Assembly: GCA_947525005.1 (NCBI GenBank) | Contig: CANNUY010000001.1 | Coordinates: 321,379 to 385,378 of the forward strand | From: an uncultured Candidatus Melainabacteria bacterium | Lineage (GTDB): Bacteria; Cyanobacteriota; Vampirovibrionia; Gastranaerophilales; Gastranaerophilaceae | Length of the DNA stretch: 64,000 bases | Direction: 5' to 3' | Shown here: piece by piece, positions 1-64,000 of the stretch | How positions within the stretch are numbered: the stretch's first letter is position 1 | Layout of the letters: each line of letters begins with the position of its first letter | Position numbers and translations under genes: made by a program | Notes under the pieces: generated by a model | Seen by the model: only the letters and a program-made list of their open reading frames with translations | Told to the model about the DNA's origin: nothing | Database searches by the model: none

Positions 1-1689
1 GATGGTGTTACTGCATTTGCGTTAAAACCTTTTATGGATTATGTTGTTGGTCAGCATGATTGGATATTTCATCTTTTTGGAAGGGAATATTCTGTATCAT
101 ATATGACACTTGCTGCGATTATTCCGTTTGGAGTTGTTTTGTTCGCTGCGTTCCAAGGCATAATGAGGTATTTAAATGATTATATCTCTGCTTGGACAAG
201 TCAAAAAATTACAAACGATGTAAAAATTGATTTATTTCACAAGCTTGTTTATATGAATCCTCAATTTTATGATGAAAATCCGTCAGGTATTGTTATTTCA
301 AGATATATGAATGATCCACAGACAGCATCAAGCGGGATTGTTGAAAAAATAAAAGTTTTTACAACAAGTCTTTTTGGTGCCGGTGGACTTATTGCTGTTA
401 TGTTATATAGTTCATGGAAACTTGCTATAATTGGTGTGTTAGTACTTTGTATAGCATTTATTCCTGTGGCTTTAATTAGAAAAAGAATTAAATCAGCTTC
501 TAATCAAAATATGGTTATTAGTGGTAATTTAACTACGGATATAAATGAAACATATAATGGCAATAAAGTAATTGCAGCATATCAGTTGCAAGAAAGACAA
601 GAAAAAGCTTTTAATACCCAAATTCATGAAAGTTTTCGTGTAAATATGTCATTAACAAAGCGTTCTGCGTGGATGAGTCCGATGATGTATACAATCGCAT
701 CTATGGGTATTGCAACTGTGTTAGGATATGGTACTCACCTTATTACTTCAGGTCAAATGACAGCTGGTTCGTTTGCATCTTTTGTAACGTCTTTGTTACT
801 TTTATACAAACCTGTTAAAACTCTTGGTAATACTCTTACTAGTATTCAAACTATTTTTGTTGCGATGGGTCGTGTTTTTGAATTGTTTGATTTAAACTCT
901 GATATTATTGAGGCTGAAGCACCAAAAACTCTTACCGAATTTAATTCAAATATTACATTTAAGAATGTTGATTTTGAATATATAAAAAATCAACCTGTTT
1001 TAAATAATATTAATTTGGTGGTAAACAAGAATGAAACAATAGCTGTAGTTGGTAATTCAGGTGGTGGTAAGTCTACTTTAGTAAATCTAATTCCAAGATT
1101 TTATGATGTTAAAAATGGTTCAATAACTATTGATGGAGTAGATATTAGAGAGCTTTCTATAAATTCTTTGAGAAACAATATTTCTATGGTATTTCAAGAT
1201 AATTTCTTATTTACCGGTACAATTAGAGAAAATATATTGATGGGTAATCCAAATGCAAGTGAAGAAGATTTGGTTCAGGCTATTGAATCTGCTCATTTGC
1301 AAGAAGTTATTGCAGAATTGCCTGATGGATTAGATACGTTGCTTGGAGAAAGAGGTTTGACACTTTCAGGTGGTCAAAGACAAAGAGTTGCGATTGCAAG
1401 AGCGATGATTAAGCATGCTCCTATCGTTATTCTTGATGAAGCTACAAGTGCATTGGATAATAAATCAGAAGCTGTTGTTCAAAAAGCGTTGGATAACTTG
1501 ATTCAAAACAAAACTGTTTTTGTAATTGCACATAGATTATCTACAATCCAAAATGCAGATAGAATTGCAGTTATAAATGAAGGTCATTTGGTGGAATTGG
1601 GTTCACATGATGAACTTATGGAAATTCCTCAAGGACAATATAGATTGCTTTATGAAATGCAGTTCAAACATCAAGAAGTTGGTGTTTAG
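1..1689 (+). CDS. ABC transporter ATP-binding/permease fusion, MsbA/lipid-export-like; 5-prime partial (frame is open from window position 1)
   Basis: The N-terminal part is predicted to be multi-transmembrane. The C-terminal part carries Walker A GNSGGGKST, the ABC signature LSGGQRQR and Walker B ILDEATSALD. The ORF continues upstream of the window. Confidence 0.9.
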   Translation, partial: DGVTAFALKPFMDYVVGQHDWIFHLFGREYSVSYMTLAAIIPFGVVLFAAFQGIMRYLNDYISAWTSQKITNDVKIDLFHKLVYMNPQFYDENPSGIVISRYMNDPQTASSGIVEKIKVFTTSLFGAGGLIAVMLYSSWKLAIIGVLVLCIAFIPVALIRKRIKSASNQNMVISGNLTTDINETYNGNKVIAAYQLQERQEKAFNTQIHESFRVNMSLTKRSAWMSPMMYTIASMGIATVLGYGTHLITSGQMTAGSFASFVTSLLLLYKPVKTLGNTLTSIQTIFVAMGRVFELFDLNSDIIEAEAPKTLTEFNSNITFKNVDFEYIKNQPVLNNINLVVNKNETIAVVGNSGGGKSTLVNLIPRFYDVKNGSITIDGVDIRELSINSLRNNISMVFQDNFLFTGTIRENILMGNPNASEEDLVQAIESAHLQEVIAELPDGLDTLLGERGLTLSGGQRQRVAIARAMIKHAPIVILDEATSALDNKSEAVVQKALDNLIQNKTVFVIAHRLSTIQNADRIAVINEGHLVELGSHDELMEIPQGQYRLLYEMQFKHQEVGV

Positions 1690-1710
1690 GAATTAAAATT
1701 AGAAATTGTT

Positions 1711-1746
1711 ATTCTTCGGGTACAAAAGTATCCGAAGAATTTTTAT
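1711..1746. terminator. Rho-independent terminator between the convergent ABC gene and the response regulator gene
   Basis: Stem ATTCTTCGG / CCGAAGAAT with loop gtacaaaagtat, followed by TTTTT. Confidence 0.6.
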
Positions 1747-1807
1747 GTACATATAATCATGCACGATACATTACGGATTAATATAAAATTCCTTCAAACA
1801 TAAACAT

Positions 1808-3070
1808 TTAATCAATAAGTTGCGTAACCCAACGTAAAAGGTTTGAAAGTTCATAAGGTTTTGGTAAATATAAATCAGCGCCTGTATTTAGGATAGCAGA
1901 TTTGTCGTGTATGTTTGACGTTGCGATGATTTTAGAATTTGCGTACATTGTTTTAAGGTTTTTGCATAGTTCAAGGTTGATTTTATTATCATCAATATCT
2001 ATTATGAACATATTGGGGATTACGTCTTGTGTTAATTCAGTTATAACATCATAACCTTGAAGTTCTAAGGTTGTTCTTAACAATAATTCAAGTGCTTCAT
2101 CGGGTTCTATGACAACGATTTTGTTGTTTGGGATTACTGTTGCAGAACCTTCTCCTGATAACTTTGGTCTATCTACGATGTAGTTTGATTTTGCTGGTCG
2201 TTTTGCGAGATACTTTATTCTACGCATTTGGTTAATTATGTGTTCTGGGTTGTTGAATTTGTTGTATTCACAGGTTATTACACTAATAAGAAGTGATAAA
2301 AACTCAATTCTACGTTCTGCTTCGTCATCACCTTGAAGTAGCATGTATCCTCGTGTGCTATCTTCTTGAGAATAAAACTTTGGTGCAACTGTATCAAAAG
2401 CAATTGCGAGATATGATGCTATTTTTTCAGCTATGGTTGAATTTGTGATTATCATAAACTCATTTTCTGATAGACGACTTAAGAAATCTGTGTCATTTAT
2501 TGACGATTTTATGATAGCGATAAGTGTTTGAACAACTTTGTCACCAGCAAAATCGGTGTATAGTTCAACATATTGTTTAAAGTTTTCTATATTAATAAGT
2601 AGAGTCGCCCAGTTTAAATCTTTGTTTGCAAGCACACGTTTTAGCGTTCTTGTGGTATATTTTTCGTTTGGTAAAAGAGTTTTTGTGTCGAGGTTTGTTT
2701 CTATCTCACGTCTTAGGTGTGCTTTTATCCTAAATTGAAACTCTTTTATGTTAACGGGTTCGCTAATATAGTCATCAGCACCTGCTGAAAGCACTTTTAT
2801 TTTGTCATCAGTGTTATCAGATTTTGATAGTGCAACAATGATTGGTCTTATGTTGTAAGTTAAGACACGTATTTTTTCACAAAAATCACTTAATTCTTCT
2901 GGAATGCTGTCTGATATTATTATTAAATCAGGTTCGTTTGTTTGAATGTGAGAGAGTGCATCTTTTATTGTGTACGCCACATTAACTGTTGTATTCTCAT
3001 CAGAAAGCGACTTTTTGTACTTTGTTGAAAGTACTTTTCTAATATCTATTATTAAGACGTTACACAGCAT
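1808..3070 (-). CDS. Response regulator with unusual architecture: N-terminal degenerate receiver, degenerate GGDEF-like domain, C-terminal canonical receiver
   Basis: The N-terminal REC-like segment (VLIIDI...DLIIISD...GADDYISEP) has the conserved Lys replaced by Glu. The central region aligns with a GGDEF fold (LLINIENFKQYVELYTDFAGDKVV ... SRLSENEFMII), but the GGDEF motif itself is replaced by SENEF. The C-terminal REC has the phospho-acceptor Asp (MFIIDID), Thr (IIATSN) and Lys (LYLPKPY). The gene overlaps the upstream kinase gene by 19 nt. Confidence 0.75.
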   Translation of the reverse strand: MLCNVLIIDIRKVLSTKYKKSLSDENTTVNVAYTIKDALSHIQTNEPDLIIISDSIPEELSDFCEKIRVLTYNIRPIIVALSKSDNTDDKIKVLSAGADDYISEPVNIKEFQFRIKAHLRREIETNLDTKTLLPNEKYTTRTLKRVLANKDLNWATLLINIENFKQYVELYTDFAGDKVVQTLIAIIKSSINDTDFLSRLSENEFMIITNSTIAEKIASYLAIAFDTVAPKFYSQEDSTRGYMLLQGDDEAERRIEFLSLLISVITCEYNKFNNPEHIINQMRRIKYLAKRPAKSNYIVDRPKLSGEGSATVIPNNKIVVIEPDEALELLLRTTLELQGYDVITELTQDVIPNMFIIDIDDNKINLELCKNLKTMYANSKIIATSNIHDKSAILNTGADLYLPKPYELSNLLRWVTQLID

Positions 3071-3798
3071 TTAACTTGCTCCTCAATATTATAGATAGGA
3101 AATGTTATTTTGAATTCTGTACCATTTTCAAGGTTTTTGAATGAAATAGAGCCATTCATTTTTTCAACGAGAGTTTTTGTTATGTATAGACCTAATCCAC
3201 TACCTTGAACCTTTCGTGTTAGGGGGTTATCTATACGTGCAAATTTTTCAAATATTTTTTCTGCATATTTTGTATCAATACCTGTTCCTTGATCACGGAT
3301 TAAGATAGTTATGTTGTTGTATTCTTCTTTTGTAGAGATGAAAACGGTTGTATTTTCTTCTGAATATTTGCAGGCATTTTCTATTACGTTTAGAAAAATT
3401 TGTTGTAATCTATCGACATCTGTTGCGATTGGTGAAATATTTTTTTTAAAATTTGTTTCAAATTTGTGGGTTGAGTATTTTTGTTTAACTAATTGAATGA
3501 CATTTGATAGGATTGGATTAACATCAGTTTTTTTGAGTATAAGTTTTTCATCTTGCATTTTTGTAACTGATAGTATATTTTCTACAAGATGGATTAAACG
3601 GTTTGATTGTTGCTCAATTATTTCAAGAAATCTTTTTTTTGAGGTGTCGTCGAGTTTATCCCAAGATGTGAGCATGGTTTGAGCGAACCCTCTAATACTT
3701 GTAAGAGGAGTTCTTAATTCATGTGAAACGGTTGATATAAAGTCATCTTGCTTAGTCATACTTTGATTATAACACGTGATAAAAAACTTACTAGACAT
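3052..3798 (-). CDS. Sensor-less cytoplasmic histidine kinase (HisKA plus HATPase_c only)
   Basis: The H-box FISTVSHELRTPLTSIRGF sits within ~30 aa of the N-terminus. The N, G1 and G2 boxes are present (IRDQGTGID, GSGLGLYITK). There is no TM helix or sensor domain. The gene is translationally coupled to the downstream response regulator. Confidence 0.85.
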   Translation of the reverse strand: MSSKFFITCYNQSMTKQDDFISTVSHELRTPLTSIRGFAQTMLTSWDKLDDTSKKRFLEIIEQQSNRLIHLVENILSVTKMQDEKLILKKTDVNPILSNVIQLVKQKYSTHKFETNFKKNISPIATDVDRLQQIFLNVIENACKYSEENTTVFISTKEEYNNITILIRDQGTGIDTKYAEKIFEKFARIDNPLTRKVQGSGLGLYITKTLVEKMNGSISFKNLENGTEFKITFPIYNIEEQVKCCVTS

Positions 3799-3895
3799 TT
3801 TTTTATGTTTGTAATATTATGGTTCTGTAGAGAGTAGATAGTGAGTATACTGATTTACTTTTTACAGATTGAAAATTAAATATAAAATGCAATAA

Positions 3896-3984
3896 GCCCT
3901 TGTGGCAAGGACTCCACGAGAACGATTAAGTATCGTTCGAGAAGGAGGGGAGAGTAGACGCCGCGTCTAGCGAGTCCGCTTTCC
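3896..3984 (+). ncRNA. Candidate structured RNA / pseudo-tRNA, unit 1
   Basis: Starts with the tRNA-Leu 5-prime acceptor sequence. It has three hairpins: GTGG-caaggact-CCAC, GAACGAT-taagt-ATCGTTC (TAA-containing loop like the anticodon loop), and TAGACGC-cg-GCGTCTA (a palindromised D-arm segment GTAGACGC). Confidence 0.35.
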
Positions 3985-4018
3985 AAAATAATTGAAAATT
4001 AAATAAAAAATGCAATAA

Positions 4019-4117
4019 GCCCTTGTGGCACTCTGCCGACGAGAAGGTGACTAAATGTCACGTTCGAGGAGAGGGGAGGTAGACTTGTCTACCGATTCCA
4101 CTAAGGCAGTAAGCATG
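4019..4117 (+). ncRNA. Candidate structured RNA / pseudo-tRNA, unit 2
   Basis: Same layout as unit 1 with covarying stems: GGTGAC-taaat-GTCAC and GGTAGAC-tt-GTCTACCGATTCC. The latter contains a perfect inverted copy of the tRNA D-loop segment GGAATCGGTAGAC. The ends close with CCTTGTGG / CCAC-t-AAGG. Confidence 0.35.
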
Positions 4118-4152
4118 TAAAAACTTTGAAAATTAAATAAAAAATGCTATAA

Positions 4153-4239
4153 GCCCTTGTGGCGGAATCGGTAGACGCGTTGGACTTAAAATCCAATCGG
4201 GGTTCACCCTCGGTGCCAGTTCAAGTCTGGCCAAGGGCA
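4153..4239 (+). tRNA. tRNA-Leu, anticodon UAA, type II with long variable arm
   Basis: Folded by hand. Acceptor GCCCTTG/CAAGGGC, 3-bp D-stem with an 11-nt D-loop containing GG, anticodon stem TTGGA/TCCAA with loop CTTAAAA (U33, anticodon TAA), ~16-nt variable arm, T-stem GCCAG/CTGGC with loop TTCAAGT, discriminator A. No encoded CCA. Confidence 0.93.
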
Positions 4240-4247
4240 TTTTTAAA

Positions 4248-4276
4248 AAGACTCACAGTATGTGGGTCTTTTTTTG
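4248..4276 (+). terminator. Rho-independent terminator after tRNA-Leu
   Basis: Hairpin AAGACTCACA-gtat-GTGGGTCTT (one wobble) followed by a T7 run. Confidence 0.5.
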
Positions 4277-4288
4277 TTGAGAATATAG

Positions 4289-4525
4289 TTTATTAAGGTT
4301 GATGATGATAAAGATGTCGGTGTAAATATAGATAATGTCGGTGTAAAAACAAAAGATAAAGTTTTAGCGTTAATAAAAGATAATAATAGAATAACTATGA
4401 ATGAATTGGCTAGCCAGTTAGAAAAGAATCCTAGAACTATCGAACGAATTATTGAAAAGTTGAAGCAAAATAATAAGATAAAACGTGTTGGCTCTGATAA
4501 AACTGGTACTTGGGAAATTGTCTAA
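4289..4525 (+). pseudogene. C-terminal winged-HTH remnant of an AlbA_2 / RecG-C-terminal-like 'ATP-dependent DNA helicase' type regulator; only ~78 codons open, and the single in-frame ATG is at 4397
   Basis: The translation ...KVLALIKDNNRITMNELASQLEKNPRTIERIIEKLKQNNKIKRVGSDKTGTWEIV* matches the characteristic C-terminal HTH tail (…IERxGSDKTGxWxI) of that family. The upstream reading frame is closed by a stop at 4286. Confidence 0.45.
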
Positions 4526-4635
4526 GTTATATGAATCAAGATTTTGAGTGATTTTCGTGTAAAAAAGTGTAACGTAAGGTTGATTTATATGGCTAAAATT
4601 CAAATATTATGTATAAATTAATAATATAATATCTT

Positions 4636-5538
4636 TTAAACAATTTCTTTAAATATTTCTATAAATCGTGTTGCAGGTTTGATTAAGAACTTGTCTTGTT
4701 TATAAAATACTGATAAATCTCTTTCATAATCAATATTTTTTATTTTCTTGAAGCTAATATTTTTCTGTTTGGGTAAAAATTTCATATAGAGTTCTGGTAA
4801 AATTGAAACTCCTAATCCCTCTCTAATCATTGAATAAACTGTTTCTGCGTTATGACATTCAATGTTTGAATGTATTTCAATTCCTTTTTCTGAACATAAT
4901 TTTCTTATCAAATGTCCTAAAGTCAAAGATTCTTCAAATAATATAAAATTTTTATCTTTAAAAATCTCTAGGTGGATTTCGTCTTCGTTGCAATTTATTC
5001 CCCATATAGTTGGAAAAACAAGATAAATCCCTTCATTATAAATATGTGTTTTAACATAATTTTTTGAGTTTGGACTTTCTGTTCCGATAAATAAATCTAT
5101 TTTATCTTCTTCAATCATTTTCTTAAGAACATTTGTTGGGTATTCTTCAATAACAATACTGAAATTCGGAAATTCATTCTGTAAATTTTTCAATATTTTA
5201 GGAATGAAATAATAACATCTATGCGACGGAACACCTACTCTCAAGTGTGATTTCGACTCATTTGTGATATCAGATATCTGAACTTTAGTGTTCTCTATAT
5301 CCTTTAAAATATTCTTTGCTTTTTTAACAAAAATTTCACCTGAATACGTTAGTTTTAATGGGTTTCGTTCAAATAGTTCTGTCGCTAATTCTTCTTCTAA
5401 AAGTTTTATACTTTTGCTCAATGATGGTTGGGAGATAAACAGTTTTCTAGCTGCTTTTGTGAAACTTTTTTCTTCTGCTAAAACAATAACATATTTCATT
5501 TGATTAATATTCATAAAAATATTATACCTAAAAAACAT
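4636..5538 (-). CDS. LysR-family transcriptional regulator, divergent from the RND operon; start may be 5514 or 5499
   Basis: N-terminal HTH: MKYVIVLAEEKSFTKAARKLFISQPSLSKSIKLLEEEL. ~300 aa with a LysR substrate-binding fold. Confidence 0.9.
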   Translation of the reverse strand: MFFRYNIFMNINQMKYVIVLAEEKSFTKAARKLFISQPSLSKSIKLLEEELATELFERNPLKLTYSGEIFVKKAKNILKDIENTKVQISDITNESKSHLRVGVPSHRCYYFIPKILKNLQNEFPNFSIVIEEYPTNVLKKMIEEDKIDLFIGTESPNSKNYVKTHIYNEGIYLVFPTIWGINCNEDEIHLEIFKDKNFILFEESLTLGHLIRKLCSEKGIEIHSNIECHNAETVYSMIREGLGVSILPELYMKFLPKQKNISFKKIKNIDYERDLSVFYKQDKFLIKPATRFIEIFKEIV

Positions 5539-5567
5539 AATAAAAATAATAAATTATAGTTTAAAGT

Positions 5568-5580
5568 TATAATTTTTATA
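5568..5580. promoter_or_regulatory. LysR-type T-N11-A-like palindrome TATAA-ttt-TTATA in the divergent lysR/OMF intergenic region
   Basis: Perfect 5-3-5 inverted repeat. The genome is AT-rich, so a chance occurrence is plausible. Confidence 0.25.
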
Positions 5581-5645
5581 AATATTAACAATTATACATT
5601 TAAATATAATTATTTTATAATTTAAAATGGTAGTAGGATTTAGAG

Positions 5646-7052
5646 ATGAAGAAGTTTATAGCACTATTTATAACATTAGGAATGGCTTTGCAGTCAACAG
5701 CTTTTGCAATTCAAGAGCCAACTACGACCTCTGTAAAAAAGATTAAAGTATCTAAAACCAAAGAAAATAAACCACGTAAGGCTAAAAAAGACCAAGTTAA
5801 ACAATATACCTTGCCTGCATATTGGTCAAATTATAATGACGAATATTTAGATAAATATATTGATGAAGCATTGACAAATAATTTTGATTTGAAAATTGCA
5901 AAATCAAGAATAAAGCAATCAGAAGCAATCTTAGGAACAATAAACGCTCAAAGATTACCTCAATTAAGCATAAATCCTAGTGTTTATCCTTATAAATCGA
6001 TGTCAAAATTTACAGGTAATTTTTCAAGTCACAACCATTTGTATTTTCCATTATTATTGAACTGGGAATTAGATATATTTGGAAAGTTGTCCGATAAAGT
6101 TAAATCTTCAAGATATCAAGTTAAAATCTCGGAAGAAAATTTGAATATCGCAAAACTTGCTATAACTTCTGAAATTATGGCATCATATTTTAACATTATA
6201 TTGTCAGATTGTTTAATTAGAAACTACCAAGAAATAATCACAAATCTTGATGAAACAATAAAACTAAAACGTCAGTTGTATGAAGGTGGAATTATTCCTT
6301 ATGATAACTTATATACTACAGAATATGAAGTTGTTGTTCAAAGAAATACTCTAAATTCATTGTTGAAACAACGTGAAATTTTATTGCATCAATTTGCTGT
6401 ATTAAGAGGACTTTCACCAGAAAGTGAGTCTGATATAAAAAGAAGAAATATCAATGAATTAACTTTACCTTTTGAAGAAAAAAAGAGTGTTAATTCTGAT
6501 TTAATTTTCAATAGACCAGATGTTGTTCAATCAGAATTAGAGCTTAAAAAAGCTGCTATTGATGTTCGAGTTGCAAGAAAAACATTTTTACCGTCAGTTA
6601 ATCTAAATGAGATGATAGGGTTTGAAAATATTCGTGGTGGTAGAATATTTAATTGGGAAAGCACTGTTTATCAATTAGGTGCAGGATTATTGTTTGATTT
6701 GTATACAGGTGGTTATAAGATGTCATATTTAAGATACAATAAAGAACTTGCAAAAGAAAAATTGTATCATTATAACAATGTATTATTAAATGCTTTTTGT
6801 GAAATAGAAAATAATTTATCAAGCTTTAAAACAGATTATAATTCTTATGTAGAATTCAATAAAGCAACCGAAAAATCTGAACATTATCACGATGTTGCAA
6901 TGATTAGATATAATAACGGTATTGGTAACAAAATTGATGCACTTGATGCAAGACGTCAAGTGTTGAACAATTTGAATTCAATGTATGGAGCAAAAGTTAG
7001 TACGTTAGTGGATAGTGTTAATATTTATAAATCATTGGGAGGTTCTTTATAA
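5646..7052 (+). CDS. TolC-like outer membrane efflux factor (OMF) with signal peptide
   Basis: Signal peptide MKKFIALFITLGMALQSTAFA. 468 aa with the coiled-coil/beta-barrel repeat pattern typical of the OEP family. It is the first gene of the efflux operon. Confidence 0.85.
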   Translation: MKKFIALFITLGMALQSTAFAIQEPTTTSVKKIKVSKTKENKPRKAKKDQVKQYTLPAYWSNYNDEYLDKYIDEALTNNFDLKIAKSRIKQSEAILGTINAQRLPQLSINPSVYPYKSMSKFTGNFSSHNHLYFPLLLNWELDIFGKLSDKVKSSRYQVKISEENLNIAKLAITSEIMASYFNIILSDCLIRNYQEIITNLDETIKLKRQLYEGGIIPYDNLYTTEYEVVVQRNTLNSLLKQREILLHQFAVLRGLSPESESDIKRRNINELTLPFEEKKSVNSDLIFNRPDVVQSELELKKAAIDVRVARKTFLPSVNLNEMIGFENIRGGRIFNWESTVYQLGAGLLFDLYTGGYKMSYLRYNKELAKEKLYHYNNVLLNAFCEIENNLSSFKTDYNSYVEFNKATEKSEHYHDVAMIRYNNGIGNKIDALDARRQVLNNLNSMYGAKVSTLVDSVNIYKSLGGSL

Positions 7053-7054
7053 AT

Positions 7055-10000
7055 ATGAAAAACTTTATCAAAATGGTTTTAAAATATCACTATACAGTAA
7101 TTGTAATGGCTTTATTTATCTTGATTATGGGGATATTGACTATTGTAAAAACTCCGATTGACGTATTTCCTGAAATCAATACTCCGGTTGTTACAGCAGT
7201 ATGGACATATACTGGTATGCAATCAAAGGATATTGAACGAAGAATTGTAACTATTGCAGAAAGAGGTTATGCTGCAAACGTAAATGATATTGAACATATC
7301 GAATCTCAATCATTGTTGGGTGTTGGGGTTATCAGAGTATTTTTGCATCCAGGAGCAAATATAAATACTGCGATTACTCAAATCAGTGCATCATCTCAGG
7401 TAGCAATGAAGAATATGCCTTTAGGTATTCGTCCACCTGAAATTTTGAAGTATACTCCTACTACAATTCCTGTTTTGCAGGTTATTATTTCGTCTGCAAA
7501 ATTGCCACTTCAAAAGGTTACCGACCTTGCACAAAATAATATTAAGGTTCAACTCACAAAGGTTGAGGGTGCTCAAGTTCCACTTCCTATGGGTGGTAAA
7601 GTTCGTCAAATAATGGTTGACCTTGATATGCAAAAAATGGAAGCAAGAGGCTTGACTCCTGCAGAGGTTACAAAAGCTGTTGCTTCTCAAAACGTAATTA
7701 TCCCATCTGGTAATGCTAAAATCGGTGGTAAGGATTATTTGATATCATTGAATAACGCTGCACAAACAGTCGATGAGATGAATGATTTTCCTATTGAATC
7801 ACCTCATAGTAATCAAATTGTTTATTTGTCTGATGTAGCACATATCCATGATGGTAACGCAATTCAGACAAATATTGTTCGTGAAAACGGCTCTCCAGGG
7901 TCTTTGATGGCTGTATATAAAGCTGGTAAGGTTTCTTCATTGAATGTTGTTGAGGGTACTAAAAAATTGTTGCCAACGATTGCAAAAACAATTCCTGAAA
8001 GTGTAAAAATGCAGGTTTTGTTTGACCAATCTATTTTTGTAAAAAGTGCTATTCGAGATGTAATTTTTTCTGGTACACTTGCAGCTTTGTTGACAGCGCT
8101 TATGGTTTTAATCTTCTTAGGTAGTGTTCGTTCAACTTTTATTATCGGTATATCTATTCCGTTATCAGTACTTTTTGCGATAATTTGTTCTTCTTTATGT
8201 GGACAGACTATAAATATGATGTCCTTGAGTGGTTTAGGTTTAGCGATTGGTATGTTGGTTGATAACGCAACTGTTGTTATTGAAAACATTTTAAGAAACA
8301 AAGAAATTTTAACAAAACAGGGTAAGGATATTGAAGAAATAATATATAAATCAGCAGTCGAGGTTGCTACTCCAACCCTTGTTTCAACATTGTCAATTTG
8401 TACGGTATTTGCACCGATATTTTTAATGGAAGGTGCTACAAAATATTTATTTATACCGTTAGCTATGTCTGTTATTTTTTCAATGATTGGTTCATATATG
8501 TTGTCAAATACGGTTGTTCCAGTTCTTGTTGATAAATTATTGAAAGACAAAGAAGTTTTAGATGAAAACTCTTTATTGTATCAGGTTAATAATTTTATCA
8601 ATGTTAATTTTGGTAAATTCAGAGAAATTTATAAGGCATTCTTAGAAAAAGACATTTTTACTAACCCAAAAAGAGTTGGAAAAGTTTATGGTTTGATTAT
8701 TTTATCTGCATTAGTTTTGATACCGTTTATTGGACAAAACTTCTTCCCAGAGGTTGATGCAGGTCAGATAAGATTGCATATTTACGCTCCACACGGTACA
8801 AGGATTGAAGAAACAGCAAGAGAGTTTACAAATATAGAAAAAACTATAAGAGAAGTTATTCCACCGTCAGAACTTGAAACAGTGTTGGATAATATTGGTT
8901 TACCTGCAAGTATGTTGAACCTTGCGTTTATGGATAACTCTTATTTGGGTGTTGGCGATGGTGAAATCCTTATAGCATTGAGTGAAAACCATAAGCCTAC
9001 CAAGAAATATGTTAAAGAGTTGAGAAAGCGTTTGAATAAAGAATATCCTGATACGCAATTCTTCTTCCAAAATGCTGATATGGTTGGTAAAATCTTGAAC
9101 TTCGGTTTGGCGTCACCTGTTGATATTAAGATTCAGGGTAAGAATTTGAAAGAAAACTATAAGTTGACTACCCAAATATTAGAAGAAGTTAAAAAGGTTA
9201 GAGGTGTTGCAGACGCTCATATTCACCAAATTACTGACGCACCAGAAATCAGGGTGACTGTGGATAAAAATAGAGCTGCGATGATGAATTTGTCACAAGA
9301 AACGATATCAAAAAATTTGTTGACATCATTGACATCTAGTGGAATGGTTGCACCAAATTATTGGGTTGACCCAACGAATGGTGTGAACTATGTCTTGGCT
9401 TTACAAGTGCCACCATATAATGTTGATACGGTGAAGAATGTTACTGATGTACCTGTTTCATATAACAATCAAAACCCTGTTAGATTGTCAAACGTAGCAT
9501 CTGTGGCATCTGGTACTACTTGTAGCGTTGTCGACCACTACGATATTATGCCAGTGTACGATATTATGTTAAATATTCAGGATAGAGATTTGGCTGGTGT
9601 ATCTAGGGATATAAATAAGATTGTAAAAAAATATCAAAAGATAGCTCCAAGAGGTACGTTTATTGATATTTACGGTCAAGCAAAATCAATGGATTATGCG
9701 TTTACTTCTTTGATATCAGGTTTGTTGTTGTCATTGATACTTGTATATTTGTTGATTGTTGTTAACTTCCAATCTTGGAGAAACCCATTTATTATCATTA
9801 CTCCAGTGCCATTAGCGTTGTCTGGTATATTATGGACTTTGTACGTAACAGATACTACGTTCAGCGTACAAGCGCTTATGGGTTCAATTATGGCAGTTGG
9901 GGTATCGTGTGCAAACTCAATTCTTGTTGTGTCATTTGCGACAGATAAGATGAGAGAGGGATTGACTTCAACGCAGGCTGCTATTGAAGCTGGTTATACA

Positions 10001-10219
10001 AGAATACGTCCAGTTGTAATGACTGCATCAGCTATGATTTTGGGGATGTTGCCAATGGCTCTTGGTATTGGTGAGGGTGGAGAACAGAATGTTCCTATTG
10101 GTAGAACGGTTATCGGTGGTTTGTTGTTTGCAACATTTGCAACTTTGATTGTTGTGCCTATGTTGTTTGCAATATTGAATAAGAATAAAAAATATGAAAA
10201 GGTGGTAGATGATGATTAA
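7055..10219 (+). CDS. RND family efflux pump inner-membrane permease (AcrB/MexB-like, HAE1)
   Basis: 1054 aa with 12 TM segments and two large periplasmic loops. Only 3 nt separate it from the OMF gene. Confidence 0.95.
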   Translation: MKNFIKMVLKYHYTVIVMALFILIMGILTIVKTPIDVFPEINTPVVTAVWTYTGMQSKDIERRIVTIAERGYAANVNDIEHIESQSLLGVGVIRVFLHPGANINTAITQISASSQVAMKNMPLGIRPPEILKYTPTTIPVLQVIISSAKLPLQKVTDLAQNNIKVQLTKVEGAQVPLPMGGKVRQIMVDLDMQKMEARGLTPAEVTKAVASQNVIIPSGNAKIGGKDYLISLNNAAQTVDEMNDFPIESPHSNQIVYLSDVAHIHDGNAIQTNIVRENGSPGSLMAVYKAGKVSSLNVVEGTKKLLPTIAKTIPESVKMQVLFDQSIFVKSAIRDVIFSGTLAALLTALMVLIFLGSVRSTFIIGISIPLSVLFAIICSSLCGQTINMMSLSGLGLAIGMLVDNATVVIENILRNKEILTKQGKDIEEIIYKSAVEVATPTLVSTLSICTVFAPIFLMEGATKYLFIPLAMSVIFSMIGSYMLSNTVVPVLVDKLLKDKEVLDENSLLYQVNNFINVNFGKFREIYKAFLEKDIFTNPKRVGKVYGLIILSALVLIPFIGQNFFPEVDAGQIRLHIYAPHGTRIEETAREFTNIEKTIREVIPPSELETVLDNIGLPASMLNLAFMDNSYLGVGDGEILIALSENHKPTKKYVKELRKRLNKEYPDTQFFFQNADMVGKILNFGLASPVDIKIQGKNLKENYKLTTQILEEVKKVRGVADAHIHQITDAPEIRVTVDKNRAAMMNLSQETISKNLLTSLTSSGMVAPNYWVDPTNGVNYVLALQVPPYNVDTVKNVTDVPVSYNNQNPVRLSNVASVASGTTCSVVDHYDIMPVYDIMLNIQDRDLAGVSRDINKIVKKYQKIAPRGTFIDIYGQAKSMDYAFTSLISGLLLSLILVYLLIVVNFQSWRNPFIIITPVPLALSGILWTLYVTDTTFSVQALMGSIMAVGVSCANSILVVSFATDKMREGLTSTQAAIEAGYTRIRPVVMTASAMILGMLPMALGIGEGGEQNVPIGRTVIGGLLFATFATLIVVPMLFAILNKNKKYEKVVDDD

Positions 10220-11435
10220 CCTTAAGGATATAAAAATTAGTGATATAAAAGGGAAAATTGTTGATTTGTGGTTTAAGGTTACTAAACACGACTCAAAAAG
10301 AACTGCGATTTTAATTTTTGCGATATTCTTTCTTGTTGGGCTTTTACCAAAGGCAGTTAGATTTGTGACTACAGCTATGAATGCCCGTTCAGTTGAGTAT
10401 GTTGCATTGACAGAAACACCTACTATATCAGATGGGGACAATGTTTTAGTTTTGTCAGGGGAATTAAAACCGTTTTTACATACAGAGATTTTTGCAAGGA
10501 TAAATGGACTTGTTAATCAAAGATATGTACAGTTAGGTCAACATGTTCAAAAAGGTCAAGTATTGGCAACTATTGATACGCCTGATTTAGATGCTGAGGC
10601 ACTTAGTGCAAAATCTGCGTTGATTTCTGCTGAAAAACATCTTATGGAAACAAGATATCAGTATAATTATGCAAGACAAACGTATGATAGATATAAAAAA
10701 TCTTCTGTAAATGGTGCTATATCAAGACAAGAACTTGATACGAAGTATAATGATTTTAAGACATCTGAGATGAATTTTTTGAGTGCTAAAGCTGATGTTG
10801 AAAAGGCTAAGGCAGATTTACACAGATTAACAGCTTTACAACAGTATAAAAGGGTTGTAGCACCGTTTAGTGGAGTTATTAGTAAGTATAATATTGATGC
10901 AGGGGCGAATGTTGTCGCAGGTGGTAGCACAACAAGTACAAGTTTGTTTGAGATACAACAGATTGATAAGTTTAGGGCAACTGTTTTTGTGCCACAGAAT
11001 TATGTAAGATTTATTTCTGATGGTCAAGCCGTTGATATTTATATACCAGAAAACCCATCACAAAAGATTAGAGGTTATATTTCACAGATATCTGGTAAGT
11101 TGGATAATGTGTCACGTGCTATGGAAGTTGCGTTGGTTGTACCTAACGATAACAAGTCAGGGTTGTATAGTGGATTGTATATAAAGACTAATATTGATAT
11201 TAAGAATAAGCAAAAGGTTATGACTATAAACCCTGCGTGCTTGACAACATTGACAACACCTGATCAGTATGTTGTAGAAGTTAGACCTGATTCTACTATT
11301 CATTTTATAAAGGTAAAACAGGGTCGTGACTTGGGCGATAGAGTAGAAATACTTGAGGGCTTGAAAGGTACAGAACGATTGATTACTAATGTAAATGACA
11401 ACCTAAAAGAAGGTCAAAAAGTTAAGTTTAAATAA
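10209..11435 (+). CDS. Periplasmic adaptor (membrane fusion protein, HlyD/AcrA family)
   Basis: N-terminal TM anchor, coiled-coil hairpin, and lipoyl/beta-barrel motifs (VVAPFSGVIS). Its start overlaps the RND gene at ATGATGA. Confidence 0.85.
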   Translation: MMINLKDIKISDIKGKIVDLWFKVTKHDSKRTAILIFAIFFLVGLLPKAVRFVTTAMNARSVEYVALTETPTISDGDNVLVLSGELKPFLHTEIFARINGLVNQRYVQLGQHVQKGQVLATIDTPDLDAEALSAKSALISAEKHLMETRYQYNYARQTYDRYKKSSVNGAISRQELDTKYNDFKTSEMNFLSAKADVEKAKADLHRLTALQQYKRVVAPFSGVISKYNIDAGANVVAGGSTTSTSLFEIQQIDKFRATVFVPQNYVRFISDGQAVDIYIPENPSQKIRGYISQISGKLDNVSRAMEVALVVPNDNKSGLYSGLYIKTNIDIKNKQKVMTINPACLTTLTTPDQYVVEVRPDSTIHFIKVKQGRDLGDRVEILEGLKGTERLITNVNDNLKEGQKVKFK

Positions 11436-11602
11436 TTGATTTTAAAAATTTGATTTTGATTGGAAAGTTCGTTTATAGTTTGTTATTTATTTAACAATCA
11501 CTATTATCGTGGTAAAATTTGGGTGGAAAATTTAAAATTCAATCAGGTTCAATTTAATTAGACTAATTAAATCAAAGAATTAAATTTAAAAGAGAAGAAA
11601 TT

Positions 11603-12757
11603 ATGCGAAAATCACTCTGTCTATTACCATTAGCATTAGGCACGTTCGGTCTAGGGTTAACCGAATACGTTATGATGGGCATTCTTCCAGACACTGCAAA
11701 AGCTATGCACTGCTCCATACCAATGGCTGGAAATTTCATCTCTTTTTATGCTCTCGGTGTTGTATTTGGTTCAATCTTATTAGTCTGTATAGGCAGAACT
11801 CGACCACTAAAGCAAATTCTTATAGTCTTAGCAACGATATTCACTCTTGCTAACATATCTCTTGTTTTTGCTCAAAACTATTTTGTATTCTGTGCTTTAA
11901 GGTTTATAGCAGGTCTACCTCACGGTGCGTTCTTTGGTGTGGGTGCAATTGCAGCTGGCAAACTTGCAGACAAAGATAAAACTAATCAAGCAGTTGCCAC
12001 AATGGTTTCGGGCATGACTATAGCGAACCTTTTAGGTATTCCTCTAGGAACATTTCTAAGCCACAATTTCTCTTGGCGAATAACCTTCTCAATAATAGGA
12101 GTTTTCGGGTTCCTCGTACTTTATTCAATCTTTAAACTAATTCCAAATATAAAACCTTTACAAGATACTGGATTTAGAGGTCAATTTAAAATCTTTAAAT
12201 CATTATCTGTTTGGTTATTAATCCTTGCCGTAATAATGGGTAATGGCGGAATTTTCTGTATGTATAGTTATATAAACCCACTTTTAGTAAAAGTTTCAAA
12301 CATAAAACCTCAATTAATTTCTCTTATAATGGTTCTAGCAGGGGCTGGCATGTGTTTAGGTAACTACTTAGGTGGTAAACTATCCGATAAGTTTTCACCA
12401 TCTCTTATTGCAGGCTATATTCAACTGACAGCCAGTATCTCATTATTAGCGATGTTTTTCTTGTCATCAAACCCAATTCTTGCAACTATTTTGATGTGTG
12501 TTTGTACAGCTTGCTTATTCGGAGTTTCTGCTCCTCAACAAGTATTGTTGATAGAAAATGCAAAAGGTGGTGAAATGCTTGGTGCGTCTTGTTCTCAAAT
12601 CTCGTTTAATCTCGGTAACGCAATAGGTGCTTTTGTAGGGGGACTCCCTATAACTCACGGGTTTGGTTATAAGTTTACAACTCTCCCTGCGACTTTGTTC
12701 GCTTTTATTGGTTTTTTGTTATTAATGTACTTTTACAGAAGATACGAACTTCATTAA
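11603..12757 (+). CDS. MFS transporter, 12 TM
   Basis: 384 aa, hydrophobic throughout, with an MFS-like loop motif after TM2. Confidence 0.85.
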   Translation: MRKSLCLLPLALGTFGLGLTEYVMMGILPDTAKAMHCSIPMAGNFISFYALGVVFGSILLVCIGRTRPLKQILIVLATIFTLANISLVFAQNYFVFCALRFIAGLPHGAFFGVGAIAAGKLADKDKTNQAVATMVSGMTIANLLGIPLGTFLSHNFSWRITFSIIGVFGFLVLYSIFKLIPNIKPLQDTGFRGQFKIFKSLSVWLLILAVIMGNGGIFCMYSYINPLLVKVSNIKPQLISLIMVLAGAGMCLGNYLGGKLSDKFSPSLIAGYIQLTASISLLAMFFLSSNPILATILMCVCTACLFGVSAPQQVLLIENAKGGEMLGASCSQISFNLGNAIGAFVGGLPITHGFGYKFTTLPATLFAFIGFLLLMYFYRRYELH

Positions 12758-12923
12758 AGGATTTGTGCTACGTCCTTATTGAGTTGGTATGAAATATTTA
12801 AGTAAATAAATATTTTTATTGATATTTAATGAAAATTCTTAAACAAGAATGATTCCTTAACTTAAAAAAAAACTTTGTTTGTGCTATTTTATTATTACTT
12901 AAACAACAAAAAGAGGAATGAAA

Positions 12924-15596
12924 ATGGAAGATATTAAAAAGAAGATTGAAGATTTACCAACCGTTTACAACGCACAAGAAACGGAAAAACGTATATACAA
13001 ATTTTGGGAAGATAATGAATATTTTAAGGCTGATGCATCTAGCAAAAAGCCACCTTATTCAATCGTAATTCCACCACCAAATGTTACTGGTGTATTGCAC
13101 ATGGGACACGCACTAGACGGTACTCTTCAAGACATCTTGACTAGATATCATAGAATGAGTGGTTATGAAGCACTATGGATTCCTGGTACTGACCACGCTG
13201 GGCTTGCTACTCAAAATGTTGTTGAAAAACAATTAGCAAAAGAAGGACTTACTCGTCACGATTTAGGACGTGAAAAGTTTATCGAAAAAACTTGGGAATG
13301 GACAAATGAACATAAATCAGCTATCCTTAACCAGTTTAAAAGACTTGGTGCATCTTTTGACCGTTCTAGAGAAAGATTTACTTTCGACAAAGGTTGTTCA
13401 GATGCTGTAAAAGAAGTTTTTGTTACTCTTTATAACAAAGGTTTAATCTATAAAGGTTCATATATCGTTAACTGGTGTCCTCGTTGTCAATCTGCTATTT
13501 CTGATATCGAAACAGAATACAAAACAGAACAAGGTCACTTGTGGGAAATCTCTTACCCATTGAAGAACGAACGTGGTGCAATCATTGTTGCAACAACTAG
13601 ACCTGAAACAATTTTCGGTGATGTTGCTATTGCTGTTCACCCAGATGATAAGAAATATTCTGAACTAATCGGTAAAACCGTAATCATTCCACTTTCAGGT
13701 AGAGAAATTCCTATTATCGCTGATGAATATGTTGATAGAAACTTCGGTACAGGTGCTGTTAAAATTACTCCTGCACACGACCCTAACGATTACGAGGTTG
13801 GTAAACGTCACAATCTTAAACCAATCTGGGTTATCGATGAAGAAGGTAAGATGAAGGCTTGTGGAGAAGTTCCTCAAGAATTACACGGTCTTGATAGATA
13901 TGAAGCAAGAGAAAAAATCGTTGGTATGTTAGAATACAATCATTTCTTGCTAAGAACAAAAGACCACGAACATAATGTTGGTAAATGTCAGCGTTGTGGT
14001 ACAACTATTGAACCACTTCTTTCTGAACAATGGTTTGTTAAGATGAAGCCACTTGCTGAAGAAGCTGTAAAAGCAGTAAAAGATGGACGTATTAAATTCG
14101 TTCCTCAACGTTGGGAAAAAGATTATCTAGGCTGGATGGAAAATATCCGTGACTGGTGTATCTCTCGTCAAATTTGGTGGGGACATCAAATTCCTGCATA
14201 TTACAACAATGAAACTGGTGAAATTGTTGTGGCAAAAGAAAATCCTGATCCATCAAAATATACTCAAGAACCTGATTGTCTTGATACTTGGTTCTCATCA
14301 GGATTGTGGCCATTCTCAACAATGGGATTTCCAAACAGTAATACAGAAGATTTCAAAAAATTCTACCCTACTTCAGTGCTTGTAACTGGATTTGATATTA
14401 TCTTCTTCTGGGTTGCTAGAATGATTACTATGGGCTTGGAATTTACTGGAAAAGCTCCATTCCCTGTGGTTTATATTCACGGTTTAATCAGAGATGAAAA
14501 AGGTCAAAAGATGTCAAAATCTAAAGGTAACACTATTGACCCTGTTCAAATCATTGATAAATACGGCTGTGACGCATTAAGATTTACTATGACATCACTT
14601 TGTACTTATGGTGGACAAGATATCAAAGTTAGTGATGATAGATTTGAATATGGACGTAACTTTGCTAACAAGATTTGGAACGCATCAAGATTTGTACTTA
14701 TGAATCTTGTTGGTGAAAATCCTGTTGACGGTAAAGATATGGATATGGACAAATTAACTATTGCTGATAAATGGATTTTAGATAAATTGAATTCTGTAGC
14801 AAAACTAGTTAATAGTAATATCAAAGACTTTAGAATCGGTGAAACTGCTCACGTATTGTATGATTTCTTCTGGAACTCATATTGTGACTGGTACGTTGAA
14901 ATTGCTAAAATTCAGTTGAGAGATGAAAACTTGAGAGCTAACACTCAAAGAGTTTTGAGATATGTTCTTGATATGTCATTAAGAATGTTACACCCAATTA
15001 TGCCTCATATTACAGAAGAAGTATGGCAACTGATACCAAAAGCAGATAGTAATACTGCTCCTGCAATCATCGTTGCTGAACATCCTGTATTTGAAGAAAG
15101 ATTGGTGTTCTCAAAAGAAGCTAAACAAATGGAAGTTGTGTTTGACACAATCACTTCATTGAGAAACGTAAGACAAAGTTTCAATATCCCTACTTCTGCA
15201 AAGGTTAATATTGAAATCAGAGCTAATAAAGAAGAAAAAGAAATCTTTGAAGCTATTGAATCATATATTCATACTTTAGCAAAAGTTGAAGGTATAACTT
15301 ATGAATCACCTGATAAGGAAGAAATTCCACCAAAATCAGCAGTTGCAGTTGTATCTGCTTCAAAAATATTTATTCCTTTAGCTGATTTGATTGACTTGAA
15401 CGCAGAAGTTAAACGTCAAGAAAAGAAAATGGCTAAATTGACTAACGAAAAGAATTCTTTAGAAGGAAGAATGAAAAATGAAAAATTCGTTGCGAATGCA
15501 CCTGCTGAATTAATTGAACAGACAAAGTCAAGAATTGAAGAATTGACAAAACAAGAAGATGTAATCAAAGATTTGATTAAGTCATTGTCTGAGTAA
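12924..15596 (+). CDS. valS: Valine--tRNA ligase
   Basis: HIGH motif (PPNVTGVLHMGHAL), KMSKS motif, editing domain and C-terminal coiled coil. The RBS AGAGGA favours the second ATG at 12924 over 12918. Confidence 0.95.
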   Translation: MEDIKKKIEDLPTVYNAQETEKRIYKFWEDNEYFKADASSKKPPYSIVIPPPNVTGVLHMGHALDGTLQDILTRYHRMSGYEALWIPGTDHAGLATQNVVEKQLAKEGLTRHDLGREKFIEKTWEWTNEHKSAILNQFKRLGASFDRSRERFTFDKGCSDAVKEVFVTLYNKGLIYKGSYIVNWCPRCQSAISDIETEYKTEQGHLWEISYPLKNERGAIIVATTRPETIFGDVAIAVHPDDKKYSELIGKTVIIPLSGREIPIIADEYVDRNFGTGAVKITPAHDPNDYEVGKRHNLKPIWVIDEEGKMKACGEVPQELHGLDRYEAREKIVGMLEYNHFLLRTKDHEHNVGKCQRCGTTIEPLLSEQWFVKMKPLAEEAVKAVKDGRIKFVPQRWEKDYLGWMENIRDWCISRQIWWGHQIPAYYNNETGEIVVAKENPDPSKYTQEPDCLDTWFSSGLWPFSTMGFPNSNTEDFKKFYPTSVLVTGFDIIFFWVARMITMGLEFTGKAPFPVVYIHGLIRDEKGQKMSKSKGNTIDPVQIIDKYGCDALRFTMTSLCTYGGQDIKVSDDRFEYGRNFANKIWNASRFVLMNLVGENPVDGKDMDMDKLTIADKWILDKLNSVAKLVNSNIKDFRIGETAHVLYDFFWNSYCDWYVEIAKIQLRDENLRANTQRVLRYVLDMSLRMLHPIMPHITEEVWQLIPKADSNTAPAIIVAEHPVFEERLVFSKEAKQMEVVFDTITSLRNVRQSFNIPTSAKVNIEIRANKEEKEIFEAIESYIHTLAKVEGITYESPDKEEIPPKSAVAVVSASKIFIPLADLIDLNAEVKRQEKKMAKLTNEKNSLEGRMKNEKFVANAPAELIEQTKSRIEELTKQEDVIKDLIKSLSE

Positions 15597-15633
15597 GTAT
15601 TGGGGTTATACCACAATAAAATAAAATAAATAA

Positions 15634-15672
15634 CAGGGGCGAATTGGTAAAACCAATTCGCCCCTGTTTAAT
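15634..15672. terminator. Bidirectional rho-independent terminator between the convergent valS and glycine-zipper gene
   Basis: Perfect 15-bp stem CAGGGGCGAATTGGT / ACCAATTCGCCCCTG, flanked by an A-run and a T-run. Confidence 0.8.
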
Positions 15673-15690
15673 TAAAACTTCTTTAAAAAC

Positions 15691-16077
15691 TTATGCTTCA
15701 GTGTCTAACTTAGCTTTTTTAGGTTCTTCTTTTGCTAATTTAGTATCTAAGATATCAGCTTTTGGTTTTTTAAAATGGTCAACGATTTTACCGATACCTG
15801 CACCTAACAATGAACCAATACCAACACTAACTGCTAAACCGATTGCTGTGCCAACTGCAAATGATGCAATCGCCTTGTTTCTAGATAGACCTGCTTGAGT
15901 GACTGTGTTAAGAGCTTCTTTTAATGCCCCTTTACTTTTAAATAGGCTAGCAGCTGTGTTTGCTACACCTAGACCTGCACCAATCATAGCACCTTTTTTC
16001 GCATTAGACGTTTTTTTAGGTGCTGTTACTTGATATGCACCTGCTTGATTTCCAGCAAATGATACAGAATTCATCAT
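15691..16077 (-). CDS. Small glycine-zipper membrane protein, hypothetical
   Basis: 128 aa with GxxxG-rich segments (GAMIGAGLGVANTAASL; AVGTAIGLAVSVGIGSLLGAGIG). Probably cotranscribed with the upstream XRE gene. Confidence 0.6.
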   Translation of the reverse strand: MMNSVSFAGNQAGAYQVTAPKKTSNAKKGAMIGAGLGVANTAASLFKSKGALKEALNTVTQAGLSRNKAIASFAVGTAIGLAVSVGIGSLLGAGIGKIVDHFKKPKADILDTKLAKEEPKKAKLDTEA

Positions 16078-16182
16078 ATTTGAGTCCCCACTATTAAATT
16101 ACACACGTTTATATAATGTAGTTCATAAAATTTTTTTGTTAGTTTTATAGATTTTTGTAACATTTATATACATTTTGGGGAT

Positions 16183-16527
16183 TTAATTATTGATTAAAAT
16201 TTTGGTAATATTATCTAAATATGTTAAGATTGTTGGGTTTTCTTTAATTAAATTAAGTCTTGTAATTATATTTTTGTACATTTTTTCACAGTCTTTTTCT
16301 GTGCTAAAGTCGAACAGTTCTGAATATTCTATTTGAAAAATATTAGAAATTTTTTCAAGAGTTGATGAGGTCATAAATGCGTTTCCACGTTCAATATTAC
16401 TTAGAGTATTAGTTGCAATATTTAATTTCTCAGCAAGAGTTTCTTGACTCATTCCTGCGACTTTGCGTAAATTTTTTATTTTTTGACCTAACTTTTCTTG
16501 AAGTTTATTTTTCATGTGCGCTCCCAA
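16183..16527 (-). CDS. XRE-family HTH transcriptional regulator
   Basis: HTH_3: LRKVAGMSQETLAEKLNIATNTLSNIERG. Confidence 0.85.
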   Translation of the reverse strand: MGAHMKNKLQEKLGQKIKNLRKVAGMSQETLAEKLNIATNTLSNIERGNAFMTSSTLEKISNIFQIEYSELFDFSTEKDCEKMYKNIITRLNLIKENPTILTYLDNITKILINN

Positions 16528-16574
16528 GTTTAATATAGTTCACTCAAACATTTATTAGAACAAGGTTAAACATA

Positions 16575-16602
16575 TTGACATCACATGTTAGACATGTATA
16601 AT
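16575..16602 (+). promoter_or_regulatory. Consensus sigma70-type promoter TTGACA-16-TATAAT upstream of the nucleoside transporter leader
   Basis: Seen directly: -35 at 16575-80, -10 at 16597-602. Confidence 0.5.
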
Positions 16603-16649
16603 AATAATGTTAAATATTGTTATAATAATATAACGCTGTTTAACACAGG

Positions 16650-16858
16650 AATACGGGTTTTCGGGCTTAGGAAACCCGATTATCCCTTTTAGGAACTCCT
16701 ATTTGGCAACGAGATAGGGCAGGGTGACGGCATCGAGTCGTCACTTTTGCAAATCTTAGGGTTTTACTAATTAGGAAAAGTGTGCTATAATTTCACTCAA
16801 GTCACTTGGATTTTGTCCAACGTGTATAATGGTTTAATAGTTAGCTATGGAGTGATGT
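16650..16858 (+). promoter_or_regulatory. Structured ~250-nt 5-prime leader: two hairpins, the second followed by a T-run (attenuator-like), then an extended -10 promoter (TGcTATAAT at 16783-16791)
   Basis: Hairpins CGGGTTT/AAACCCG (16654-78) and GTGACG/CGTCAC (16724-44), the second followed by TTTTGC. Candidate riboswitch or attenuator; the class was not identified. Confidence 0.3.
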
Positions 16859-18121
16859 ATGCAAAGATTTGTTGGTCTTATTGGTATAGTGGTTATTTTG
16901 GCTATTGCTTATTTAATGTCAAATAATAGAAAGAAAATTAATTTTAAAACTGTTGGTATGGGGTTTTTGCTTCAAGTTGCACTAGCAGTTTTTATATTTA
17001 AAGTACCTGTCGGTCGTTTGATTTTTCAATCAATAGGTAGTTTTATAGAAAAACTTTTGACATTTGCTATAGAAGGTGGACAGTTTGTATTTAGTGGACT
17101 TATTAAACCTGATTTTGAAAATATGTTCTGTGGTGGAGCACACATTTTTACATTACAACTTATTTGTTCAAGTATTTTTATGATGATTTTGGTAAATGTA
17201 CTTTATTACTATGGAATAATGCAGAAAATAGTTGCTTGTTTAGGTAAAGCAATGAATAAATTGATGAAGGTATCTGGCGCAGAAGCGTTATGTTCTGTAG
17301 CAAACTCTTTTGTAGGTCAAATTGTTGCACAAATTATGATTAAACCATATTTGAAAGAGCTTACACGTTCTGAGGTTTTGACTTGTATGGCAGGAAGTAT
17401 GGCTTGTATTTCAGGTGCTATGATGCCAATATATATTGGTATGGGTATCCCTGCTGAATATGTTTTAGCATCATCAGTTATGGCGGCTCCAGGTGTGTTT
17501 GTTTTAACAAAAATTATGTATCCAGAAGATAGTGAACCTAAAACAGGTAAAAACATTGATATTGAAGTAGAAAAAACTCACGTTAATGTAATTGATTCGA
17601 TTTCTGCAGGTGCTGCTGACGGTATGAATGTTGGTATTAGTGTTACAGCTATGATTATAGCACTTGTGGCTTTGGTTGCTATGATTGACTGGATTTTAGG
17701 TGGTATTGGTACTTTCTTGTATACAACTTGTCATGTTGGTTTGGCTTGGTTACCTGATTTATCACTTAAATTTATTTTAGGCAAGATTTTCGCCGTATTT
17801 GCTCTTGTTATGGGTGTTCCATTACATGATGTTACTACTGTTGGTGGTTTGATGGGTGAAAAGATTGTGTTAAACGAAATGGTTGCATATATGGATTTGA
17901 CATCAATTCCTGTGGAACAGATTTCAAAGAAAGCATTTTTAATCGCAAGTTTTGCATTGTGTAGTTTTGGTAATATTGGTTCTATTGCAGTGCAAATTGG
18001 TGGTATTGGTGAAATGGCTCCTGAACAAAGAAAGAACCTTGCAGAATTGGGTGTTAGAGCTCTTATTTGTGGTACTTTAACTTGTTATATGTCTGGTACT
18101 ATTGCAGGTATCTTGTTCTAA
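16859..18121 (+). CDS. Concentrative nucleoside transporter, NupC/CNT family
   Basis: 420 aa. The N-terminus (LIGIVVILAIAYLMSNNRKKINFKTV) and overall topology match NupC. Confidence 0.88.
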   Translation: MQRFVGLIGIVVILAIAYLMSNNRKKINFKTVGMGFLLQVALAVFIFKVPVGRLIFQSIGSFIEKLLTFAIEGGQFVFSGLIKPDFENMFCGGAHIFTLQLICSSIFMMILVNVLYYYGIMQKIVACLGKAMNKLMKVSGAEALCSVANSFVGQIVAQIMIKPYLKELTRSEVLTCMAGSMACISGAMMPIYIGMGIPAEYVLASSVMAAPGVFVLTKIMYPEDSEPKTGKNIDIEVEKTHVNVIDSISAGAADGMNVGISVTAMIIALVALVAMIDWILGGIGTFLYTTCHVGLAWLPDLSLKFILGKIFAVFALVMGVPLHDVTTVGGLMGEKIVLNEMVAYMDLTSIPVEQISKKAFLIASFALCSFGNIGSIAVQIGGIGEMAPEQRKNLAELGVRALICGTLTCYMSGTIAGILF

Positions 18122-18141
18122 TTATAATTAAAGTTTTTATT

Positions 18142-18177
18142 CAGGGGTGGACGTTTACGTCCACCCCTGAGTTTTTG
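18142..18177 (+). terminator. Rho-independent terminator
   Basis: CAGGGGTGGACG-ttta-CGTCCACCCCTG followed by TTTTT. Confidence 0.8.
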
Positions 18178-18301
18178 TGTATACAGTTTTGGAATCCTTA
18201 CAAATTTTTCTAGACATTTGGCTAATTTATTTTTAATCTTCAAAAACGATAATAATATTTAAAGAGCACATATCAATTTATTAGTACTACAAGGAGGGTT
18301 T

Positions 18302-19135
18302 ATGTCTGGAATTTTTACGTCACAGGTGAGTGTTTTGAAAGAATTAAAAGATGTTTTTATAGAATTAACTGCAAAAAATTGTAATAAGCGTTGTAAACAG
18401 TGTTATATTGATTTTCCATTAACTAAAAATGTTAAAGATTTTATCAAACTAGATGTAATTAAAAACGCATTATCTGATTTGAAAGATGAAGATTTAAACT
18501 GTATTTATCTAACTGGTGCTGAACCTATGACTCACCCAGATATGAATGCTATTTTGAGGCTATGTTTAAAATATACCAATGTTTGTATTTGTACAAACGC
18601 AACTATGATAAATGAGAAGAAGGCTAGGTTCTTAAAACGTGTTGAAGATGAATCTGAAAACCAAATTTTATTTAAACTTTCTTTTGCACATTATGATGAG
18701 ATAAGAAATGACGATGTTCGTTCTCGTGGTTCTTTTAGACAAAATATGTATGCCTTAAAATGTTTGGATAAATATGAATTCACTAATATAATTAGTGTTG
18801 CAAACTATTATAACGAGCCTGATGAAGTTTTGATTGAGGAGTTTAAATCAAGGTTGATTGATGCAGGTGTTGAAAATGTCGTTTTACAAATAAATAAATG
18901 GAATGATAAAAATAAGGTTGAAAATATTGAAGACGTATCAGGTGAGCTTGATTGTATGTCAAGCCGTACTTTGACAGCAAACGGTGTTTATTCGTGCCCA
19001 TTTTTAGCAAATGATTATAGAGGACGATGTGGTAGTGATTTTTCTAGTTTTTCAAAAACTGTAAGACTAGAAACTTCATATTGTGCAACTTGTATTAAAA
19101 ATAAAGAAAAGATGTTAAGTGTTGATTTTGATTGA
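18302..19135 (+). CDS. Radical SAM enzyme with Cys-rich C-terminal (SPASM/twitch-like) region; function unknown
   Basis: CX3CX2C (CNKRCKQC) at residues ~27-34. GGE-like SAM-binding motif LTGAEPM. C-terminal CX13C...CX2C cysteines. Confidence 0.8.
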   Translation: MSGIFTSQVSVLKELKDVFIELTAKNCNKRCKQCYIDFPLTKNVKDFIKLDVIKNALSDLKDEDLNCIYLTGAEPMTHPDMNAILRLCLKYTNVCICTNATMINEKKARFLKRVEDESENQILFKLSFAHYDEIRNDDVRSRGSFRQNMYALKCLDKYEFTNIISVANYYNEPDEVLIEEFKSRLIDAGVENVVLQINKWNDKNKVENIEDVSGELDCMSSRTLTANGVYSCPFLANDYRGRCGSDFSSFSKTVRLETSYCATCIKNKEKMLSVDFD

Positions 19136-19241
19136 TTTCATTCTGTTATTTGTCGGGTTCAATAAAGTCGTTGAACCCGACCTAAAGTTTGCAAAAACGT
19201 AACTAATTATTTGGCATGTACACTTGCAACCATTTCCAACG

Positions 19242-19268
19242 CAAAAAAAAACTCCTCATTTTGAGGAG
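19242..19268 (-). terminator. Rho-independent terminator for ribD (minus strand)
   Basis: CTCCTCA-tttt-TGAGGAG with a T9/A9 run. Confidence 0.7.
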
Positions 19269-19418
19269 TGAAATTTTCATTTAGGAAGGGTTTTCTCTCT
19301 TTAATTAAACGGAATTTCTTGTTTGTTAACCATTTATTTTTTCATCTTACATGTATATAAAGAGTATATATCCTATCCAATTTCAATAACTGATTAAATC
19401 TTTACAAATGTTCATATT

Positions 19419-20474
19419 CTATTTTGTTTTATACGTAAGTAAAATATCAGAATCTAATTTTTTTGTATCTATAAGTTTAAAATTCTTGCTATCATTGATT
19501 TTTAAAATATTGTCGCCGTCAAAACAAGACCTGCCACTGTTGTCATTTAATATTTTTGGTGCAATAAAATGATATACTTTATCCACAAGGTTTTCTTTGA
19601 CAAATTCTCCACAAAGTTTTCCACCTGCTTCGACAAAGATTGATTTAATTCCTGATGTGTAAAGCTCTTTCAAAATGTAGTTTAAATCTAGTTTTCCATT
19701 TTTTTCAGGGCAAAGCATTACTTCAAAATTTAAAGGATATTCATCAACGCAATAATCTTCTGATGTAACCAAAATTATTTGTCCTTGTTTATAGATATCA
19801 GAGTTCCAGTCTGTTCTCAAATTTCTATCTAATATAATTTTTGTTTTGTGTTTCATTGTCGGATTGTCTGCTATAACTGTGTTTGAGCTTGTTAAGATTG
19901 CATCATAGTATGTTCTTAATTTTCTTGCATAATTTCTTGATTTATCTGATGTAATCCATTTTGAATCACCTGTTTTTGTGGCAATTTTTCCATCTATAGT
20001 TGTTGCAGTTTTTAGTGCTACAAAAGTTCTTTGTTCTTCGATATTAGTAAAAAATATTTCGTTAAGTTCTCGACATTCTTTTTCTAAAACATTTAAAACT
20101 ACTTCAATTCCTGCGTTTTTAAGTTTTTTTATTCCGTTTCCTGCAACCTTTGGGTTGTTGTCAACGCAACCTATAACGACTTTTTTCAAGCCTCTTTCAA
20201 TTATTAAATCAGCGCAAGGAGGGGTTTTACCGTAGTGGGAACAAGGTTCAAGGTTCACAACAAGTGTACCGTCTTTTTCTGAGCCGTCTGTAAGTTTCAA
20301 AAGTGCATCTCGTTCTGCGTGGTTTTCGCCGTATTTGTGGTGATATCCTGTCGAAATTATTTCGTTATTTTTATCTAAAACAACACACCCAACAAGTGGA
20401 TTTGGTGCTGTTTTCCCACGTCCTTTTTTTGCTAAATTTATACATTTTTTCATTAATTTTTCGTAATTTATCAT
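19419..20474 (-). CDS. ribD: Bifunctional riboflavin biosynthesis deaminase/reductase
   Basis: CMP/dCMP-type deaminase zinc motifs (HAERDAL ... PCSHYGKTPPCADLI) plus a C-terminal reductase domain. Confidence 0.9.
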   Translation of the reverse strand: MINYEKLMKKCINLAKKGRGKTAPNPLVGCVVLDKNNEIISTGYHHKYGENHAERDALLKLTDGSEKDGTLVVNLEPCSHYGKTPPCADLIIERGLKKVVIGCVDNNPKVAGNGIKKLKNAGIEVVLNVLEKECRELNEIFFTNIEEQRTFVALKTATTIDGKIATKTGDSKWITSDKSRNYARKLRTYYDAILTSSNTVIADNPTMKHKTKIILDRNLRTDWNSDIYKQGQIILVTSEDYCVDEYPLNFEVMLCPEKNGKLDLNYILKELYTSGIKSIFVEAGGKLCGEFVKENLVDKVYHFIAPKILNDNSGRSCFDGDNILKINDSKNFKLIDTKKLDSDILLTYKTK

Positions 20475-20566
20475 ATTTGTATTTTAACTTAAACAATGAT
20501 AATATTTAAGTGCGATATTTAAAAGTTATTTTTAAAAAATTAAAATATTCGATAGAAAGGGTAAAT

Positions 20567-21229
20567 ATGAAACTTAAATATTTAGGACACAGTGCATTTG
20601 AAATAACAACGGGTGAATACAAAATTTTGATTGATCCATTTTTGGTTAAAGCACCTGATTATGATTGTAGTGGTGTTACAGATATTTTTGTTACGCATGG
20701 ACACGCAGACCATTTAGGTAAAGCTCCTCAGATAGCTATGAAAACAGGTGCTGTTATTACTGCTATATTTGAACTTGCAAAACATTGTTCAAGATATGGA
20801 GTTGACGTAAATGGGATTTCTTTAGGTGGTTGGATAGAATACCCTTGGGGTCGTGTAATTGCAGTTCCTGCCTTTCATTCAAGTTCTTCTGATGACGGTG
20901 CTTATACAGGTTCTCCTGTAGGATTTATTTTTGATATTGAAGGTAAGAAAATTTATCATGCAGGTGATACTTCGCTTAATTCTGAGATGAAGGTTATTGG
21001 AGAAATTTATCACCCTGAATATTCACTTCTTCCTGTAGGTGGTCATTTTACTATGGATATTCCACACGCTTGTATTGGTGCTCAGTGGTTGAATACAAAA
21101 AATGTTATTCCTATGCACTATAACACTTTCCCTCAAATTGAAACAAATATTGATGGGTTTAAGCTTGGGATTGAAAAATTGGGTATGAACCCAGTGGTTA
21201 TGAAAATAGAAGAAAGTATTGAGATATAG
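20567..21229 (+). CDS. UPF0173-type metal-dependent hydrolase (metallo-beta-lactamase fold)
   Basis: MKLKYLGHSAF... and THGHADH motifs. The RBS favours the start at 20567 over the ORF-track start at 20510. Confidence 0.85.
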   Translation: MKLKYLGHSAFEITTGEYKILIDPFLVKAPDYDCSGVTDIFVTHGHADHLGKAPQIAMKTGAVITAIFELAKHCSRYGVDVNGISLGGWIEYPWGRVIAVPAFHSSSSDDGAYTGSPVGFIFDIEGKKIYHAGDTSLNSEMKVIGEIYHPEYSLLPVGGHFTMDIPHACIGAQWLNTKNVIPMHYNTFPQIETNIDGFKLGIEKLGMNPVVMKIEESIEI

Positions 21230-21231
21230 TT

Positions 21232-22086
21232 ATGACAAAAAAAATAGTAATAGCTTTGATATTGACGTTGAGCCTATCTTGTTTAAATTCTTTTGCAGAA
21301 GATGTTGTTCCAAACTATAATGAAATGGGAGTAAATTACACAAACTCAAAAGAATACGACAAGGCGATTGAGTGCTTTACAAAGGCTATATCCGATGTTC
21401 AACGTTCTGCGTATCTTTATTATAATCGTGGGATTGCAGAGTTTTATGCTGGGAAATATGAGCTTGCTTTAAAGGATTTTACAAAAGCGATTTCTTTTAT
21501 GCCTGATAACTCAAAATTCTATTTTAATAAAGCTTTAACCGAAGAAAAATTAGGTAATGATAAAGCTGTTATTTTGAACTGTACAAAGGCTATTTTATTC
21601 GATGAAAAGTGTTATCAAGCCTACGTTACACGTGCAGGAATTTATATAAAACAAAAGAAATTGAATAAGGCTGTTGAGGATATAAATAAGGCGATTGAGC
21701 TTAACCCTGATGATACGCAATCTTATTATAATAGAGCGTTGATTTATTATGCACAAAAAGAATATAGATTGGCTTTAATGGATTTGGACGTTGTGCTTGA
21801 GGTTGAACCGAATAACGTTGATGCCTTAATCAATCGTGCAAGTATAAAATTCATTGTTCGTGATTGTAGAGGTGCAATTCTTGATGGCGAAAAAGCTGTA
21901 AAATTAAAGCCTGATAGCGAATCTGCGTGGTTTAATTTGGGTATGTCATATCTTGCTATTCAAAATTATAAAGATGCAGAACGCTCGTTTGAAAAAGCTT
22001 ATGACATCAATCCACAAAATCGTGAAGCACACAAGTATATGATGCATTCTAAAAGAATGATGATAAATTTTAAAGATGTGGTATAG
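21232..22086 (+). CDS. TPR-repeat protein with signal peptide (possible lipoprotein)
   Basis: N-terminus MTKKIVIALILTLSLSC. Multiple 34-aa TPR units (…YYNRGIAEFYAGKYELALKDFTKAI…). Confidence 0.85.
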   Translation: MTKKIVIALILTLSLSCLNSFAEDVVPNYNEMGVNYTNSKEYDKAIECFTKAISDVQRSAYLYYNRGIAEFYAGKYELALKDFTKAISFMPDNSKFYFNKALTEEKLGNDKAVILNCTKAILFDEKCYQAYVTRAGIYIKQKKLNKAVEDINKAIELNPDDTQSYYNRALIYYAQKEYRLALMDLDVVLEVEPNNVDALINRASIKFIVRDCRGAILDGEKAVKLKPDSESAWFNLGMSYLAIQNYKDAERSFEKAYDINPQNREAHKYMMHSKRMMINFKDVV

Positions 22087-22137
22087 TGGTAAGAATAAAA
22101 CATAGGTCATAATTTTGTAAATTATAAAAGGTGAAAA

Positions 22138-22914
22138 ATGAAAGTTGCAATCGTTACTAATCCGAATATAGAAAAATCATCTGATTTAAGCCATAAGATG
22201 TCTGAGAGGTTCAGGCATGAGGGACTTGAAACAGAGGTTTTGGATATAGATAATTTGAGGTCTGGGTTTGATTTTGTGTTTGCGATTGGTGGCGATGGAA
22301 CGATGTTAAAAACTACACGTTTTTATTCAGAATTTGATACACCTGTTATGGGTGTGAATCTTGGTAGACTTGGTTTTTTGTCTTTAATAAAACCGAGTGA
22401 TATCGATAAATTGGTTGAGATATTAAAAGAAAAACAATATGAAATTCAAGAACGTATAATGCTCAAAGGTACTGGATTAAAGGCTCTTAATGACTTCGTT
22501 ATTAAAGGTTCTACGTGTAACCGTACATCAAAATTCAGTTTGTTTATAAACGGAAACCACGTATATGATTGTATTGCTGATGGGCTTGTTGTTTCAACAC
22601 CTACAGGGTCTACGGCTTATGGACTTTCTGCTGGGGGACCTGTTTTATCTCCAGAATTAAATTGTATGGTTATTGTTCCGATATGTCCTCATACAATGAC
22701 GGTTCGTCCACTTGTTATTCCTGATGATGAAACTGTTACAATAAAAAGCGAGGGAATGAATATTTCTGCTGATGGTCAGCAAAATATAAGTGACTTAAAT
22801 GAAATAGTTATTGAAAAAACAAAGACTAAAGCAAAGATGGCATTTCCTAAAAATGAGTTTTATTCTATTTTGAAAAATAAACTTTATTGGGGTGTATCTG
22901 CAATTTCTGAATAA
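22138..22914 (+). CDS. nadK: NAD kinase
   Basis: GGDGTML motif and the NAD-kinase C-terminal domain. Confidence 0.92.
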   Translation: MKVAIVTNPNIEKSSDLSHKMSERFRHEGLETEVLDIDNLRSGFDFVFAIGGDGTMLKTTRFYSEFDTPVMGVNLGRLGFLSLIKPSDIDKLVEILKEKQYEIQERIMLKGTGLKALNDFVIKGSTCNRTSKFSLFINGNHVYDCIADGLVVSTPTGSTAYGLSAGGPVLSPELNCMVIVPICPHTMTVRPLVIPDDETVTIKSEGMNISADGQQNISDLNEIVIEKTKTKAKMAFPKNEFYSILKNKLYWGVSAISE

Positions 22915-23134
22915 AGGTCAGTTCTTGTAGGGATTTTGAAACAAGTTTTACTACTGTCTATGATAATTTTAAACCGTCATTGCGAACGATTGAACAGTTT
23001 GTAATGTATTAAGTGTGGCAATCCATAAATCAACTGTTATGTAAACATAAAACGTCATTCAGAGTGGTTTGCAAGTACTACTTTAATGCAAGCGAAGAAT
23101 CCCCCTGAACATGTAGAATTATTAATTTATGTTA

Positions 23135-23617
23135 TTACTTAACGCAGGCATGGATATTTCTTGTGTGACAGATTGCAATAGCTATAGCATCAACAGTATC
23201 ATCTAGTTTTGGCAAATCATCTGTGCCAAGCACAAGTCCTACACGTTGTTCAACTTCTTTTTTCTCTGCTCTACCATAGCCTGTCAAAACTTGTTTAACC
23301 TCGATTGGTGTGTATTCTGCAAACGGTACATCATATTTTTGGAGTGCCGTTAAAATCACACCTCTAGCCTCAGCAACAGGTATAATTGTTCGTTGGTTTT
23401 TGAAGAAAAATAGTTTTTCTATTGATGCAAAATCAGGCTTGTATTTTTCGAGTATTACTGATAGGTCGTTATAAATTTCTAATAAGCGTTCGCTATCTGT
23501 CAGGTTTTTGTTTGTTTGGATAGAACCTGATGTTTCTAGTGTTATTTTGTCCTTTTCGTAATTTATTATTCCGTATCCGACAATCGCCATTCCCGGATCA
23601 ATTCCCAAAATTCTCAT
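23135..23617 (-). CDS. ruvC: Holliday junction resolvase
   Basis: MRILGIDPGMAIVGYGII... 160 aa. Confidence 0.93.
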   Translation of the reverse strand: MRILGIDPGMAIVGYGIINYEKDKITLETSGSIQTNKNLTDSERLLEIYNDLSVILEKYKPDFASIEKLFFFKNQRTIIPVAEARGVILTALQKYDVPFAEYTPIEVKQVLTGYGRAEKKEVEQRVGLVLGTDDLPKLDDTVDAIAIAICHTRNIHACVK

Positions 23618-23700
23618 AGTTATAATGATATCATATTTATAAATATTTGCCTAATAATATCGTTTCGTAGTACAATTAAATGACTAAAACTGGGGGAATT

Positions 23701-24951
23701 ATGACAAACGATTTGACTAGATATGATGTAGGGATAATTGGTGGTGGACCAGCAGGTTATACGACTGCTTTCTATGAGGTTTCTAAGGGTAAATCTGTTG
23801 TTCTTTTTGAAAAAGATAAGCTAGGTGGAACTTGTTTGAACAGAGGTTGTATTCCTACAAAAGCCTTTATGCATGTGGCTGACTTATATACTGAGATGAA
23901 GTCTGCCGATAAATTAGGTTTGATGTGTGAAAATATTGATGTTGATTTTGAAAAAGTTGTTGAATACAAAAACGGTGTTGTTCAAAAACTCTTGAAGTCA
24001 TTAGAGTTGATGGTTAAGAACGCTAAAATTAAGGTTGTTAATGCTGAAGCAAAGGTTGTTGCTGATAACAAGGTTTTTGCTGATGGTGAAGAATATTGTT
24101 GTGATGAAATTGTTGTTGCGACTGGTTCTAAACCACGTGTTATAAAAGGGCTTGAATATGACCATGAGTTTATTTTATCATCTGATGATATTTTAGCTAT
24201 GACAAAGTTGCCTAAAAGTATTGTTATTGTTGGTTCGGGTGCTATTGGTATTGAATGGGCAAGAATTTTGTCAGCGTTTGGGGTTGAAGTTAGCGTGGTT
24301 GAGTTGGCAGAACGACTTGTGCCGTTGGCTGATTGGGAAGTGTCAAAACGTGTTGAACGTATTTTTAAGATGAAAAAGATTAAGACTTATTTGTCGACTT
24401 GTGTAGAGAAGATTGTTGATAAAAAAGTTGTACTTTCTAATGGTGAAGAACTTGAACCTGAGTGCGTTTTGGTTGCTGTAGGTAGAGAGGCTGTTCGACC
24501 TGATACGGAATTTGATGTTGAGTGTATTGGTGATGCTTGTGGAGAAATCCAGCTTGCACATTATGCTATGAGTCAGGCAAAGGACTTGGTTTTGGGTATT
24601 CCGTTTGATAAAAAACTTGTGCCATCTGTTATATATGGAACTCCTGAAATTGCGTGGGTTGGTGAGGTTTCTAAGTGTAAAGAAGAAGATGAAAATTATC
24701 AAAAATCGGTTATACTTGTTTCTGCGTTGGGTAAATCTCAATGTGATAATTCTACAGAGGGGTTCATTAAGATACTTGCAAAAGATAATAAGATTGTTGG
24801 TGCAAGTATTGTTTCAAAAGAGGCTTCTTCATTGGTTCAACAGTTGGTTATTGCAATTCAGAATGAGATATCAGTAGATGAGTTGAAAAAGGTTTGTTTT
24901 GCACACCCTACATATTCAGAGGGTATATTTGAGGGGTTGATGAGATTATGA
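23701..24951 (+). CDS. Dihydrolipoyl dehydrogenase-like (E3) pyridine nucleotide-disulfide oxidoreductase; alternative start at 23680
   Basis: FAD fold GIIGGGPAGY, redox-active GGTCLNRGCIPTK, and C-terminal dimerisation HP motif AHPTYSE. About 417 aa, shorter than a typical Lpd. Confidence 0.85.
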   Translation: MTNDLTRYDVGIIGGGPAGYTTAFYEVSKGKSVVLFEKDKLGGTCLNRGCIPTKAFMHVADLYTEMKSADKLGLMCENIDVDFEKVVEYKNGVVQKLLKSLELMVKNAKIKVVNAEAKVVADNKVFADGEEYCCDEIVVATGSKPRVIKGLEYDHEFILSSDDILAMTKLPKSIVIVGSGAIGIEWARILSAFGVEVSVVELAERLVPLADWEVSKRVERIFKMKKIKTYLSTCVEKIVDKKVVLSNGEELEPECVLVAVGREAVRPDTEFDVECIGDACGEIQLAHYAMSQAKDLVLGIPFDKKLVPSVIYGTPEIAWVGEVSKCKEEDENYQKSVILVSALGKSQCDNSTEGFIKILAKDNKIVGASIVSKEASSLVQQLVIAIQNEISVDELKKVCFAHPTYSEGIFEGLMRL

Positions 24952-25826
24952 AAGAAATAACAAAAAGATTACCTGATTATTTGAAACGTCCGATTATTGA
25001 TACTGATAAAACAAAGACGGTTAGACATATATTGAAATCAAAACATTTGAATACTGTTTGTGAGGGGGCAAGATGTCCTAATAAGAACGAGTGTTATCAG
25101 CATAATACGGCTACATTTTTGATTATGGGAAATGTTTGTACAAGGAACTGTAAGTATTGCAATATTTCTACAGCTAGACCTGAACCGTTAGATAAGGACG
25201 AACCTAGACGAGTTGCTGAGGCAGTTGCAGAGTTGGGGTTGGATTATTCTGTTATTACTTCTGTTACAAGAGATGATGTTGAAGACGGTGGTGCTGAACA
25301 TTTCGCTGAGTGCATAAGAGAGATTAGACGATTGTCACCTAATACTAAGGTTGAGATTTTGACTCCTGATTTTAGAAGTAGACATTCTAGATATGAGTTT
25401 AATAAAGAATCATTGGATACTATTATTGAGGCAAAGCCTGACGTGTTCAACCATAATATAGAAACTGTGAGGGGAATATTTGACGAGGCAAGACCTTTAG
25501 GAAATTATGACTTGTCTTTATCTGTGTTGGATTACGTGAAGAAAAATAGTGATATTCCTACAAAGTCAGGGTTTATGATAGGGCTAGGTGAGAGCTTAGA
25601 ACAGATAGAAGAAACTATGAAGGACTTGAGGAGTGTTGACTGTGATATTTTGACGATAGGACAGTATATTAGACCGTCAAAACAACATTTGGAAGTGGTT
25701 AAGTATTATAGACTTGATGAATATGATTATTTGAGAGAAAAGGCTAAGAAGCTTGGGTTTAAAAAATATCAGATTGATCCGTTGGTACGTAGCTCTTATC
25801 ATGCAAAAAAACTCTGCGAGGAGTAA
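24948..25826 (+). CDS. lipA: Lipoyl synthase
   Basis: N-terminal CX4CX5C (CEGARCPNKNEC) and radical-SAM CX3CX2C (CTRNCKYC). The start overlaps lpd at ATGA. Confidence 0.95.
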   Translation: MKEITKRLPDYLKRPIIDTDKTKTVRHILKSKHLNTVCEGARCPNKNECYQHNTATFLIMGNVCTRNCKYCNISTARPEPLDKDEPRRVAEAVAELGLDYSVITSVTRDDVEDGGAEHFAECIREIRRLSPNTKVEILTPDFRSRHSRYEFNKESLDTIIEAKPDVFNHNIETVRGIFDEARPLGNYDLSLSVLDYVKKNSDIPTKSGFMIGLGESLEQIEETMKDLRSVDCDILTIGQYIRPSKQHLEVVKYYRLDEYDYLREKAKKLGFKKYQIDPLVRSSYHAKKLCEE

Positions 25827-25870
25827 ATGAGGAAGTTTTAAAGAAGAATTCCTGTGTATATATAACAATA

Positions 25871-25910
25871 AACGGCTCTTATCTTTACGATAAGAGCCGT
25901 TAGACTTTTT
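25871..25910 (+). terminator. Rho-independent terminator after lipA
   Basis: ACGGCTCTTATC-tttac-GATAAGAGCCGT followed by AGACTTTTTT. Confidence 0.8.
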
Positions 25911-26046
25911 TCAGAGTACTTAACACTTTCTCAAGGTGTCACCCTGTATTTTTATCATTTATTATTTTCCCATTTTGTCAAGTCTATAACAACAGTATTT
26001 GTTATTATCCCCCACCACAAACTTTGCAAGATCTACCGCCACGCAT

Positions 26047-26119
26047 TATGGTATCTTTATTTCAATTTTGCAACTGAAATTGAAATAAAGTGTTGTTATA
26101 AATGTTTTTATTTCAATTT
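26047..26119. promoter_or_regulatory. Operator-like element: perfect 12-bp inverted repeat TTATTTCAATTT-8-AAATTGAAATAA (26047-26078) plus a third half-site TTATTTCAATTT (26108-26119), ~100 bp upstream of the HExxH ORF
   Basis: Seen directly in the sequence. Confidence 0.35.
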
Positions 26120-26208
26120 AGAAAATAAATTGCTTATAAAATACAAAAATCCTTCTTCTTATTTAGTTTTTAATTGATTGAATAGGTATTAGCAAAAAAT
26201 ATTTTTAT

Positions 26209-27024
26209 ATGCTTTTTATAAGTATGGATTTATCTGTATCACCCAACATAAAATTTTCATACGATATCGTAAAAGGCTCTGCTGAAGACAGAAGACGTTT
26301 TGCTGAACGTCTAAATGAACAAATTTATGAAAAAATAGAACCTCATATAAAAAATAACGAACTATCTGTAGATGTGTTTGAAAAAAGTCTTAAGGAAACC
26401 ATTCCTGAACAAAAAAGAATAGATATAATTCCTTTTGAATCTGATGAAGAAGATGTCGAAGGTTGTTCTGATATGATTGAAGCTGATGACGGTACTTTAA
26501 TAGGTCAAACAATTGAAATTCCAATGAAAGATGGTAAAATATCAACCGAAAATTTAGATACAGTTTTTCACGAGTGCAGGCATGTTTTAGATAATTTATG
26601 TAACCCTAAATGCTCTGCAAGAGTTAATAAAATGACAATTGATAGATCAGGTGGTCGTGCGTATAATAATTTGTTAGATAAAGTTTATCATGATGTAGAC
26701 GATTTATCTCCAAAATCAAAAGAAAAAGAGTTGAAAAATACTCGTAAGGCAATAAATGATTTCTTAAAACAACGTCCAGAAAGAACTCACGTAGATTGTC
26801 TTCAAGACCTACGTCATTGTATGGAAACAGAACGTAATGCATTTTCTGATGAGGTAAAGGTTAGAGAAAAGATGTATGAAAAAAATATAAAATTCAGTGA
26901 TGATGAACCCTATGACGATGCACCATTTTTCATGTTTGATGAAAAAATAGAACTCATAAAAAATATGACAGCAGAAATTATTGCCAAACAAAGACGCGAA
27001 CATAAGTTGTCACTTGAGGGATAG
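26209..27024 (+). CDS. Hypothetical acidic protein with HExxH (HECRH) zinc-metallopeptidase-like motif; no signal peptide
   Basis: Long ORF with the HECRH motif. No recognisable family beyond that. Confidence 0.55.
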   Translation: MLFISMDLSVSPNIKFSYDIVKGSAEDRRRFAERLNEQIYEKIEPHIKNNELSVDVFEKSLKETIPEQKRIDIIPFESDEEDVEGCSDMIEADDGTLIGQTIEIPMKDGKISTENLDTVFHECRHVLDNLCNPKCSARVNKMTIDRSGGRAYNNLLDKVYHDVDDLSPKSKEKELKNTRKAINDFLKQRPERTHVDCLQDLRHCMETERNAFSDEVKVREKMYEKNIKFSDDEPYDDAPFFMFDEKIELIKNMTAEIIAKQRREHKLSLEG

Positions 27025-27307
27025 AAATATATAAATGCGTAAGTGTTGAATTCGTTTCAATATTTTGTATTTAAGGCATACTTACTCAATAAATGTATAT
27101 AATAATTTTTCTAAAAACAAAAAAAAGCCGTCTTTTTTCAGAGCGGCTACTAGACTTGGGGAGGAGGTATGAAAACCATTTGGCTTTCATATTATTGTTT
27201 ACGTCATTATTTGAAAAAACATTACAAAACTTATCAAAAACTCATCTTTTTAGAGGAGATTAGCAAAAATTATTTTGTTCATACTTTATATTGTGTGTGG
27301 TGGTGTA

Positions 27308-28993
27308 ATGAATACAATCAATTTAGTAAATTTAAAATATCCAACAAATACCCAAAATATAAATAAGCCTGTTATAACTCCAAGTTTTGAAGCGAGGTTT
27401 CCTAACGGATTAAAAAAACCTGAACATATTAAGCCATATTTCGCATACAGAGATTTTGCTAGATATAATCCTGTAAAAAAGAATTTCGGTAACTACGAAA
27501 TCCCTGTGCACAATGAAGAAATCTCAAAACGTCTAAAACCCGAATATAAAAAATCAGAGTTCCAATCCCTATTCGATTTTACTAAGTCAAAAGGTACTTT
27601 TGATTACATAATGGATAATAAAACAGGATTTATAAAAACTTCTTTAATCAATCATAAAGAAAATGAACTTATGTCAGATTTGATATGGATTACAGACTCT
27701 TGTCATAATATGGAATTAATCAAGAAAAATGATCCAAAATCTTGCACAAAGGTTCTAAATAAACTTGCTGAATTGTATGAAGGTCAACAATCAAAGTTTG
27801 ATGAAGTGATAGCTGAACCTTCAAAATACAAGCACAACGGTTTTTGGCCACATGAAGGTCAAGTCGGTGTGGGACATTGTTTTGAACCAAACTCAAAACA
27901 ACCTCACAAGTGGTTTGCAAAGACAAGGTTGGAATCTGTAGGAAACTATCTTCAAACTTCTGCAGATATAATAACAGAAGGCTTAAATGGTGGTAAATAC
28001 GGTTATAAAACAGTAGAAGAAATTCCTCAAAATGTAGTTGAGTCAATTTCAAACTGTACAAAATATTTGAAAGCTATTAATTATCCAAATGCTCGTTCTT
28101 GTGGAGCTTGGGAAGAACAAACTTTCGTAAACTCTTTGACAAGTGATACTTCAATCGTTAATGAAGGATTTAGAAAAGTCATGGATTTGATGTATGCTCC
28201 AACTGATAATAAAAAAATGGTAGAGTTTAGAAATCGTGTTTTATCATCAAAAAATGGAGATGTGTTTGAGGATAAAAAAGGGTTGGAAAAAGTCTTGAAA
28301 TCAGGTGAAGAAAGAATTCTTGAACACCCTGATTTAGAAACAGTTAAGGGAACTTATAACAAAAAAGTTAGACCTGACCAAGAAAAATGTTTGTCTAGAG
28401 ATGAAGATGCTAGTTTGAGTTTCTTATATCAAACAGAAAAACTTAGTAAAGATGTTGAAAAAGATAGTGCTAAAAAATTGCTTTATCTAAAGAAATTGAC
28501 AAAATCAATTACTAGACCAAATGGGGCAATTAGATATAAAGGTGATGAATATCTTAATCTTGACTATCACACATTGAAAAATCAATGGACAGATAACAAA
28601 AAAACAAATGAAGCTGAGTGGTTTTTGGTTTCAGAAATCGCAAACGCTTATGGTTCAATCGCAGGTAATCTACTGAACCATGTTGAAAAAACGGGCGAAA
28701 TGAGTGGGAAAACTCAAAAACTTTTGAAAATGGCAATAAACGGTGAAACGGAATACATAAACAGAAGTTATGCGAGAATAACACCTAAAAATATGACGAA
28801 GTCAAATCATTATTCTTGTCCGTCATATAGATTACCTGAAGCCTATGAAGCAGTTACTACTAAAAATGGAAAAATAAAATATGTTCCTGGTGCTCACAGT
28901 CCTTTAACTTGGGCTGAGTCATCTCTGTATAAAGCCTCTGAACAATATCTTTCTAATTTAGAAAAAGTGGAGAAATTAAAAGCCTTTGATTGA
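27308..28993 (+). CDS. Glycoside hydrolase family 15-like (glucoamylase / (alpha/alpha)6-barrel) protein, cytoplasmic
   Basis: CGAWEEQTF (general-acid WEE motif) and a C-terminal SPLTWAES (PLTWSHAE-like) motif. The start is taken at MNTINLV. Confidence 0.7.
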   Translation: MNTINLVNLKYPTNTQNINKPVITPSFEARFPNGLKKPEHIKPYFAYRDFARYNPVKKNFGNYEIPVHNEEISKRLKPEYKKSEFQSLFDFTKSKGTFDYIMDNKTGFIKTSLINHKENELMSDLIWITDSCHNMELIKKNDPKSCTKVLNKLAELYEGQQSKFDEVIAEPSKYKHNGFWPHEGQVGVGHCFEPNSKQPHKWFAKTRLESVGNYLQTSADIITEGLNGGKYGYKTVEEIPQNVVESISNCTKYLKAINYPNARSCGAWEEQTFVNSLTSDTSIVNEGFRKVMDLMYAPTDNKKMVEFRNRVLSSKNGDVFEDKKGLEKVLKSGEERILEHPDLETVKGTYNKKVRPDQEKCLSRDEDASLSFLYQTEKLSKDVEKDSAKKLLYLKKLTKSITRPNGAIRYKGDEYLNLDYHTLKNQWTDNKKTNEAEWFLVSEIANAYGSIAGNLLNHVEKTGEMSGKTQKLLKMAINGETEYINRSYARITPKNMTKSNHYSCPSYRLPEAYEAVTTKNGKIKYVPGAHSPLTWAESSLYKASEQYLSNLEKVEKLKAFD

Positions 28994-29037
28994 TATTAAT
29001 ATTATCTAAAGACTTGTTATTTTCTACTAAAATTGCT

Positions 29038-29064
29038 TTGACAACAGTTTTTTTGTTTTATAAT
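29038..29064 (+). promoter_or_regulatory. Candidate promoter TTGACA-15-TATAAT for adhE
   Basis: Seen directly; the spacer is slightly short. Confidence 0.35.
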
Positions 29065-29154
29065 ATTAGTGTATAAATTACACAAAATAACTACTATGGA
29101 TATAAAATTATGGATTTAAAACAAATATTTCATTACATAAAAAAGGAGAAAAAA

Positions 29155-31824
29155 ATGCCAAAGACTGAAAGTTCAAATGTTGAAAAACTAGAAAAAGACT
29201 TAGCAGCAGGTACTTTAGTTGACAGTGCAGAATCATTGGAATTATTGATTCAAAAAGTTAACAAAGCACAAAGAATTTTCGCTACTTATTCTCAAGAACA
29301 AGTAGATAAAATTTTTAAAGCTGCCGCTACAGCTGCTGATAAAGCACGTATTCCATTAGCAAAAATGGCTGTTGAAGAAACAGGCATGGGTGTTCTTGAA
29401 GATAAAATCATGAAGAACCACTTCGCTGCTGAATACATTTATAACAAACATAAAAACACAAAAACTTGTGGAATTATTGATAACGATAAGGAAAACGGTG
29501 TTAAAATCGTTGCTGAACCTTTGGGTGTGTTAGCAGGTATCGTACCTACAACTAACCCTACTTCAACAGCAATTTTCAAATCATTGATTGCTTTGAAAAC
29601 AAGAAACGGTATCATCTTTTCACCACACCCAAGAGCTCAAAAATCAACAATTGCAGCTGCAAAAGTTGTTCTAGATGCAGCAGTTGCTGCAGGTGCTCCT
29701 GAAGATATCATTGGTTGGATTGATGTTGCTTCTATTGAATTATCAGGTCAGTTGATGAAACACAACGACATCGCTTGTATCTTGGCTACAGGTGGTCCTG
29801 GTATGGTTAACGCAGCTTATTCATCAGGTAACCCAGCATTAGGTGTTGGCCCTGGTAACACATCTGCTGTAATTGACGAAACTGCTGATATCGAAATGGC
29901 TGTTTCATCAGTTCTTATGTCAAAAACTTTCGATAACGGTATGATTTGTGCATCTGAACAATCAATCGTTGTTGTTGACAGTGTTTATGATGCTGTAAAA
30001 GCTGAATTAGAAAAACGTGGTGCTTACTTGATGAGCGAAGATGAAATGAACAAACTTATTGCACTTCCATTCATCGATCCTCAAAGAGGTACTGCTCACC
30101 CTAAAATCGTTGGTCAATCAGCTCACACTATCGCTGAATTGGCTGGTTTTAGTGTTCCTCAAAACGCTAAAGTTTTGGTTGGTCAAAGACCAGAAGTAAA
30201 TTGGGAAGATCCATTCTCTCGTGAAAAATTATCTCCAATTTTGGCTATGTATAAAGCATCATCATTTGAAGATGCAGCCGAAAAAGCATATACTCTTGTT
30301 TCTAAGGGTGGTGCAGGTCACACTGCTGTATTATATACAGATGATCGTAAGAAAGATAGAATTGATGCTTACGCTCAAAAAATGCCTGCTTGTAGAGTGT
30401 TGATTAATCAACCTTCTTCACAAGGTGGTATCGGTGATTTGTATAACTTCCGTATGGAACCATCATTGACTCTAGGTTGTGGCTCTTGGGGTAACAACTC
30501 TGTTTCTGGAAACGTTGGAGTTCGTGATTTGTTAAACTACAAGAGAGTTGCAGAAAGGAGAGAAAATATGTTATGGTTTAAGGTTCCTCAAAAAGTTTAC
30601 TTCAAACGTGGTGCTACTGACTTAGCTTTGAGAGAATTAGAAGGCTGTAAGAGAGCATTTATCGTTACTGATAGATTCTTGTTCAACTCAGGCATGGCTA
30701 ATAAGATTACTAATGTTTTAGACGAAATGGGTATTGACCACGAAGTATTCTTTGATGTTAAACCAGACCCAACATTGTCTACTATTGAAGAAGCTTATGC
30801 TATATTGAAACCATTTGAACCAGATGCAATTATCGCACTTGGTGGTGGTTCTCCAATGGACGCAGCTAAAATTCTTTGGTTACGTTATGAACAACCTGAT
30901 ACAAACTTCTCTGATATTTCAATGAGATTTATGGATATCAGAAAGAGAATTTGTCAATTACCAGAATTAGGTAAGAAAGCAAAAATGGTAGCTATCCCAA
31001 CTACATCAGGTACTGGTTCAGAAGTTACTCCATTCTCAATCATCACAGATGATAAAGAAGGCGTAAAATATGCAATCGCTGATTATGCGTTGACACCATC
31101 TATGGCTATTGTTGACCCTAACTTCGTTGACTCTATGCCAAAAGGTTTGACATCTTCATCAGGTATCGATGCTTTAGTTCACGCTATTGAAGCCTATGTT
31201 TCTTGTATGGCTACAAACTTTACAAACTCAAACGCTTTAGAAGCATGTAAATTAGTATTCAGATACTTAAGAAGAAGCTATAACGAAGGTGCTAATGATC
31301 CTATCGCTAGAGAAAAAATGCACTATGCTGCAACAATCGCAGGTATGGCATTTGCTAACTCATTCTTAGGATTGTGTCACTCAATGGCTCACAAACTTGG
31401 TGCTATGTTCCATGTACCACACGGTGTTGCTAACGCATTATTAATCAGACAAGTTATTAAATATAACGCAACTGATTGTCCTAAGAAACAAGCAACATTC
31501 CCTCAATACAAGTTCCCATGTGCAGTTAAGAGATATGCTCAAATAGCTGATGAACTTGGTTTGGGTGGTTCTTCAGATGCTGATAAGACTCAAAGATTGA
31601 TTGATGCAATCGACGAATTGATGAAGGATATTCAATTACCAAATTCTATTAAGGACTTTGGTATTTCTGAAGAAGACTTCTATGCAAAATTAGATGAAAT
31701 GGTTGAATTAGCATTTGACGACCAATGTACAGGTGCTAACCCAGTATATCCTATTATGAGTGATATGCGTCAAATCTATATCGATGCATTTGAAGGCGTT
31801 GTTAGAGATTATTACAACAACTAG
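29155..31824 (+). CDS. adhE: Bifunctional acetaldehyde-CoA / alcohol dehydrogenase
   Basis: N-terminal ALDH domain (catalytic Cys in GMICASEQS), C-terminal Fe-ADH domain ([10 protein letters not shown]; His-rich iron site). The RBS AAAGGAG sits before the ATG at 29155. Confidence 0.95.
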
Positions 31825-31849
31825 TTTGTTGAAAACTATAAATAGAAAT

Positions 31850-31884
31850 GACGGTTTCGTTTTCGAAACCGTCGTTTCTTTTGT
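31850..31884 (+). terminator. Rho-independent terminator after adhE
   Basis: GACGGTTTCG-tttt-CGAAACCGTC followed by a T-rich tail. Confidence 0.8.
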
Positions 31885-32058
31885 TATTGTAAAAATAATA
31901 TTATTTAATAATTTAATAAATTGTTATATTAAAAGTAGTATTTGTTTCAAAATGTAAAGAAAATTAAATATTTATTGTATTATTTACAATTAAAGTAGCA
32001 AAAAACATTTTTTACGTACGTTAAATTGGTGGAGAACATGTTGAATAAGGAGGTTAGT

Positions 32059-32514
32059 ATGCCAGAATTAGTATCAAAATCAGCACAATTTTTTGATAAG
32101 CCAACAACTGTTACAGTTGCAGATAAACAATTTAAGAATATAAATTCTGTAGATACAAAGAATTATACAGATTTACCTGATACAAAGGTTAAATCAGTAG
32201 CATATTTAGATACACCACGTTCATCATATTCAGTATATGTTGAAGATGGAAAGGTTGTATCTACAGTAAAATCATATAATGAAGCTGTATCAAAGAATTT
32301 AGGTGGCAAAGTTTATAAGAATATCACATCATATAAAGCAACATCAGATGGAACAAGGGTTTATGAAACTATTAATCCAAATACATTTTCAGTAAACCAT
32401 ATTCAAGTTGATGCAGATGGTAAGGTTACTGATTTTGCGAAAGAATCAAGAAAAATGATGATAGGTAAACTTACAAAGCCTATCAAAAAATTGATATCTA
32501 TGATTAAAAAATAA
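32059..32514 (+). CDS. Hypothetical protein (151 aa), no signal peptide
   Basis: Strong RBS AAGGAGG 7 nt before the ATG at 32059. No recognisable domain. Confidence 0.5.
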   Translation: MPELVSKSAQFFDKPTTVTVADKQFKNINSVDTKNYTDLPDTKVKSVAYLDTPRSSYSVYVEDGKVVSTVKSYNEAVSKNLGGKVYKNITSYKATSDGTRVYETINPNTFSVNHIQVDADGKVTDFAKESRKMMIGKLTKPIKKLISMIKK

Positions 32515-32541
32515 TTAAAATTACTATAAATAAAGAAAAAG

Positions 32542-32573
32542 ACAGGTTTGTAATAAACTTGCCTTTTTTTTTT
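32542..32573 (+). terminator. Rho-independent terminator
   Basis: CAGGTTTG-taat-AAACTTGCC (one G.U wobble) followed by a T10 run. Confidence 0.6.
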
Positions 32574-32644
32574 GTATGTGTATAATGATGATATACTATA
32601 TGGTAGTGAACTACAGAGAGAGTATGAAGAAAGGATAGTATACT

Positions 32645-33112
32645 ATGAAAAACCAATTAAAAGTTTTATCAGTTGCTGCTTTAGCATTAGGCTTAGGAGT
32701 AGGTATCAGCAATTCAGCTATGACAAATGCAACTACAGTTACATCTGTAGCAGTTGTTGATGTTGCACAAGTTATCAACAACAACAGCCAAGTAAAAGCA
32801 TTAAAAGAAAAACAAGAAAAGAAATCAGCAGATTTAAAAGCATGGGTTGAAAGTGCAAGAGCTGACGTTGAAAAACAATCTACAGATGCTCAAAAAGAAT
32901 CTTTGACTCAAAAATACAACAAAGAATTACAAAACAAAGTTGAATCACAAAGAAATGAACTTTATAAAGAATCAGCTAAAATCGATGCAAAAATCGGTGC
33001 TGCTATCTCTAAACAAGCACAAGCTGATGGTTATTCTTTAGTATTAGTTAAAGGCGCTGTATTATTCGGTGGTACTGATATTACTGAAACAATCAAAAAA
33101 GCTACTAAGTAG
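32645..33112 (+). CDS. Skp/OmpH-family periplasmic chaperone
   Basis: Signal peptide MKNQLKVLSVAALALGLGVGISNSA, VAVVDVAQVI core, long coiled-coil arm, and C-terminal YSLVLVKGAVLFGGTDIT. Confidence 0.8.
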   Translation: MKNQLKVLSVAALALGLGVGISNSAMTNATTVTSVAVVDVAQVINNNSQVKALKEKQEKKSADLKAWVESARADVEKQSTDAQKESLTQKYNKELQNKVESQRNELYKESAKIDAKIGAAISKQAQADGYSLVLVKGAVLFGGTDITETIKKATK

Positions 33113-33137
33113 TTTTTAAATATTGATTTAAAAGAAA

Positions 33138-33170
33138 AGAGGAAATACGTGAGTATTTTCTCTTTTTTTG
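33138..33170 (+). terminator. Rho-independent terminator after skp
   Basis: AGAGGAAATAC-gtga-GTATTTTCTCT followed by a T7 run. Confidence 0.65.
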
Positions 33171-33177
33171 TTTGATG

Positions 33178-33295
33178 TTGTGTGTACGCAGGGATTCCAC
33201 GATTAGTGTTTGCAGGGATGCTGAATCAAGTTCAGCATGACGCATACACTACCACTACGAGCGTGGAGTAAATTCAAGACAGTTTCGGAATCCTT
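33178..33295 (+). ncRNA. Highly structured intergenic element; candidate sRNA or cis-regulatory RNA
   Basis: Perfect 8-bp hairpin ATGCTGAA-tcaag-TTCAGCAT. Outer pairing GTGTACGC / GCaTACAC. Mutually exclusive pairings: GGATTCC with GGAATCC, and CCACG with CGTGG. Confidence 0.3.
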
Positions 33296-33509
33296 ATAAA
33301 CTTTCCCAAAATCTCACCCCTAACTACTAGAAAAAAATAGCTCAATTTCGCTATTCAAAATTATTATAAATAATTCTCAAGAGTGATACAAAAACTTGAA
33401 AAATTTGCTATTATGTCAGTGTAAGTTAGTTGCTTATACGAAGTAATTATTTATAATAATTGACGTAAATCGTCGCTGGGGCTTGAGGAGTGGCTAGCTT
33501 ACCTAAAAA

Positions 33510-33536
33510 AATCATCCGTATGGATGATTTTTTTAT
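33510..33536 (+). terminator. Rho-independent terminator inside the skp-to-giant-gene intergenic region
   Basis: AATCATCC-gtat-GGATGATT followed by a T7 run, with an A7 run on the other side. Confidence 0.6.
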
Positions 33537-33565
33537 TTTTAAAAGGTAAAGAAGTGTTAACATGG

Positions 33566-33594
33566 TTGAAATTTGCTAGACTATAAATTATAAT
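33566..33594 (+). promoter_or_regulatory. Near-consensus sigma70-type promoter TTGAAA-17-TATAAT; predicted TSS ~33601, giving a ~118-nt leader
   Basis: -35 at 33566-71 and -10 at 33589-94, read directly. Confidence 0.6.
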
Positions 33595-33718
33595 ATCAGT
33601 ATAAAGTATAGTATAGAGTTTTGAGGACTAAAATTTAATTTATCTTATGTTATGGAACATATCTGTAGGACGCTATTTGATATGCTCATAAGGTTTGTTA
33701 ACTTATTAATGCAGAAGT

Positions 33719-36700
33719 ATGATAAACATTAAAAAAACCTTTATTAAATATATAATATTACTAGCTATGTTATTTGGTATTAGCATTAGTACCGAAGTTT
33801 TTGCTGCACCTATTACTCTATCTACTTCTTCTTCTGCAGGTTCTTGCTCTATTAATATAGGTGGTACAACTTATTACTTTAATCCAACTGGTACAAACTT
33901 TGAAGGCATGACTTATATTAAAAATACTACACAAACAGCTTCTGCTGCTGATGCAGACTTTGTTGTTGGTGGTACTTATTACAAATTAGTTAATCCAACA
34001 GTTTCTGAAGCTGAAAATACAATAGAAAATAGTTATTTTAGTGGTGTTACATCTACTACTGCTGGTTCTGTTAAAAGTGTAACATCTGGTAATTTTTCAA
34101 TAAAAAATTCTAATTTTGTAGGAAATAAAGCTGAAAACACATCAGGTGGTGTTGTTAATGGTGGTGTTTTTGCGATCTCAAGAGTTTCTCCGGTAATAAT
34201 TTCAAATGCTCTTTTCAAAGATAACTCTGCAACAGGTAATGGTGGTGCAATTCTCTTTGATAATGATAGACAGGTTAGTATTTCTGATACTAGATTCCTT
34301 AATAATACAGCTAATAGTGGTGGTGCTATTTATTTAAAAGATGTTAAAAATGCAATTATTTCTAATACAAAATTTATAGGTAACAATGCAACAGGTAATG
34401 GTGGTGCAATTTATTCATTAAACGCATCAGGTAGTACAAATACTATAACAGTTTCTGGTTCACAATTTGGTGATTCAACACATAACACTGATGATATATA
34501 TTTATATGATAATAGTTCATTAATTTTTACAGGAGATGAATCTTTAGTATATTCTCAAATTTTTATAAAAGATAATTCTAGTGTTGCAGTTGGTAATACA
34601 GTTAATGCAGGGACACTTAGCTTATACGGAGTTATTGACTCAAATACAGATAGTATACTTACAGTAAATTCAGGCTCGAGGTTGAATTTAAAATCTGGTT
34701 CACGGATAGGTGATACATTAGGACTGGCACTTAATGGCACATTAGGCTTAGAGAATGATTTTACGTGGAAGCAAAATTATACTTCCACAAATTCTGCTAT
34801 AGTAGATATAGCGTCAGGTGCTAAGTTAATATTTGACAACAATTCTGGTACTGATATTACGTTAAATAATATTACTGGTAGTGGTACGGTTCAATCTACG
34901 GGTAATAATTTAACTATTAATAATATATCTGATACAACAAATATGAATTTGTCTACAGGTACGGCATCTGTTTCAGCAAATGATGTTGCATCAGCAAAAC
35001 TTGGTCGTTATACACTTGATAATGAAACATTGACTCTAACAACTACAAACGGTGGTGTTATAGGTGCTCAAAATGCTAATCTAATAAACGCTGGTTCAAG
35101 TAATAATAATATATTAATATTAAATAACGATTCTAGTGCAACAGCATATCAGTTGGCAGATGTAAATGCTTTGGGTAAACTTACTCTTAAAAATTCAGAT
35201 GTAAAACTATTAAATACTAGATATATTAATAATACGTATGCATTTGACAATGTAAACCTTGATTTGATTGACAATACTATTCAATCATACACATTTGACA
35301 ATGCAGAGTTTGCAAATACAACATTGAAAGTTGATTTAAACCTTAATCCAGTTGGGGTGGATAATTTAGTAATCAACTCAGGTTCAGGTAATTTAACATT
35401 AACAAACCTAAATATAATGGGAGCAATAACTTCTGATTTTGAACAGAATTACGAAATTGTATCAGGAACGGCTATTTCAGGTGGTTCTGTTACTTTTGAT
35501 GTTGATGCAGGAATTTTGGGAACATCAGATTTTGGGCTTGGTACATCTAGAACAGTGACTAATAGTAGTGCCATTGGTTCTCAAACAGTTTCAAAATATA
35601 CTAATGTTGCAGGTAAAATCGTTGGGGTTACAGTAAAACTTGTTCTTAAAGATATACTAGCAGCTATAAATCAAGCTGATGGGGCTGATAGATTTTTTAA
35701 TTTTGATAATAATGGTGATGTTTATACTTTACGTGAAAACACTGGGGTTACAGCTGATGGAACACTTAGTATTAATGTAAATAATTCAAAATCAGACGTA
35801 GTTTTTGATGCTGGACATACATATTCAATGTTTGTTGTAAATTCAGAATTGGCAAGAGTTATTGCACAAAACGTAACCTTTAAGGGTGCTAAAAAAGGTA
35901 CAAACGGTTCAGTATTTGATATTTCAAACGGTATTGTATATTTGAACAATGTTCGTTTCCAAGAAAACGAAGATTATGCTTTGTATAATGAAGGTGGTAC
36001 AGTTACTTTAGTTGCGCCTACATTTGAATATAATACAATTTATGAAAATGCTTTGTATAACAAAGGTACAATGACTATTAATGGTCTTGTAAATATTGCG
36101 ACTAATATCAAAAATGAAGGTGGAACATTAACGATTTCTGCTGCAAATAATTCAATTCTTGGTAATAATGATGGTGGAGTTGCAACTTCTATTACGGGTA
36201 CAGCTGGAGAAGTTATTATTAATAATGTTTCAGCTATTAAATCAAATATAGATAATAAAGAAGGTTCTATCTTTAGAATAAATACAACAGCACCAGCATC
36301 AAATACTCAATTGAATGGAACTATTGATAACGCAGGTGAATTACATATTTCTTATGCTGATATTCTTAATACGATAACTACAGCTGACAAGGGTAAAACA
36401 TATTTTGATAATAGTGTAAATATATCAAACAAAACAGTTAGTGTTTCAAATGGTGGTACATTATATATTGGTGGTTTGAACTTGAACGACGCAATCATTG
36501 ATTTAACGGCAGGTTCAAACGGTGTTATTACAGGTACACTCAATGTTTCAGGCGCATCAAGGGTTACAATCAATACTGGTGCTGTTATGACTATTTCAGG
36601 TGCTACCTCAAATATTACTGAAGCTGATGCAAATAATTTGATTTGGTACATATTTGGTGAATTACATCTTGAAAATGGTTCAAAAACTTTAAAAATTGAT

Positions 36701-39700
36701 AATAGTGATACTTGGCAAGGTAAGATTACCTTAGCTGGTGGTAGTAGTTTTGAATATTCTGATAATTCAGGTATTCCTCTTACATTAACTTCGTTATTGA
36801 TTGAAAGTACAGACGAAACTTCTACCTTCAAAAATATGGGCGTTGATATAGAATTAAGCAGTACTGATAGTTTAGCTGGATTTATGGCTAAATATTACCA
36901 ATATCAAGGTTCATTGACTTCTTCTACAAGTGCCTTGTTTGGCGGGGTTAAAGAATTTGAAGGTACAAGTGCAAAACATTCAGTTGCTATAATTACGGGT
37001 GAATTAATTGATTTGTCTGGTATTGTATTAAATAAATATGCAGATTTGAATGCCACACTTTCTAGTGGTGATATTGATAATAATGTTTTAGCTTTCACAG
37101 GTCGTAATTCAACAGCAACCTTTACTGGTGCAGGGATTGATTTAACAACTTATAATTTGGCTAATATCAGTATGATAGATAATACAAACAAGTTGACAAT
37201 TAAAGATGCAACAGTTACGTTTAAATCAGAAGATATTACTTTCAATACAGGTGTTTATAATTTTGAAAATGTTACAATGAAGCTCCAAGATGATGATAGT
37301 AAAATGAATACATATACATTTAATTATCTGACAGTTGGAGGTGTGAATAACACATTAGATTTGACTGTTGATATGGATTTAACAGCAAAAACGATTGACA
37401 ACTTGGTAATCAAAGCTACTGATTCTACAAAGACTCAAACAATTAGACTTTCTGATATCAATGTTATGAACATTCCAACAGGCACTTTAACAGGTGCAAT
37501 TGAGCTTACACTTTTGACAGTTTATAGACGTGGTATTACAGATATTACTGATAAAGTTAAATTGACTATATCTGATGATATTACTGATAGAACAACAACA
37601 GGTGGTGCTAGCGCTGAGGTATTTTGGAACTCAGTTTGGGCAACAAAATACGAGTACACTATTAAAACTGTTGAAAGTGGCGATTTCATGCTTTATAAAC
37701 TTGTGTGTTCTATCCAAGATTACAAAGATTTGTTAGACGAATTGAATATGTATGATTCAAGTGGTGTAACTAAAAAATTCATGTATGATAACAAAAAAGC
37801 TGAAGAAACATATGAAATGAATGTTGACTTACATGATATGGTTGGTACTCTTCAAATTCTAGGTCTTGAAGGTGGACAAAGAGCAAATTATATAATTGAT
37901 GCTAAATCGCACTCTATGTTCAAATTTTCTTCAAGTTCTACAAATATACAAGATTTGTTGATAAAAGATATGACAATCAAAAACGCATTGTCTACAACCA
38001 CTTATGGTTCAGTTGTTAATATGAATAACTCATTAGCAGGTGCAACCTCAAAGGTAACGATTTCAAATGCTATTATCACTACATCAGGAACAAATACAGA
38101 ATACGGTGGTGCTATTTATCATAATATTGGTACATTAGACATTTCAAATACAACGATATCTAATAACTATATCGCATCAACAACTTCTGGTTATGGTGGT
38201 GCAATATACAAATCTAATAATACAGATGCAGTTTTAACTTTAACAAATGTTAAATTTACAGGTAACTATATTACTTATGCTGACGGTATTGGTGTTGGTG
38301 CAGCAATATATACAGCAGGTGATATTACAATCAAAGCCGATAACAGAAAGAGTTCAGATTTCACAGGAAACTATGTTCGTGGTGCTGACAACTCTCAAGT
38401 TTCTAATGCAATATTTGTTGCAACAACTACAACTACATCACCAACTATCAATTTAGTAGTTGATAATGGTACAATCAATTTTGCTGATGCAATCACTGGT
38501 GGTAGAATTTCAGGTAACAATGTTTATTATGAAAATCAATATAATATAGATATATCTGGTGTCGGTACAGTAAACTTTACAGGTGGTATTACAAATGCTT
38601 ATGTAAAAGTGACAAGTCCTGCATCTGTTGTAGGTAATAAACTAAATACTACATTTAGGGGTGTTTATGAATATACTAATATCAATCTAACAGGTGATAA
38701 TCTTGTTAGTTTAACAAGTTTAAATATCTCAAATGCTTCTTTAGGTAACAATCCTGCAATCTATTCTGATGGTGGACAAATCACAATAAATGGTGTGAAT
38801 GTACACGATAATAAAGCAGGTGGTATATATATACAAAATGCAGGTGTTTCATTTGGTGCACCTACAAATATAAATACTTTTAATTCAAACAAAATTACTA
38901 CAAGCACAGCTACATTGAAAGGTGCTGCTTTAACATTGATTGATTCTGTAGTAAATAATGGTAACAAAATCTTGAGAGGTGATTTTAAAAATAACTCACT
39001 TTCATCAAATACATCATCAGCTTTAGGTGGTGCAATATATATTGAAGGTGGAGATGCTTATATCACTCTTGTTTCAGATTTGATTGGTAACAGTGCTCAA
39101 ACATCAAGCACAATAAACAAAGCTCTTGGTGGTGCAATATTTACCAATCTAGATTTGACGCTTAGCGCTAATGCTAACAAATCAGAAATTACAATACAAG
39201 GAAACTATACTCAAAGTGGTTCTGAAAAAGTTTATAACGCTATTTTCTTAGCAAATGGTGCAGAACTTATTATGAACTCTGAAGCTGCAAACGGCATTAT
39301 TAATATATACGATACTATTGAAGCAGGTTATGTTGGTGATAGCATTGGTGATGTTACAGATGTTACTTATAACGCTGATGCTAAATCACAAGTTACTATA
39401 CTTGGTGCTGCTAATACTTCAAGAATTAATATCTATAACAAATTTATTAATACAGATATTACATCAAATACTGTTTCTCTTGTATTTGATGGTTCAAGTA
39501 AGAATAACGTTGAACTTGGTGATGGTGTTGAACAAAGTGATTTGTTGAATACAAGCCACAATTCAGCTTATTCAACTTTAACAGTTAATAGTGGTAATTT
39601 ATATTTGAAAAATATGATTATCAATAAAGCTGATCAGGTTCTTAATATTTCAAATGGTGTTAATACAACTATTCTAAATTCTATAATCAATATGCAGGAT

Positions 39701-42700
39701 ACTGGAAATGTTCAATTCTCTACATTAAATCTTGGCAAGCTTTCTTCAGATGCATCTTCTATTTATAAGATTGATTTCCAATTTGAAGATGGTATTGTTT
39801 CTTGGGATAAGTTTGATGTTGATGCAACATCAACAGGTACATTAACTTTAGACATCAACTTTATTGCTGGTGATAATAAATATATCACAACAGGTGAATA
39901 TACAATTATTAATACTGAAAGCAATATCAAGCTTGCTTTATCAGAATATACAAAACAACACGGTGTTTGGAACTACAAAATTGAAAGAAACACTGTAAAT
40001 TATGATGATTATATTGGTAGTAAATCAGCAGATGTTTTAGGTAACAAACTTATTATTTCTGAACAAAAAGAAGATACTTTATTAGCAATTCTTAAATACG
40101 GAAATGGTAAGAATAATGATGATACTCCAGAAAACCCTGATTATAACGTAAACGATCCGACAACAAATATCAGATACTTTACATTTAATGGTGGAACAAG
40201 AGATAAAGTTTATTATTTAACAAGTGATGTAAGAAGTGATGAACCATTACCTGCAGGTATTTTATATATAAAAGGTAATGAAAATAAAGGTGGAACAGTT
40301 TCTAACGATGTAATTGACGGTTCTTATGTTACTCATGTTGACGGTGGTGATGATATTGTTGGAAATTATGCGTTATTCAATATCCAAAAGGATACTGAAA
40401 ACCCTAATAGAAAGATTACAATTGATATTAGCAATTTGACAATTCAAAATATTGGTATATATACTAATTTGGGTTCATCTGTAGTTACATTAAATGATGA
40501 AAATGCGACTGTTAGAATGAACAAGGTTATATTATTAGATAACCTTGGTAACGCTATTTTGAACAATGCTGGTTATGTTGAACTTAATTCAGTTACTTTT
40601 GCCGCACCAACTGATCCAACAAAGGATATTAATAATATAAGTAACTCAGCAAATAAACAAGATGAAAGCGGAAATGTAACTCAAGGGCTTTATGCAAAAC
40701 AATCTGAATTCAATGTTAATATATTTAACGCAGGTTTGTTTAAATCAGAAGTATCAAATTTCTATTCAAATATTACAAACAATGGAACTATTATCTTTGC
40801 AGGTACTGGTAACCAATTTGTGTCACTTGACCCTGACAAACAAATAACATTGTCTGCAAGTAGAGGTAATGGTACTTTAGATATTTTATCAGGTGCAAGT
40901 TTGATTCTTGGTACAAATGCAACTATATCTACAAACCAAATTGTTAAGATTAGAAACGGTTCAGAATTAGCATTGAATGGTGGTACATTATTCCTTGAAA
41001 ATAATGATATATTTGAAGCAGGTGGTGTACTTAGCAGTAAGTTAGAAAATTCAACATCAACTGTTTTAAATTATGATGTTGCATTGAATGCTTCTACACC
41101 ACGTCCGATTTATGATACTGAAGGTAATATGCAGTTTGAAAGAGGTTATTTTGATTTCGAATCAGGTACAATCAATATCGGTATAACTCAAGCTACAACT
41201 CTTTATGTTACTGAACTTGATACAATCGCTCAAGCTGTTGTATTAAATATGAACCGTGCTGATAGTATATTAGAAATTTATAATCACCACGATGATTCAA
41301 CGGCTATATATATTGATCTTGGAAAAGTTGCTGATGGTGCTGATTCTTGGAACGATGGTACAATTTCATTACATAATTCTACTTTGGTTATGACTCCGAT
41401 TGACCCAGCTGATAGAGATAATTCTCAATTTAGATTTACTACTCAAATCTTGTATGGTGATGAAACATCAATATTTAAGAATATCAATTCTGATATTGCT
41501 ATTGCAAACTCACAAAAATCAGGTTTCTTTGGTGAATATATCCAAGAAGGTGACGATGCCGTAACAACAATTTATGCAACAGGTTCGTTCTGGGGCTATA
41601 ATAAAGTTACTAATGAGGATGGTTCTACAACAGTGAGTGTTGCTAAAAAATCAATTAAAGGTGGCTTAGTTGATATTATTTGTTCAAGTGCATTAGAAAA
41701 CAACGAAACTGTTAGCAACATTGATTTGTATTCAGGTGTATCACTTAAAATTGGTGCTTTAGGTGGGGTAATAGATAAAAATATCTTCAAATTTGCTTCA
41801 GGAGCTTCAAACGCTACTGCTAACTTCTATTTCAACTCAAATGTTGTAGATGAGAATATATACTTTATGTTAAACCCTATTAACAATAATAGTAGCAATA
41901 CTATTGTTATGGGTTCAGATGATTTCATTACAAATGTTCGTCTAGGATTTGATAAAGATAAATTAAAATTCTCATTTGGTGAAAATGCTGCTGGTGCAAC
42001 AACATACAAGTTCGTTAATTCTGTTCTTAACTTGACAAAAGAAAGTGAAATTTTCGCAGATGTAACATCATCAAAAATTACTGATTTCAATACATATACA
42101 TTTGCATATTTAGATGTTGATGAAAATACTGTTATTCATTTAGATTTAGACCTTGCAACAGAAGACAAGTATAGTGTTTCTGATGTTATTCAATTGTTGG
42201 GTGTTTTGACAGATGATGCAGGAGCTCCTGTTGAAAAAGAAATGAAGATTTATTTCCATATAACAGAACCTTCTAAAATCTCTGATGAACAAAGTCGTGT
42301 TATTGAAATTCTAACAGGCGCAGGTGCTTCTTCATACAATATTAAGATAGCAAATGACCCAGAAGATATTAAATGGACTTATTCAGTTGGCTCTTATATT
42401 GTTGATGGTGCTGCACAAGTTAGTTATGATACATTTATGGGCACAAAATCACTTGATACATTCGATAAAAACGGTGATGGTAAGGACGATTCTGTTGAAT
42501 TGACAAGTAATCAAGAAGATACATTACGTGCTGTGAATGTATATGAATATTGTGATGTTAAATACTTCAACTTTAGAACAAAAGATGATCCTGTTGATGC
42601 AGTAATTGAAGATGTAAGAGTTTATAAATTAATTGATAATTTAGGTGTAACTAAAAAACAATTAAACATTGTTGGTATAAATAGAGAAAGTAGTATAATA

Positions 42701-45700
42701 GATGGTTGTGCAAACCTTGACCCAGAAGGTGATCCTGATGCAAATAAAGGTTTCACAATGTTCCAAGTTACAAATGCAGCTACTATTCTTAATATATCTG
42801 ATGTGACAATTAAAAATGCTGATCTTGGCGATGGAACAGATAATTCTGATAAAGCATCTGTTATGTATATTACAGGTTCAAATGCTAATGTTACATTGAA
42901 AAATGTTACATTTGTCAATAACGAAGGTGTTGTTGATGTTGATGCTGCTGCTGGTACTATAAACGCTACTTCTGCAGCTATTTATAACTCTAGTAATTTG
43001 ACAATGACAAATGTTAAATTCAATTCAGGTACAAACGATCAAATCGCTAACAATATTATTAATGACGCTGGCACTATTTATATCAATTCTGAGGGTAATG
43101 AACCTAACATATTTGGTTCATATATCACAAACACTGCAACTGGTAGAATTACGTTCCAAACTGATTCATATTCTCAGTTGACATCTACGATGATAAATGA
43201 CAATGCAAATGCTCAAATAACAATCGACACTGGCGCTGAATTAGCTATGGACGGTGCATCTAAGATTATGTTGAATGACGGTCGTATGTTTGTATATGGT
43301 AAAATTACTTCTAATTCAGGTAATATAGTAATTTCAAAAGATGCTACATTAACTCTAAGAGGTGAAGATTCAAAAATTTCTGACTTTATCAACATAGATG
43401 TTATGGGTAGTTTGGTTGTAGATAATAATACGGTATCAGAAGATAATAATACGGGTGAAATCAATTATGGTTTAGTTTTAGGCGATGGTGACAGCTTGAT
43501 TAATGACGGTAATACAATGACTGGTAATGTAGAGCTTAGCAGTAATGGTGTTCTTTCATTAAGAAGAGGTTTGAAAGATGCAGTAGATGACGACGATACT
43601 ACATTATTAACTTTGAATAATTCTCAAATCAAGGGTTCTGATACTTCAATTCTGTATAACGGTCGTTCTCAATATGATGACGGTTTGACTATCAAAGTTG
43701 TTTCTGATGAAGCTGGATTTGCTGGTACTTATTATCAGTATGGTCGTTCTTCAAAATTGATAATTGGTTATGAAACAGATAAAGATGATCCTAAAACAAT
43801 TACAAGTAGAGGTACTATATTTAGTGGCGCAAAATACATAGATGAGGGTTCTTCATTAGACGTTTATGCAAACACAATAAACTATAGTAAAGTGTTACTT
43901 GGAACTGATGCAAAATATACTCACTATGCTATGTCTACTCAAGGTGGAACTATTGATAATAACTTATTAACTTTCTTCAAGTCAGGTGCGACAGCGACAT
44001 TCACTTATGATGATACTCAAATTGCTGGTCCTGCTCCAGATGCTGACCCTACTACTTTGACTGATGCTGAAAAATTCCCTGTAACTTATAATCTATATTC
44101 AATAGCATCATCAGCTGGTATTACAACAGAAAGAATTTATAATAATATCGTCTTTAGTAAGGTTCAAGTAAACTTTGCAAATACTGATTATACAGGTCAT
44201 AATGCTTATACTTTCAATGATTCATTATTGAACTTTATGGAAAACACAGAATCAGCAGATTATAGAACATACAAATTCACAAAAGCAACTTTCAATAATA
44301 CTGAAATGAATATTGATATAGACCTTGTTTCAGGTAATTCAGATAAGATTGAAATTGCAGCAGGTGGTGAAGCAACTGGTGTTATTACTATTACAGGTTT
44401 GAATTTGGTTAAGTTTGACCCTTCTCAACAAGGTACTTATCAAATTATTGTGAATGGTAGCAATAATTTCTATTTACAATTGAGTGATAAACTTACTACA
44501 GACCAATCTGGTTACACTTGGGATTATAAAATCGATGAAAATGCACCGATTGTTTATAATTCTCAATTCATCGGTAAGAAAGGTATTGATGTAGCTACAA
44601 AAGAAACTTATCAAGATAGTATTAGAATTTATAATGAACAACAAGATACACTTTCTGCAATTAGTACTTTTGTAAGTGATTTAGAAAGAAGATTTGTGTT
44701 TGATGAGTCTGTAAATCAAACATATAGCTTGATTTCTGATGTCGGAGTCGTATCTGCAGGTACTTTGACAGTTCAAGGTAATATTAATAGAGATAGTATT
44801 ATTGATGGTGAATACGTTGGAACAGACGGCAATGTTGCACACCATTCAATGTTTAATATTACAGATGTTACAGAAAAAGACGGTGCTGTAACTAAAAATC
44901 CAGTTAATTTAACAATAAACAATGTTTCAATCCAAAATGCAGGTGTTATTGGTGAAACAGGTGCTTCTGCATTATATATCAATAACGCAGATTCAACTGT
45001 AACTTTGAACAGAGTTACTTTAAGAAATAACGACCAACGTGCTATAAGCAATATTATGGGTATTTTATCACTTAAGAATGTTACATTTGAAGAAGCTGAT
45101 TATGGAAACACATTGTATAATACAGGTTTGGTTGTAACTTCTGGTTCAAACGTGTTTAATACAGTTATTACAAACGAAGTTAAATCAAATACTGCTCCTG
45201 AAAATACTACATTGACAAATATGTTGCCAAATAACTTCAATGTTGCTGCTCCTGACGTTACATTTATAACTACTGGTATCAACGAGTTTAATGCTGATAT
45301 CGTAAATAATGCAACAATCCAGTTTGCAGGTACTGATGATTCTTTGATGAATATTAAAGGTAGAGGTACTGTATACTTTAGTGGTAAAGCTACTTTATAC
45401 GGTGATATTGATAACGATATCGTAATAAAGGTTTCTCCAAACGGTCAGCTTATACTTTCTGGTATGGAAGAACAAATTGAAGATGGTGAAGGTAATGTTA
45501 CTTCAACGAATTTCATACCTTCTTCTATAACTTTAGACTTTGTTAACGGTGGTGATCTTTGGGATCCTGAAGGAAAAATCACTTTAGATGGTGGTATATT
45601 TGAATTCTATGGACGTGATGCAGCTGAAGGTGCTGGTATTGATGATAAGAAGGGTATGAATGGTTACTTCTCATCAACTACAAGAGGTGGAGTTTTAAAT

Positions 45701-48700
45701 ATTAACAGTGGTTTATTCGTTGTTAAAAACGCTTCAACTTCAACTGCTGAAAGAAAAGATTTGGTTGATGAAGTAGAAGTTACAATCAATAAAGGCGCAA
45801 GATTACTTGTTACAGGTTATGAAGTTGTTAATTTCGGTACTGATGATACAATCCACGAAGGTGCTGAAATCGAACTTGTTGATAACGCTAAATTTATATT
45901 AAATGGTATTACATATATCAATGAAAATGGTGATGAATTACACGATTTAAGATTAGATAATGATGATTTTGTTTCAGGTGACTCTAAGACAGCTAGATTT
46001 ATAAACAATGGTATAAACATAGTAATTGCAAGTAATCAATCTAATTATCAAGGTATATATGAACAAAACAATGACGCTGTAATAAACGTATTAGCTGGTG
46101 GTGCTATATTCGGTGGCGATAAATATATTAATAGTGGTGAATTATCTATTGATGCTGATACAATAAATTATACAGGTATTTATCTAGGTAATAATGTAAA
46201 ATTCACAAACACTATAAATTCTGCTGATAATGTTGCTCAGATTACTACAAATGGTGCTACTCCTGATGTAGCAGGTGTTTTAAACTTTATTGGTGAAGGT
46301 GCAGTTGCTATATTTGGTAACAGTACTCCTAATGCTAAATATGCTAAATATGAATTAGCTAACAATATTGAAAATGACAAAACAAATACTATCAAATTTG
46401 AAAATTCAGAAGTGAGATTGACTGCTACTGGTACTCCTCAAAATGGCAGATTAGCTCATAATTATACAGGTTCTACAATCTATCAATTTAATAATTCATA
46501 TATCAATTTAACAGATTATGAATTGGCTGATTTTATTGATGGTAAAGTAAATGCACCTGCTGGAAATGATGCTGATGGAAATGCTGGCGCAGGTGCTGTA
46601 AAAGGTACTTGTGATATCTTCCAGTTCACAAATCTTGTTACTGATAAGGACGATATAAATAAAACATATATTGCAATGGACATTGATTTCAAGAATAGAG
46701 TTTCAGATTCTTTTGTTATTAAATCATTAAACTCATCTGGTTATTTATATATTGATGCTATAAATATTATGACTGAGCCTGTAAAAGATGATGGTCAAGA
46801 CCCTTATATACCATTAAGAATAATTCAATATGATAATTCATTGTTAGCAGGTTATACAGCAGAACAATTATTATCTGGAGAAGGATTGAACTTGGTTGAG
46901 TTAGTTCTAACTCACGAAGGTGGTTATGTTTGGGAATCAAACATTGATGATACATATACTGATCCTCAAGGTAACGTACTTGTAGATTATACAAACTTTA
47001 TCGGTTCAAAAACTCTTGTTATTACATCAATTGTTACTAAAAATGATGGATTAGCATTTAATTACGACAGAAAAGATTTGTTGAAAACTGTAAACGAATA
47101 TGTTGTAAAAGACACTGAAAAAAATACAAAGACTTTCCAATTCAATGATGCAGGTCAGATTTATACTATGAGTGATAATTCTGGTGAATCAGGTGAAGGT
47201 AAATTCATCATTAAAGGTTTTGATGAAGGTTCAACAATTGATGCAGTTGGACAATATTCATTATTCAATATGAGAAATGTTACTGATATGAGTGTTGATA
47301 ACATAACCTTTACTAATGCAGTATTGATTGACGACGACAAAGCAACCTCTGTATTCTATATTAATAATACTAAGATAACTCTTGCATTAAACAATGTTGT
47401 ATTTAGAAATAACAAAGGATATGCATTATATAATAACGGTTCTTCAAATGTAACATTACAAGACGTTACTTTTGAAGCTGTTGATAAAGATGATTTAGTT
47501 ACTACAGACAACTCAATCTATAATAATCGTGGTATGATTTCAATAACCACATCAGCAGATGATAAAGAAAACCTTTTTGCTACAAATATAAGTAACGCTC
47601 GTGACGGTATATTTAATGTAGCTGGCACTAATACATTTAGTGGTGCAATTATCAACTACGGAACAATGAATATGGGTGGTACAACTACTATACAGGGTGA
47701 ATTGACTCATAATAGTGGTTTGTTGTCATTCGCTGATAAGGTTACTGTAACTGGTATATTGACTAACAAATCTAATATTTCAGTTGAATCTACAGGTGAT
47801 GATATAGAAACAGTATTTATGAACACAATTAATAACTTTGGTACTATTTCTATCGGCGGTAATGCTAAATTGCAATCAGAAGTTATTCCTGATATAAATT
47901 CGCCATCTGTTATTCAAGTAAATGAAGCAGGTGTATTTACTATTTATACAGATGGTAAAGTTACTAAAGGTAATAATTTAGTATTTAAAAACGGTTCTAC
48001 TGTTAATGTTGATGACGGTGTTTTAGAAATCGATGAGAATGATACAATTTCTGGTGAAATTGTGTTAGGTGCAAGTCTTAATGGTTTGCCTGTTGATCAT
48101 AGTGTTATCAATTACTATGGTTCAAAAAATTATTTTGAACAAGGTAGAAAATATACATTGAACTCTGGTACATTTAATTTGTTAGGTGGTATTTGGAGAA
48201 TATATGAAGGTGATACATTCGCACTAAATCCGCGTTATGATTTAGTGATTAATCTTACAGAAGGCGAAATGCAATTGATGGCTTTCGGTGAAACCTTTGT
48301 GTTAAATGGTAAGGACACATGGACAAATTCTGTTGTTGCTTTGTCTAATTCTGCTTTAGAAATTGGAGTTGGTTTAAATGCTAATTCTTCATTGAATTTA
48401 TCTAAAGATGCTCAATTATATAATAATGATGATCCTGATGGAAATAAATCTTCACTTACAAATACTGGTGTTGACTTGACTATCAGCGCAGATATGAGTG
48501 AATTTGATGGTAAATATACTCAATCAAAAGATGTTGAGGCCAATAGAGTTCCTTCATTGACTGTAACTGAAAACGGTCTTGTATTTGGTGGTGAAAAAGA
48601 AATTCAATCAGGTTCTGTAAATATCACTACAAATGGTAAAATTTATTATAATAACTTCAATATTGTTGGTGCAAAAGATGACAAAGTAACCTTTACAACT

Positions 48701-51700
48701 GCATCAACTGGTGGGGTTATTGACGATACTATAATCAAATTTACAGGTGAGTCTGCTACTGCAACATTTACAAATTATGTACCAGCACAGGCTGGTGATA
48801 CTGTTCAAGATGGTGATACTGTTCAAGCTGATACAAAAGCTAATTATGAATTAGGTAATTTTGATATGGCTAATGGTGGTACATCTACTACAATTATCTT
48901 TGAAAATTCAAATATTGTTCTAACAACCACTGATTACAGTACTATTTCAGCATATCAATTTAATAATTCTGTTATTGATATGCAAAAAGATGTAGATTCT
49001 ATCTTTAATCAATATAATTTTGCTAAATTAAACAATAGTAATTCTACATACAAAATTGATGTTGATTTATCTAAATTTACAGCAAATACAATGATTGATA
49101 TAGCTTCTCAAACAGATGATAATAGAGTTTCTGACTTAATTGTTATAAACGATGCAAATTCTGTTGGAAATATAGTTATTTCTGATATCAACTTCCTTAA
49201 TACATTAGATCCAAAAGCTCTTGGTGTTGTACAAATACTTTCAACTCCAACGGCTAATGTTGGTCTTGAATTATCAGAAGAAGTAGCTAATAAAGTTTGG
49301 TATTATCAAATAACAGATAGAAAATTTGTTCAAACTGGTAATACTGTATCGATTGATTCTAATGAATTCTTGGGTGAAAAATCATTAAGCGTAACTAAAT
49401 ATGGAGTTGATTCTTTAGCAAACGATAGTTTGAGAATTGATGTACTGAAATATTATGATGTATTGAGAGAAATCAATATGTATGATGCTGGCGAAGATGT
49501 TATCAGAATCTTTAATATGGTTAAAGATGATGCTCAAGCTGGTAATGGTGGTAATGATGCAGGTGCTGACGATGCAGTAGTTACAACAGGTGCTGTTTAT
49601 ACTCTAAAGAAAAGCACAGGTAGTACTGCCGTTGGAACAATGAACGTTGTTGGTACGTTAGGTGCTGATAATGCAGTAATTGATATCATTAATGCTGACA
49701 ATCATTCAATGTTTGTTGTTGATAAAGACGGAACTAAATTGAATATTTCTAATGTTTCAATAAATGGTGCAAACAATGTTGATGACGATGGAGTTACCTT
49801 GAATGCATCAGTTATTGATATATCTTCAGCATTAGCTACTGTAACTTTGGAAAATGTAGTATTTTCTCAAAATAAAGATGATGCTGTATACAACGCAGGT
49901 TCATTAAATATGTACAATGTTGTGTTTAATACAGGTGGCATGTTGAGTGCAAACTCATTTAGAAACGCTGGTATTGCAAAATTGTATGGTACAAACGAGT
50001 TTGCAAGTGATGTTGATAACTCTGGAACAATCAATGTTCAAGAAACAACTAACCCTAAATATACTGATGATGTTAAAAATACATTTAATATTGTTACAAA
50101 CTCAGGTCATATGTACTTTAATGCAGGCGAAGTAGAATTCTTGGGTAATGTTAATAATACGGGTGATATTAAATTATATGTAAAAGCACTTATTTCAGCA
50201 CAAATTACAGGTAACGGTACTTTGTATATTCAAGGTGTTGTGCCAACAGCTGAAAATGCTGATGTGGTTTCAACGGTTGTAAGTGCAACTGGTAATATCA
50301 CAGAGGATGTTGCTATAGACTTAGATGAAAACGGTATTTTACAACTACTTGGTGGTAAGGCTACGTTTAATTCTAATGATAATTGGAAAGGTACAGTTCT
50401 TTTAGATGATGATCCAGATACTCAAACTGGTGCAACTATGGTATTCAAAGATTTGACATCAAATGGTTCTATAACATCTACAACTACTGGTAAATTATCT
50501 ATCGAGTCATCAGGTGCTGAAACTATCTTTACATTGGAAAAAGGTAGCTTGTTGAACGATGAATTACAACTTTCAATCGGTCAAAATACAAAATTGAAAC
50601 TTGATAATTATATTGATGATCAAGATGCTATGCAAGTATTGACTCTTAGTGCAGGTGATACTTGGAACGGTACAATCGAACTTGTTGGTTCTTCATTGAA
50701 AACAACTTCTGATTTGGTTGCAAATTCTAATTTTGAATTTGCGTTTAATAATCAGTTGATTGGTGACGAAGCTTCTATATATGAAAACAGTGGATTAAAT
50801 CTTGTTATTAGAAAAGATCTTTCATTATTTAAAGGTACATATAATCAAACAGCAGATGCTAACAATCAAGGTGGACAAGTTAATCCAGATGGTGCACCTC
50901 AAGCTAATGCTGGAAGCTTGACAGTTTATATGAACAATTATGGTGATAATGAAAACAATAATGGTAAGATGTTTACTGGTACTAAGAATATTAATAGTGG
51001 TACAGTTACTATTTATGATGGTGGAACAAATTACTATAACGAAAAAGATAAAACTGCATATTACGGTGGATTTGTACTAGGTGCTAATACTCAATATACA
51101 AACTATTCTGCAGGTGGTTCTGTAAAATCAGATATCGTTAAATTTGCTGATGCTGGAACAGGTGCAGTTGCTTTATTTACTAATTTGACAGATTCTAAGG
51201 AATCAGCTAATGCTGAATACAATCTTCACGCATATACATCAACTGGTGAAAATATAATCAGTTTTAGAAATTCAAATGTTACTTTAAAAGATACTGATTA
51301 TTCTGACAAAACTAATTATACTTTTGGTTTGAATACATTGGTTAACACTCAAGATAACGAGTTGAAATCATATAATTTTGAAACATTGACACTTACTGAT
51401 AATGCTAAATTCAATATTGATATTGATATGAAAAAAGTTGTCGATGGTGCTAAATTCCCAGTTCCAGCAGATGATACTGCTGATGTTGTTGCTGATACAT
51501 TCAAAGTTGGCGCTAACTCAGCTGGTAACTTCATCATATCTGATATTAACTTTAAAGACTTTGATATAAACCACTCATTAGGTATTATTCAAATATTGTC
51601 TGGTGCATCAGATAAAATCTCATTAGTATTAGATGCAACATACAAAGCTAATAAAACTTGGGCACAACAAATTAAAGATGATTGTTTAGATGCAGAAACA

Positions 51701-54700
51701 GATAGTTATATAGTTTATAATGATACATTCTTAGGTACAAAAGGTATCAGAGAAGCTAAATATGAAGGTTCTGCTGCAAATGATAGTGTTGAAATATTTA
51801 TAAAAGAACAAAAAGATGCCTTGAATGAAATCTCTATAACAGAAACTTCTAAACAAAGAGTATTCCAATTTAGAGCATATCCTGATGTAGACAATCAAGA
51901 CCCTGATGCACCAGTTACTGAGTATGTTTATAATATGACTCAAAATCTTGGTGTTGTTACAGCTGGTAAATTAAAGGTTCAAGGTTTAGATAAGACAAAC
52001 TCAATCATTGATGCAACAAATGTTGATACAAATGACAGATATTCAATGTTTATGCTTTCTAATGCTACAGAATTTGTCCTTTCTGATGTAACAATTAGAA
52101 ACGCAATTTCATCTATACCAAGCTATAATACATCAGTTCTTATGGTTTTAAATGCAGGTGCAAACGCAACTGTTAAGAATGTAATCTTTGAAGATAATGA
52201 AGGTTATGCAGTATATGTCAATGATGGTGTTGCGAAGTTTGATTCTGTAACATTTACAGCTCCTCAAACAGCAGATGCTGATAATACAAATAACTCAATC
52301 TATGTTTACAGTAATAAAGCTACATTAAACATTGATGGAACAAACGTATTTGGAACAATGATAAGAAATGTTTCTGGTACAGTGAATGTCAACGGTGCAA
52401 ACGAATTTGGTGCAAATATTTTGAACACTTCTGGTACTATGAATTTTGATGGCGTAAATACATTTAACGCATCAATCTCTAACACTAGAAATGGTAATAT
52501 TACTATGCAAGGTAAAAACATCTTTACTGGATTAACCGGTGAAAATGGTTCTGCGATTTCAAACATTGCTTCAACATTGAATATTTCAGGTAATACTACC
52601 TTTAAAGGTAACACTGCTAACCAATTTGGTGGTGCAATCTATTTAGGTAGCTCATCTACTGCAAATATAAATGCAGATTTTGGTGGTTTGAATGCTGGTG
52701 ATGGCAACACTGCTGAACGAGGTGGTGCAATCTATATTGATACAGTGAAAAATGTCGTAATTTCTAGTAACTTTATCAACAATACGGCTAATCAATTAGG
52801 TGGTGCTATCTATTCTAATTCTGATTTTACAATTGCTGCGTTAGATGACACAGAAATAACCTTTAGTGGAAACACTGCAAACGGTGTATCTAATGCTATT
52901 TACATGGATAACCCAATTTCAACAATCCCTACAATTACATTTAATTTGTCTGGTACAAGTTCAATGACTTTCTATGACATAGTTACAGGTTATGAAGCAG
53001 CTACTCCTATTAATAGATTTAATATTAATATCACTAACTCAACAGCTGAAGGTATTGATAATAATCCTACCGTTAATTTCTATAACTATGTAAATAATGC
53101 AAATATTACAATTGATGATATAGCAGTTACGTTTGATGCTTCAAAAGCATTGATAACAGGCACTACTTCTGATGACGATAAGAAAACAATCTCTCAAGAT
53201 TTCTTGAAAAATTCATCAATTAAGTTGGTTTCTGGTCAATTGACTTTGAACACAGTTACTCTTAACAACTATTCAAAAAATACTGCACTAAATACATTAC
53301 TTGTAACACCAACTGATGATATTGTTCAAACTGTGATATTGAATAATTCATCTGTGAAACTATCAAATGAATTATCTGTTACAAATACTGTTGATAACAC
53401 ATATTTCGGTAAACTTTCTTCAAATAATACAGAATACAGTATCGATGTTGTTCTTGTAGGTGAAGGAGATTATCATTTTGATTATGACGGTACACTTGTT
53501 GTAACTAAAGGAAAAGAGAACGCTGCTGACACAATTGAAGTTCTAGCAGGTTCAAATGGTACTGTTTTATTGACATCTATCAACTTTATTAACGAAAATC
53601 AAACTAATCAAGGTATAATCCAAATATTGAAGGGTGATTTACAAAATTCTAACATTACATTAGAATTAAGTGATGCTTTGAAAGACAAAACTTGGGATTA
53701 TTCAATCGATAAATACGTTGTAGATAATGTTAATGACGTAGTATCAGTTATATATACTGATTTCATTGGAACAAAAGGTTTAAAACTTGCTCAATACGAC
53801 AAAAATTTAAAAGATGGTATTTTTGATGCTATTGAAATTACTTCTACTGAACCATCACTTGATTTGTTGGCTACAATTAACCAAGGTTGGTCATCAGATA
53901 AGACATTTATGCATAAAGTAAGAAATTTCAACTTTACATTAGCTTATGATATGGAATTATACAGATTAACTGCAAATTCAGGTGAAACTGGTACTGGTGA
54001 AGTTACAATCAGTGGCTATGCAGGTAGAAAAGATATTTTAGATGCTATGGGTGAATATTCAATGTTCATAGTTAAGCAACAAGGTGTTACATTGAACTTG
54101 AATAACGTAATTATCCAAAATGCTGTTATGAACGATAAAGCAGATAAGTCAGAAAATGCATCTGTTCTTGATATTACAGCAGAAGATGCAGTAATTAATT
54201 TGAATAATGTAACTTTCAGTAATATTGGTGGAAACGCAATTTATAATGCAGGTGTTGTAAATGCTAAAAATGTAACTTTTGTACCAGTTGACGCTGATAA
54301 TAATAATGTTGGTGGTGGCGTAATCGTTAATAATGGCGATATGAATGTTATCGCAGGCACAAATAAATTCGGTTCAAGTATTATCAATAATCTTCAATGG
54401 AATTTTGGTTCTGTTACTAATGTTGATAATATTGAAAACATCATTGATGGCTTGTTTACAAACAATGCTACAGTTACTTCATATCAGTTCGTAACGACAA
54501 CTTATAATGGTGGTATTATTGCAGGAAATAACGCTACATTTAATTTTGGTGGTGTTGATATATTAAATTCTTCATTATCATTAGCAAATGCTGCTACTGC
54601 AATATTAAATATCATGGGTGATGTTACAGTTACTCAAAATTCTGGTATAACTGATGACAACTTTATTGTTAATGTTGTTGCAAACGGTGTATTGAATATT

Positions 54701-57700
54701 GTTGGTTCAGAAGTTGATATCAATTTAGCAACTAATGATATTTGGGAAGCTAATGGTAAGATAACATTAAGAAATTATGTTGACCTTGCTGATGAAAACA
54801 ATAATTCAACAGGTTACTTGAAATATATCGGTAAAGATGTTGGTGGAAACAACGGTATATTAGTAGCTGAAAGTGGTAAATTTGAACTTGTTGAAGGTGT
54901 ATTCGATTATGAAGGTACTTCTTCTATAGCTGATACAGTTGATATAGTTTTGACAGGTGGCAATTTGAACTTGAAGAAAAACGGTATAACTCTTTCAGCT
55001 GGCGATGTTTGGACAACTAACGGTAATGTAGTTTTAGATGATGGTATTACTGTTACTGTAGCAAATGGAATAAATAATGGTGGTGATTTAGAATTAACTG
55101 ATAATTCTACTATTGCAACTGAATTCGCAACATCTAATTTTGTAAATGACGGTGCAAATATTATTGTTAAGACTGATGAATCAGAAATTTATAAAGGTAT
55201 TTATACTCAAAAATCAGGTTCATTAAATGTTATAAACGATGGTAATCTTACTGGTAAAATCTTTGGTGAAAAAGACGGTAATCACGCATTGAAAGATATT
55301 CAAGGTGGTAGTGTTACTGTAAATTATACTGGTGCAAAAACAGAAACTTATGATGCAACAATTGATTACGGAAACATCAAGTTAGGTTCTAATACTCAAT
55401 TAACAAACATAACTTATGGTGGTCTTATCAATTCTGAATTATTAAGCTTTGCAGGTGATTCTGCAACTGCTACTTTCACAGGTATCACAACTGATGATGT
55501 ATATTCATTGAACGCAATTGATTCTCCAAACGGTGTGAATACAATCAAGTTCTTAGGTTCAGAAAAATTATTTACAAACGTATTATTATTAGATACAGAC
55601 TATGCAACAACAAATTATATCTTTGAAAACTCTGTTGTAAGCTTTAAAAATGGTAATATTCCTGCAACAAACGACAAAGTTGGAGTTGTTGTTCTTAGTC
55701 AATACCACTTCTCAACATTATCTTCTAATAATTCATTGTTTGAAATTGATGTAGATTTGGCAAAATCATTGGCTGACACAATTAAGATTGATTCTATTGT
55801 TAATGATAGCTTTGATAATATAATTAAGTTATCTAATATTAACTTCATCAACCCTGCTCAACACGATAGTGCAGTAATTAAGGTTCTTGTAGACAAGATT
55901 GACGGTGTTACTCTTGCATTGACAGACGATATGGCTGCAAAAACTTGGGTTTATGGTGTTGATGCAACAAGATTATTTAATGATGGTACTAATGATGTTG
56001 TAAGAATTACAAATGGTGACTTCTTAGGTACTAAAGCTATTAGATTGGTTAATTCAAATGACTTAACTTCACAAGATTCATCAACATTCGATAGTATTCA
56101 AATATACAATAGTATAACTTTAGATATTTTGAACGAAATAACAAAATTTGATACACCTAATAACTTAGATGGTAAAGATGTATTCTCAAGACAGTTTGTA
56201 TTCACTGATATCAATAGTAATTATAATATGACAATGAGTCTTGAAACTGTTGGTAGTGGACGATACGACATTGTTGGTGTTGTAAAAGCTGATGCACCAT
56301 ATTCAGTGATTGATGCTGGTGTTGATACAAACTATTCTATGTTTGATATAACAAAAGTTACTCAAATGTATGTAAATGACGTTCAATTCAAAAATGCTGG
56401 ATTGATTGCTGACAAAGATGCTTCTGTATTCAATATAGAAAATGTTGATAGTAACGTATATTTAACAAACGTAAGATTTACTGATAACAAAGGTTATGCA
56501 GTTTCAAACAAAGGAACTTTGGTTTTAGATAACGTAATCTTTGACGCTCCAAATGCCACTGATAATGAGGGTAATGCTATCTATAATGAAGGTACAATAT
56601 ATACTTCATTGATAGTTAAAAATGGTAGAATTGAACTTAATTCTGTGGTTGAAAATATTGGAGAAATTAACTTAGGTGGCGATGTATACTTGAATAACAC
56701 CATCAAGGGTAAAGACGGAAAATTAAACATTGGATATAATACAAATGTTAATGGTGTAGCAACTGATATCTCATCAAAATTATATGTAGGAGCAGGAGCT
56801 ATTGTTACGGGTGACCAAGTTGTTAATCTTGCAGAAGGTTCATTGATTGATAACGCAGGTAATGTTTATTTGAACATTGGTGATACTTGGAACGGTGAAA
56901 TAAATAATACTGGAACAATTGAAATTGAAGGTGTTGAAGCTGGTGCTGTTTCAACAATCAATGCAACAGCTGGTACTGTTTCTATAAGAGATGTATTATT
57001 AAACGATGTACTTCATCACAGTTCAATCAATGTAATAAGTACTGATGATAAAGCTCGTACAATTGCAAAAGAGGTTGTATTATCACTTGATGAAAATTCA
57101 GTTATCAATTTGACTGGTACAGCTGTAAATAATGCTTCTGTATATATTGATAGTGCTGATAGCTGGGCTGGTTTTATTGCTCTTAAAAATGAACATACAT
57201 TGTTAACAATAGATGGTGTAACATCAAATGGTAAGATTTTAGCAACTGCAGGTAATATCAATATTTTAGGTGCTAGCACAATCTCACTTGATGAAAATTC
57301 AGAAATAAATAATGTTACAAATATAAGTCTAACTGATAACAGTAGTTTAGAATGGAAAAACCATAAAGCAGATAAAAAATTAGTATTCTCAACGGGTGAT
57401 AGTTGGAATAATGCCACAATTAAACTTGTAAACGCTGATTTAGAAATGGCATCAGGTTTGAATAATGGCGCAACAAACTTTGTATTCAATACTAATAACG
57501 TATTATCAGGTGATAGTGATTCACAATTCACAAACAAAGATTTAGATTTAACAATCGATGCTGATGAATCAGTATTTGGTGGAAAATATGTTCAAGATGG
57601 TGGAAATCTTGTTGTTAATGCTACTGGAAAAATGTTTGGTGGCGAAAGTTCTATCAATAGTGGTTCTGTAACTATTACAAGAGATGGAGTTATCGATTAC

Positions 57701-60700
57701 TCAAATATTATTATGAACGGTAATAATACAACATTTACAAATATTGCAACTTCTAATAATGGAGGTATTGTAAATTCTGATGTTGTATCACTTGGTAATG
57801 CAGTGGCTGGTGTGGATATCAAGTTTACTTCTACATCAAATACTGAATACGTATTAACAGGTGGAATTGAAAATGGTTATAGAAACAACGTGACATTTGA
57901 AAATTCACGTGTATATCTTGGCAAATTCCAATCTTCTGATAATGACTATGATATTTCTGGTCAAACTGTTTATAAGTTCACAAATTCTATAATTGATTTA
58001 ACTGCAGGTTTAGGTGATAACAAAGGTTATATCAATGATTATAGATTTGGTAATATGCAATTAGATAGTCGCTCTAGTTATGTAATTAGTTTTGACTTGT
58101 TTAATATTAAGTCAGATACTTTGACATTTGATGCAAATATGATTGATACAACTACAGAAGGTACAGTATTGATTTCAAAAATCAACTATTTATTACCTGA
58201 TGCAACAACAGAAGCTGGTGATAGAGTTGTTAGAGTGTTGTTTGCAAATGACGATAGAAACTTGAAACTTGGTAAGGATGTTCAAACAAGATTTGTATAT
58301 GATGTAACAAATGATATTACCTTCAATCAGTTCATTGGCTCAAAAGAATTGTCATTGGCTAAATCAGATGGAAATAATAATTATGACAGCTTGTTATTGA
58401 GAATTGCTGATAGAAAAGACGCACTTCAAACGTTGAATATGAAAAAATTTGACGGTACAAATATTAGAAACTTTAATTTTGTTGATTTGTACGATACAGA
58501 TGTTGATGGATATCAAACATATACATTGATAGGTAATACAGGTAATTCAGTTCGTGGCACATTGAATGTAAACGGTAAAATTCGTGGCACAAAAGACGAT
58601 ACAGTACTTTACGATGTGATTAATGCTGATAATAAATATTCAATGTTTGTATTGTCAGAAATAGGTATTATATTAAACATCAATAACGTAAATATTAGAA
58701 ATGCAGTTATGAATGCAGGTCAATATTCATCTAGATATGCTTCTGTACTTGATATTATTCACGAATCAGCAAGAGTGACATTGAACAATGTTGTATTAAC
58801 AAACAATGGTGGCACTGCTATTTATAATGCTGGTACATTGAATATGAATGGTGTTAAGATTGATGCTTCTGCAAACGGAAATACTGTATCAAACAAAGGC
58901 ACAATTAATATTGCTAATTATACATTCACTAATGACTTAGGTAATGAAAGTTATATAGCATTTGATAACTATGATGGCGAAGATATTAGAAACGTATTAA
59001 ATTCTGAAATTACAAACACTGGTGAAATTAACTTTAGTGCTGATTCAACAACATTAGTAGGCGCTAATATCTTAGGAACTGGTACATTGAATGTTAATGG
59101 ATTGCTTGTATTGAAGGGCACTGATATAACACCTGTTTCTATTGATGATTTACAATCAGTAAATATCTTGGCTGGTGCAAGATTAGTTATGGATAAAGCA
59201 AGCTTGACAATGTCAACAGGCGATTTGTTAAGTGCAGGTGCTACTGTTAAATTGATTGATTCTACATTCAAATTCACTGAAATAGAATCAACAGACGTTA
59301 ACTTGTTTGCACAAAGTGGTAAATTAGTATTAGATAAGAAAGCTAAATTGTCATTGACATCAAATTCTACAATTTCTGATGAAATGGTTGTTGAATTGAT
59401 TAATGGTCAATTGACATTAAATTCAACTACAGTTGGCGATAATGTTGTTGGAACAGAACTTAAACTTGCTCAAAATGACAAGATGACTTCTGATTCAAAA
59501 GTTATTTTAAACGGTGTTGGCACATCTTTAACTTTAGAAAAAGGTGTTAATGGTAATGATAAAGTTGAATTAACAAATACTAATATTCTAGGTACAGGTA
59601 CTTTAAATAACAATGGTATAAATATTGTTATTTCATCTGATGAAGCTAACGCATTTACAGGTGCTTATTATCAATATGGTGATAGCACAACTGCAAGATT
59701 AGATATATTAAGTAATGTTCAAGCTGATAGAGAAACATCAAACGTATTTGGTGGAAAGAAATACATCAATAGTGGTGATGTGAATATTGAAAGAACATTC
59801 GGTATTAACTATAAAGACTTCATCTTGGGTGATGGTGTTAGATTTACAAACAACTCATTGACTGCAAATGGTGGTATTGTTGATAATTCAGTAATAACAT
59901 TGAAAGGCAATAATATAACTGCTTTGTTTGGTAAATCAGTAAATGCTCCAAGTACTGTTGAAAGAGTAAATTATACATTGACTGAAAACATTTTCTCTAC
60001 TGATGAATATGGTAATACTGATGGACATAACTATAATACTATTCAATTCAAAGATGCGGTAGTTACATTGGGTATATTTGATTATGCAACTGATGGTAAA
60101 GGTACTGATATTTATACAAATTATAAGTTTACAAACTCTGTAATTGATTTGAAAAATGCATCATTTGATGAATACAGATTTACAAGTTTGGTATCAGATA
60201 ATTCATTTATTACATTAGATTTAGATTTTGCAAATGGTAAGAGTGATACATTAAGATTAGGTAACACATCTCAAGGTGTTCTTACGATTTCTGATTATAA
60301 TGTTAACTTAAGACAAGAAGATAACGGAACTGTATTACAAATATTGTTTGCAGAAAATAGTTCAATGAGATTACAATTATCTCAAGAATTAGCAAACAAA
60401 GGATATGATTTCACTATTTTGGGTAACGATTTTGAAGGCAATCGTCACGTTGTTGATAATGGTGATATCAGATATATCAAGATTTTGGCAAATGACTTTA
60501 TAGGTCAAAAGAAATTAGAAATTGTATCTCAAAATACAACAAACGATAGTATTAGAGTTTACAACAGCTTTGTAGAAGATGCATTAAAAGTTGTAAACAG
60601 ATACGATAATGGTGCTTATGGTTATGCACATAGAACATTTACATTCGACGGTGTATCTGATAATTACGTATATTATGTAAAAGAAGATGCAGGAAAAACT

Positions 60701-63700
60701 GCAAGTGGTGTATTTAACATTATCGGTCGTGAAGGTAGTAACGATGTATTAGATGGTGTTGGATATACTATTGTTAACGGTGTTGTTACAGAAAATACAA
60801 ATGTTTACCACTCATTGTTTGAAATTACAAACGCAAACACAACTTTGAATATTAGTAATGTAACTATTCAAAATATGGGTACAATTTCAGATGCTAAATT
60901 GATTTCAGCATTAGATATTGAAGCAACTGATGCGATTGTAAACTTGATAAATGTTAGATTGAATAATAACCAAGGTACAGCAATTTATAACAAAGGTAAC
61001 TTATCATTTACTAATGTAGAAATCGGTAGAGCAGGTGCTATAGGATTTGAAAATTCATTAGAAAACGCTGGTACATTGACTACATCTGGTAATAATACAT
61101 ATTATTCAAGCATAATCAACAATGGTACAATCGAAATTTCTGGTACAGATAATGTTTATAACTCAATTATCAGAACAGATGATTCAAAAGATGCAGTAAT
61201 CAGTGTTGTTGACACAGGTGTTCTTAATATGAACTCTGACGGTGCTTTGAAAGCTATTATTTCAGATAATATAATTGTTAATGTTTATGAAAATGCAACA
61301 ATAAATATCAATGGTGCTGATTTATCATTAAATACAGGTGATACTTGGACTGGTTCAATTTATTTGAATTCAGGTAGCTTGACTTATTCTGATTTACAAA
61401 CTAATGGTAATTTTGTAGCTCAAGGTGGTGTATTGACTTTGAATAATAATGCTATCTTGACAGTTAATTCTAAACAATTAAAATTGGCTGGTGACGAAAC
61501 AATTAAAGAAACAGAAAATGGTTATATTGCGTATGATGTTACTATTGCTGATGATGTAAATGTAATAATCAATGCAGGCACAATACTTAATGTTAAAGGT
61601 TACACAAAACCAGAAGCAGTTGGTGGTATCAACAGAGATGTTTTACATTACAATAAATTGACATTAGGTACTGGTGATGTTTGGGATGGTAAGATAGTAT
61701 TAGAAAAAGCATACTTGACTATTGCTAAGGGTGTTACATATTTAGGTGCTGATAATGACTTTGTATTTAATGACTATAATCATTTACAAGCAGATAGTTA
61801 TTCAGTATTTGAAAACAATGGTTTAAATATTACTTTGACAGCTGATTTTGGTACTAAGTTTACTGGTCGTTATGAACAAAACGGTAATGCTACAATGACA
61901 GTAACAAAAGACGGTGTATTGTTCGGTGGCATTAAGAATATCAATTCTGGCAAACTTATTATAACAACTCCAACTGATTCAGTTGATTTTGATGGTAATC
62001 CTGTTGTTTCACAAGGTATTAATTATGATAATGTAAATCTTGGTAGCAGTGTTGTATTTGAAAACTATGCTTCAACTATAATAGGTGGTAACATTACTAC
62101 AGATACAATTAGATTTGTTGGTGATAATGGTTCTGCATTATTCACAAATTCTTCAACACTAGATATTATCAATTTCGAATATGTAGTTGATAAAGAGTTT
62201 GTTGATGCAGATGGTCAAATATACTTGGTAACAGGTTATTTAGGATACTATGCAAAAGATGATGTTGATGGACAACATAAATATATAACTAATGATGATG
62301 GCACAGTTAAGATTGTTTATGACCCATCAGAAGAAAAAGTAACAACAGTAAATGGTTTTGTAAATTATGATTTAGATATTGTTTCATCAACTGGTGTTGG
62401 AAATGAAATTACCTTTAAAAATGCAAATGTTAGATTAACAGGAACTGTTCAAGACAAAATTGTTGATTATTCTGTTGGTGGAATTAAATACAACTTCTTG
62501 AACACATACCTTGATTTAACAGCTGATGACAACGCTTATACATACAAATTCGATTCAATAAATATTGGTGGTAAACAAGATTCTTCAATGAATTTGATTA
62601 TTGATATTTGTGCTGATAAATCAGAACTAGACAGTATTTATGTTGATGATAAAAATGCTGTTGGTATAATTTATCTTGCTGAAGTTAATTTGATTAGAGA
62701 TGTTGATGATCAAAGCCAAAACTTCCAAGAATTTACTAGAAAAGTTATCAAAGGTGATAACAAACTTGAATTAAAATTGTCAGATTATATTGATAATAAC
62801 GCTGGTATTTTGACAAAAACAATTAGTCAATATGATACAAGAGGCGTTTATGAAATGAATGTTCCTTGGAATGCTTATCTTGGTAAAATTCATATTTCAT
62901 TGGCATACTTAGATGAAAATGACAATGTAATTCAACCTGACGATCCTAAATATAGCGATAAAGCAAATGGTATCCGTGTAGCACAAATGTATACAAAAGA
63001 TTTGCTACGTGAATTATCAATGTACGAATCAAAAGACACTACAATTCCTTATAAAGTACGTAACTTGAACTTTACAAGTAGTGTTAGAGAACAAAAGATG
63101 ACATTGTTGGCAAATACCTCTGGTTATTTGAGAGATGATGCTGGTAATCTTGCTGATAAAGATGGCGAATTACTTCCAGAGGGTGCATCTCCTGTATTCA
63201 AAGGCGTTTCATCAGGCGTATTGAATATCAATGGTAAAGATTCTACACATAGTATAATTGATGCTTATGGAAATGTGATTTGTCACGATACAATAAGTAA
63301 TAAAACTTCTACTGATTCTAAAGGTAACGATACCATCACTGTATTATCAGAAGGCAAATATAGACATTCAATGTTTGTATTGAATGAAGAAACTAACTTG
63401 TCTATTAAATCTGTAACAATCCAAAATGCATACAGAGGTAACAAGACAACGTTTACTTATGATTACAAAGTTCTAACAGATCAAAACAAAAATGCATACG
63501 AAACAAGACACGTATACGACCAAGTATTGTATGAAGATTTCGATACAACGGGTGGTAAAGGTTCTGTTATTTATCAGTCAAATGCAAATTCAAAAATTTA
63601 TTTAGAAGATGTAGTAATTAAAAACAACGCTTCTTACGGTAATGGTGGTGCAATTTATGCAGCAAAAGGATTTACAATCAATGCTGTAAATGGAGATGTT

Positions 63701-64000
63701 CTATTCAAAGGTAACTACCAAAATGTTACAAATACAAAGAATGCAGCAATATCAACTGATGCTATTGTTGGTACTGATAAAAACGATATCTATATCGGAA
63801 GTAATTCAACAAATACTAATCTTGTTATGAACTTGAACTCAGCAGCTGGCAAAACTATTCAAATCGCTGATGGCATTGAGTTTAATGGTGGCGAAACTGG
63901 TAACAAGTTAGTTATTGATGTAAACAGAGGTGTTTATCAAGATATAAATACTAATGAAATCAAGAATGCAGGTAGCACAGGTAAAGTATTTATTGGTGGT
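33719..64000 (+). CDS. Giant secreted repeat protein, at least 10,094 codons in-window and 3-prime truncated by the window end. Signal peptide (aa 1-29) plus Pmp/autotransporter-type beta-helix repeats throughout; a putative type V passenger or other giant surface adhesin
   Basis: First ATG after an in-frame stop at 33707. The frame (position mod 3 = 2) was checked by hand at 40016, 45002, 50102, 57002 and 63992 and is stop-free. The ORF track shows no other plus-strand ORF over 60 aa between 33113 and 64000. Signal peptide MINIKKTFIKYIILLAMLFGISISTEVFA|AP. Recurrent GNGGAIY / GGAIY and F(I/V/L)xN motifs. Confidence 0.85.
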   Translation, partial: MINIKKTFIKYIILLAMLFGISISTEVFAAPITLSTSSSAGSCSINIGGTTYYFNPTGTNFEGMTYIKNTTQTASAADADFVVGGTYYKLVNPTVSEAENTIENSYFSGVTSTTAGSVKSVTSGNFSIKNSNFVGNKAENTSGGVVNGGVFAISRVSPVIISNALFKDNSATGNGGAILFDNDRQVSISDTRFLNNTANSGGAIYLKDVKNAIISNTKFIGNNATGNGGAIYSLNASGSTNTITVSGSQFGDSTHNTDDIYLYDNSSLIFTGDESLVYSQIFIKDNSSVAVGNTVNAGTLSLYGVIDSNTDSILTVNSGSRLNLKSGSRIGDTLGLALNGTLGLENDFTWKQNYTSTNSAIVDIASGAKLIFDNNSGTDITLNNITGSGTVQSTGNNLTINNISDTTNMNLSTGTASVSANDVASAKLGRYTLDNETLTLTTTNGGVIGAQNANLINAGSSNNNILILNNDSSATAYQLADVNALGKLTLKNSDVKLLNTRYINNTYAFDNVNLDLIDNTIQSYTFDNAEFANTTLKVDLNLNPVGVDNLVINSGSGNLTLTNLNIMGAITSDFEQNYEIVSGTAISGGSVTFDVDAGILGTSDFGLGTSRTVTNSSAIGSQTVSKYTNVAGKIVGVTVKLVLKDILAAINQADGADRFFNFDNNGDVYTLRENTGVTADGTLSINVNNSKSDVVFDAGHTYSMFVVNSELARVIAQNVTFKGAKKGTNGSVFDISNGIVYLNNVRFQENEDYALYNEGGTVTLVAPTFEYNTIYENALYNKGTMTINGLVNIATNIKNEGGTLTISAANNSILGNNDGGVATSITGTAGEVIINNVSAIKSNIDNKEGSIFRINTTAPASNTQLNGTIDNAGELHISYADILNTITTADKGKTYFDNSVNISNKTVSVSNGGTLYIGGLNLNDAIIDLTAGSNGVITGTLNVSGASRVTINTGAVMTISGATSNITEADANNLIWYIFGELHLENGSKTLKIDNSDTWQGKITLAGGSSFEYSDNSGIPLTLTSLLIESTDETSTFKNMGVDIELSSTDSLAGFMAKYYQYQGSLTSSTSALFGGVKEFEGTSAKHSVAIITGELIDLSGIVLNKYADLNATLSSGDIDNNVLAFTGRNSTATFTGAGIDLTTYNLANISMIDNTNKLTIKDATVTFKSEDITFNTGVYNFENVTMKLQDDDSKMNTYTFNYLTVGGVNNTLDLTVDMDLTAKTIDNLVIKATDSTKTQTIRLSDINVMNIPTGTLTGAIELTLLTVYRRGITDITDKVKLTISDDITDRTTTGGASAEVFWNSVWATKYEYTIKTVESGDFMLYKLVCSIQDYKDLLDELNMYDSSGVTKKFMYDNKKAEETYEMNVDLHDMVGTLQILGLEGGQRANYIIDAKSHSMFKFSSSSTNIQDLLIKDMTIKNALSTTTYGSVVNMNNSLAGATSKVTISNAIITTSGTNTEYGGAIYHNIGTLDISNTTISNNYIASTTSGYGGAIYKSNNTDAVLTLTNVKFTGNYITYADGIGVGAAIYTAGDITIKADNRKSSDFTGNYVRGADNSQVSNAIFVATTTTTSPTINLVVDNGTINFADAITGGRISGNNVYYENQYNIDISGVGTVNFTGGITNAYVKVTSPASVVGNKLNTTFRGVYEYTNINLTGDNLVSLTSLNISNASLGNNPAIYSDGGQITINGVNVHDNKAGGIYIQNAGVSFGAPTNINTFNSNKITTSTATLKGAALTLIDSVVNNGNKILRGDFKNNSLSSNTSSALGGAIYIEGGDAYITLVSDLIGNSAQTSSTINKALGGAIFTNLDLTLSANANKSEITIQGNYTQSGSEKVYNAIFLANGAELIMNSEAANGIINIYDTIEAGYVGDSIGDVTDVTYNADAKSQVTILGAANTSRINIYNKFINTDITSNTVSLVFDGSSKNNVELGDGVEQSDLLNTSHNSAYSTLTVNSGNLYLKNMIINKADQVLNISNGVNTTILNSIINMQDTGNVQFSTLNLGKLSSDASSIYKIDFQFEDGIVSWDKFDVDATSTGTLTLDINFIAGDNKYITTGEYTIINTESNIKLALSEYTKQHGVWNYKIERNTVNYDDYIGSKSADVLGNKLIISEQKEDTLLAILKYGNGKNNDDTPENPDYNVNDPTTNIRYFTFNGGTRDKVYYLTSDVRSDEPLPAGILYIKGNENKGGTVSNDVIDGSYVTHVDGGDDIVGNYALFNIQKDTENPNRKITIDISNLTIQNIGIYTNLGSSVVTLNDENATVRMNKVILLDNLGNAILNNAGYVELNSVTFAAPTDPTKDINNISNSANKQDESGNVTQGLYAKQSEFNVNIFNAGLFKSEVSNFYSNITNNGTIIFAGTGNQFVSLDPDKQITLSASRGNGTLDILSGASLILGTNATISTNQIVKIRNGSELALNGGTLFLENNDIFEAGGVLSSKLENSTSTVLNYDVALNASTPRPIYDTEGNMQFERGYFDFESGTINIGITQATTLYVTELDTIAQAVVLNMNRADSILEIYNHHDDSTAIYIDLGKVADGADSWNDGTISLHNSTLVMTPIDPADRDNSQFRFTTQILYGDETSIFKNINSDIAIANSQKSGFFGEYIQEGDDAVTTIYATGSFWGYNKVTNEDGSTTVSVAKKSIKGGLVDIICSSALENNETVSNIDLYSGVSLKIGALGGVIDKNIFKFASGASNATANFYFNSNVVDENIYFMLNPINNNSSNTIVMGSDDFITNVRLGFDKDKLKFSFGENAAGATTYKFVNSVLNLTKESEIFADVTSSKITDFNTYTFAYLDVDENTVIHLDLDLATEDKYSVSDVIQLLGVLTDDAGAPVEKEMKIYFHITEPSKISDEQSRVIEILTGAGASSYNIKIANDPEDIKWTYSVGSYIVDGAAQVSYDTFMGTKSLDTFDKNGDGKDDSVELTSNQEDTLRAVNVYEYCDVKYFNFRTKDDPVDAVIEDVRVYKLIDNLGVTKKQLNIVGINRESSIIDGCANLDPEGDPDANKGFTMFQVTNAATILNISDVTIKNADLGDGTDNSDKASVMYITGSNANVTLKNVTFVNNEGVVDVDAAAGTINATSAAIYNSSNLTMTNVKFNSGTNDQIANNIINDAGTIYINSEGNEPNIFGSYITNTATGRITFQTDSYSQLTSTMINDNANAQITIDTGAELAMDGASKIMLNDGRMFVYGKITSNSGNIVISKDATLTLRGEDSKISDFINIDVMGSLVVDNNTVSEDNNTGEINYGLVLGDGDSLINDGNTMTGNVELSSNGVLSLRRGLKDAVDDDDTTLLTLNNSQIKGSDTSILYNGRSQYDDGLTIKVVSDEAGFAGTYYQYGRSSKLIIGYETDKDDPKTITSRGTIFSGAKYIDEGSSLDVYANTINYSKVLLGTDAKYTHYAMSTQGGTIDNNLLTFFKSGATATFTYDDTQIAGPAPDADPTTLTDAEKFPVTYNLYSIASSAGITTERIYNNIVFSKVQVNFANTDYTGHNAYTFNDSLLNFMENTESADYRTYKFTKATFNNTEMNIDIDLVSGNSDKIEIAAGGEATGVITITGLNLVKFDPSQQGTYQIIVNGSNNFYLQLSDKLTTDQSGYTWDYKIDENAPIVYNSQFIGKKGIDVATKETYQDSIRIYNEQQDTLSAISTFVSDLERRFVFDESVNQTYSLISDVGVVSAGTLTVQGNINRDSIIDGEYVGTDGNVAHHSMFNITDVTEKDGAVTKNPVNLTINNVSIQNAGVIGETGASALYINNADSTVTLNRVTLRNNDQRAISNIMGILSLKNVTFEEADYGNTLYNTGLVVTSGSNVFNTVITNEVKSNTAPENTTLTNMLPNNFNVAAPDVTFITTGINEFNADIVNNATIQFAGTDDSLMNIKGRGTVYFSGKATLYGDIDNDIVIKVSPNGQLILSGMEEQIEDGEGNVTSTNFIPSSITLDFVNGGDLWDPEGKITLDGGIFEFYGRDAAEGAGIDDKKGMNGYFSSTTRGGVLNINSGLFVVKNASTSTAERKDLVDEVEVTINKGARLLVTGYEVVNFGTDDTIHEGAEIELVDNAKFILNGITYINENGDELHDLRLDNDDFVSGDSKTARFINNGINIVIASNQSNYQGIYEQNNDAVINVLAGGAIFGGDKYINSGELSIDADTINYTGIYLGNNVKFTNTINSADNVAQITTNGATPDVAGVLNFIGEGAVAIFGNSTPNAKYAKYELANNIENDKTNTIKFENSEVRLTATGTPQNGRLAHNYTGSTIYQFNNSYINLTDYELADFIDGKVNAPAGNDADGNAGAGAVKGTCDIFQFTNLVTDKDDINKTYIAMDIDFKNRVSDSFVIKSLNSSGYLYIDAINIMTEPVKDDGQDPYIPLRIIQYDNSLLAGYTAEQLLSGEGLNLVELVLTHEGGYVWESNIDDTYTDPQGNVLVDYTNFIGSKTLVITSIVTKNDGLAFNYDRKDLLKTVNEYVVKDTEKNTKTFQFNDAGQIYTMSDNSGESGEGKFIIKGFDEGSTIDAVGQYSLFNMRNVTDMSVDNITFTNAVLIDDDKATSVFYINNTKITLALNNVVFRNNKGYALYNNGSSNVTLQDVTFEAVDKDDLVTTDNSIYNNRGMISITTSADDKENLFATNISNARDGIFNVAGTNTFSGAIINYGTMNMGGTTTIQGELTHNSGLLSFADKVTVTGILTNKSNISVESTGDDIETVFMNTINNFGTISIGGNAKLQSEVIPDINSPSVIQVNEAGVFTIYTDGKVTKGNNLVFKNGSTVNVDDGVLEIDENDTISGEIVLGASLNGLPVDHSVINYYGSKNYFEQGRKYTLNSGTFNLLGGIWRIYEGDTFALNPRYDLVINLTEGEMQLMAFGETFVLNGKDTWTNSVVALSNSALEIGVGLNANSSLNLSKDAQLYNNDDPDGNKSSLTNTGVDLTISADMSEFDGKYTQSKDVEANRVPSLTVTENGLVFGGEKEIQSGSVNITTNGKIYYNNFNIVGAKDDKVTFTTASTGGVIDDTIIKFTGESATATFTNYVPAQAGDTVQDGDTVQADTKANYELGNFDMANGGTSTTIIFENSNIVLTTTDYSTISAYQFNNSVIDMQKDVDSIFNQYNFAKLNNSNSTYKIDVDLSKFTANTMIDIASQTDDNRVSDLIVINDANSVGNIVISDINFLNTLDPKALGVVQILSTPTANVGLELSEEVANKVWYYQITDRKFVQTGNTVSIDSNEFLGEKSLSVTKYGVDSLANDSLRIDVLKYYDVLREINMYDAGEDVIRIFNMVKDDAQAGNGGNDAGADDAVVTTGAVYTLKKSTGSTAVGTMNVVGTLGADNAVIDIINADNHSMFVVDKDGTKLNISNVSINGANNVDDDGVTLNASVIDISSALATVTLENVVFSQNKDDAVYNAGSLNMYNVVFNTGGMLSANSFRNAGIAKLYGTNEFASDVDNSGTINVQETTNPKYTDDVKNTFNIVTNSGHMYFNAGEVEFLGNVNNTGDIKLYVKALISAQITGNGTLYIQGVVPTAENADVVSTVVSATGNITEDVAIDLDENGILQLLGGKATFNSNDNWKGTVLLDDDPDTQTGATMVFKDLTSNGSITSTTTGKLSIESSGAETIFTLEKGSLLNDELQLSIGQNTKLKLDNYIDDQDAMQVLTLSAGDTWNGTIELVGSSLKTTSDLVANSNFEFAFNNQLIGDEASIYENSGLNLVIRKDLSLFKGTYNQTADANNQGGQVNPDGAPQANAGSLTVYMNNYGDNENNNGKMFTGTKNINSGTVTIYDGGTNYYNEKDKTAYYGGFVLGANTQYTNYSAGGSVKSDIVKFADAGTGAVALFTNLTDSKESANAEYNLHAYTSTGENIISFRNSNVTLKDTDYSDKTNYTFGLNTLVNTQDNELKSYNFETLTLTDNAKFNIDIDMKKVVDGAKFPVPADDTADVVADTFKVGANSAGNFIISDINFKDFDINHSLGIIQILSGASDKISLVLDATYKANKTWAQQIKDDCLDAETDSYIVYNDTFLGTKGIREAKYEGSAANDSVEIFIKEQKDALNEISITETSKQRVFQFRAYPDVDNQDPDAPVTEYVYNMTQNLGVVTAGKLKVQGLDKTNSIIDATNVDTNDRYSMFMLSNATEFVLSDVTIRNAISSIPSYNTSVLMVLNAGANATVKNVIFEDNEGYAVYVNDGVAKFDSVTFTAPQTADADNTNNSIYVYSNKATLNIDGTNVFGTMIRNVSGTVNVNGANEFGANILNTSGTMNFDGVNTFNASISNTRNGNITMQGKNIFTGLTGENGSAISNIASTLNISGNTTFKGNTANQFGGAIYLGSSSTANINADFGGLNAGDGNTAERGGAIYIDTVKNVVISSNFINNTANQLGGAIYSNSDFTIAALDDTEITFSGNTANGVSNAIYMDNPISTIPTITFNLSGTSSMTFYDIVTGYEAATPINRFNINITNSTAEGIDNNPTVNFYNYVNNANITIDDIAVTFDASKALITGTTSDDDKKTISQDFLKNSSIKLVSGQLTLNTVTLNNYSKNTALNTLLVTPTDDIVQTVILNNSSVKLSNELSVTNTVDNTYFGKLSSNNTEYSIDVVLVGEGDYHFDYDGTLVVTKGKENAADTIEVLAGSNGTVLLTSINFINENQTNQGIIQILKGDLQNSNITLELSDALKDKTWDYSIDKYVVDNVNDVVSVIYTDFIGTKGLKLAQYDKNLKDGIFDAIEITSTEPSLDLLATINQGWSSDKTFMHKVRNFNFTLAYDMELYRLTANSGETGTGEVTISGYAGRKDILDAMGEYSMFIVKQQGVTLNLNNVIIQNAVMNDKADKSENASVLDITAEDAVINLNNVTFSNIGGNAIYNAGVVNAKNVTFVPVDADNNNVGGGVIVNNGDMNVIAGTNKFGSSIINNLQWNFGSVTNVDNIENIIDGLFTNNATVTSYQFVTTTYNGGIIAGNNATFNFGGVDILNSSLSLANAATAILNIMGDVTVTQNSGITDDNFIVNVVANGVLNIVGSEVDINLATNDIWEANGKITLRNYVDLADENNNSTGYLKYIGKDVGGNNGILVAESGKFELVEGVFDYEGTSSIADTVDIVLTGGNLNLKKNGITLSAGDVWTTNGNVVLDDGITVTVANGINNGGDLELTDNSTIATEFATSNFVNDGANIIVKTDESEIYKGIYTQKSGSLNVINDGNLTGKIFGEKDGNHALKDIQGGSVTVNYTGAKTETYDATIDYGNIKLGSNTQLTNITYGGLINSELLSFAGDSATATFTGITTDDVYSLNAIDSPNGVNTIKFLGSEKLFTNVLLLDTDYATTNYIFENSVVSFKNGNIPATNDKVGVVVLSQYHFSTLSSNNSLFEIDVDLAKSLADTIKIDSIVNDSFDNIIKLSNINFINPAQHDSAVIKVLVDKIDGVTLALTDDMAAKTWVYGVDATRLFNDGTNDVVRITNGDFLGTKAIRLVNSNDLTSQDSSTFDSIQIYNSITLDILNEITKFDTPNNLDGKDVFSRQFVFTDINSNYNMTMSLETVGSGRYDIVGVVKADAPYSVIDAGVDTNYSMFDITKVTQMYVNDVQFKNAGLIADKDASVFNIENVDSNVYLTNVRFTDNKGYAVSNKGTLVLDNVIFDAPNATDNEGNAIYNEGTIYTSLIVKNGRIELNSVVENIGEINLGGDVYLNNTIKGKDGKLNIGYNTNVNGVATDISSKLYVGAGAIVTGDQVVNLAEGSLIDNAGNVYLNIGDTWNGEINNTGTIEIEGVEAGAVSTINATAGTVSIRDVLLNDVLHHSSINVISTDDKARTIAKEVVLSLDENSVINLTGTAVNNASVYIDSADSWAGFIALKNEHTLLTIDGVTSNGKILATAGNINILGASTISLDENSEINNVTNISLTDNSSLEWKNHKADKKLVFSTGDSWNNATIKLVNADLEMASGLNNGATNFVFNTNNVLSGDSDSQFTNKDLDLTIDADESVFGGKYVQDGGNLVVNATGKMFGGESSINSGSVTITRDGVIDYSNIIMNGNNTTFTNIATSNNGGIVNSDVVSLGNAVAGVDIKFTSTSNTEYVLTGGIENGYRNNVTFENSRVYLGKFQSSDNDYDISGQTVYKFTNSIIDLTAGLGDNKGYINDYRFGNMQLDSRSSYVISFDLFNIKSDTLTFDANMIDTTTEGTVLISKINYLLPDATTEAGDRVVRVLFANDDRNLKLGKDVQTRFVYDVTNDITFNQFIGSKELSLAKSDGNNNYDSLLLRIADRKDALQTLNMKKFDGTNIRNFNFVDLYDTDVDGYQTYTLIGNTGNSVRGTLNVNGKIRGTKDDTVLYDVINADNKYSMFVLSEIGIILNINNVNIRNAVMNAGQYSSRYASVLDIIHESARVTLNNVVLTNNGGTAIYNAGTLNMNGVKIDASANGNTVSNKGTINIANYTFTNDLGNESYIAFDNYDGEDIRNVLNSEITNTGEINFSADSTTLVGANILGTGTLNVNGLLVLKGTDITPVSIDDLQSVNILAGARLVMDKASLTMSTGDLLSAGATVKLIDSTFKFTEIESTDVNLFAQSGKLVLDKKAKLSLTSNSTISDEMVVELINGQLTLNSTTVGDNVVGTELKLAQNDKMTSDSKVILNGVGTSLTLEKGVNGNDKVELTNTNILGTGTLNNNGINIVISSDEANAFTGAYYQYGDSTTARLDILSNVQADRETSNVFGGKKYINSGDVNIERTFGINYKDFILGDGVRFTNNSLTANGGIVDNSVITLKGNNITALFGKSVNAPSTVERVNYTLTENIFSTDEYGNTDGHNYNTIQFKDAVVTLGIFDYATDGKGTDIYTNYKFTNSVIDLKNASFDEYRFTSLVSDNSFITLDLDFANGKSDTLRLGNTSQGVLTISDYNVNLRQEDNGTVLQILFAENSSMRLQLSQELANKGYDFTILGNDFEGNRHVVDNGDIRYIKILANDFIGQKKLEIVSQNTTNDSIRVYNSFVEDALKVVNRYDNGAYGYAHRTFTFDGVSDNYVYYVKEDAGKTASGVFNIIGREGSNDVLDGVGYTIVNGVVTENTNVYHSLFEITNANTTLNISNVTIQNMGTISDAKLISALDIEATDAIVNLINVRLNNNQGTAIYNKGNLSFTNVEIGRAGAIGFENSLENAGTLTTSGNNTYYSSIINNGTIEISGTDNVYNSIIRTDDSKDAVISVVDTGVLNMNSDGALKAIISDNIIVNVYENATININGADLSLNTGDTWTGSIYLNSGSLTYSDLQTNGNFVAQGGVLTLNNNAILTVNSKQLKLAGDETIKETENGYIAYDVTIADDVNVIINAGTILNVKGYTKPEAVGGINRDVLHYNKLTLGTGDVWDGKIVLEKAYLTIAKGVTYLGADNDFVFNDYNHLQADSYSVFENNGLNITLTADFGTKFTGRYEQNGNATMTVTKDGVLFGGIKNINSGKLIITTPTDSVDFDGNPVVSQGINYDNVNLGSSVVFENYASTIIGGNITTDTIRFVGDNGSALFTNSSTLDIINFEYVVDKEFVDADGQIYLVTGYLGYYAKDDVDGQHKYITNDDGTVKIVYDPSEEKVTTVNGFVNYDLDIVSSTGVGNEITFKNANVRLTGTVQDKIVDYSVGGIKYNFLNTYLDLTADDNAYTYKFDSINIGGKQDSSMNLIIDICADKSELDSIYVDDKNAVGIIYLAEVNLIRDVDDQSQNFQEFTRKVIKGDNKLELKLSDYIDNNAGILTKTISQYDTRGVYEMNVPWNAYLGKIHISLAYLDENDNVIQPDDPKYSDKANGIRVAQMYTKDLLRELSMYESKDTTIPYKVRNLNFTSSVREQKMTLLANTSGYLRDDAGNLADKDGELLPEGASPVFKGVSSGVLNINGKDSTHSIIDAYGNVICHDTISNKTSTDSKGNDTITVLSEGKYRHSMFVLNEETNLSIKSVTIQNAYRGNKTTFTYDYKVLTDQNKNAYETRHVYDQVLYEDFDTTGGKGSVIYQSNANSKIYLEDVVIKNNASYGNGGAIYAAKGFTINAVNGDVLFKGNYQNVTNTKNAAISTDAIVGTDKNDIYIGSNSTNTNLVMNLNSAAGKTIQIADGIEFNGGETGNKLVIDVNRGVYQDINTNEIKNAGSTGKVFIGG
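35822..64000 (+). repeat. Tandem array of at least 12 diverged coding modules (2.0-2.6 kb each) inside the giant ORF
   Basis: The anchor codons [Y/H]S[M/L]F (F[T]MF or YALF in two modules) recur at 35822, 37910, 40367, 42752, 44843, 47255, 49703, 52040, 54056, 56333, 58637, 60809 and 63365. Each is followed within ~20-30 aa by N[VI]T[IF]xN[AIM]. Confidence 0.75.

Follow-up and report, generated by a model that had tools for sequence, protein, structure and literature searches.

Structured cassettes upstream of tRNA-Leu(UAA) in gut Gastranaerophilales: a conserved RNA family at a tRNA target motif and its possible role as a self-mimicking tRNA leader

What are the two structured units that precede the tRNA-Leu(UAA) gene in a genome of the Gastranaerophilales, which are non-photosynthetic cyanobacteria? 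The window, the whole 64-kb stretch of DNA that was analysed, contains a single tRNA gene, tRNA-Leu(UAA), at positions 4153-4239 of the + strand (62.6 bits; ARAGORN and Rfam). An initial annotation of this DNA had described a 38-bp module that occurs three times and only in its third copy, starting at 4126, continues into a genuine tRNA, and all of its sequence-level statements hold on re-examination. The module, TTGAAAATTAAATAAAAAATGCWATAAGCCCTTGTGGC, was found on the + strand at 3869-3906 with one mismatch and at 3992-4029 and 4126-4163 without mismatch; in 100 shuffled sequences it was not matched once. Copies 1 and 2 consist of a flank, A-rich in copy 1, followed by nucleotides 1-11 of tRNA-Leu (3896-3906 and 4019-4029, respectively), whereas copy 3 runs into the intact tRNA. 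Since the same unit-unit-tRNA arrangement recurs in independent metagenome assemblies (L001-L003; related loci are given L numbers) and in a reference MAG (L039), it is not an assembly artefact.

The two units, both on the + strand and about 95-105 nt long, are built alike. Unit 1 (3896-3991), a "type B" cassette with homologues at L039, L101 and L105, scores 36 bits against the type-A model. It contains hairpin 1 (CCTTG-TGG-CAAGG, 3898-3910), the sequence CTCC (3912-3915), hairpin 2 with a 10-bp stem and the loop TAAGT (3917-3941), the purine tract AAGGAGGGGAGAG (3942-3954), hairpin 3 (TAGACGC-C-GCGTCTA, 3955-3969) and the tail TTTCCAAAATAA (3980-3991). Unit 2 (4019-4125), a "type A" cassette that is matched by the covariance model with 97.4 bits, contains hairpin 1 (TGGCA-CTC-TGCCG, 4026-4038), hairpin 2 with the loop TAAAT (4040-4068), the purine tract GAGGAGAGGGGAGG (4066-4079), hairpin 3 (GGTAGAC-TT-GTCTACC, 4078-4093), inverted copies of tRNA nt 23-12 (4087-4099) and of tRNA nt ~10-1 (4098-4107), and a tail (4108-4125). 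The common layout claimed for the two pseudo-elements was thus found in both, with the same order of hairpins and purines: ..CGAGAA, a hairpin whose loop contains TAA, GTTCGAGRAG..GGGGAG and a hairpin containing GTAGAC. The inverted D-loop copy that had been noticed in unit 2, GTCTACCGATTCC at 4087-4099, is 100% complementary to GGAATCGGTAGAC of the tRNA (4164-4176), and unit 1 carries an 18-nt inverted D-arm copy that is 89% complementary (3962-3979). Folding of the + strand is better than that of shuffled controls for both units (z = -3.9 and -2.3).

Judged by their sequences, the units belong to a conserved family of gut Gastranaerophilales that had not been described before. Homologous cassettes of about 100-130 nt, in the orientation of the tRNA, adjoin the 5' side of tRNA-Leu(UAA) in no fewer than 12 further Gastranaerophilales lineages, the copy number ranging from zero to three. 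The order of the parts is tRNA nt 1-11, a short hairpin, a long hairpin, the purine tract, a hairpin derived from the D-arm and an A-rich tail, the third hairpin being composed of a sense copy and an inverted copy of the D-arm segment. In a scan of 185,579 species genomes for the core pattern, the low-GC hits came exclusively from MAGs of the Gastranaerophilales type (L012, L034, L035, L039 and L053) and the others were chance matches in high-GC DNA; a metagenome scan contributed L063, present as 12 identical contigs from human gut, and L069, L070, L071 and L082. A covariance model yielded 30 matches, all of which, except L012, adjoin tRNA-Leu(UAA). As the pattern scans demanded part of the core, the apparent invariance of the core in the loci they delivered is partly an artefact of ascertainment; the more divergent units of L101, L105 and L114-L117 were found without the core pattern, via the neighbouring histidine-kinase gene. 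No description of such cassettes was found in the literature. In the comparison with the 4227 models of Rfam 15, units 1 and 2 hit no family even at E<=10, and the best hits other than tRNAs reached 13-22 bits against thresholds of 39-167 bits. With permissive as well as gathering thresholds the window and 11 related loci gave tRNAs only, and at the gathering threshold the whole window and eight related loci matched no other family. A blastn search of phage records gave no match. An origin from phages or plasmids was also considered, and discarded: the scan of viral contigs returned one chance hit, in DNA of 69% GC. The statement that the repeats do not form a CRISPR array is borne out; the units, which would be its spacers, share homology with one another and are conserved between genomes, its repeat would be the 5' end of the tRNA together with the flank, and the neighbouring genes include no cas genes.

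The initial annotation had regarded the units as pseudo-tRNAs arisen by duplication and rearrangement of the tRNA gene. The units do contain real pieces of tRNA (nt 1-11, a sense segment of the D-loop and inverted nt ~1-23), they are structured, and the duplication is centred on the tRNA 5' end; however, a conserved and covarying family is not the product of a one-off rearrangement. The pseudo-tRNA identity has to be given up. Hairpin 2 and the purine tract, which form the conserved centre, have no detectable tRNA ancestry, and neither ARAGORN nor cmscan with Rfam RF00005 (E<=10) detected a tRNA in units 1 and 2 (3869-4152) or in the corresponding regions of the related loci. It is accordingly extremely improbable that the units are unusual tRNA-like molecules, CCA-tailed, aminoacylated or decoding, in which P1 would be the acceptor stem and hairpin 2 the anticodon arm. 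In type A the 5' and 3' ends pair in the manner of an acceptor stem, with an A after them (window, L034, L071), and UAA or UUAAG is found in loops of hairpin 2; yet the units match no tRNA model, T-arm and D-arm are absent, the loops have 5 nt with inconsistent would-be anticodons (AAG, GAG, AAA), and the pairing of the ends is gone in types A' and B and at L035 and L082.

Evidence for a conserved structured RNA comes from hairpin 2. Both sides of the stem are changed in 6 of its 10 pairs, as in CGAGAACGAU/AUCGUUCGAG, CUAAAACGAU/AUCGUUUUAG, ACAAACGAU/AUCGUUUGU and GAACAAU/AUUGUUC, and 85.5% of the alignment cells are paired. Not one of 500 shuffles equalled these covariation values, which collapse when the register is slid. 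RNAalifold recovered three hairpins with six covarying pairs. With its covarying stem and a tip that, like the purine tract GGAG(R)GGGAG, is near-invariant, the middle hairpin is, on comparison of the aligned units, under purifying selection. The conservation of a non-tRNA core where spacers and acceptor stems have diverged, the multiple compensatory double substitutions in hairpin 2 and the occurrence of the same core at a different tRNA (L012) make it very unlikely that the units are neutral scars, i.e., degenerate partial duplications or rearrangements of the tRNA gene devoid of selected structure or function, although tRNA pieces in direct and inverted orientation, remnants and decayed copies are what such scars would leave. 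The G.U pairs of hairpins 2 and 3 are confined to the + strand, a sign in favour of a + strand RNA. The opposite strand folds too, but there the G.U pairs of hairpins 2 and 3 become C.A mismatches, and an RNA of the minus strand was rejected. The closing helix, with one such site per strand, is uninformative in this respect.

By inspection, hairpin 2 of type A reads as a canonical kink-turn (CC/GG stem, GAC bulge, G.A/A.G, GAA/UUC stem). Kink-turn hairpins are binding sites of the L7Ae protein family. The likeness is confined to type A: type A' (L114-L117) and the B-like types have no 3-nt bulge, L101 has Watson-Crick pairs in place of the tandem G.A pairs, and L105 combines a Watson-Crick pair at one of these two positions with a G.A mismatch beside it. 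Because it is missing from types A' and B-like, the kink-turn does not define the family and was dismissed as its key feature. A small open reading frame behind the GGAGG tract was likewise dismissed; in unit 2 a TTG opens one of 11 codons, which is not conserved in L053, L071 and L063.

The insertion site offers a clue to how the cassettes came to their position. They sit immediately 5' of GGAWTCG, after GTG(G)(C), which in tRNA-Leu(UAA) is between nt 11 and 12 (GTGGC^GGAATCG in the window). The left boundary is a duplicated left flank of the target, tRNA nt 1-11 plus 6-27 nt of leader, and through this duplication an intact tRNA gene is kept downstream. The motif GTG(G)(C)^GGAWTCG is common to the D-arm of tRNA-Leu and to antisense T-arms of other tRNAs, and in 377 kb of related DNA it was present at the tRNA insertion sites only. 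Homologous inserts, which the initial annotation had not considered, lie antisense to tRNA-Thr (L012, two copies at GTGG^GGAATCG) and tRNA-Ser (L103, at GTG^GGATTCG), and on sequence comparison they show site-specific insertion. Being antisense, they cannot act as cis leaders, and no host function is therefore needed for their presence. A search for empty tRNA-Thr sites, which followed glycosyltransferase genes homologous to that of L012, met with no conserved gene order and with neither a tRNA nor a unit. The flank duplications measure 17 nt (L101), 19-21 nt (L012), at least 38 nt (window) and 45 nt (L103, tRNA-Ser); ^GGAWTCG marks their fixed end, and the opposite end varies. The empty sites of L099 and L107 differ from the filled site of L101 by exactly one unit plus the 17-nt repeat TTGCAAGCCCTTGTGGC. 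Within one species, strains with two units, one unit, a remnant plus one unit, or a remnant only are observed. Loss, internal deletion and 5' decay are frequent (L115, L118, the upstream copy of L105, the remnant of L070) and look like selfish or neutral turnover.

These properties raise the possibility of a purely selfish, non-autonomous mobile element that is inserted 5' of GGAWTCG by an enzyme encoded elsewhere, a target-primed reverse transcriptase or a single-strand DNA transposase or nuclease. According to this scenario, the long variable target duplications would be left by insertion, the hairpins would serve mobility, and the tRNA-Leu leader would be a tolerated, highly transcribed safe harbour. 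Insertion at one motif in three different tRNA genes, in an orientation that follows the motif and not the tRNA, is consistent with it, as are the long variable flank duplications with one fixed end, the A-rich 3' tail (..AAAATAATTGAAAATTAAATAAAA..), the empty sites, copy-number polymorphism and decaying copies, and the presence of several cassette types (A, A', B and C) at the same site. Arguing against it is that the gene tables list neither a transposase nor an integrase nor a reverse transcriptase, whether for the 64-kb window or beside any cassette. The genes of the window are housekeeping and efflux genes and one giant open reading frame. In addition, terminal inverted repeats are absent: the left end is ACTCTGCC or AAGGACTCC, the right end ..TTGRAAAATT, and an internal pair, GGACTC/GAGTCC, is the sole inverted match in their place. 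Three target sites only were seen, a single ancient event with vertical inheritance and tandem duplication thereafter could account for most copies, and in every cassette the local target is the template of a hairpin that lies between ends borne by the element. We know of no transposition pathway with this last outcome. Selfishness as the whole explanation thus seems rather unlikely.

Among the known elements close to the cassettes are tRNA-derived SINEs, other non-autonomous retroposons and MITEs, with which they share the short non-coding sequence, the tRNA-derived 5' part, the A-rich 3' tail, direct repeats of the target of variable length, empty and filled sites, and decaying copies. The SINE-like combination of an A-rich 3' tail with variable duplications that have one fixed end is present; the terminal inverted repeats and the short duplication of fixed length that mark MITEs and IS elements are both missing. 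Unlike SINEs and MITEs, the cassettes reside in a bacterial host with strict site-specificity 5' of GGAWTCG, their tRNA-like head is the duplicated target itself, the local target serves as template for their internal hairpin, and they are without terminal inverted repeats or a known reverse transcriptase or transposase partner. With integrative elements that target tRNA genes (attL/attR) they have in common that a partial copy of the tRNA end flanks the insert and that the intact tRNA is retained, and the arrays resemble the tandem accretion of such elements. In contrast to these, the insert is only ~100 nt long, no integrase is nearby, the repeat varies in length and, unlike att duplications, it includes a lineage-specific flank outside the tRNA at three different tRNAs; hence the repeat was not carried in by an element moving among the three targets. 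Neither an integrase between the repeats nor repeats that equal a sequence shared by attP and attB, as att duplications have, were found.

Whatever the mode of insertion, the layout of the locus suggests that the cassettes at tRNA-Leu are transcribed. A promoter-like site, TAGACA-17-TATTAT, lies upstream of the whole array (3792-3820, + strand), and a hairpin with a T-run, whose 13-nt arms are 92% complementary, follows the tRNA at 4245-4277 on the + strand; it is the likely intrinsic terminator of the entire transcription unit, recognised from the inverted-repeat arms and by inspection of the sequence, and was not listed by the terminator scan. The TAGACA-17-TATTAT element is also found upstream of tRNA-Leu or of the array in L099, L101, L103, L105, L107 and L114-L118, and equivalent TTGACT-17-TATTAT sites precede the arrays of L063 and L053. 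In the three relatives that were scanned (L063, L117, L053) each array has one sigma70-like site, upstream, and no further promoter-like site on the tRNA strand of the spacers between the units; in two of them, L063 and L117, the scan detected a terminator after the tRNA. Between the units and the tRNA no terminator-like site was seen on the tRNA strand of the window, L063, L117 or L053. The site at 3792-3820 is the probable promoter of a unit-unit-tRNA transcript, and the units are most likely transcribed together with tRNA-Leu.

An alternative would be that the units are independent sRNA genes, each with the 38-bp module as its own promoter, which encode a trans-acting sRNA that binds protein or RNA and whose link to the tRNA consists of a borrowed promoter and 5' end. 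The module of the window reads TTGAAA-16-TGCTATAAG, the one extra promoter-like site in the window overlaps module 1, and the near-invariant tip of hairpin 2 with GGAG(R)GGGAG is what one expects of a binding site. However, in the window the putative -10 hexamer reaches as far as position 1 of the tRNA, which would place the start inside the tRNA; in L101 the repeat has 17 nt without a promoter and the unit lies directly behind the promoter of the array; the copies of L012 and L103 lack such a module; and the spacers of L063, L117 and L053, as described above, gave no promoter-like hits. A promoter in each module is thus not supported in relatives L101, L063, L117 and L053, and the reading as independent sRNA genes is improbable. 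The module is probably the duplicated left flank of the insertion site and provides no private promoter to each unit.

If the cassettes are a leader, they could interfere with the tRNA that follows. In the predicted minimum-energy precursors of all eight loci folded, G1 of the unit pairs with the 3' acceptor strand of the tRNA, so that the tRNA's own acceptor stem is predicted to remain unformed, and G1 of the tRNA is paired back into the 3' region of the unit in six and unpaired in two (L114, L105). The predicted trapped fold is 7-19.5 kcal/mol more stable than unit and tRNA folded separately, in a nearest-neighbour calculation that takes no account of the tertiary structure of tRNA, of modifications or of co-transcriptional kinetics. 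By these models the 3' arm of the cassette can trap the tRNA 5' end, with which the idea of a processing decoy put forward in the initial annotation agrees. Trapping is not universal, since the inverted tRNA copy is missing from some units (L035, L082), and gene conversion instead of selection could be what keeps the inverted copy matched to the tRNA.

We consider as the best explanation, with a probability of roughly 0.45, that motif-specific insertion cassettes are co-transcribed as a structured leader of the tRNA and act as decoy and anti-decoy to tune the yield of tRNA-Leu(UAA). In this model, which is built on sequence comparison and predicted folds, one promoter would deliver cassettes and tRNA in one transcript with the cassettes as 5' leader, and RNase P would separate the two by its cut at the tRNA 5' end. 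The released cassette RNA would fold into three hairpins. Pairing of the 3' arm (inverted tRNA nt 1-23) with the cassette's own 5' arm would leave the tRNA free to fold; alternatively, the 3' arm would pair with the 5' end of the downstream tRNA, which would then be trapped. The cassette would thus be a self-mimic that serves as decoy and anti-decoy and modulates the amount of mature tRNA-Leu(UAA) obtained per precursor, and an abundant small RNA might be produced alongside.

This leader model recalls T-box and trp-type attenuators in that three elements compete, the cassette's 5' arm and the near-identical 5' end of the tRNA being rivals for one complementary 3' arm. In contrast to attenuators and riboswitches, the cassettes have no terminator or anti-terminator between unit and tRNA and hence no downstream expression platform, no known ligand and no Rfam match, and, unlike T-box and trp leaders, they would regulate the folding and processing of a tRNA and not the transcription or translation of an mRNA. 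The loop of hairpin 2 was also considered as a codon-like specifier for tRNA-Leu(UAA); UUAAG and UUGAG would fit, CUAAAUG and CUAAACG of type A do not, and the idea was dropped as a general feature. A second comparison is with the E. coli glyW-cysT-leuZ transcript, whose 3' external transcribed spacer is an sRNA sponge. Functional spacer RNAs of tRNA operons appear as a topic in PMC8166272 and PMC6191717. As in such operons, a non-tRNA segment would be co-transcribed with the tRNA, here tRNA-Leu, and would be freed by the tRNA-processing enzymes, possibly as a stable small RNA. Unlike the glyW-cysT-leuZ spacer, the cassettes are repeated, variable in copy number and located in the 5' leader; they consist in part of direct and inverted copies of the tRNA 5' end, contain a covarying hairpin and have no known sRNA partner.

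The cassettes define an undescribed RNA motif, supported by covariation, in an uncultured lineage of the human and ruminant gut. As co-transcribed leaders they would represent a natural tRNA precursor that brings along a competitor for its own 5' end and a way to tune the maturation of the tRNA that reads UUA, probably the leucine codon used most in this genome of 32% GC. If they are mobile, bacteria would possess an insertion mechanism that creates long variable target duplications and target-templated hairpins; to our knowledge, no prokaryotic transposition pathway explains both. The boldest proposal, to which we attach little likelihood, combines the two: a new bacterial mobile element, miniature, non-coding and RNA-structured, would use GTG(G)(C)^GGAWTCG for a templated insertion (target-primed or template-switching) that duplicates a long variable left flank and builds a hairpin from the local target, and it would have been domesticated at tRNA-Leu as a self-mimicking leader that gates the maturation of the major leucine tRNA. 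Moreover, the cassettes probably account for assembly breaks at tRNA-Leu loci: of the four contigs that carry the histidine-kinase gene adjacent to the window's array, two (L003 and L004) stop inside or beside the array.

The cassettes preceding tRNA-Leu(UAA) are tentatively regarded (probability roughly 0.45) as motif-specific insertions that at this site would serve as structured leaders, transcribed with the tRNA and capable of modulating its maturation. The 38-bp module described in the initial annotation, an A-rich flank followed by the first 11 nt of tRNA-Leu, is present at 3869-3906, 3992-4029 and 4126-4163 with no or one mismatch; 100 shuffles yielded no match. As claimed, only the third copy reaches a tRNA; tRNA-Leu(UAA) at 4153-4239 is the sole tRNA within the 64-kb window. 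The first two copies lead into unit 1 (3896-3991, type B, with an inverted L directly behind L, the copy of tRNA nt 1-11) and unit 2 (4019-4125, type A), both on the tRNA strand, and the layout said to be common to them was seen in both. The inverted D-loop copy reported for unit 2 is a perfect 13-nt copy at 4087-4099, and unit 1 also contains one (18 nt, 89%, at 3962-3979). Both units fold better than shuffled sequence (z = -3.9 and -2.3). A search of the two units with a tRNA model and Rfam gave no match, even at E≤10; that they are tRNA-like molecules charged with an amino acid is extremely improbable. Independent human-gut assemblies, Hadza samples among them, show the arrangement too, which rules out an assembly artefact in the window.

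The pattern CGAGAA-N10-24-GTTCGAGRAG-N1-5-GGGGAG, run on one genome per prokaryotic species, found a handful of low-GC MAGs amid about 50 high-GC chance matches. Those of the MAGs with a taxonomic label belong to the Gastranaerophilales; the others are "uncultured bacterium" MAGs. Further contigs came from human-gut and other metagenomes. With a covariance model derived from nine units, 30 copies were detected in the fetched DNA, all of them, except at the tRNA-Thr locus L012, directly upstream of tRNA-Leu(UAA) on the same strand. Loci found by the pattern were chosen by their core sequence, a bias countered with loci fetched through homologues (65-83% identity) of the histidine kinase encoded nearby; these retain the kinase-tRNA-Leu neighbourhood and carry zero, one or two units each, more divergent in sequence. 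The existence of the family, the structure of its members and their site specificity are well supported, and a literature search found no description of such elements.

On the strand of the tRNA, each cassette begins with L, nt 1-11 of the local tRNA-Leu, behind a duplicated leader of variable length. The end of L pairs with the first element bases to form hairpin 1 (UGGCA-CUC-UGCCG in type A, CCUUG-UGG-CAAGG in type B). Hairpin 2, of 9-10 bp, has a near-invariant tip, CGAU-URAGU-AUCG or GUGAC-UAAAY-GUCAC, and is followed by the purine tract GGAG(R)GGGAG. Hairpin 3 is formed by R, a stretch matching tRNA nt ~12-25 except for a 3-nt deletion, and by R*, the same stretch inverted; in type A an inverted L comes next. 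The A-rich tail, ..TTGRAAAATT.., forms the 3' end. Locus L070 contains a third interior, type C, within the same frame, together with one deleted remnant.

Among 11 distinct versions of hairpin 2, both sides change in 6 of 10 pairs, as in the stems CGAGAACGAU/AUCGUUCGAG, CUAAAACGAU/AUCGUUUUAG, CUGGUUCGAU/AUCGAAACAG and ACAAACGAU/AUCGUUUGU. In the alignment 85.5% of cells are paired, the observed values were reached by none of 500 shuffles, and the covariation signal was lost when the register was slid. RNAalifold recovered the three hairpins and six covarying pairs from ten type A and A' units. That the units are neutral scars is, next to this covariation, very improbable. On the opposite strand the G.U pairs of hairpins 2 and 3 would turn into C.A mismatches, which modestly favours a product that is RNA, or a single strand, of tRNA sense. 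A kink-turn suits type A but is not conserved across the family and was rejected as its defining feature.

The promoter scan covered three relatives (L063, L117, L053). Upstream of every array it gave a single sigma70-like site, TTGACT-17-TATTAT in L063, and between units on the tRNA strand it gave no further site. In the kinase-linked group the site reads TAGACA-17-TATTAT, including window 3792-3820; the window has one additional promoter-like match, overlapping module 1. In the kinase-linked locus L101 the unit lies 14 nt downstream of the array promoter, and the repeat common to unit and tRNA is only 17 nt. Because of the single upstream promoter, this spacing and the short repeat, the module is a duplicated flank and not a per-unit promoter. 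The terminator scan detected a terminator behind the tRNA in L063 and L117 and none in L053; it missed the hairpin and T-run at window 4245-4277, found as an inverted repeat. Most simply, the units would be part of the tRNA-Leu primary transcript; that they are independent sRNA genes is improbable.

In the minimum-energy fold of unit plus tRNA, G1 of the unit pairs with the 3' acceptor strand of the tRNA at all eight loci, so that the tRNA's own acceptor stem is unformed in the predicted fold. G1 of the tRNA is paired back into the 3' region of the unit in six of the eight and left unpaired in L114 and L105. In the drawings for the window and L063, the 3' arm of the unit (R*L*) forms a 15-20-bp duplex with the first ~23 nt of the tRNA, and the joint fold exceeds the parts folded separately by 7-19.5 kcal/mol in stability. 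As the RNA is being made, the unit's own 5' arm would be the first partner that the 3' arm encounters. A three-way competition between these arms and the tRNA 5' end could control how the tRNA folds and is cleaved by RNase P, and this is the hypothetical mechanism that we favour.

The empty kinase-linked loci L099 and L107 differ from the filled L101 by exactly the cassette and a 17-nt repeat, TTGCAAGCCCTTGTGGC. Among strains whose kinase protein is identical, the locus has two units, a single unit, a deleted remnant with one unit, or just the remnant. In L012 two type A cassettes adjoin tRNA-Thr(CGU) on the opposite strand, each preceded by a 19-21-nt antisense copy of the tRNA-Thr 3' end and trailer. 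In L103 (~2050-2200, minus-strand reading) a 54-nt insert with type B ends adjoins tRNA-Ser(UGA) in antisense, flanked by two 45-nt copies of the tRNA-Ser 3' end plus terminator; these ends and the duplication are evidence for a third target. The insertion junctions resemble one another at all three targets: Leu has TGTGGC^GGAATCG, Thr has TGTGG^GGAATCG and Ser has AGTG^GGATTCG. Within 377 kb of related DNA the motif was absent outside these tRNA sites. Each target's own right-hand sequence supplies hairpin 3 (GGGTTCGATTCC at Thr, GGGTTTCGAACCCAC at Ser), so this hairpin is templated locally and not brought in with the element. We know of no transposase or integrase pathway that would combine a target-templated hairpin with flank duplications that are long, variable and fixed at one end; the nearest analogies are target-primed synthesis and template switching during break repair. 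No enzyme candidate was found within the window, nor any link to phage.

The antisense copies at other tRNAs, the frequent decay and the varying copy number argue for selfish insertion and turnover. Counted for a host role are the covarying hairpin with its invariant tip and the constant position in a strong tRNA transcription unit. A purely selfish element is considered somewhat unlikely. As putative leaders at tRNA-Leu, the motif-specific insertions would work in a fashion similar to tRNA-operon spacer RNAs (3'ETS-leuZ), attenuator-type competing helices and SINE-like or MITE-like non-autonomous repeats. Membership among tRNAs, Rfam families, CRISPR, MITEs, integrative elements, kink-turns or attenuators fails in each case on at least one tested feature, and the cassettes are classed as tRNA-linked structured repeats or leader RNAs. 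Categorical novelty of the insertion mechanism, of the self-mimic control or of both is unlikely.

Between the tRNA-Thr-linked cassettes of L012 (~6087-6016, minus strand) lies a 23-codon hydrophobic ORF (MIDKIIMLLVALTMLVVALKLHS) with a strong ribosome-binding site and a terminator-like hairpin, resembling a type I toxin. The whole promoter-tRNA-Leu-terminator cassette is flipped relative to the histidine-kinase gene in L099 and L101 compared with the window, L103, L105 and L107. Of the four contigs with the window's kinase gene, two (L003, L004) break off 143-432 nt upstream of it, inside or beside the array; the repeats probably break short-read assemblies. At its N-terminus the kinase ORF (3052-3798, minus strand) extends 13 codons (3760-3798) beyond its 235-aa homologues and there overlaps the promoter-like site 3792-3820; its true start codon is therefore probably further downstream. 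Directly behind the tRNA-Leu terminator, a 42-aa ORF (4397-4525, plus strand), annotated as a gene in other assemblies, resembles the C-terminal DNA-binding end of a longer protein and had no Pfam match; the in-frame stretch upstream (region 4277-4525) lacks a start codon, and the ORF is probably a gene fragment. From 33710 to 64000 (plus strand) a single ORF of more than 10,000 codons continues past the window end; its first 1000 residues had no Pfam match, and it combines a signal-peptide-like N-terminus with many GGAI(Y/L)...N repeats, like polymorphic-membrane-protein or autotransporter adhesins.

Follow-up and report, generated by a model that had tools for sequence, protein, structure and literature searches.

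What is encoded by a reading frame that stays open for more than 30 kb in an uncultured gut bacterium, and how would its product reach the cell surface? The frame occupies the second half of the window, a 64,000-nt stretch of genomic DNA. Gastranaerophilales, uncultured and non-photosynthetic relatives of the Cyanobacteria, inhabit the guts of humans and animals, and their interactions with hosts and neighbours are poorly known. Their genomes measure about 2 Mb, of which a 37-kb gene makes up perhaps ~2%. In the literature we found neither giant genes nor autotransporter genes described for Gastranaerophilales. The evidence below indicates that the giant is probably an outsized adhesin of the autotransporter type.

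The initial annotation had described a 30,282-nt stop-free frame, and a codon scan agrees with it exactly: from the ATG at 33719, with an in-frame TAA just 5' at 33707, the forward strand reads 10,094 sense codons to 64000 and is still open at the window edge. The next longest stop-free stretch of the whole window has 1,062 codons, and none on the reverse strand exceeds 420. From composition, roughly 7-8% of random codons in DNA of 32% GC would be stops, and an ORF of this length is not due to chance. That the gene is incomplete in the window, as had been stated, is borne out by L002, a 473-kb ENA gut-metagenome scaffold that is 100% identical to the window and holds the complete gene. The L002 product is 12,416 aa counted from an internal Met17; with the ATG at 33719 as start it measures 12,432 aa (~1.34 MDa). 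The gene spans ~37 kb, with a predicted end at ~71017 in window-equivalent coordinates and with 2,338 aa of the C-terminal end lying beyond the window. The NCBI MAG GCA_052272225.1 contains another complete copy, with 12,397 aa, and a third, of at least 12,411 aa, runs to the end of its contig.

The sequence comes from a metagenome assembled from short reads, and repeats occur within the protein, so that several smaller genes might have been joined by misassembly, a concern raised at the outset, or a decaying pseudogene array might be mistaken for one gene. The frame is kept in five independent assemblies at 88-96% amino acid identity, and the same structure occurs in six independent assemblies from different studies, with complete lengths of 12,397 and 12,416 aa. 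The 13 module copies that make up most of the protein are only 19-31% identical pairwise, and no tandem repeats were found in the gene at the DNA level, leaving no DNA array to collapse or expand. Because the gene lacks DNA tandem repeats and its frame is kept across assemblies, an assembly artefact is extremely improbable. Every indel among the orthologues is a whole number of codons and dN/dS is 0.12-0.31, which speaks against a pseudogene and indicates purifying selection. These comparisons support a gene that is real, intact and single; its host is an uncultured gut bacterium of Candidatus Gastranaerophilales (Melainabacteria/Vampirovibrionia).

The textbook Sec signal peptide proposed for the product is present as MINIKKTFIKYIILLAMLFGISISTEVFA, with cleavage before AP, and is kept in all orthologous copies (L001, L003-L006). 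It is the sole TM-like hydrophobic segment in 10,094 aa. Gene calls truncate it because the gene callers began at Met17. Together with the complete copies and purifying selection, its conservation upholds one continuous gene for a Sec-exported giant. The protein is acidic (pI 4.3) and Cys-poor (9 in 10,094 aa, 0.1%), and its Arg and His contents are very low at 1.6% and 0.5%.

The bulk of the window protein is filled by 13 tandem copies of a ~750-aa module (Table 1). Gapless autocorrelation detected no repeat period in the protein, whereas an iterative HMM search did: the module-head HMM (~266 aa) gives 13 matches of 141-302 bits with a period of 680-810 aa, and the module-tail HMM (~218 aa) also gives 13 matches. 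No Pfam or NCBIfam model matches the module, which leaves a gap in annotation. Its relatives number only 25 among 1.84 billion cluster representatives, with head and tail units recurring in P0001, P0002, P0004, P0027, P0032 and others. The super-module appears to be a previously unclassified family whose range is limited to a small number of lineages of gut Gastranaerophilales. Few columns are invariant across modules, and these are mostly structural (D37, L39, F113, S145, A170). Among orthologues, 65-80% of columns are invariant in the N-terminal head versus 82-95% in the modules, marking the head as the most strain-variable part of the giant in these alignments.

Table 1 Features of the giant gene and its upstream region, in window coordinates
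Feature	Position (nt)	Strand	Residues (aa)	Evidence and remarks
skp/ompH periplasmic chaperone gene, directly upstream	32645..33112	+	155 in total	Pfam PF03938 OmpH, E 2.7e-10
Terminator-like hairpin 3' of skp	33132..33169	+		17-pair stem then T-run; pattern match only
Second hairpin	33504..33535			Pattern match only
Candidate sigma-70-like promoter for giant gene	33566..33594	+		TTGAAA-17-TATAAT, 11/12 matches; pattern match only
Giant ORF, open at window edge	33719..64000	+	first 10,094 of 12,432 codons	No stop; 100% identity to L002
Sec signal peptide	33719..33805	+	1-29	KK n-region, hydrophobic core, VFA/AP cleavage site
N-terminal head	33806..35548	+	30-610	Three canonical Pmp repeats, then one module tail copy
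Three Pmp repeats of head	34232..34471		172-251	TIGR01376, 21.7 bits; own Pmp HMM
Module tail copy of head			436-583	Tail HMM, 39 bits
Module 1	35549..37621	+	611-1301	Module-head HMM, 154.6 bits; module alignment
Module 2, divergent	37622..39988	+	1302-2090	Head HMM, alignment, Pmp HMM; canonical Pmp repeats aa 1460-1552 and 1769-1823
Module 3	39989..42412	+	2091-2898	Head HMM, module alignment
Module 4	42413..44542	+	2899-3608	Head HMM, module alignment
Module 5	44543..46975	+	3609-4419	Head HMM, module alignment
Module 6	46976..49345	+	4420-5209	Head HMM, module alignment
Module 7	49346..51706	+	5210-5996	Head HMM, module alignment
Module 8, shortest copy	51707..53740	+	5997-6674	Head HMM; TIGR01376, 38.2 bits; Pmp island aa 6302-6388 (nt 52622-52882)
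Module 9	53741..55999	+	6675-7427	Head HMM, module alignment
Module 10	56000..58309	+	7428-8197	Head HMM, module alignment
Module 11	58310..60478	+	8198-8920	Copy modelled: right-handed parallel beta-helix
Module 12	60479..62893	+	8921-9725	Head HMM, alignment; module 11/12 junction model
Module 13, atypical, cut by window edge	62894..64000	+	9726-10094	Head HMM; Pmp repeat aa 9974-9999

Pmp repeats are much scarcer than first thought. GG[AV]I[YFL] and FxxN motifs had been said to fill the protein, described as a Pmp-repeat giant; the 10,094 aa contain 12 instances of GG[AV]I[YFLWH], and the Pmp density is about a tenth of that in a true Pmp array. The TIGR01376 search that had been suggested passes its 15-bit cut-off at two places (aa 163-181 and about aa 6352-6372, at 21.7 and 38.2 bits), while PF02415 (Chlam_PMP) reaches 17 bits, below its cut-off of 20.6, and no dense array is seen in the window protein. 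Our own Pmp HMM, built from a canonical array, gives 38 weak-to-moderate matches across the window protein versus 2-8 in shuffles; the array of P0001 alone has 35 GGAI motifs in 1,345 aa. Canonical repeats are confined to aa 172-251, modules 2 and 8, and aa ~9975. Most modules carry one degenerate Pmp-like rung at a fixed position, and none carries more than one. No Pmp middle domain was detected in the window portion, which is better described as 13 unclassified modules.

The predicted fold of every module is a right-handed parallel beta-helix ending in long beta-hairpins. The structures nearest to the AlphaFold models of the module are autotransporter passengers, and the junction of modules 11 and 12 was modelled with a pLDDT of 80 and a pTM of 0.71. 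The two passengers compared, Bordetella Vag8 (PDB 7akv) and E. coli UpaB (PDB 6bea), are single units of ~400 aa with only 13-15% identity to the module, a likeness in fold rather than in family. Profile and sequence searches of the PDB with the module and the N-terminal head gave nothing meaningful. On the models, the passenger is predominantly right-handed parallel beta-helix, as in type Va autotransporters, a class whose C-terminal translocator is a 12-stranded beta-barrel (PF03797) that follows an alpha-helical linker. The Sec signal peptide is another type Va feature, and the scarcity of Cys in the passenger is a supporting rather than a defining one.

The C-terminal end can be approached through relatives. 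Residues 1515-2521 of P0001 are colinear with window aa 9008-10094 at 40.5% identity, module 13 corresponding to the last P0001 module, the one that precedes its dense Pmp array. P0001 continues for 1,574 aa past this alignment, and that stretch scores E 3e-34 with Chlam_PMP. Because the module 13 region is colinear with P0001, a dense canonical Pmp array probably lies past the window edge. Smaller relatives suggest what follows. One of 1,545 aa combines a signal peptide and a Pmp array with a single module and a PF03797 barrel; this architecture favours the view of the giant as a type Va autotransporter that has expanded. P0032 and P0025 are arranged as signal peptide, Pmp repeats, module tail, module head and PF03797 (E 9e-23 and 2e-24), and the N-terminus of the giant is colinear with P0032. 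Wherever the C-terminus of a family member can be read, it is PF03797. The relationship of P0032 and P0025 to the giant is distant, with module HMM scores of 52-58 bits, so domain shuffling could account for the common module. The initial interpretation is supported for a single Sec-exported gene; a type Va assignment is probable by way of the small relatives that end in PF03797, and the Pmp array fails for the window part.

Database searches added little on this end. When the final 1,500 aa of the window protein were searched against a word-indexed protein set, none of 8,000 candidates scored, and its last 150 aa returned only a chimeric 188-aa fragment, P0026. The last 300 aa had no match in GTDB genome contigs, nor did the last 300 aa or the window/P0001 alignment in JGI metagenome contigs. 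A search with the last 250 aa of P0001 found only short generic Pmp proteins. P0001 itself was missing from the results, and the index apparently lacks long proteins. Some indexed protein resources evidently do not show long proteins such as this one.

Directly upstream lies a gene for the periplasmic chaperone Skp, and the order skp then giant is found in all ten orthologous contigs. The adjacency is seen within this species complex only. A terminator-like hairpin belongs to skp itself and counts against a link between the two genes. A 162-aa ORF adjoining skp was considered as an skp paralogue and rejected on comparison. Promoter-like sites in the region upstream of the giant are no more numerous than expected from shuffles. 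In 80 Gastranaerophilales loci from GTDB, the corresponding position by synteny lacks the giant gene, and only adhE is in common.

We favour, with some reserve, a complete explanation in which a real Gastranaerophilales giant with 13 beta-helix modules ends in a type Va barrel and serves as a long-reach adhesin. The signal peptide takes the giant to the periplasm. The mature chain comprises a head with few Pmp repeats and then 13 anciently diverged tandem modules. By colinearity with P0001, the last 2,338 aa would hold the rest of module 13 followed by a dense array of canonical Pmp repeats, and the end itself, as in P0032 and P0025, would be a type Va beta-barrel. Insertion of the barrel in the outer membrane would fall to BAM, possibly with help from the Skp encoded just upstream, and the passenger would thread outward from C to N, with vectorial folding into a beta-helical fibre made of segments. 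We estimate the length of the fibre at roughly 0.2-0.25 micrometres, taking ~25 residues and 0.48 nm for each rung. In type Va topology the strain-variable head would be the distal tip, and the product probably forms an adhesive fibre of great length, with a tip that varies among strains. It may reach towards host mucus, particles or other microbes. It may have arisen from a small autotransporter of Pmp type through 13-fold amplification of an internal module, comparable to BigE (below).

A Sec-exported beta-helical exoprotein that has no C-terminal type Va barrel is a less probable reading, to be taken seriously at perhaps one chance in a few. Such a protein would leave through a two-partner-like or unrecognised outer-membrane transporter encoded elsewhere, be held by a novel C-terminal anchor, or be released as a matrix or S-layer-like fibre. 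The decisive 2,338 aa lie outside the window, and secretion of a 1.3-MDa passenger by the type Va route is not known to have been demonstrated experimentally for any protein, nor is such a barrel known to handle this mass. The precomputed Pfam record is empty ("-") for both complete copies. If the giants were scanned, this argues against a PF03797 barrel and a PF02415 array; the record of P0004 is likewise empty, and such long proteins were possibly never scanned. Against export without a barrel stand the relatives colinear with the giant's N-terminus, which end in PF03797 wherever the C-terminus can be read, and the N-terminal region, in which no secretion domain other than the signal peptide was found. 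We rejected a classical two-partner exoprotein, with no TPS domain (PF05860) in aa 1-2500 at E <= 0.01 and no TpsB/Omp85-type gene in the 33 kb upstream.

Two further readings concern what the fibre does and how it travels. Each module could be a lyase, hydrolase or depolymerase, the whole degrading mucin, dietary glycans or bacterial capsules. We consider this improbable: no sequence match to any enzyme family was found in Pfam, NCBIfam or the PDB, the few columns shared by all modules are mostly structural, and the Arg and His contents are very low. Type I secretion deserves mention since many bacterial proteins above 5 kaa are adhesins exported in this way, e.g. SiiE and MpIBP, and the window contains an ABC exporter (34-1689) and OEP, AcrB and HlyD-type genes (5646-11435) that might provide an ABC/MFP/TolC route for an RTX-like giant. 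The latter genes are those of an RND efflux operon, which lies 22 kb or more from the giant; a conserved cleavable Sec signal peptide is not a type I feature; no RTX or BIg repeats were matched; and the models show beta-helix rather than tandem Ig domains. Type I export is thereby largely refuted and carries only a very slight probability. We return to the type Va adhesin as the preferred reading.

If the giant is a type V autotransporter, its beta-helical passenger of 1.3 MDa has to pass the outer membrane with no ATP to drive it, and with a type Va barrel at its C-terminus the protein would lend itself to testing how large an autotransported passenger can be. Without such a barrel, the protein points to an export route not yet described. 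In both cases a ~37-kb gene kept intact in strains from several cohorts represents a major investment in a surface structure. Tentatively, it may be either a type V autotransporter longer than any seen so far (12,432 aa, compared with 10,429 aa for BigE) and the first such giant in the cyanobacterial lineage, or a barrel-less protein forming MDa-scale beta-helical fibres exported by an undescribed route.

The first comparison made was with Fap2-type adhesins of 3-4 kaa. Fusobacterial Fap2/RadD-type proteins resemble the giant in their Sec signal peptide, long beta-helical passenger, presumed adhesin role and low-GC gut or oral diderm host; the giant is about three times longer and has a modular super-repeat architecture, and no fusobacterial homologue appears by name among the 25 family matches. 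Chlamydial Pmps are proteins of 90-190 kDa with dense PF02415/TIGR01376 repeats, a Pmp middle domain and an autotransporter barrel. They share the beta-helix fold and the GGAI/FxxN repeats of the giant's head and modules 2, 8 and 13, and the giant's relative P0001 carries a dense canonical array; the repeat density of the giant is about ten-fold lower, and its super-module has no Pmp counterpart. A place among the largest bacterial proteins, as initially claimed, is generous for the giant despite its length: bacterial proteins of 40,000-85,000 aa are documented, and it falls far below that record. The giants of Omnitrophota (up to ~85 kaa), the RCC1-type proteins of gut Oscillospiraceae (~40 kaa), MpIBP (1.5 MDa) and SiiE likewise owe their length to internal domain amplification and have a presumed cell-surface or adhesion role, but they are built of antiparallel beta-helix, RCC1 propellers or BIg domains, use other secretion routes and come from other phyla. 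The closer parallel, missed by the Fap2 comparison, is BigE, a predicted type Va autotransporter of a betaproteobacterium reported in 2012 and built by passenger replication (Celik et al. 2012, PMC3419190). By its description rather than by sequence comparison, BigE resembles the giant in replicating in tandem a beta-helical passenger unit that is single in smaller relatives. It belongs to another phylum and has a BrkA-type passenger rather than the giant's module. BigE carries eight replications and a barrel detected by HMM, whereas the giant has 13 modules, is ~2,000 aa longer and has its C-terminal end beyond the window.

The giant gene runs from its ATG through 10,094 sense codons to the end of the window without a stop, preceded by an in-frame TAA at 33707. 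This recount agrees with the initial annotation, which had also read the gene as incomplete. At the composition of the window (32% GC), stops make up ~7-8% of random codons, so that chance is excluded as the source of the frame. The runner-up stop-free run in the window belongs to the AcrB gene (1,062 codons), and no run on the reverse strand exceeds 420. A gut-metagenome scaffold (ENA ERZ28614821, scaffold_7, 473 kb) is 100% identical to window positions 22645-43112 and is thus either where the window comes from or a sequence identical to it. It carries the gene well within its ends, called as 12,416 aa with an internal Met (codon 17) as the start. Counted from ATG 33719, the complete protein has 12,432 aa (~1.34 MDa) and ends ~7 kb beyond the window. 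The NCBI MAG GCA_052272225.1 also carries the gene complete, at 12,397 aa, and a third copy, of at least 12,411 aa, runs to its contig end. Coordinate arithmetic identified products of 12,081 and 12,088 aa as truncations at contig ends.

Misassembly of a repeat array had been raised as an alternative. The internal repeats share only 19-31% identity at the protein level, and Tandem Repeats Finder returned just two trivial 18-nt repeats, so that collapse or expansion during assembly is not realistic. Orthologues with 88-96% amino acid identity maintain the frame across ~3,100 comparable codons, their indels comprise whole codons only, and dN/dS is 0.12-0.31, as under purifying selection; the gene is real. 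Base composition is uniform along it, and the product is rich in Asn, Thr, Gly, Ile, Asp, and Ser, with 0.1% Cys and a pI of 4.3. The Sec signal peptide proposed earlier is present: in all orthologues both the upstream ATG and the entire signal peptide are conserved, as is the sequence MINIKKTFIKYIILLA. Gene callers in all source assemblies chose Met17 (MLFGISIS...), a start that drops codons 1-16 (33719-33766) and with them the positively charged n-region, and the database entries are probably 16 aa too short. We are highly confident that the gene is intact and encodes a Sec-exported, modular, beta-helical giant protein.

Features of the window and of the giant protein (nucleotide positions unless marked aa)
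Feature	Position	Strand	Details
ABC exporter	34-1689
Response regulator	1808-3070	-	GGDEF diguanylate-cyclase output domain
Histidine kinase	3052-3798	-	overlaps response regulator gene
tRNA-Leu	4153-4239	+	anticodon TAA
LysR regulator	4636-5538		divergent to RND operon
RND efflux operon, complete	5646-11435	+	order OEP, AcrB-type pump, HlyD-type MFP (unusual)
MFS transporter	11603-12757
271-aa ORF	26209-27024	+	no significant Pfam match
572-aa ORF	27275-28993	+	no significant Pfam match
adhE	29110-31824
162-aa ORF	32026-32514	+	called as 151 aa; no Pfam match
skp/ompH	32645-33112		155 aa
Promoter-like site	33566-33594		TTGAAA-17-TATAAT
Giant gene, part in window	33719-64000	+
Module 2	37622-39988
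Module 8	51707-53740
Module heads (~266 aa), starts	aa 611, ~1302, 2091, 2899, 3609, 4420, 5210, 5997, 6675, 7428, 8198, 8921, ~9726
Model, module 11	aa 8198-8920		MSA of the 13 modules; pLDDT 85, pTM 0.77
Model, junction 11/12	aa 8561-9250		MSA of 12 junctions; pLDDT 80, pTM 0.71

Self-comparison and iterated HMM searches resolved the giant within the window into 13 super-modules of 680-810 aa each. A ~218-aa “tail” HMM matches immediately N-terminal of each module head, including aa 436-583 before module 1. The module consensus carries beta-helix rung patterns (T.L.I.NVTI.NA and A.V.L.NV.F.NN.G.AIYN.G.L...NVTF). Structure prediction, recommended earlier as a check on single modules, returned beta-helix models in which nearly everything is short beta-strand. 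In the junction model the modules are each closed by long hairpins, and ~13 low-confidence residues lie directly before the module boundary. These predictions establish a pectin-lyase-like right-handed beta-helix as the modeled fold of the module, a fold that does not by itself decide the function of the giant. No sequence-level relative of the module or of the N-terminal head (aa 30-610) was found in the PDB. This head is variable, with 65-80% invariant columns versus 82-95% in the modules.

The giant had been described as filled with GG[AV]I[YFL] and FxxN motifs of chlamydial polymorphic membrane proteins (Pmp), which overstates their number. The strict motif GG[AV]I[YFLWH] occurs 12 times in the window part, nothing passes the Pfam threshold over 10,000 aa (Chlam_PMP reaches 17 bits against a 20.6 cut-off), and NCBIfam POMP_repeat passes solely at aa 163-181 and ~6352-6372. 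A Pmp HMM built in-house from the canonical array of homologue P0001 gave 38 matches versus 2-8 in shuffled sequence. Canonical repeats lie at aa 172-251 of the N-terminal head, in modules 2 and 8, and at aa 9974-9999, and most modules carry one degenerate AIYN.G rung at a fixed offset (~150-195). Repeat density is about one tenth that of a true Pmp array, and the Pmp relationship is real but vestigial. Among the modules, only 2 and 8 retain clusters of canonical GGAIY repeats; they also diverge the most, sharing 19-25% identity with the remaining modules, as if they conserved an earlier form of the module or had gained the repeats anew from a Pmp array.

When 1.84 billion cluster representatives were searched exhaustively by HMMER with aa 8000-9199 (E <= 1e-3), only 25 relatives came up, mostly fragments, with a top match of 39% identity. 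P0001 is a “hypothetical protein” from a Candidatus Gastranaerophilales MAG. In P0004 (6,444 aa, truncated where its contig stops), a signal peptide and Pmp-like repeats accompany at least eight modules. P0032 (1,545 aa) and P0025 each contain one tail and head unit and a C-terminal PF03797 autotransporter barrel (E of 9e-23 and 2e-24, respectively); P0032 runs from signal peptide through Pmp repeats to tail and head, colinear with the giant N-terminus. Giant residues 9008-10094 are colinear with P0001 1515-2521 at 40.5% identity, rising to 50% over the final 394 aa, and P0001 continues for 1,574 aa to its contig end (Chlam_PMP, E 3e-34). From this colinearity, module 13 should be completed within the remaining 2,338 aa of the giant, which should also include a dense Pmp array (at least 1.3 kaa) and ~600 aa of other sequence.

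Genes 77-87% identical to AdhE come nearly all from Gastranaerophilales/Melainabacteria gut MAGs, and none of 80 AdhE-matched GTDB Gastranaerophilales loci has the giant gene or local synteny; the gene is lineage-specific. The closest AdhE among GTDB r232 species representatives is 87% identical, with no neighboring genes in common, and GTDB genome contigs scanned with the last 300 aa of the giant in the window gave no match. The lineage seems absent or merely fragmentary among these representatives. Exact look-up of the Skp product found the skp-then-giant order on many gut-metagenome contigs, and an identical Skp is listed in ~60 blocks of the assembly collection. P0026 (188 aa, from a 1,084-nt ENA contig) shares 97% identity with the window along its C-terminal ~65 aa only, the N-terminal ~120 aa being unrelated; probably its micro-contig is chimeric, or the called frame crosses a misjoin. 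A word-indexed protein search missed both the 12-kaa orthologues and the 4,095-aa P0001, even with parts of these very proteins as queries, and the exhaustive representative library likewise lacked the 12-kaa protein. Very long proteins seem systematically absent from the searched indices, gaps that would conceal families like this one.

The 33 kb upstream contain no TpsB/Omp85 gene and no T1SS adjoining the giant gene; the RND operon and ABC exporter lie at least 22 kb away. Directly upstream is skp, separated from the giant gene by two terminator-like hairpins and a promoter-like site. In E. coli, Skp chaperones autotransporters, so that the adjacency is no more than suggestive. Surface adhesins are often under c-di-GMP control, and the window encodes a GGDEF response regulator. 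The 271-aa and 572-aa ORFs hold the same syntenic place, upstream of adhE, in every contig of the species complex; no support was found for the latter as an outer-membrane partner. Between adhE and skp, the 162-aa ORF lies beside skp in all orthologous contigs and shows no similarity to it. The tRNA-Leu is the sole RNA gene detected in the window (Rfam, ARAGORN).

We infer that the giant would end in the Pmp array followed by a type Va barrel, inserted into the outer membrane in a BAM-dependent manner. The passenger would be extruded C-to-N, so that the variable head would form the distal tip of a fiber ~0.2-0.25 µm long (estimated from rungs of ~25 aa and 0.48 nm each); the protein may act as an adhesin. 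As a whole, this autotransporter-adhesin model seems to us reasonably probable. Our literature search found no account of such genes in Gastranaerophilales. The earlier placement among the largest bacterial proteins is generous, as proteins of up to ~85 kaa occur in Omnitrophota and of ~40 kaa in gut Oscillospiraceae, and the giant is far from the record. The nearest parallel in concept is BigE, a predicted autotransporter of 10,429 aa with a passenger built by eight-fold replication (Celik et al. 2012, PMC3419190). Compared with BigE, the giant would be ~2,000 aa longer, belongs to another phylum, and is built from a different, unclassified module.
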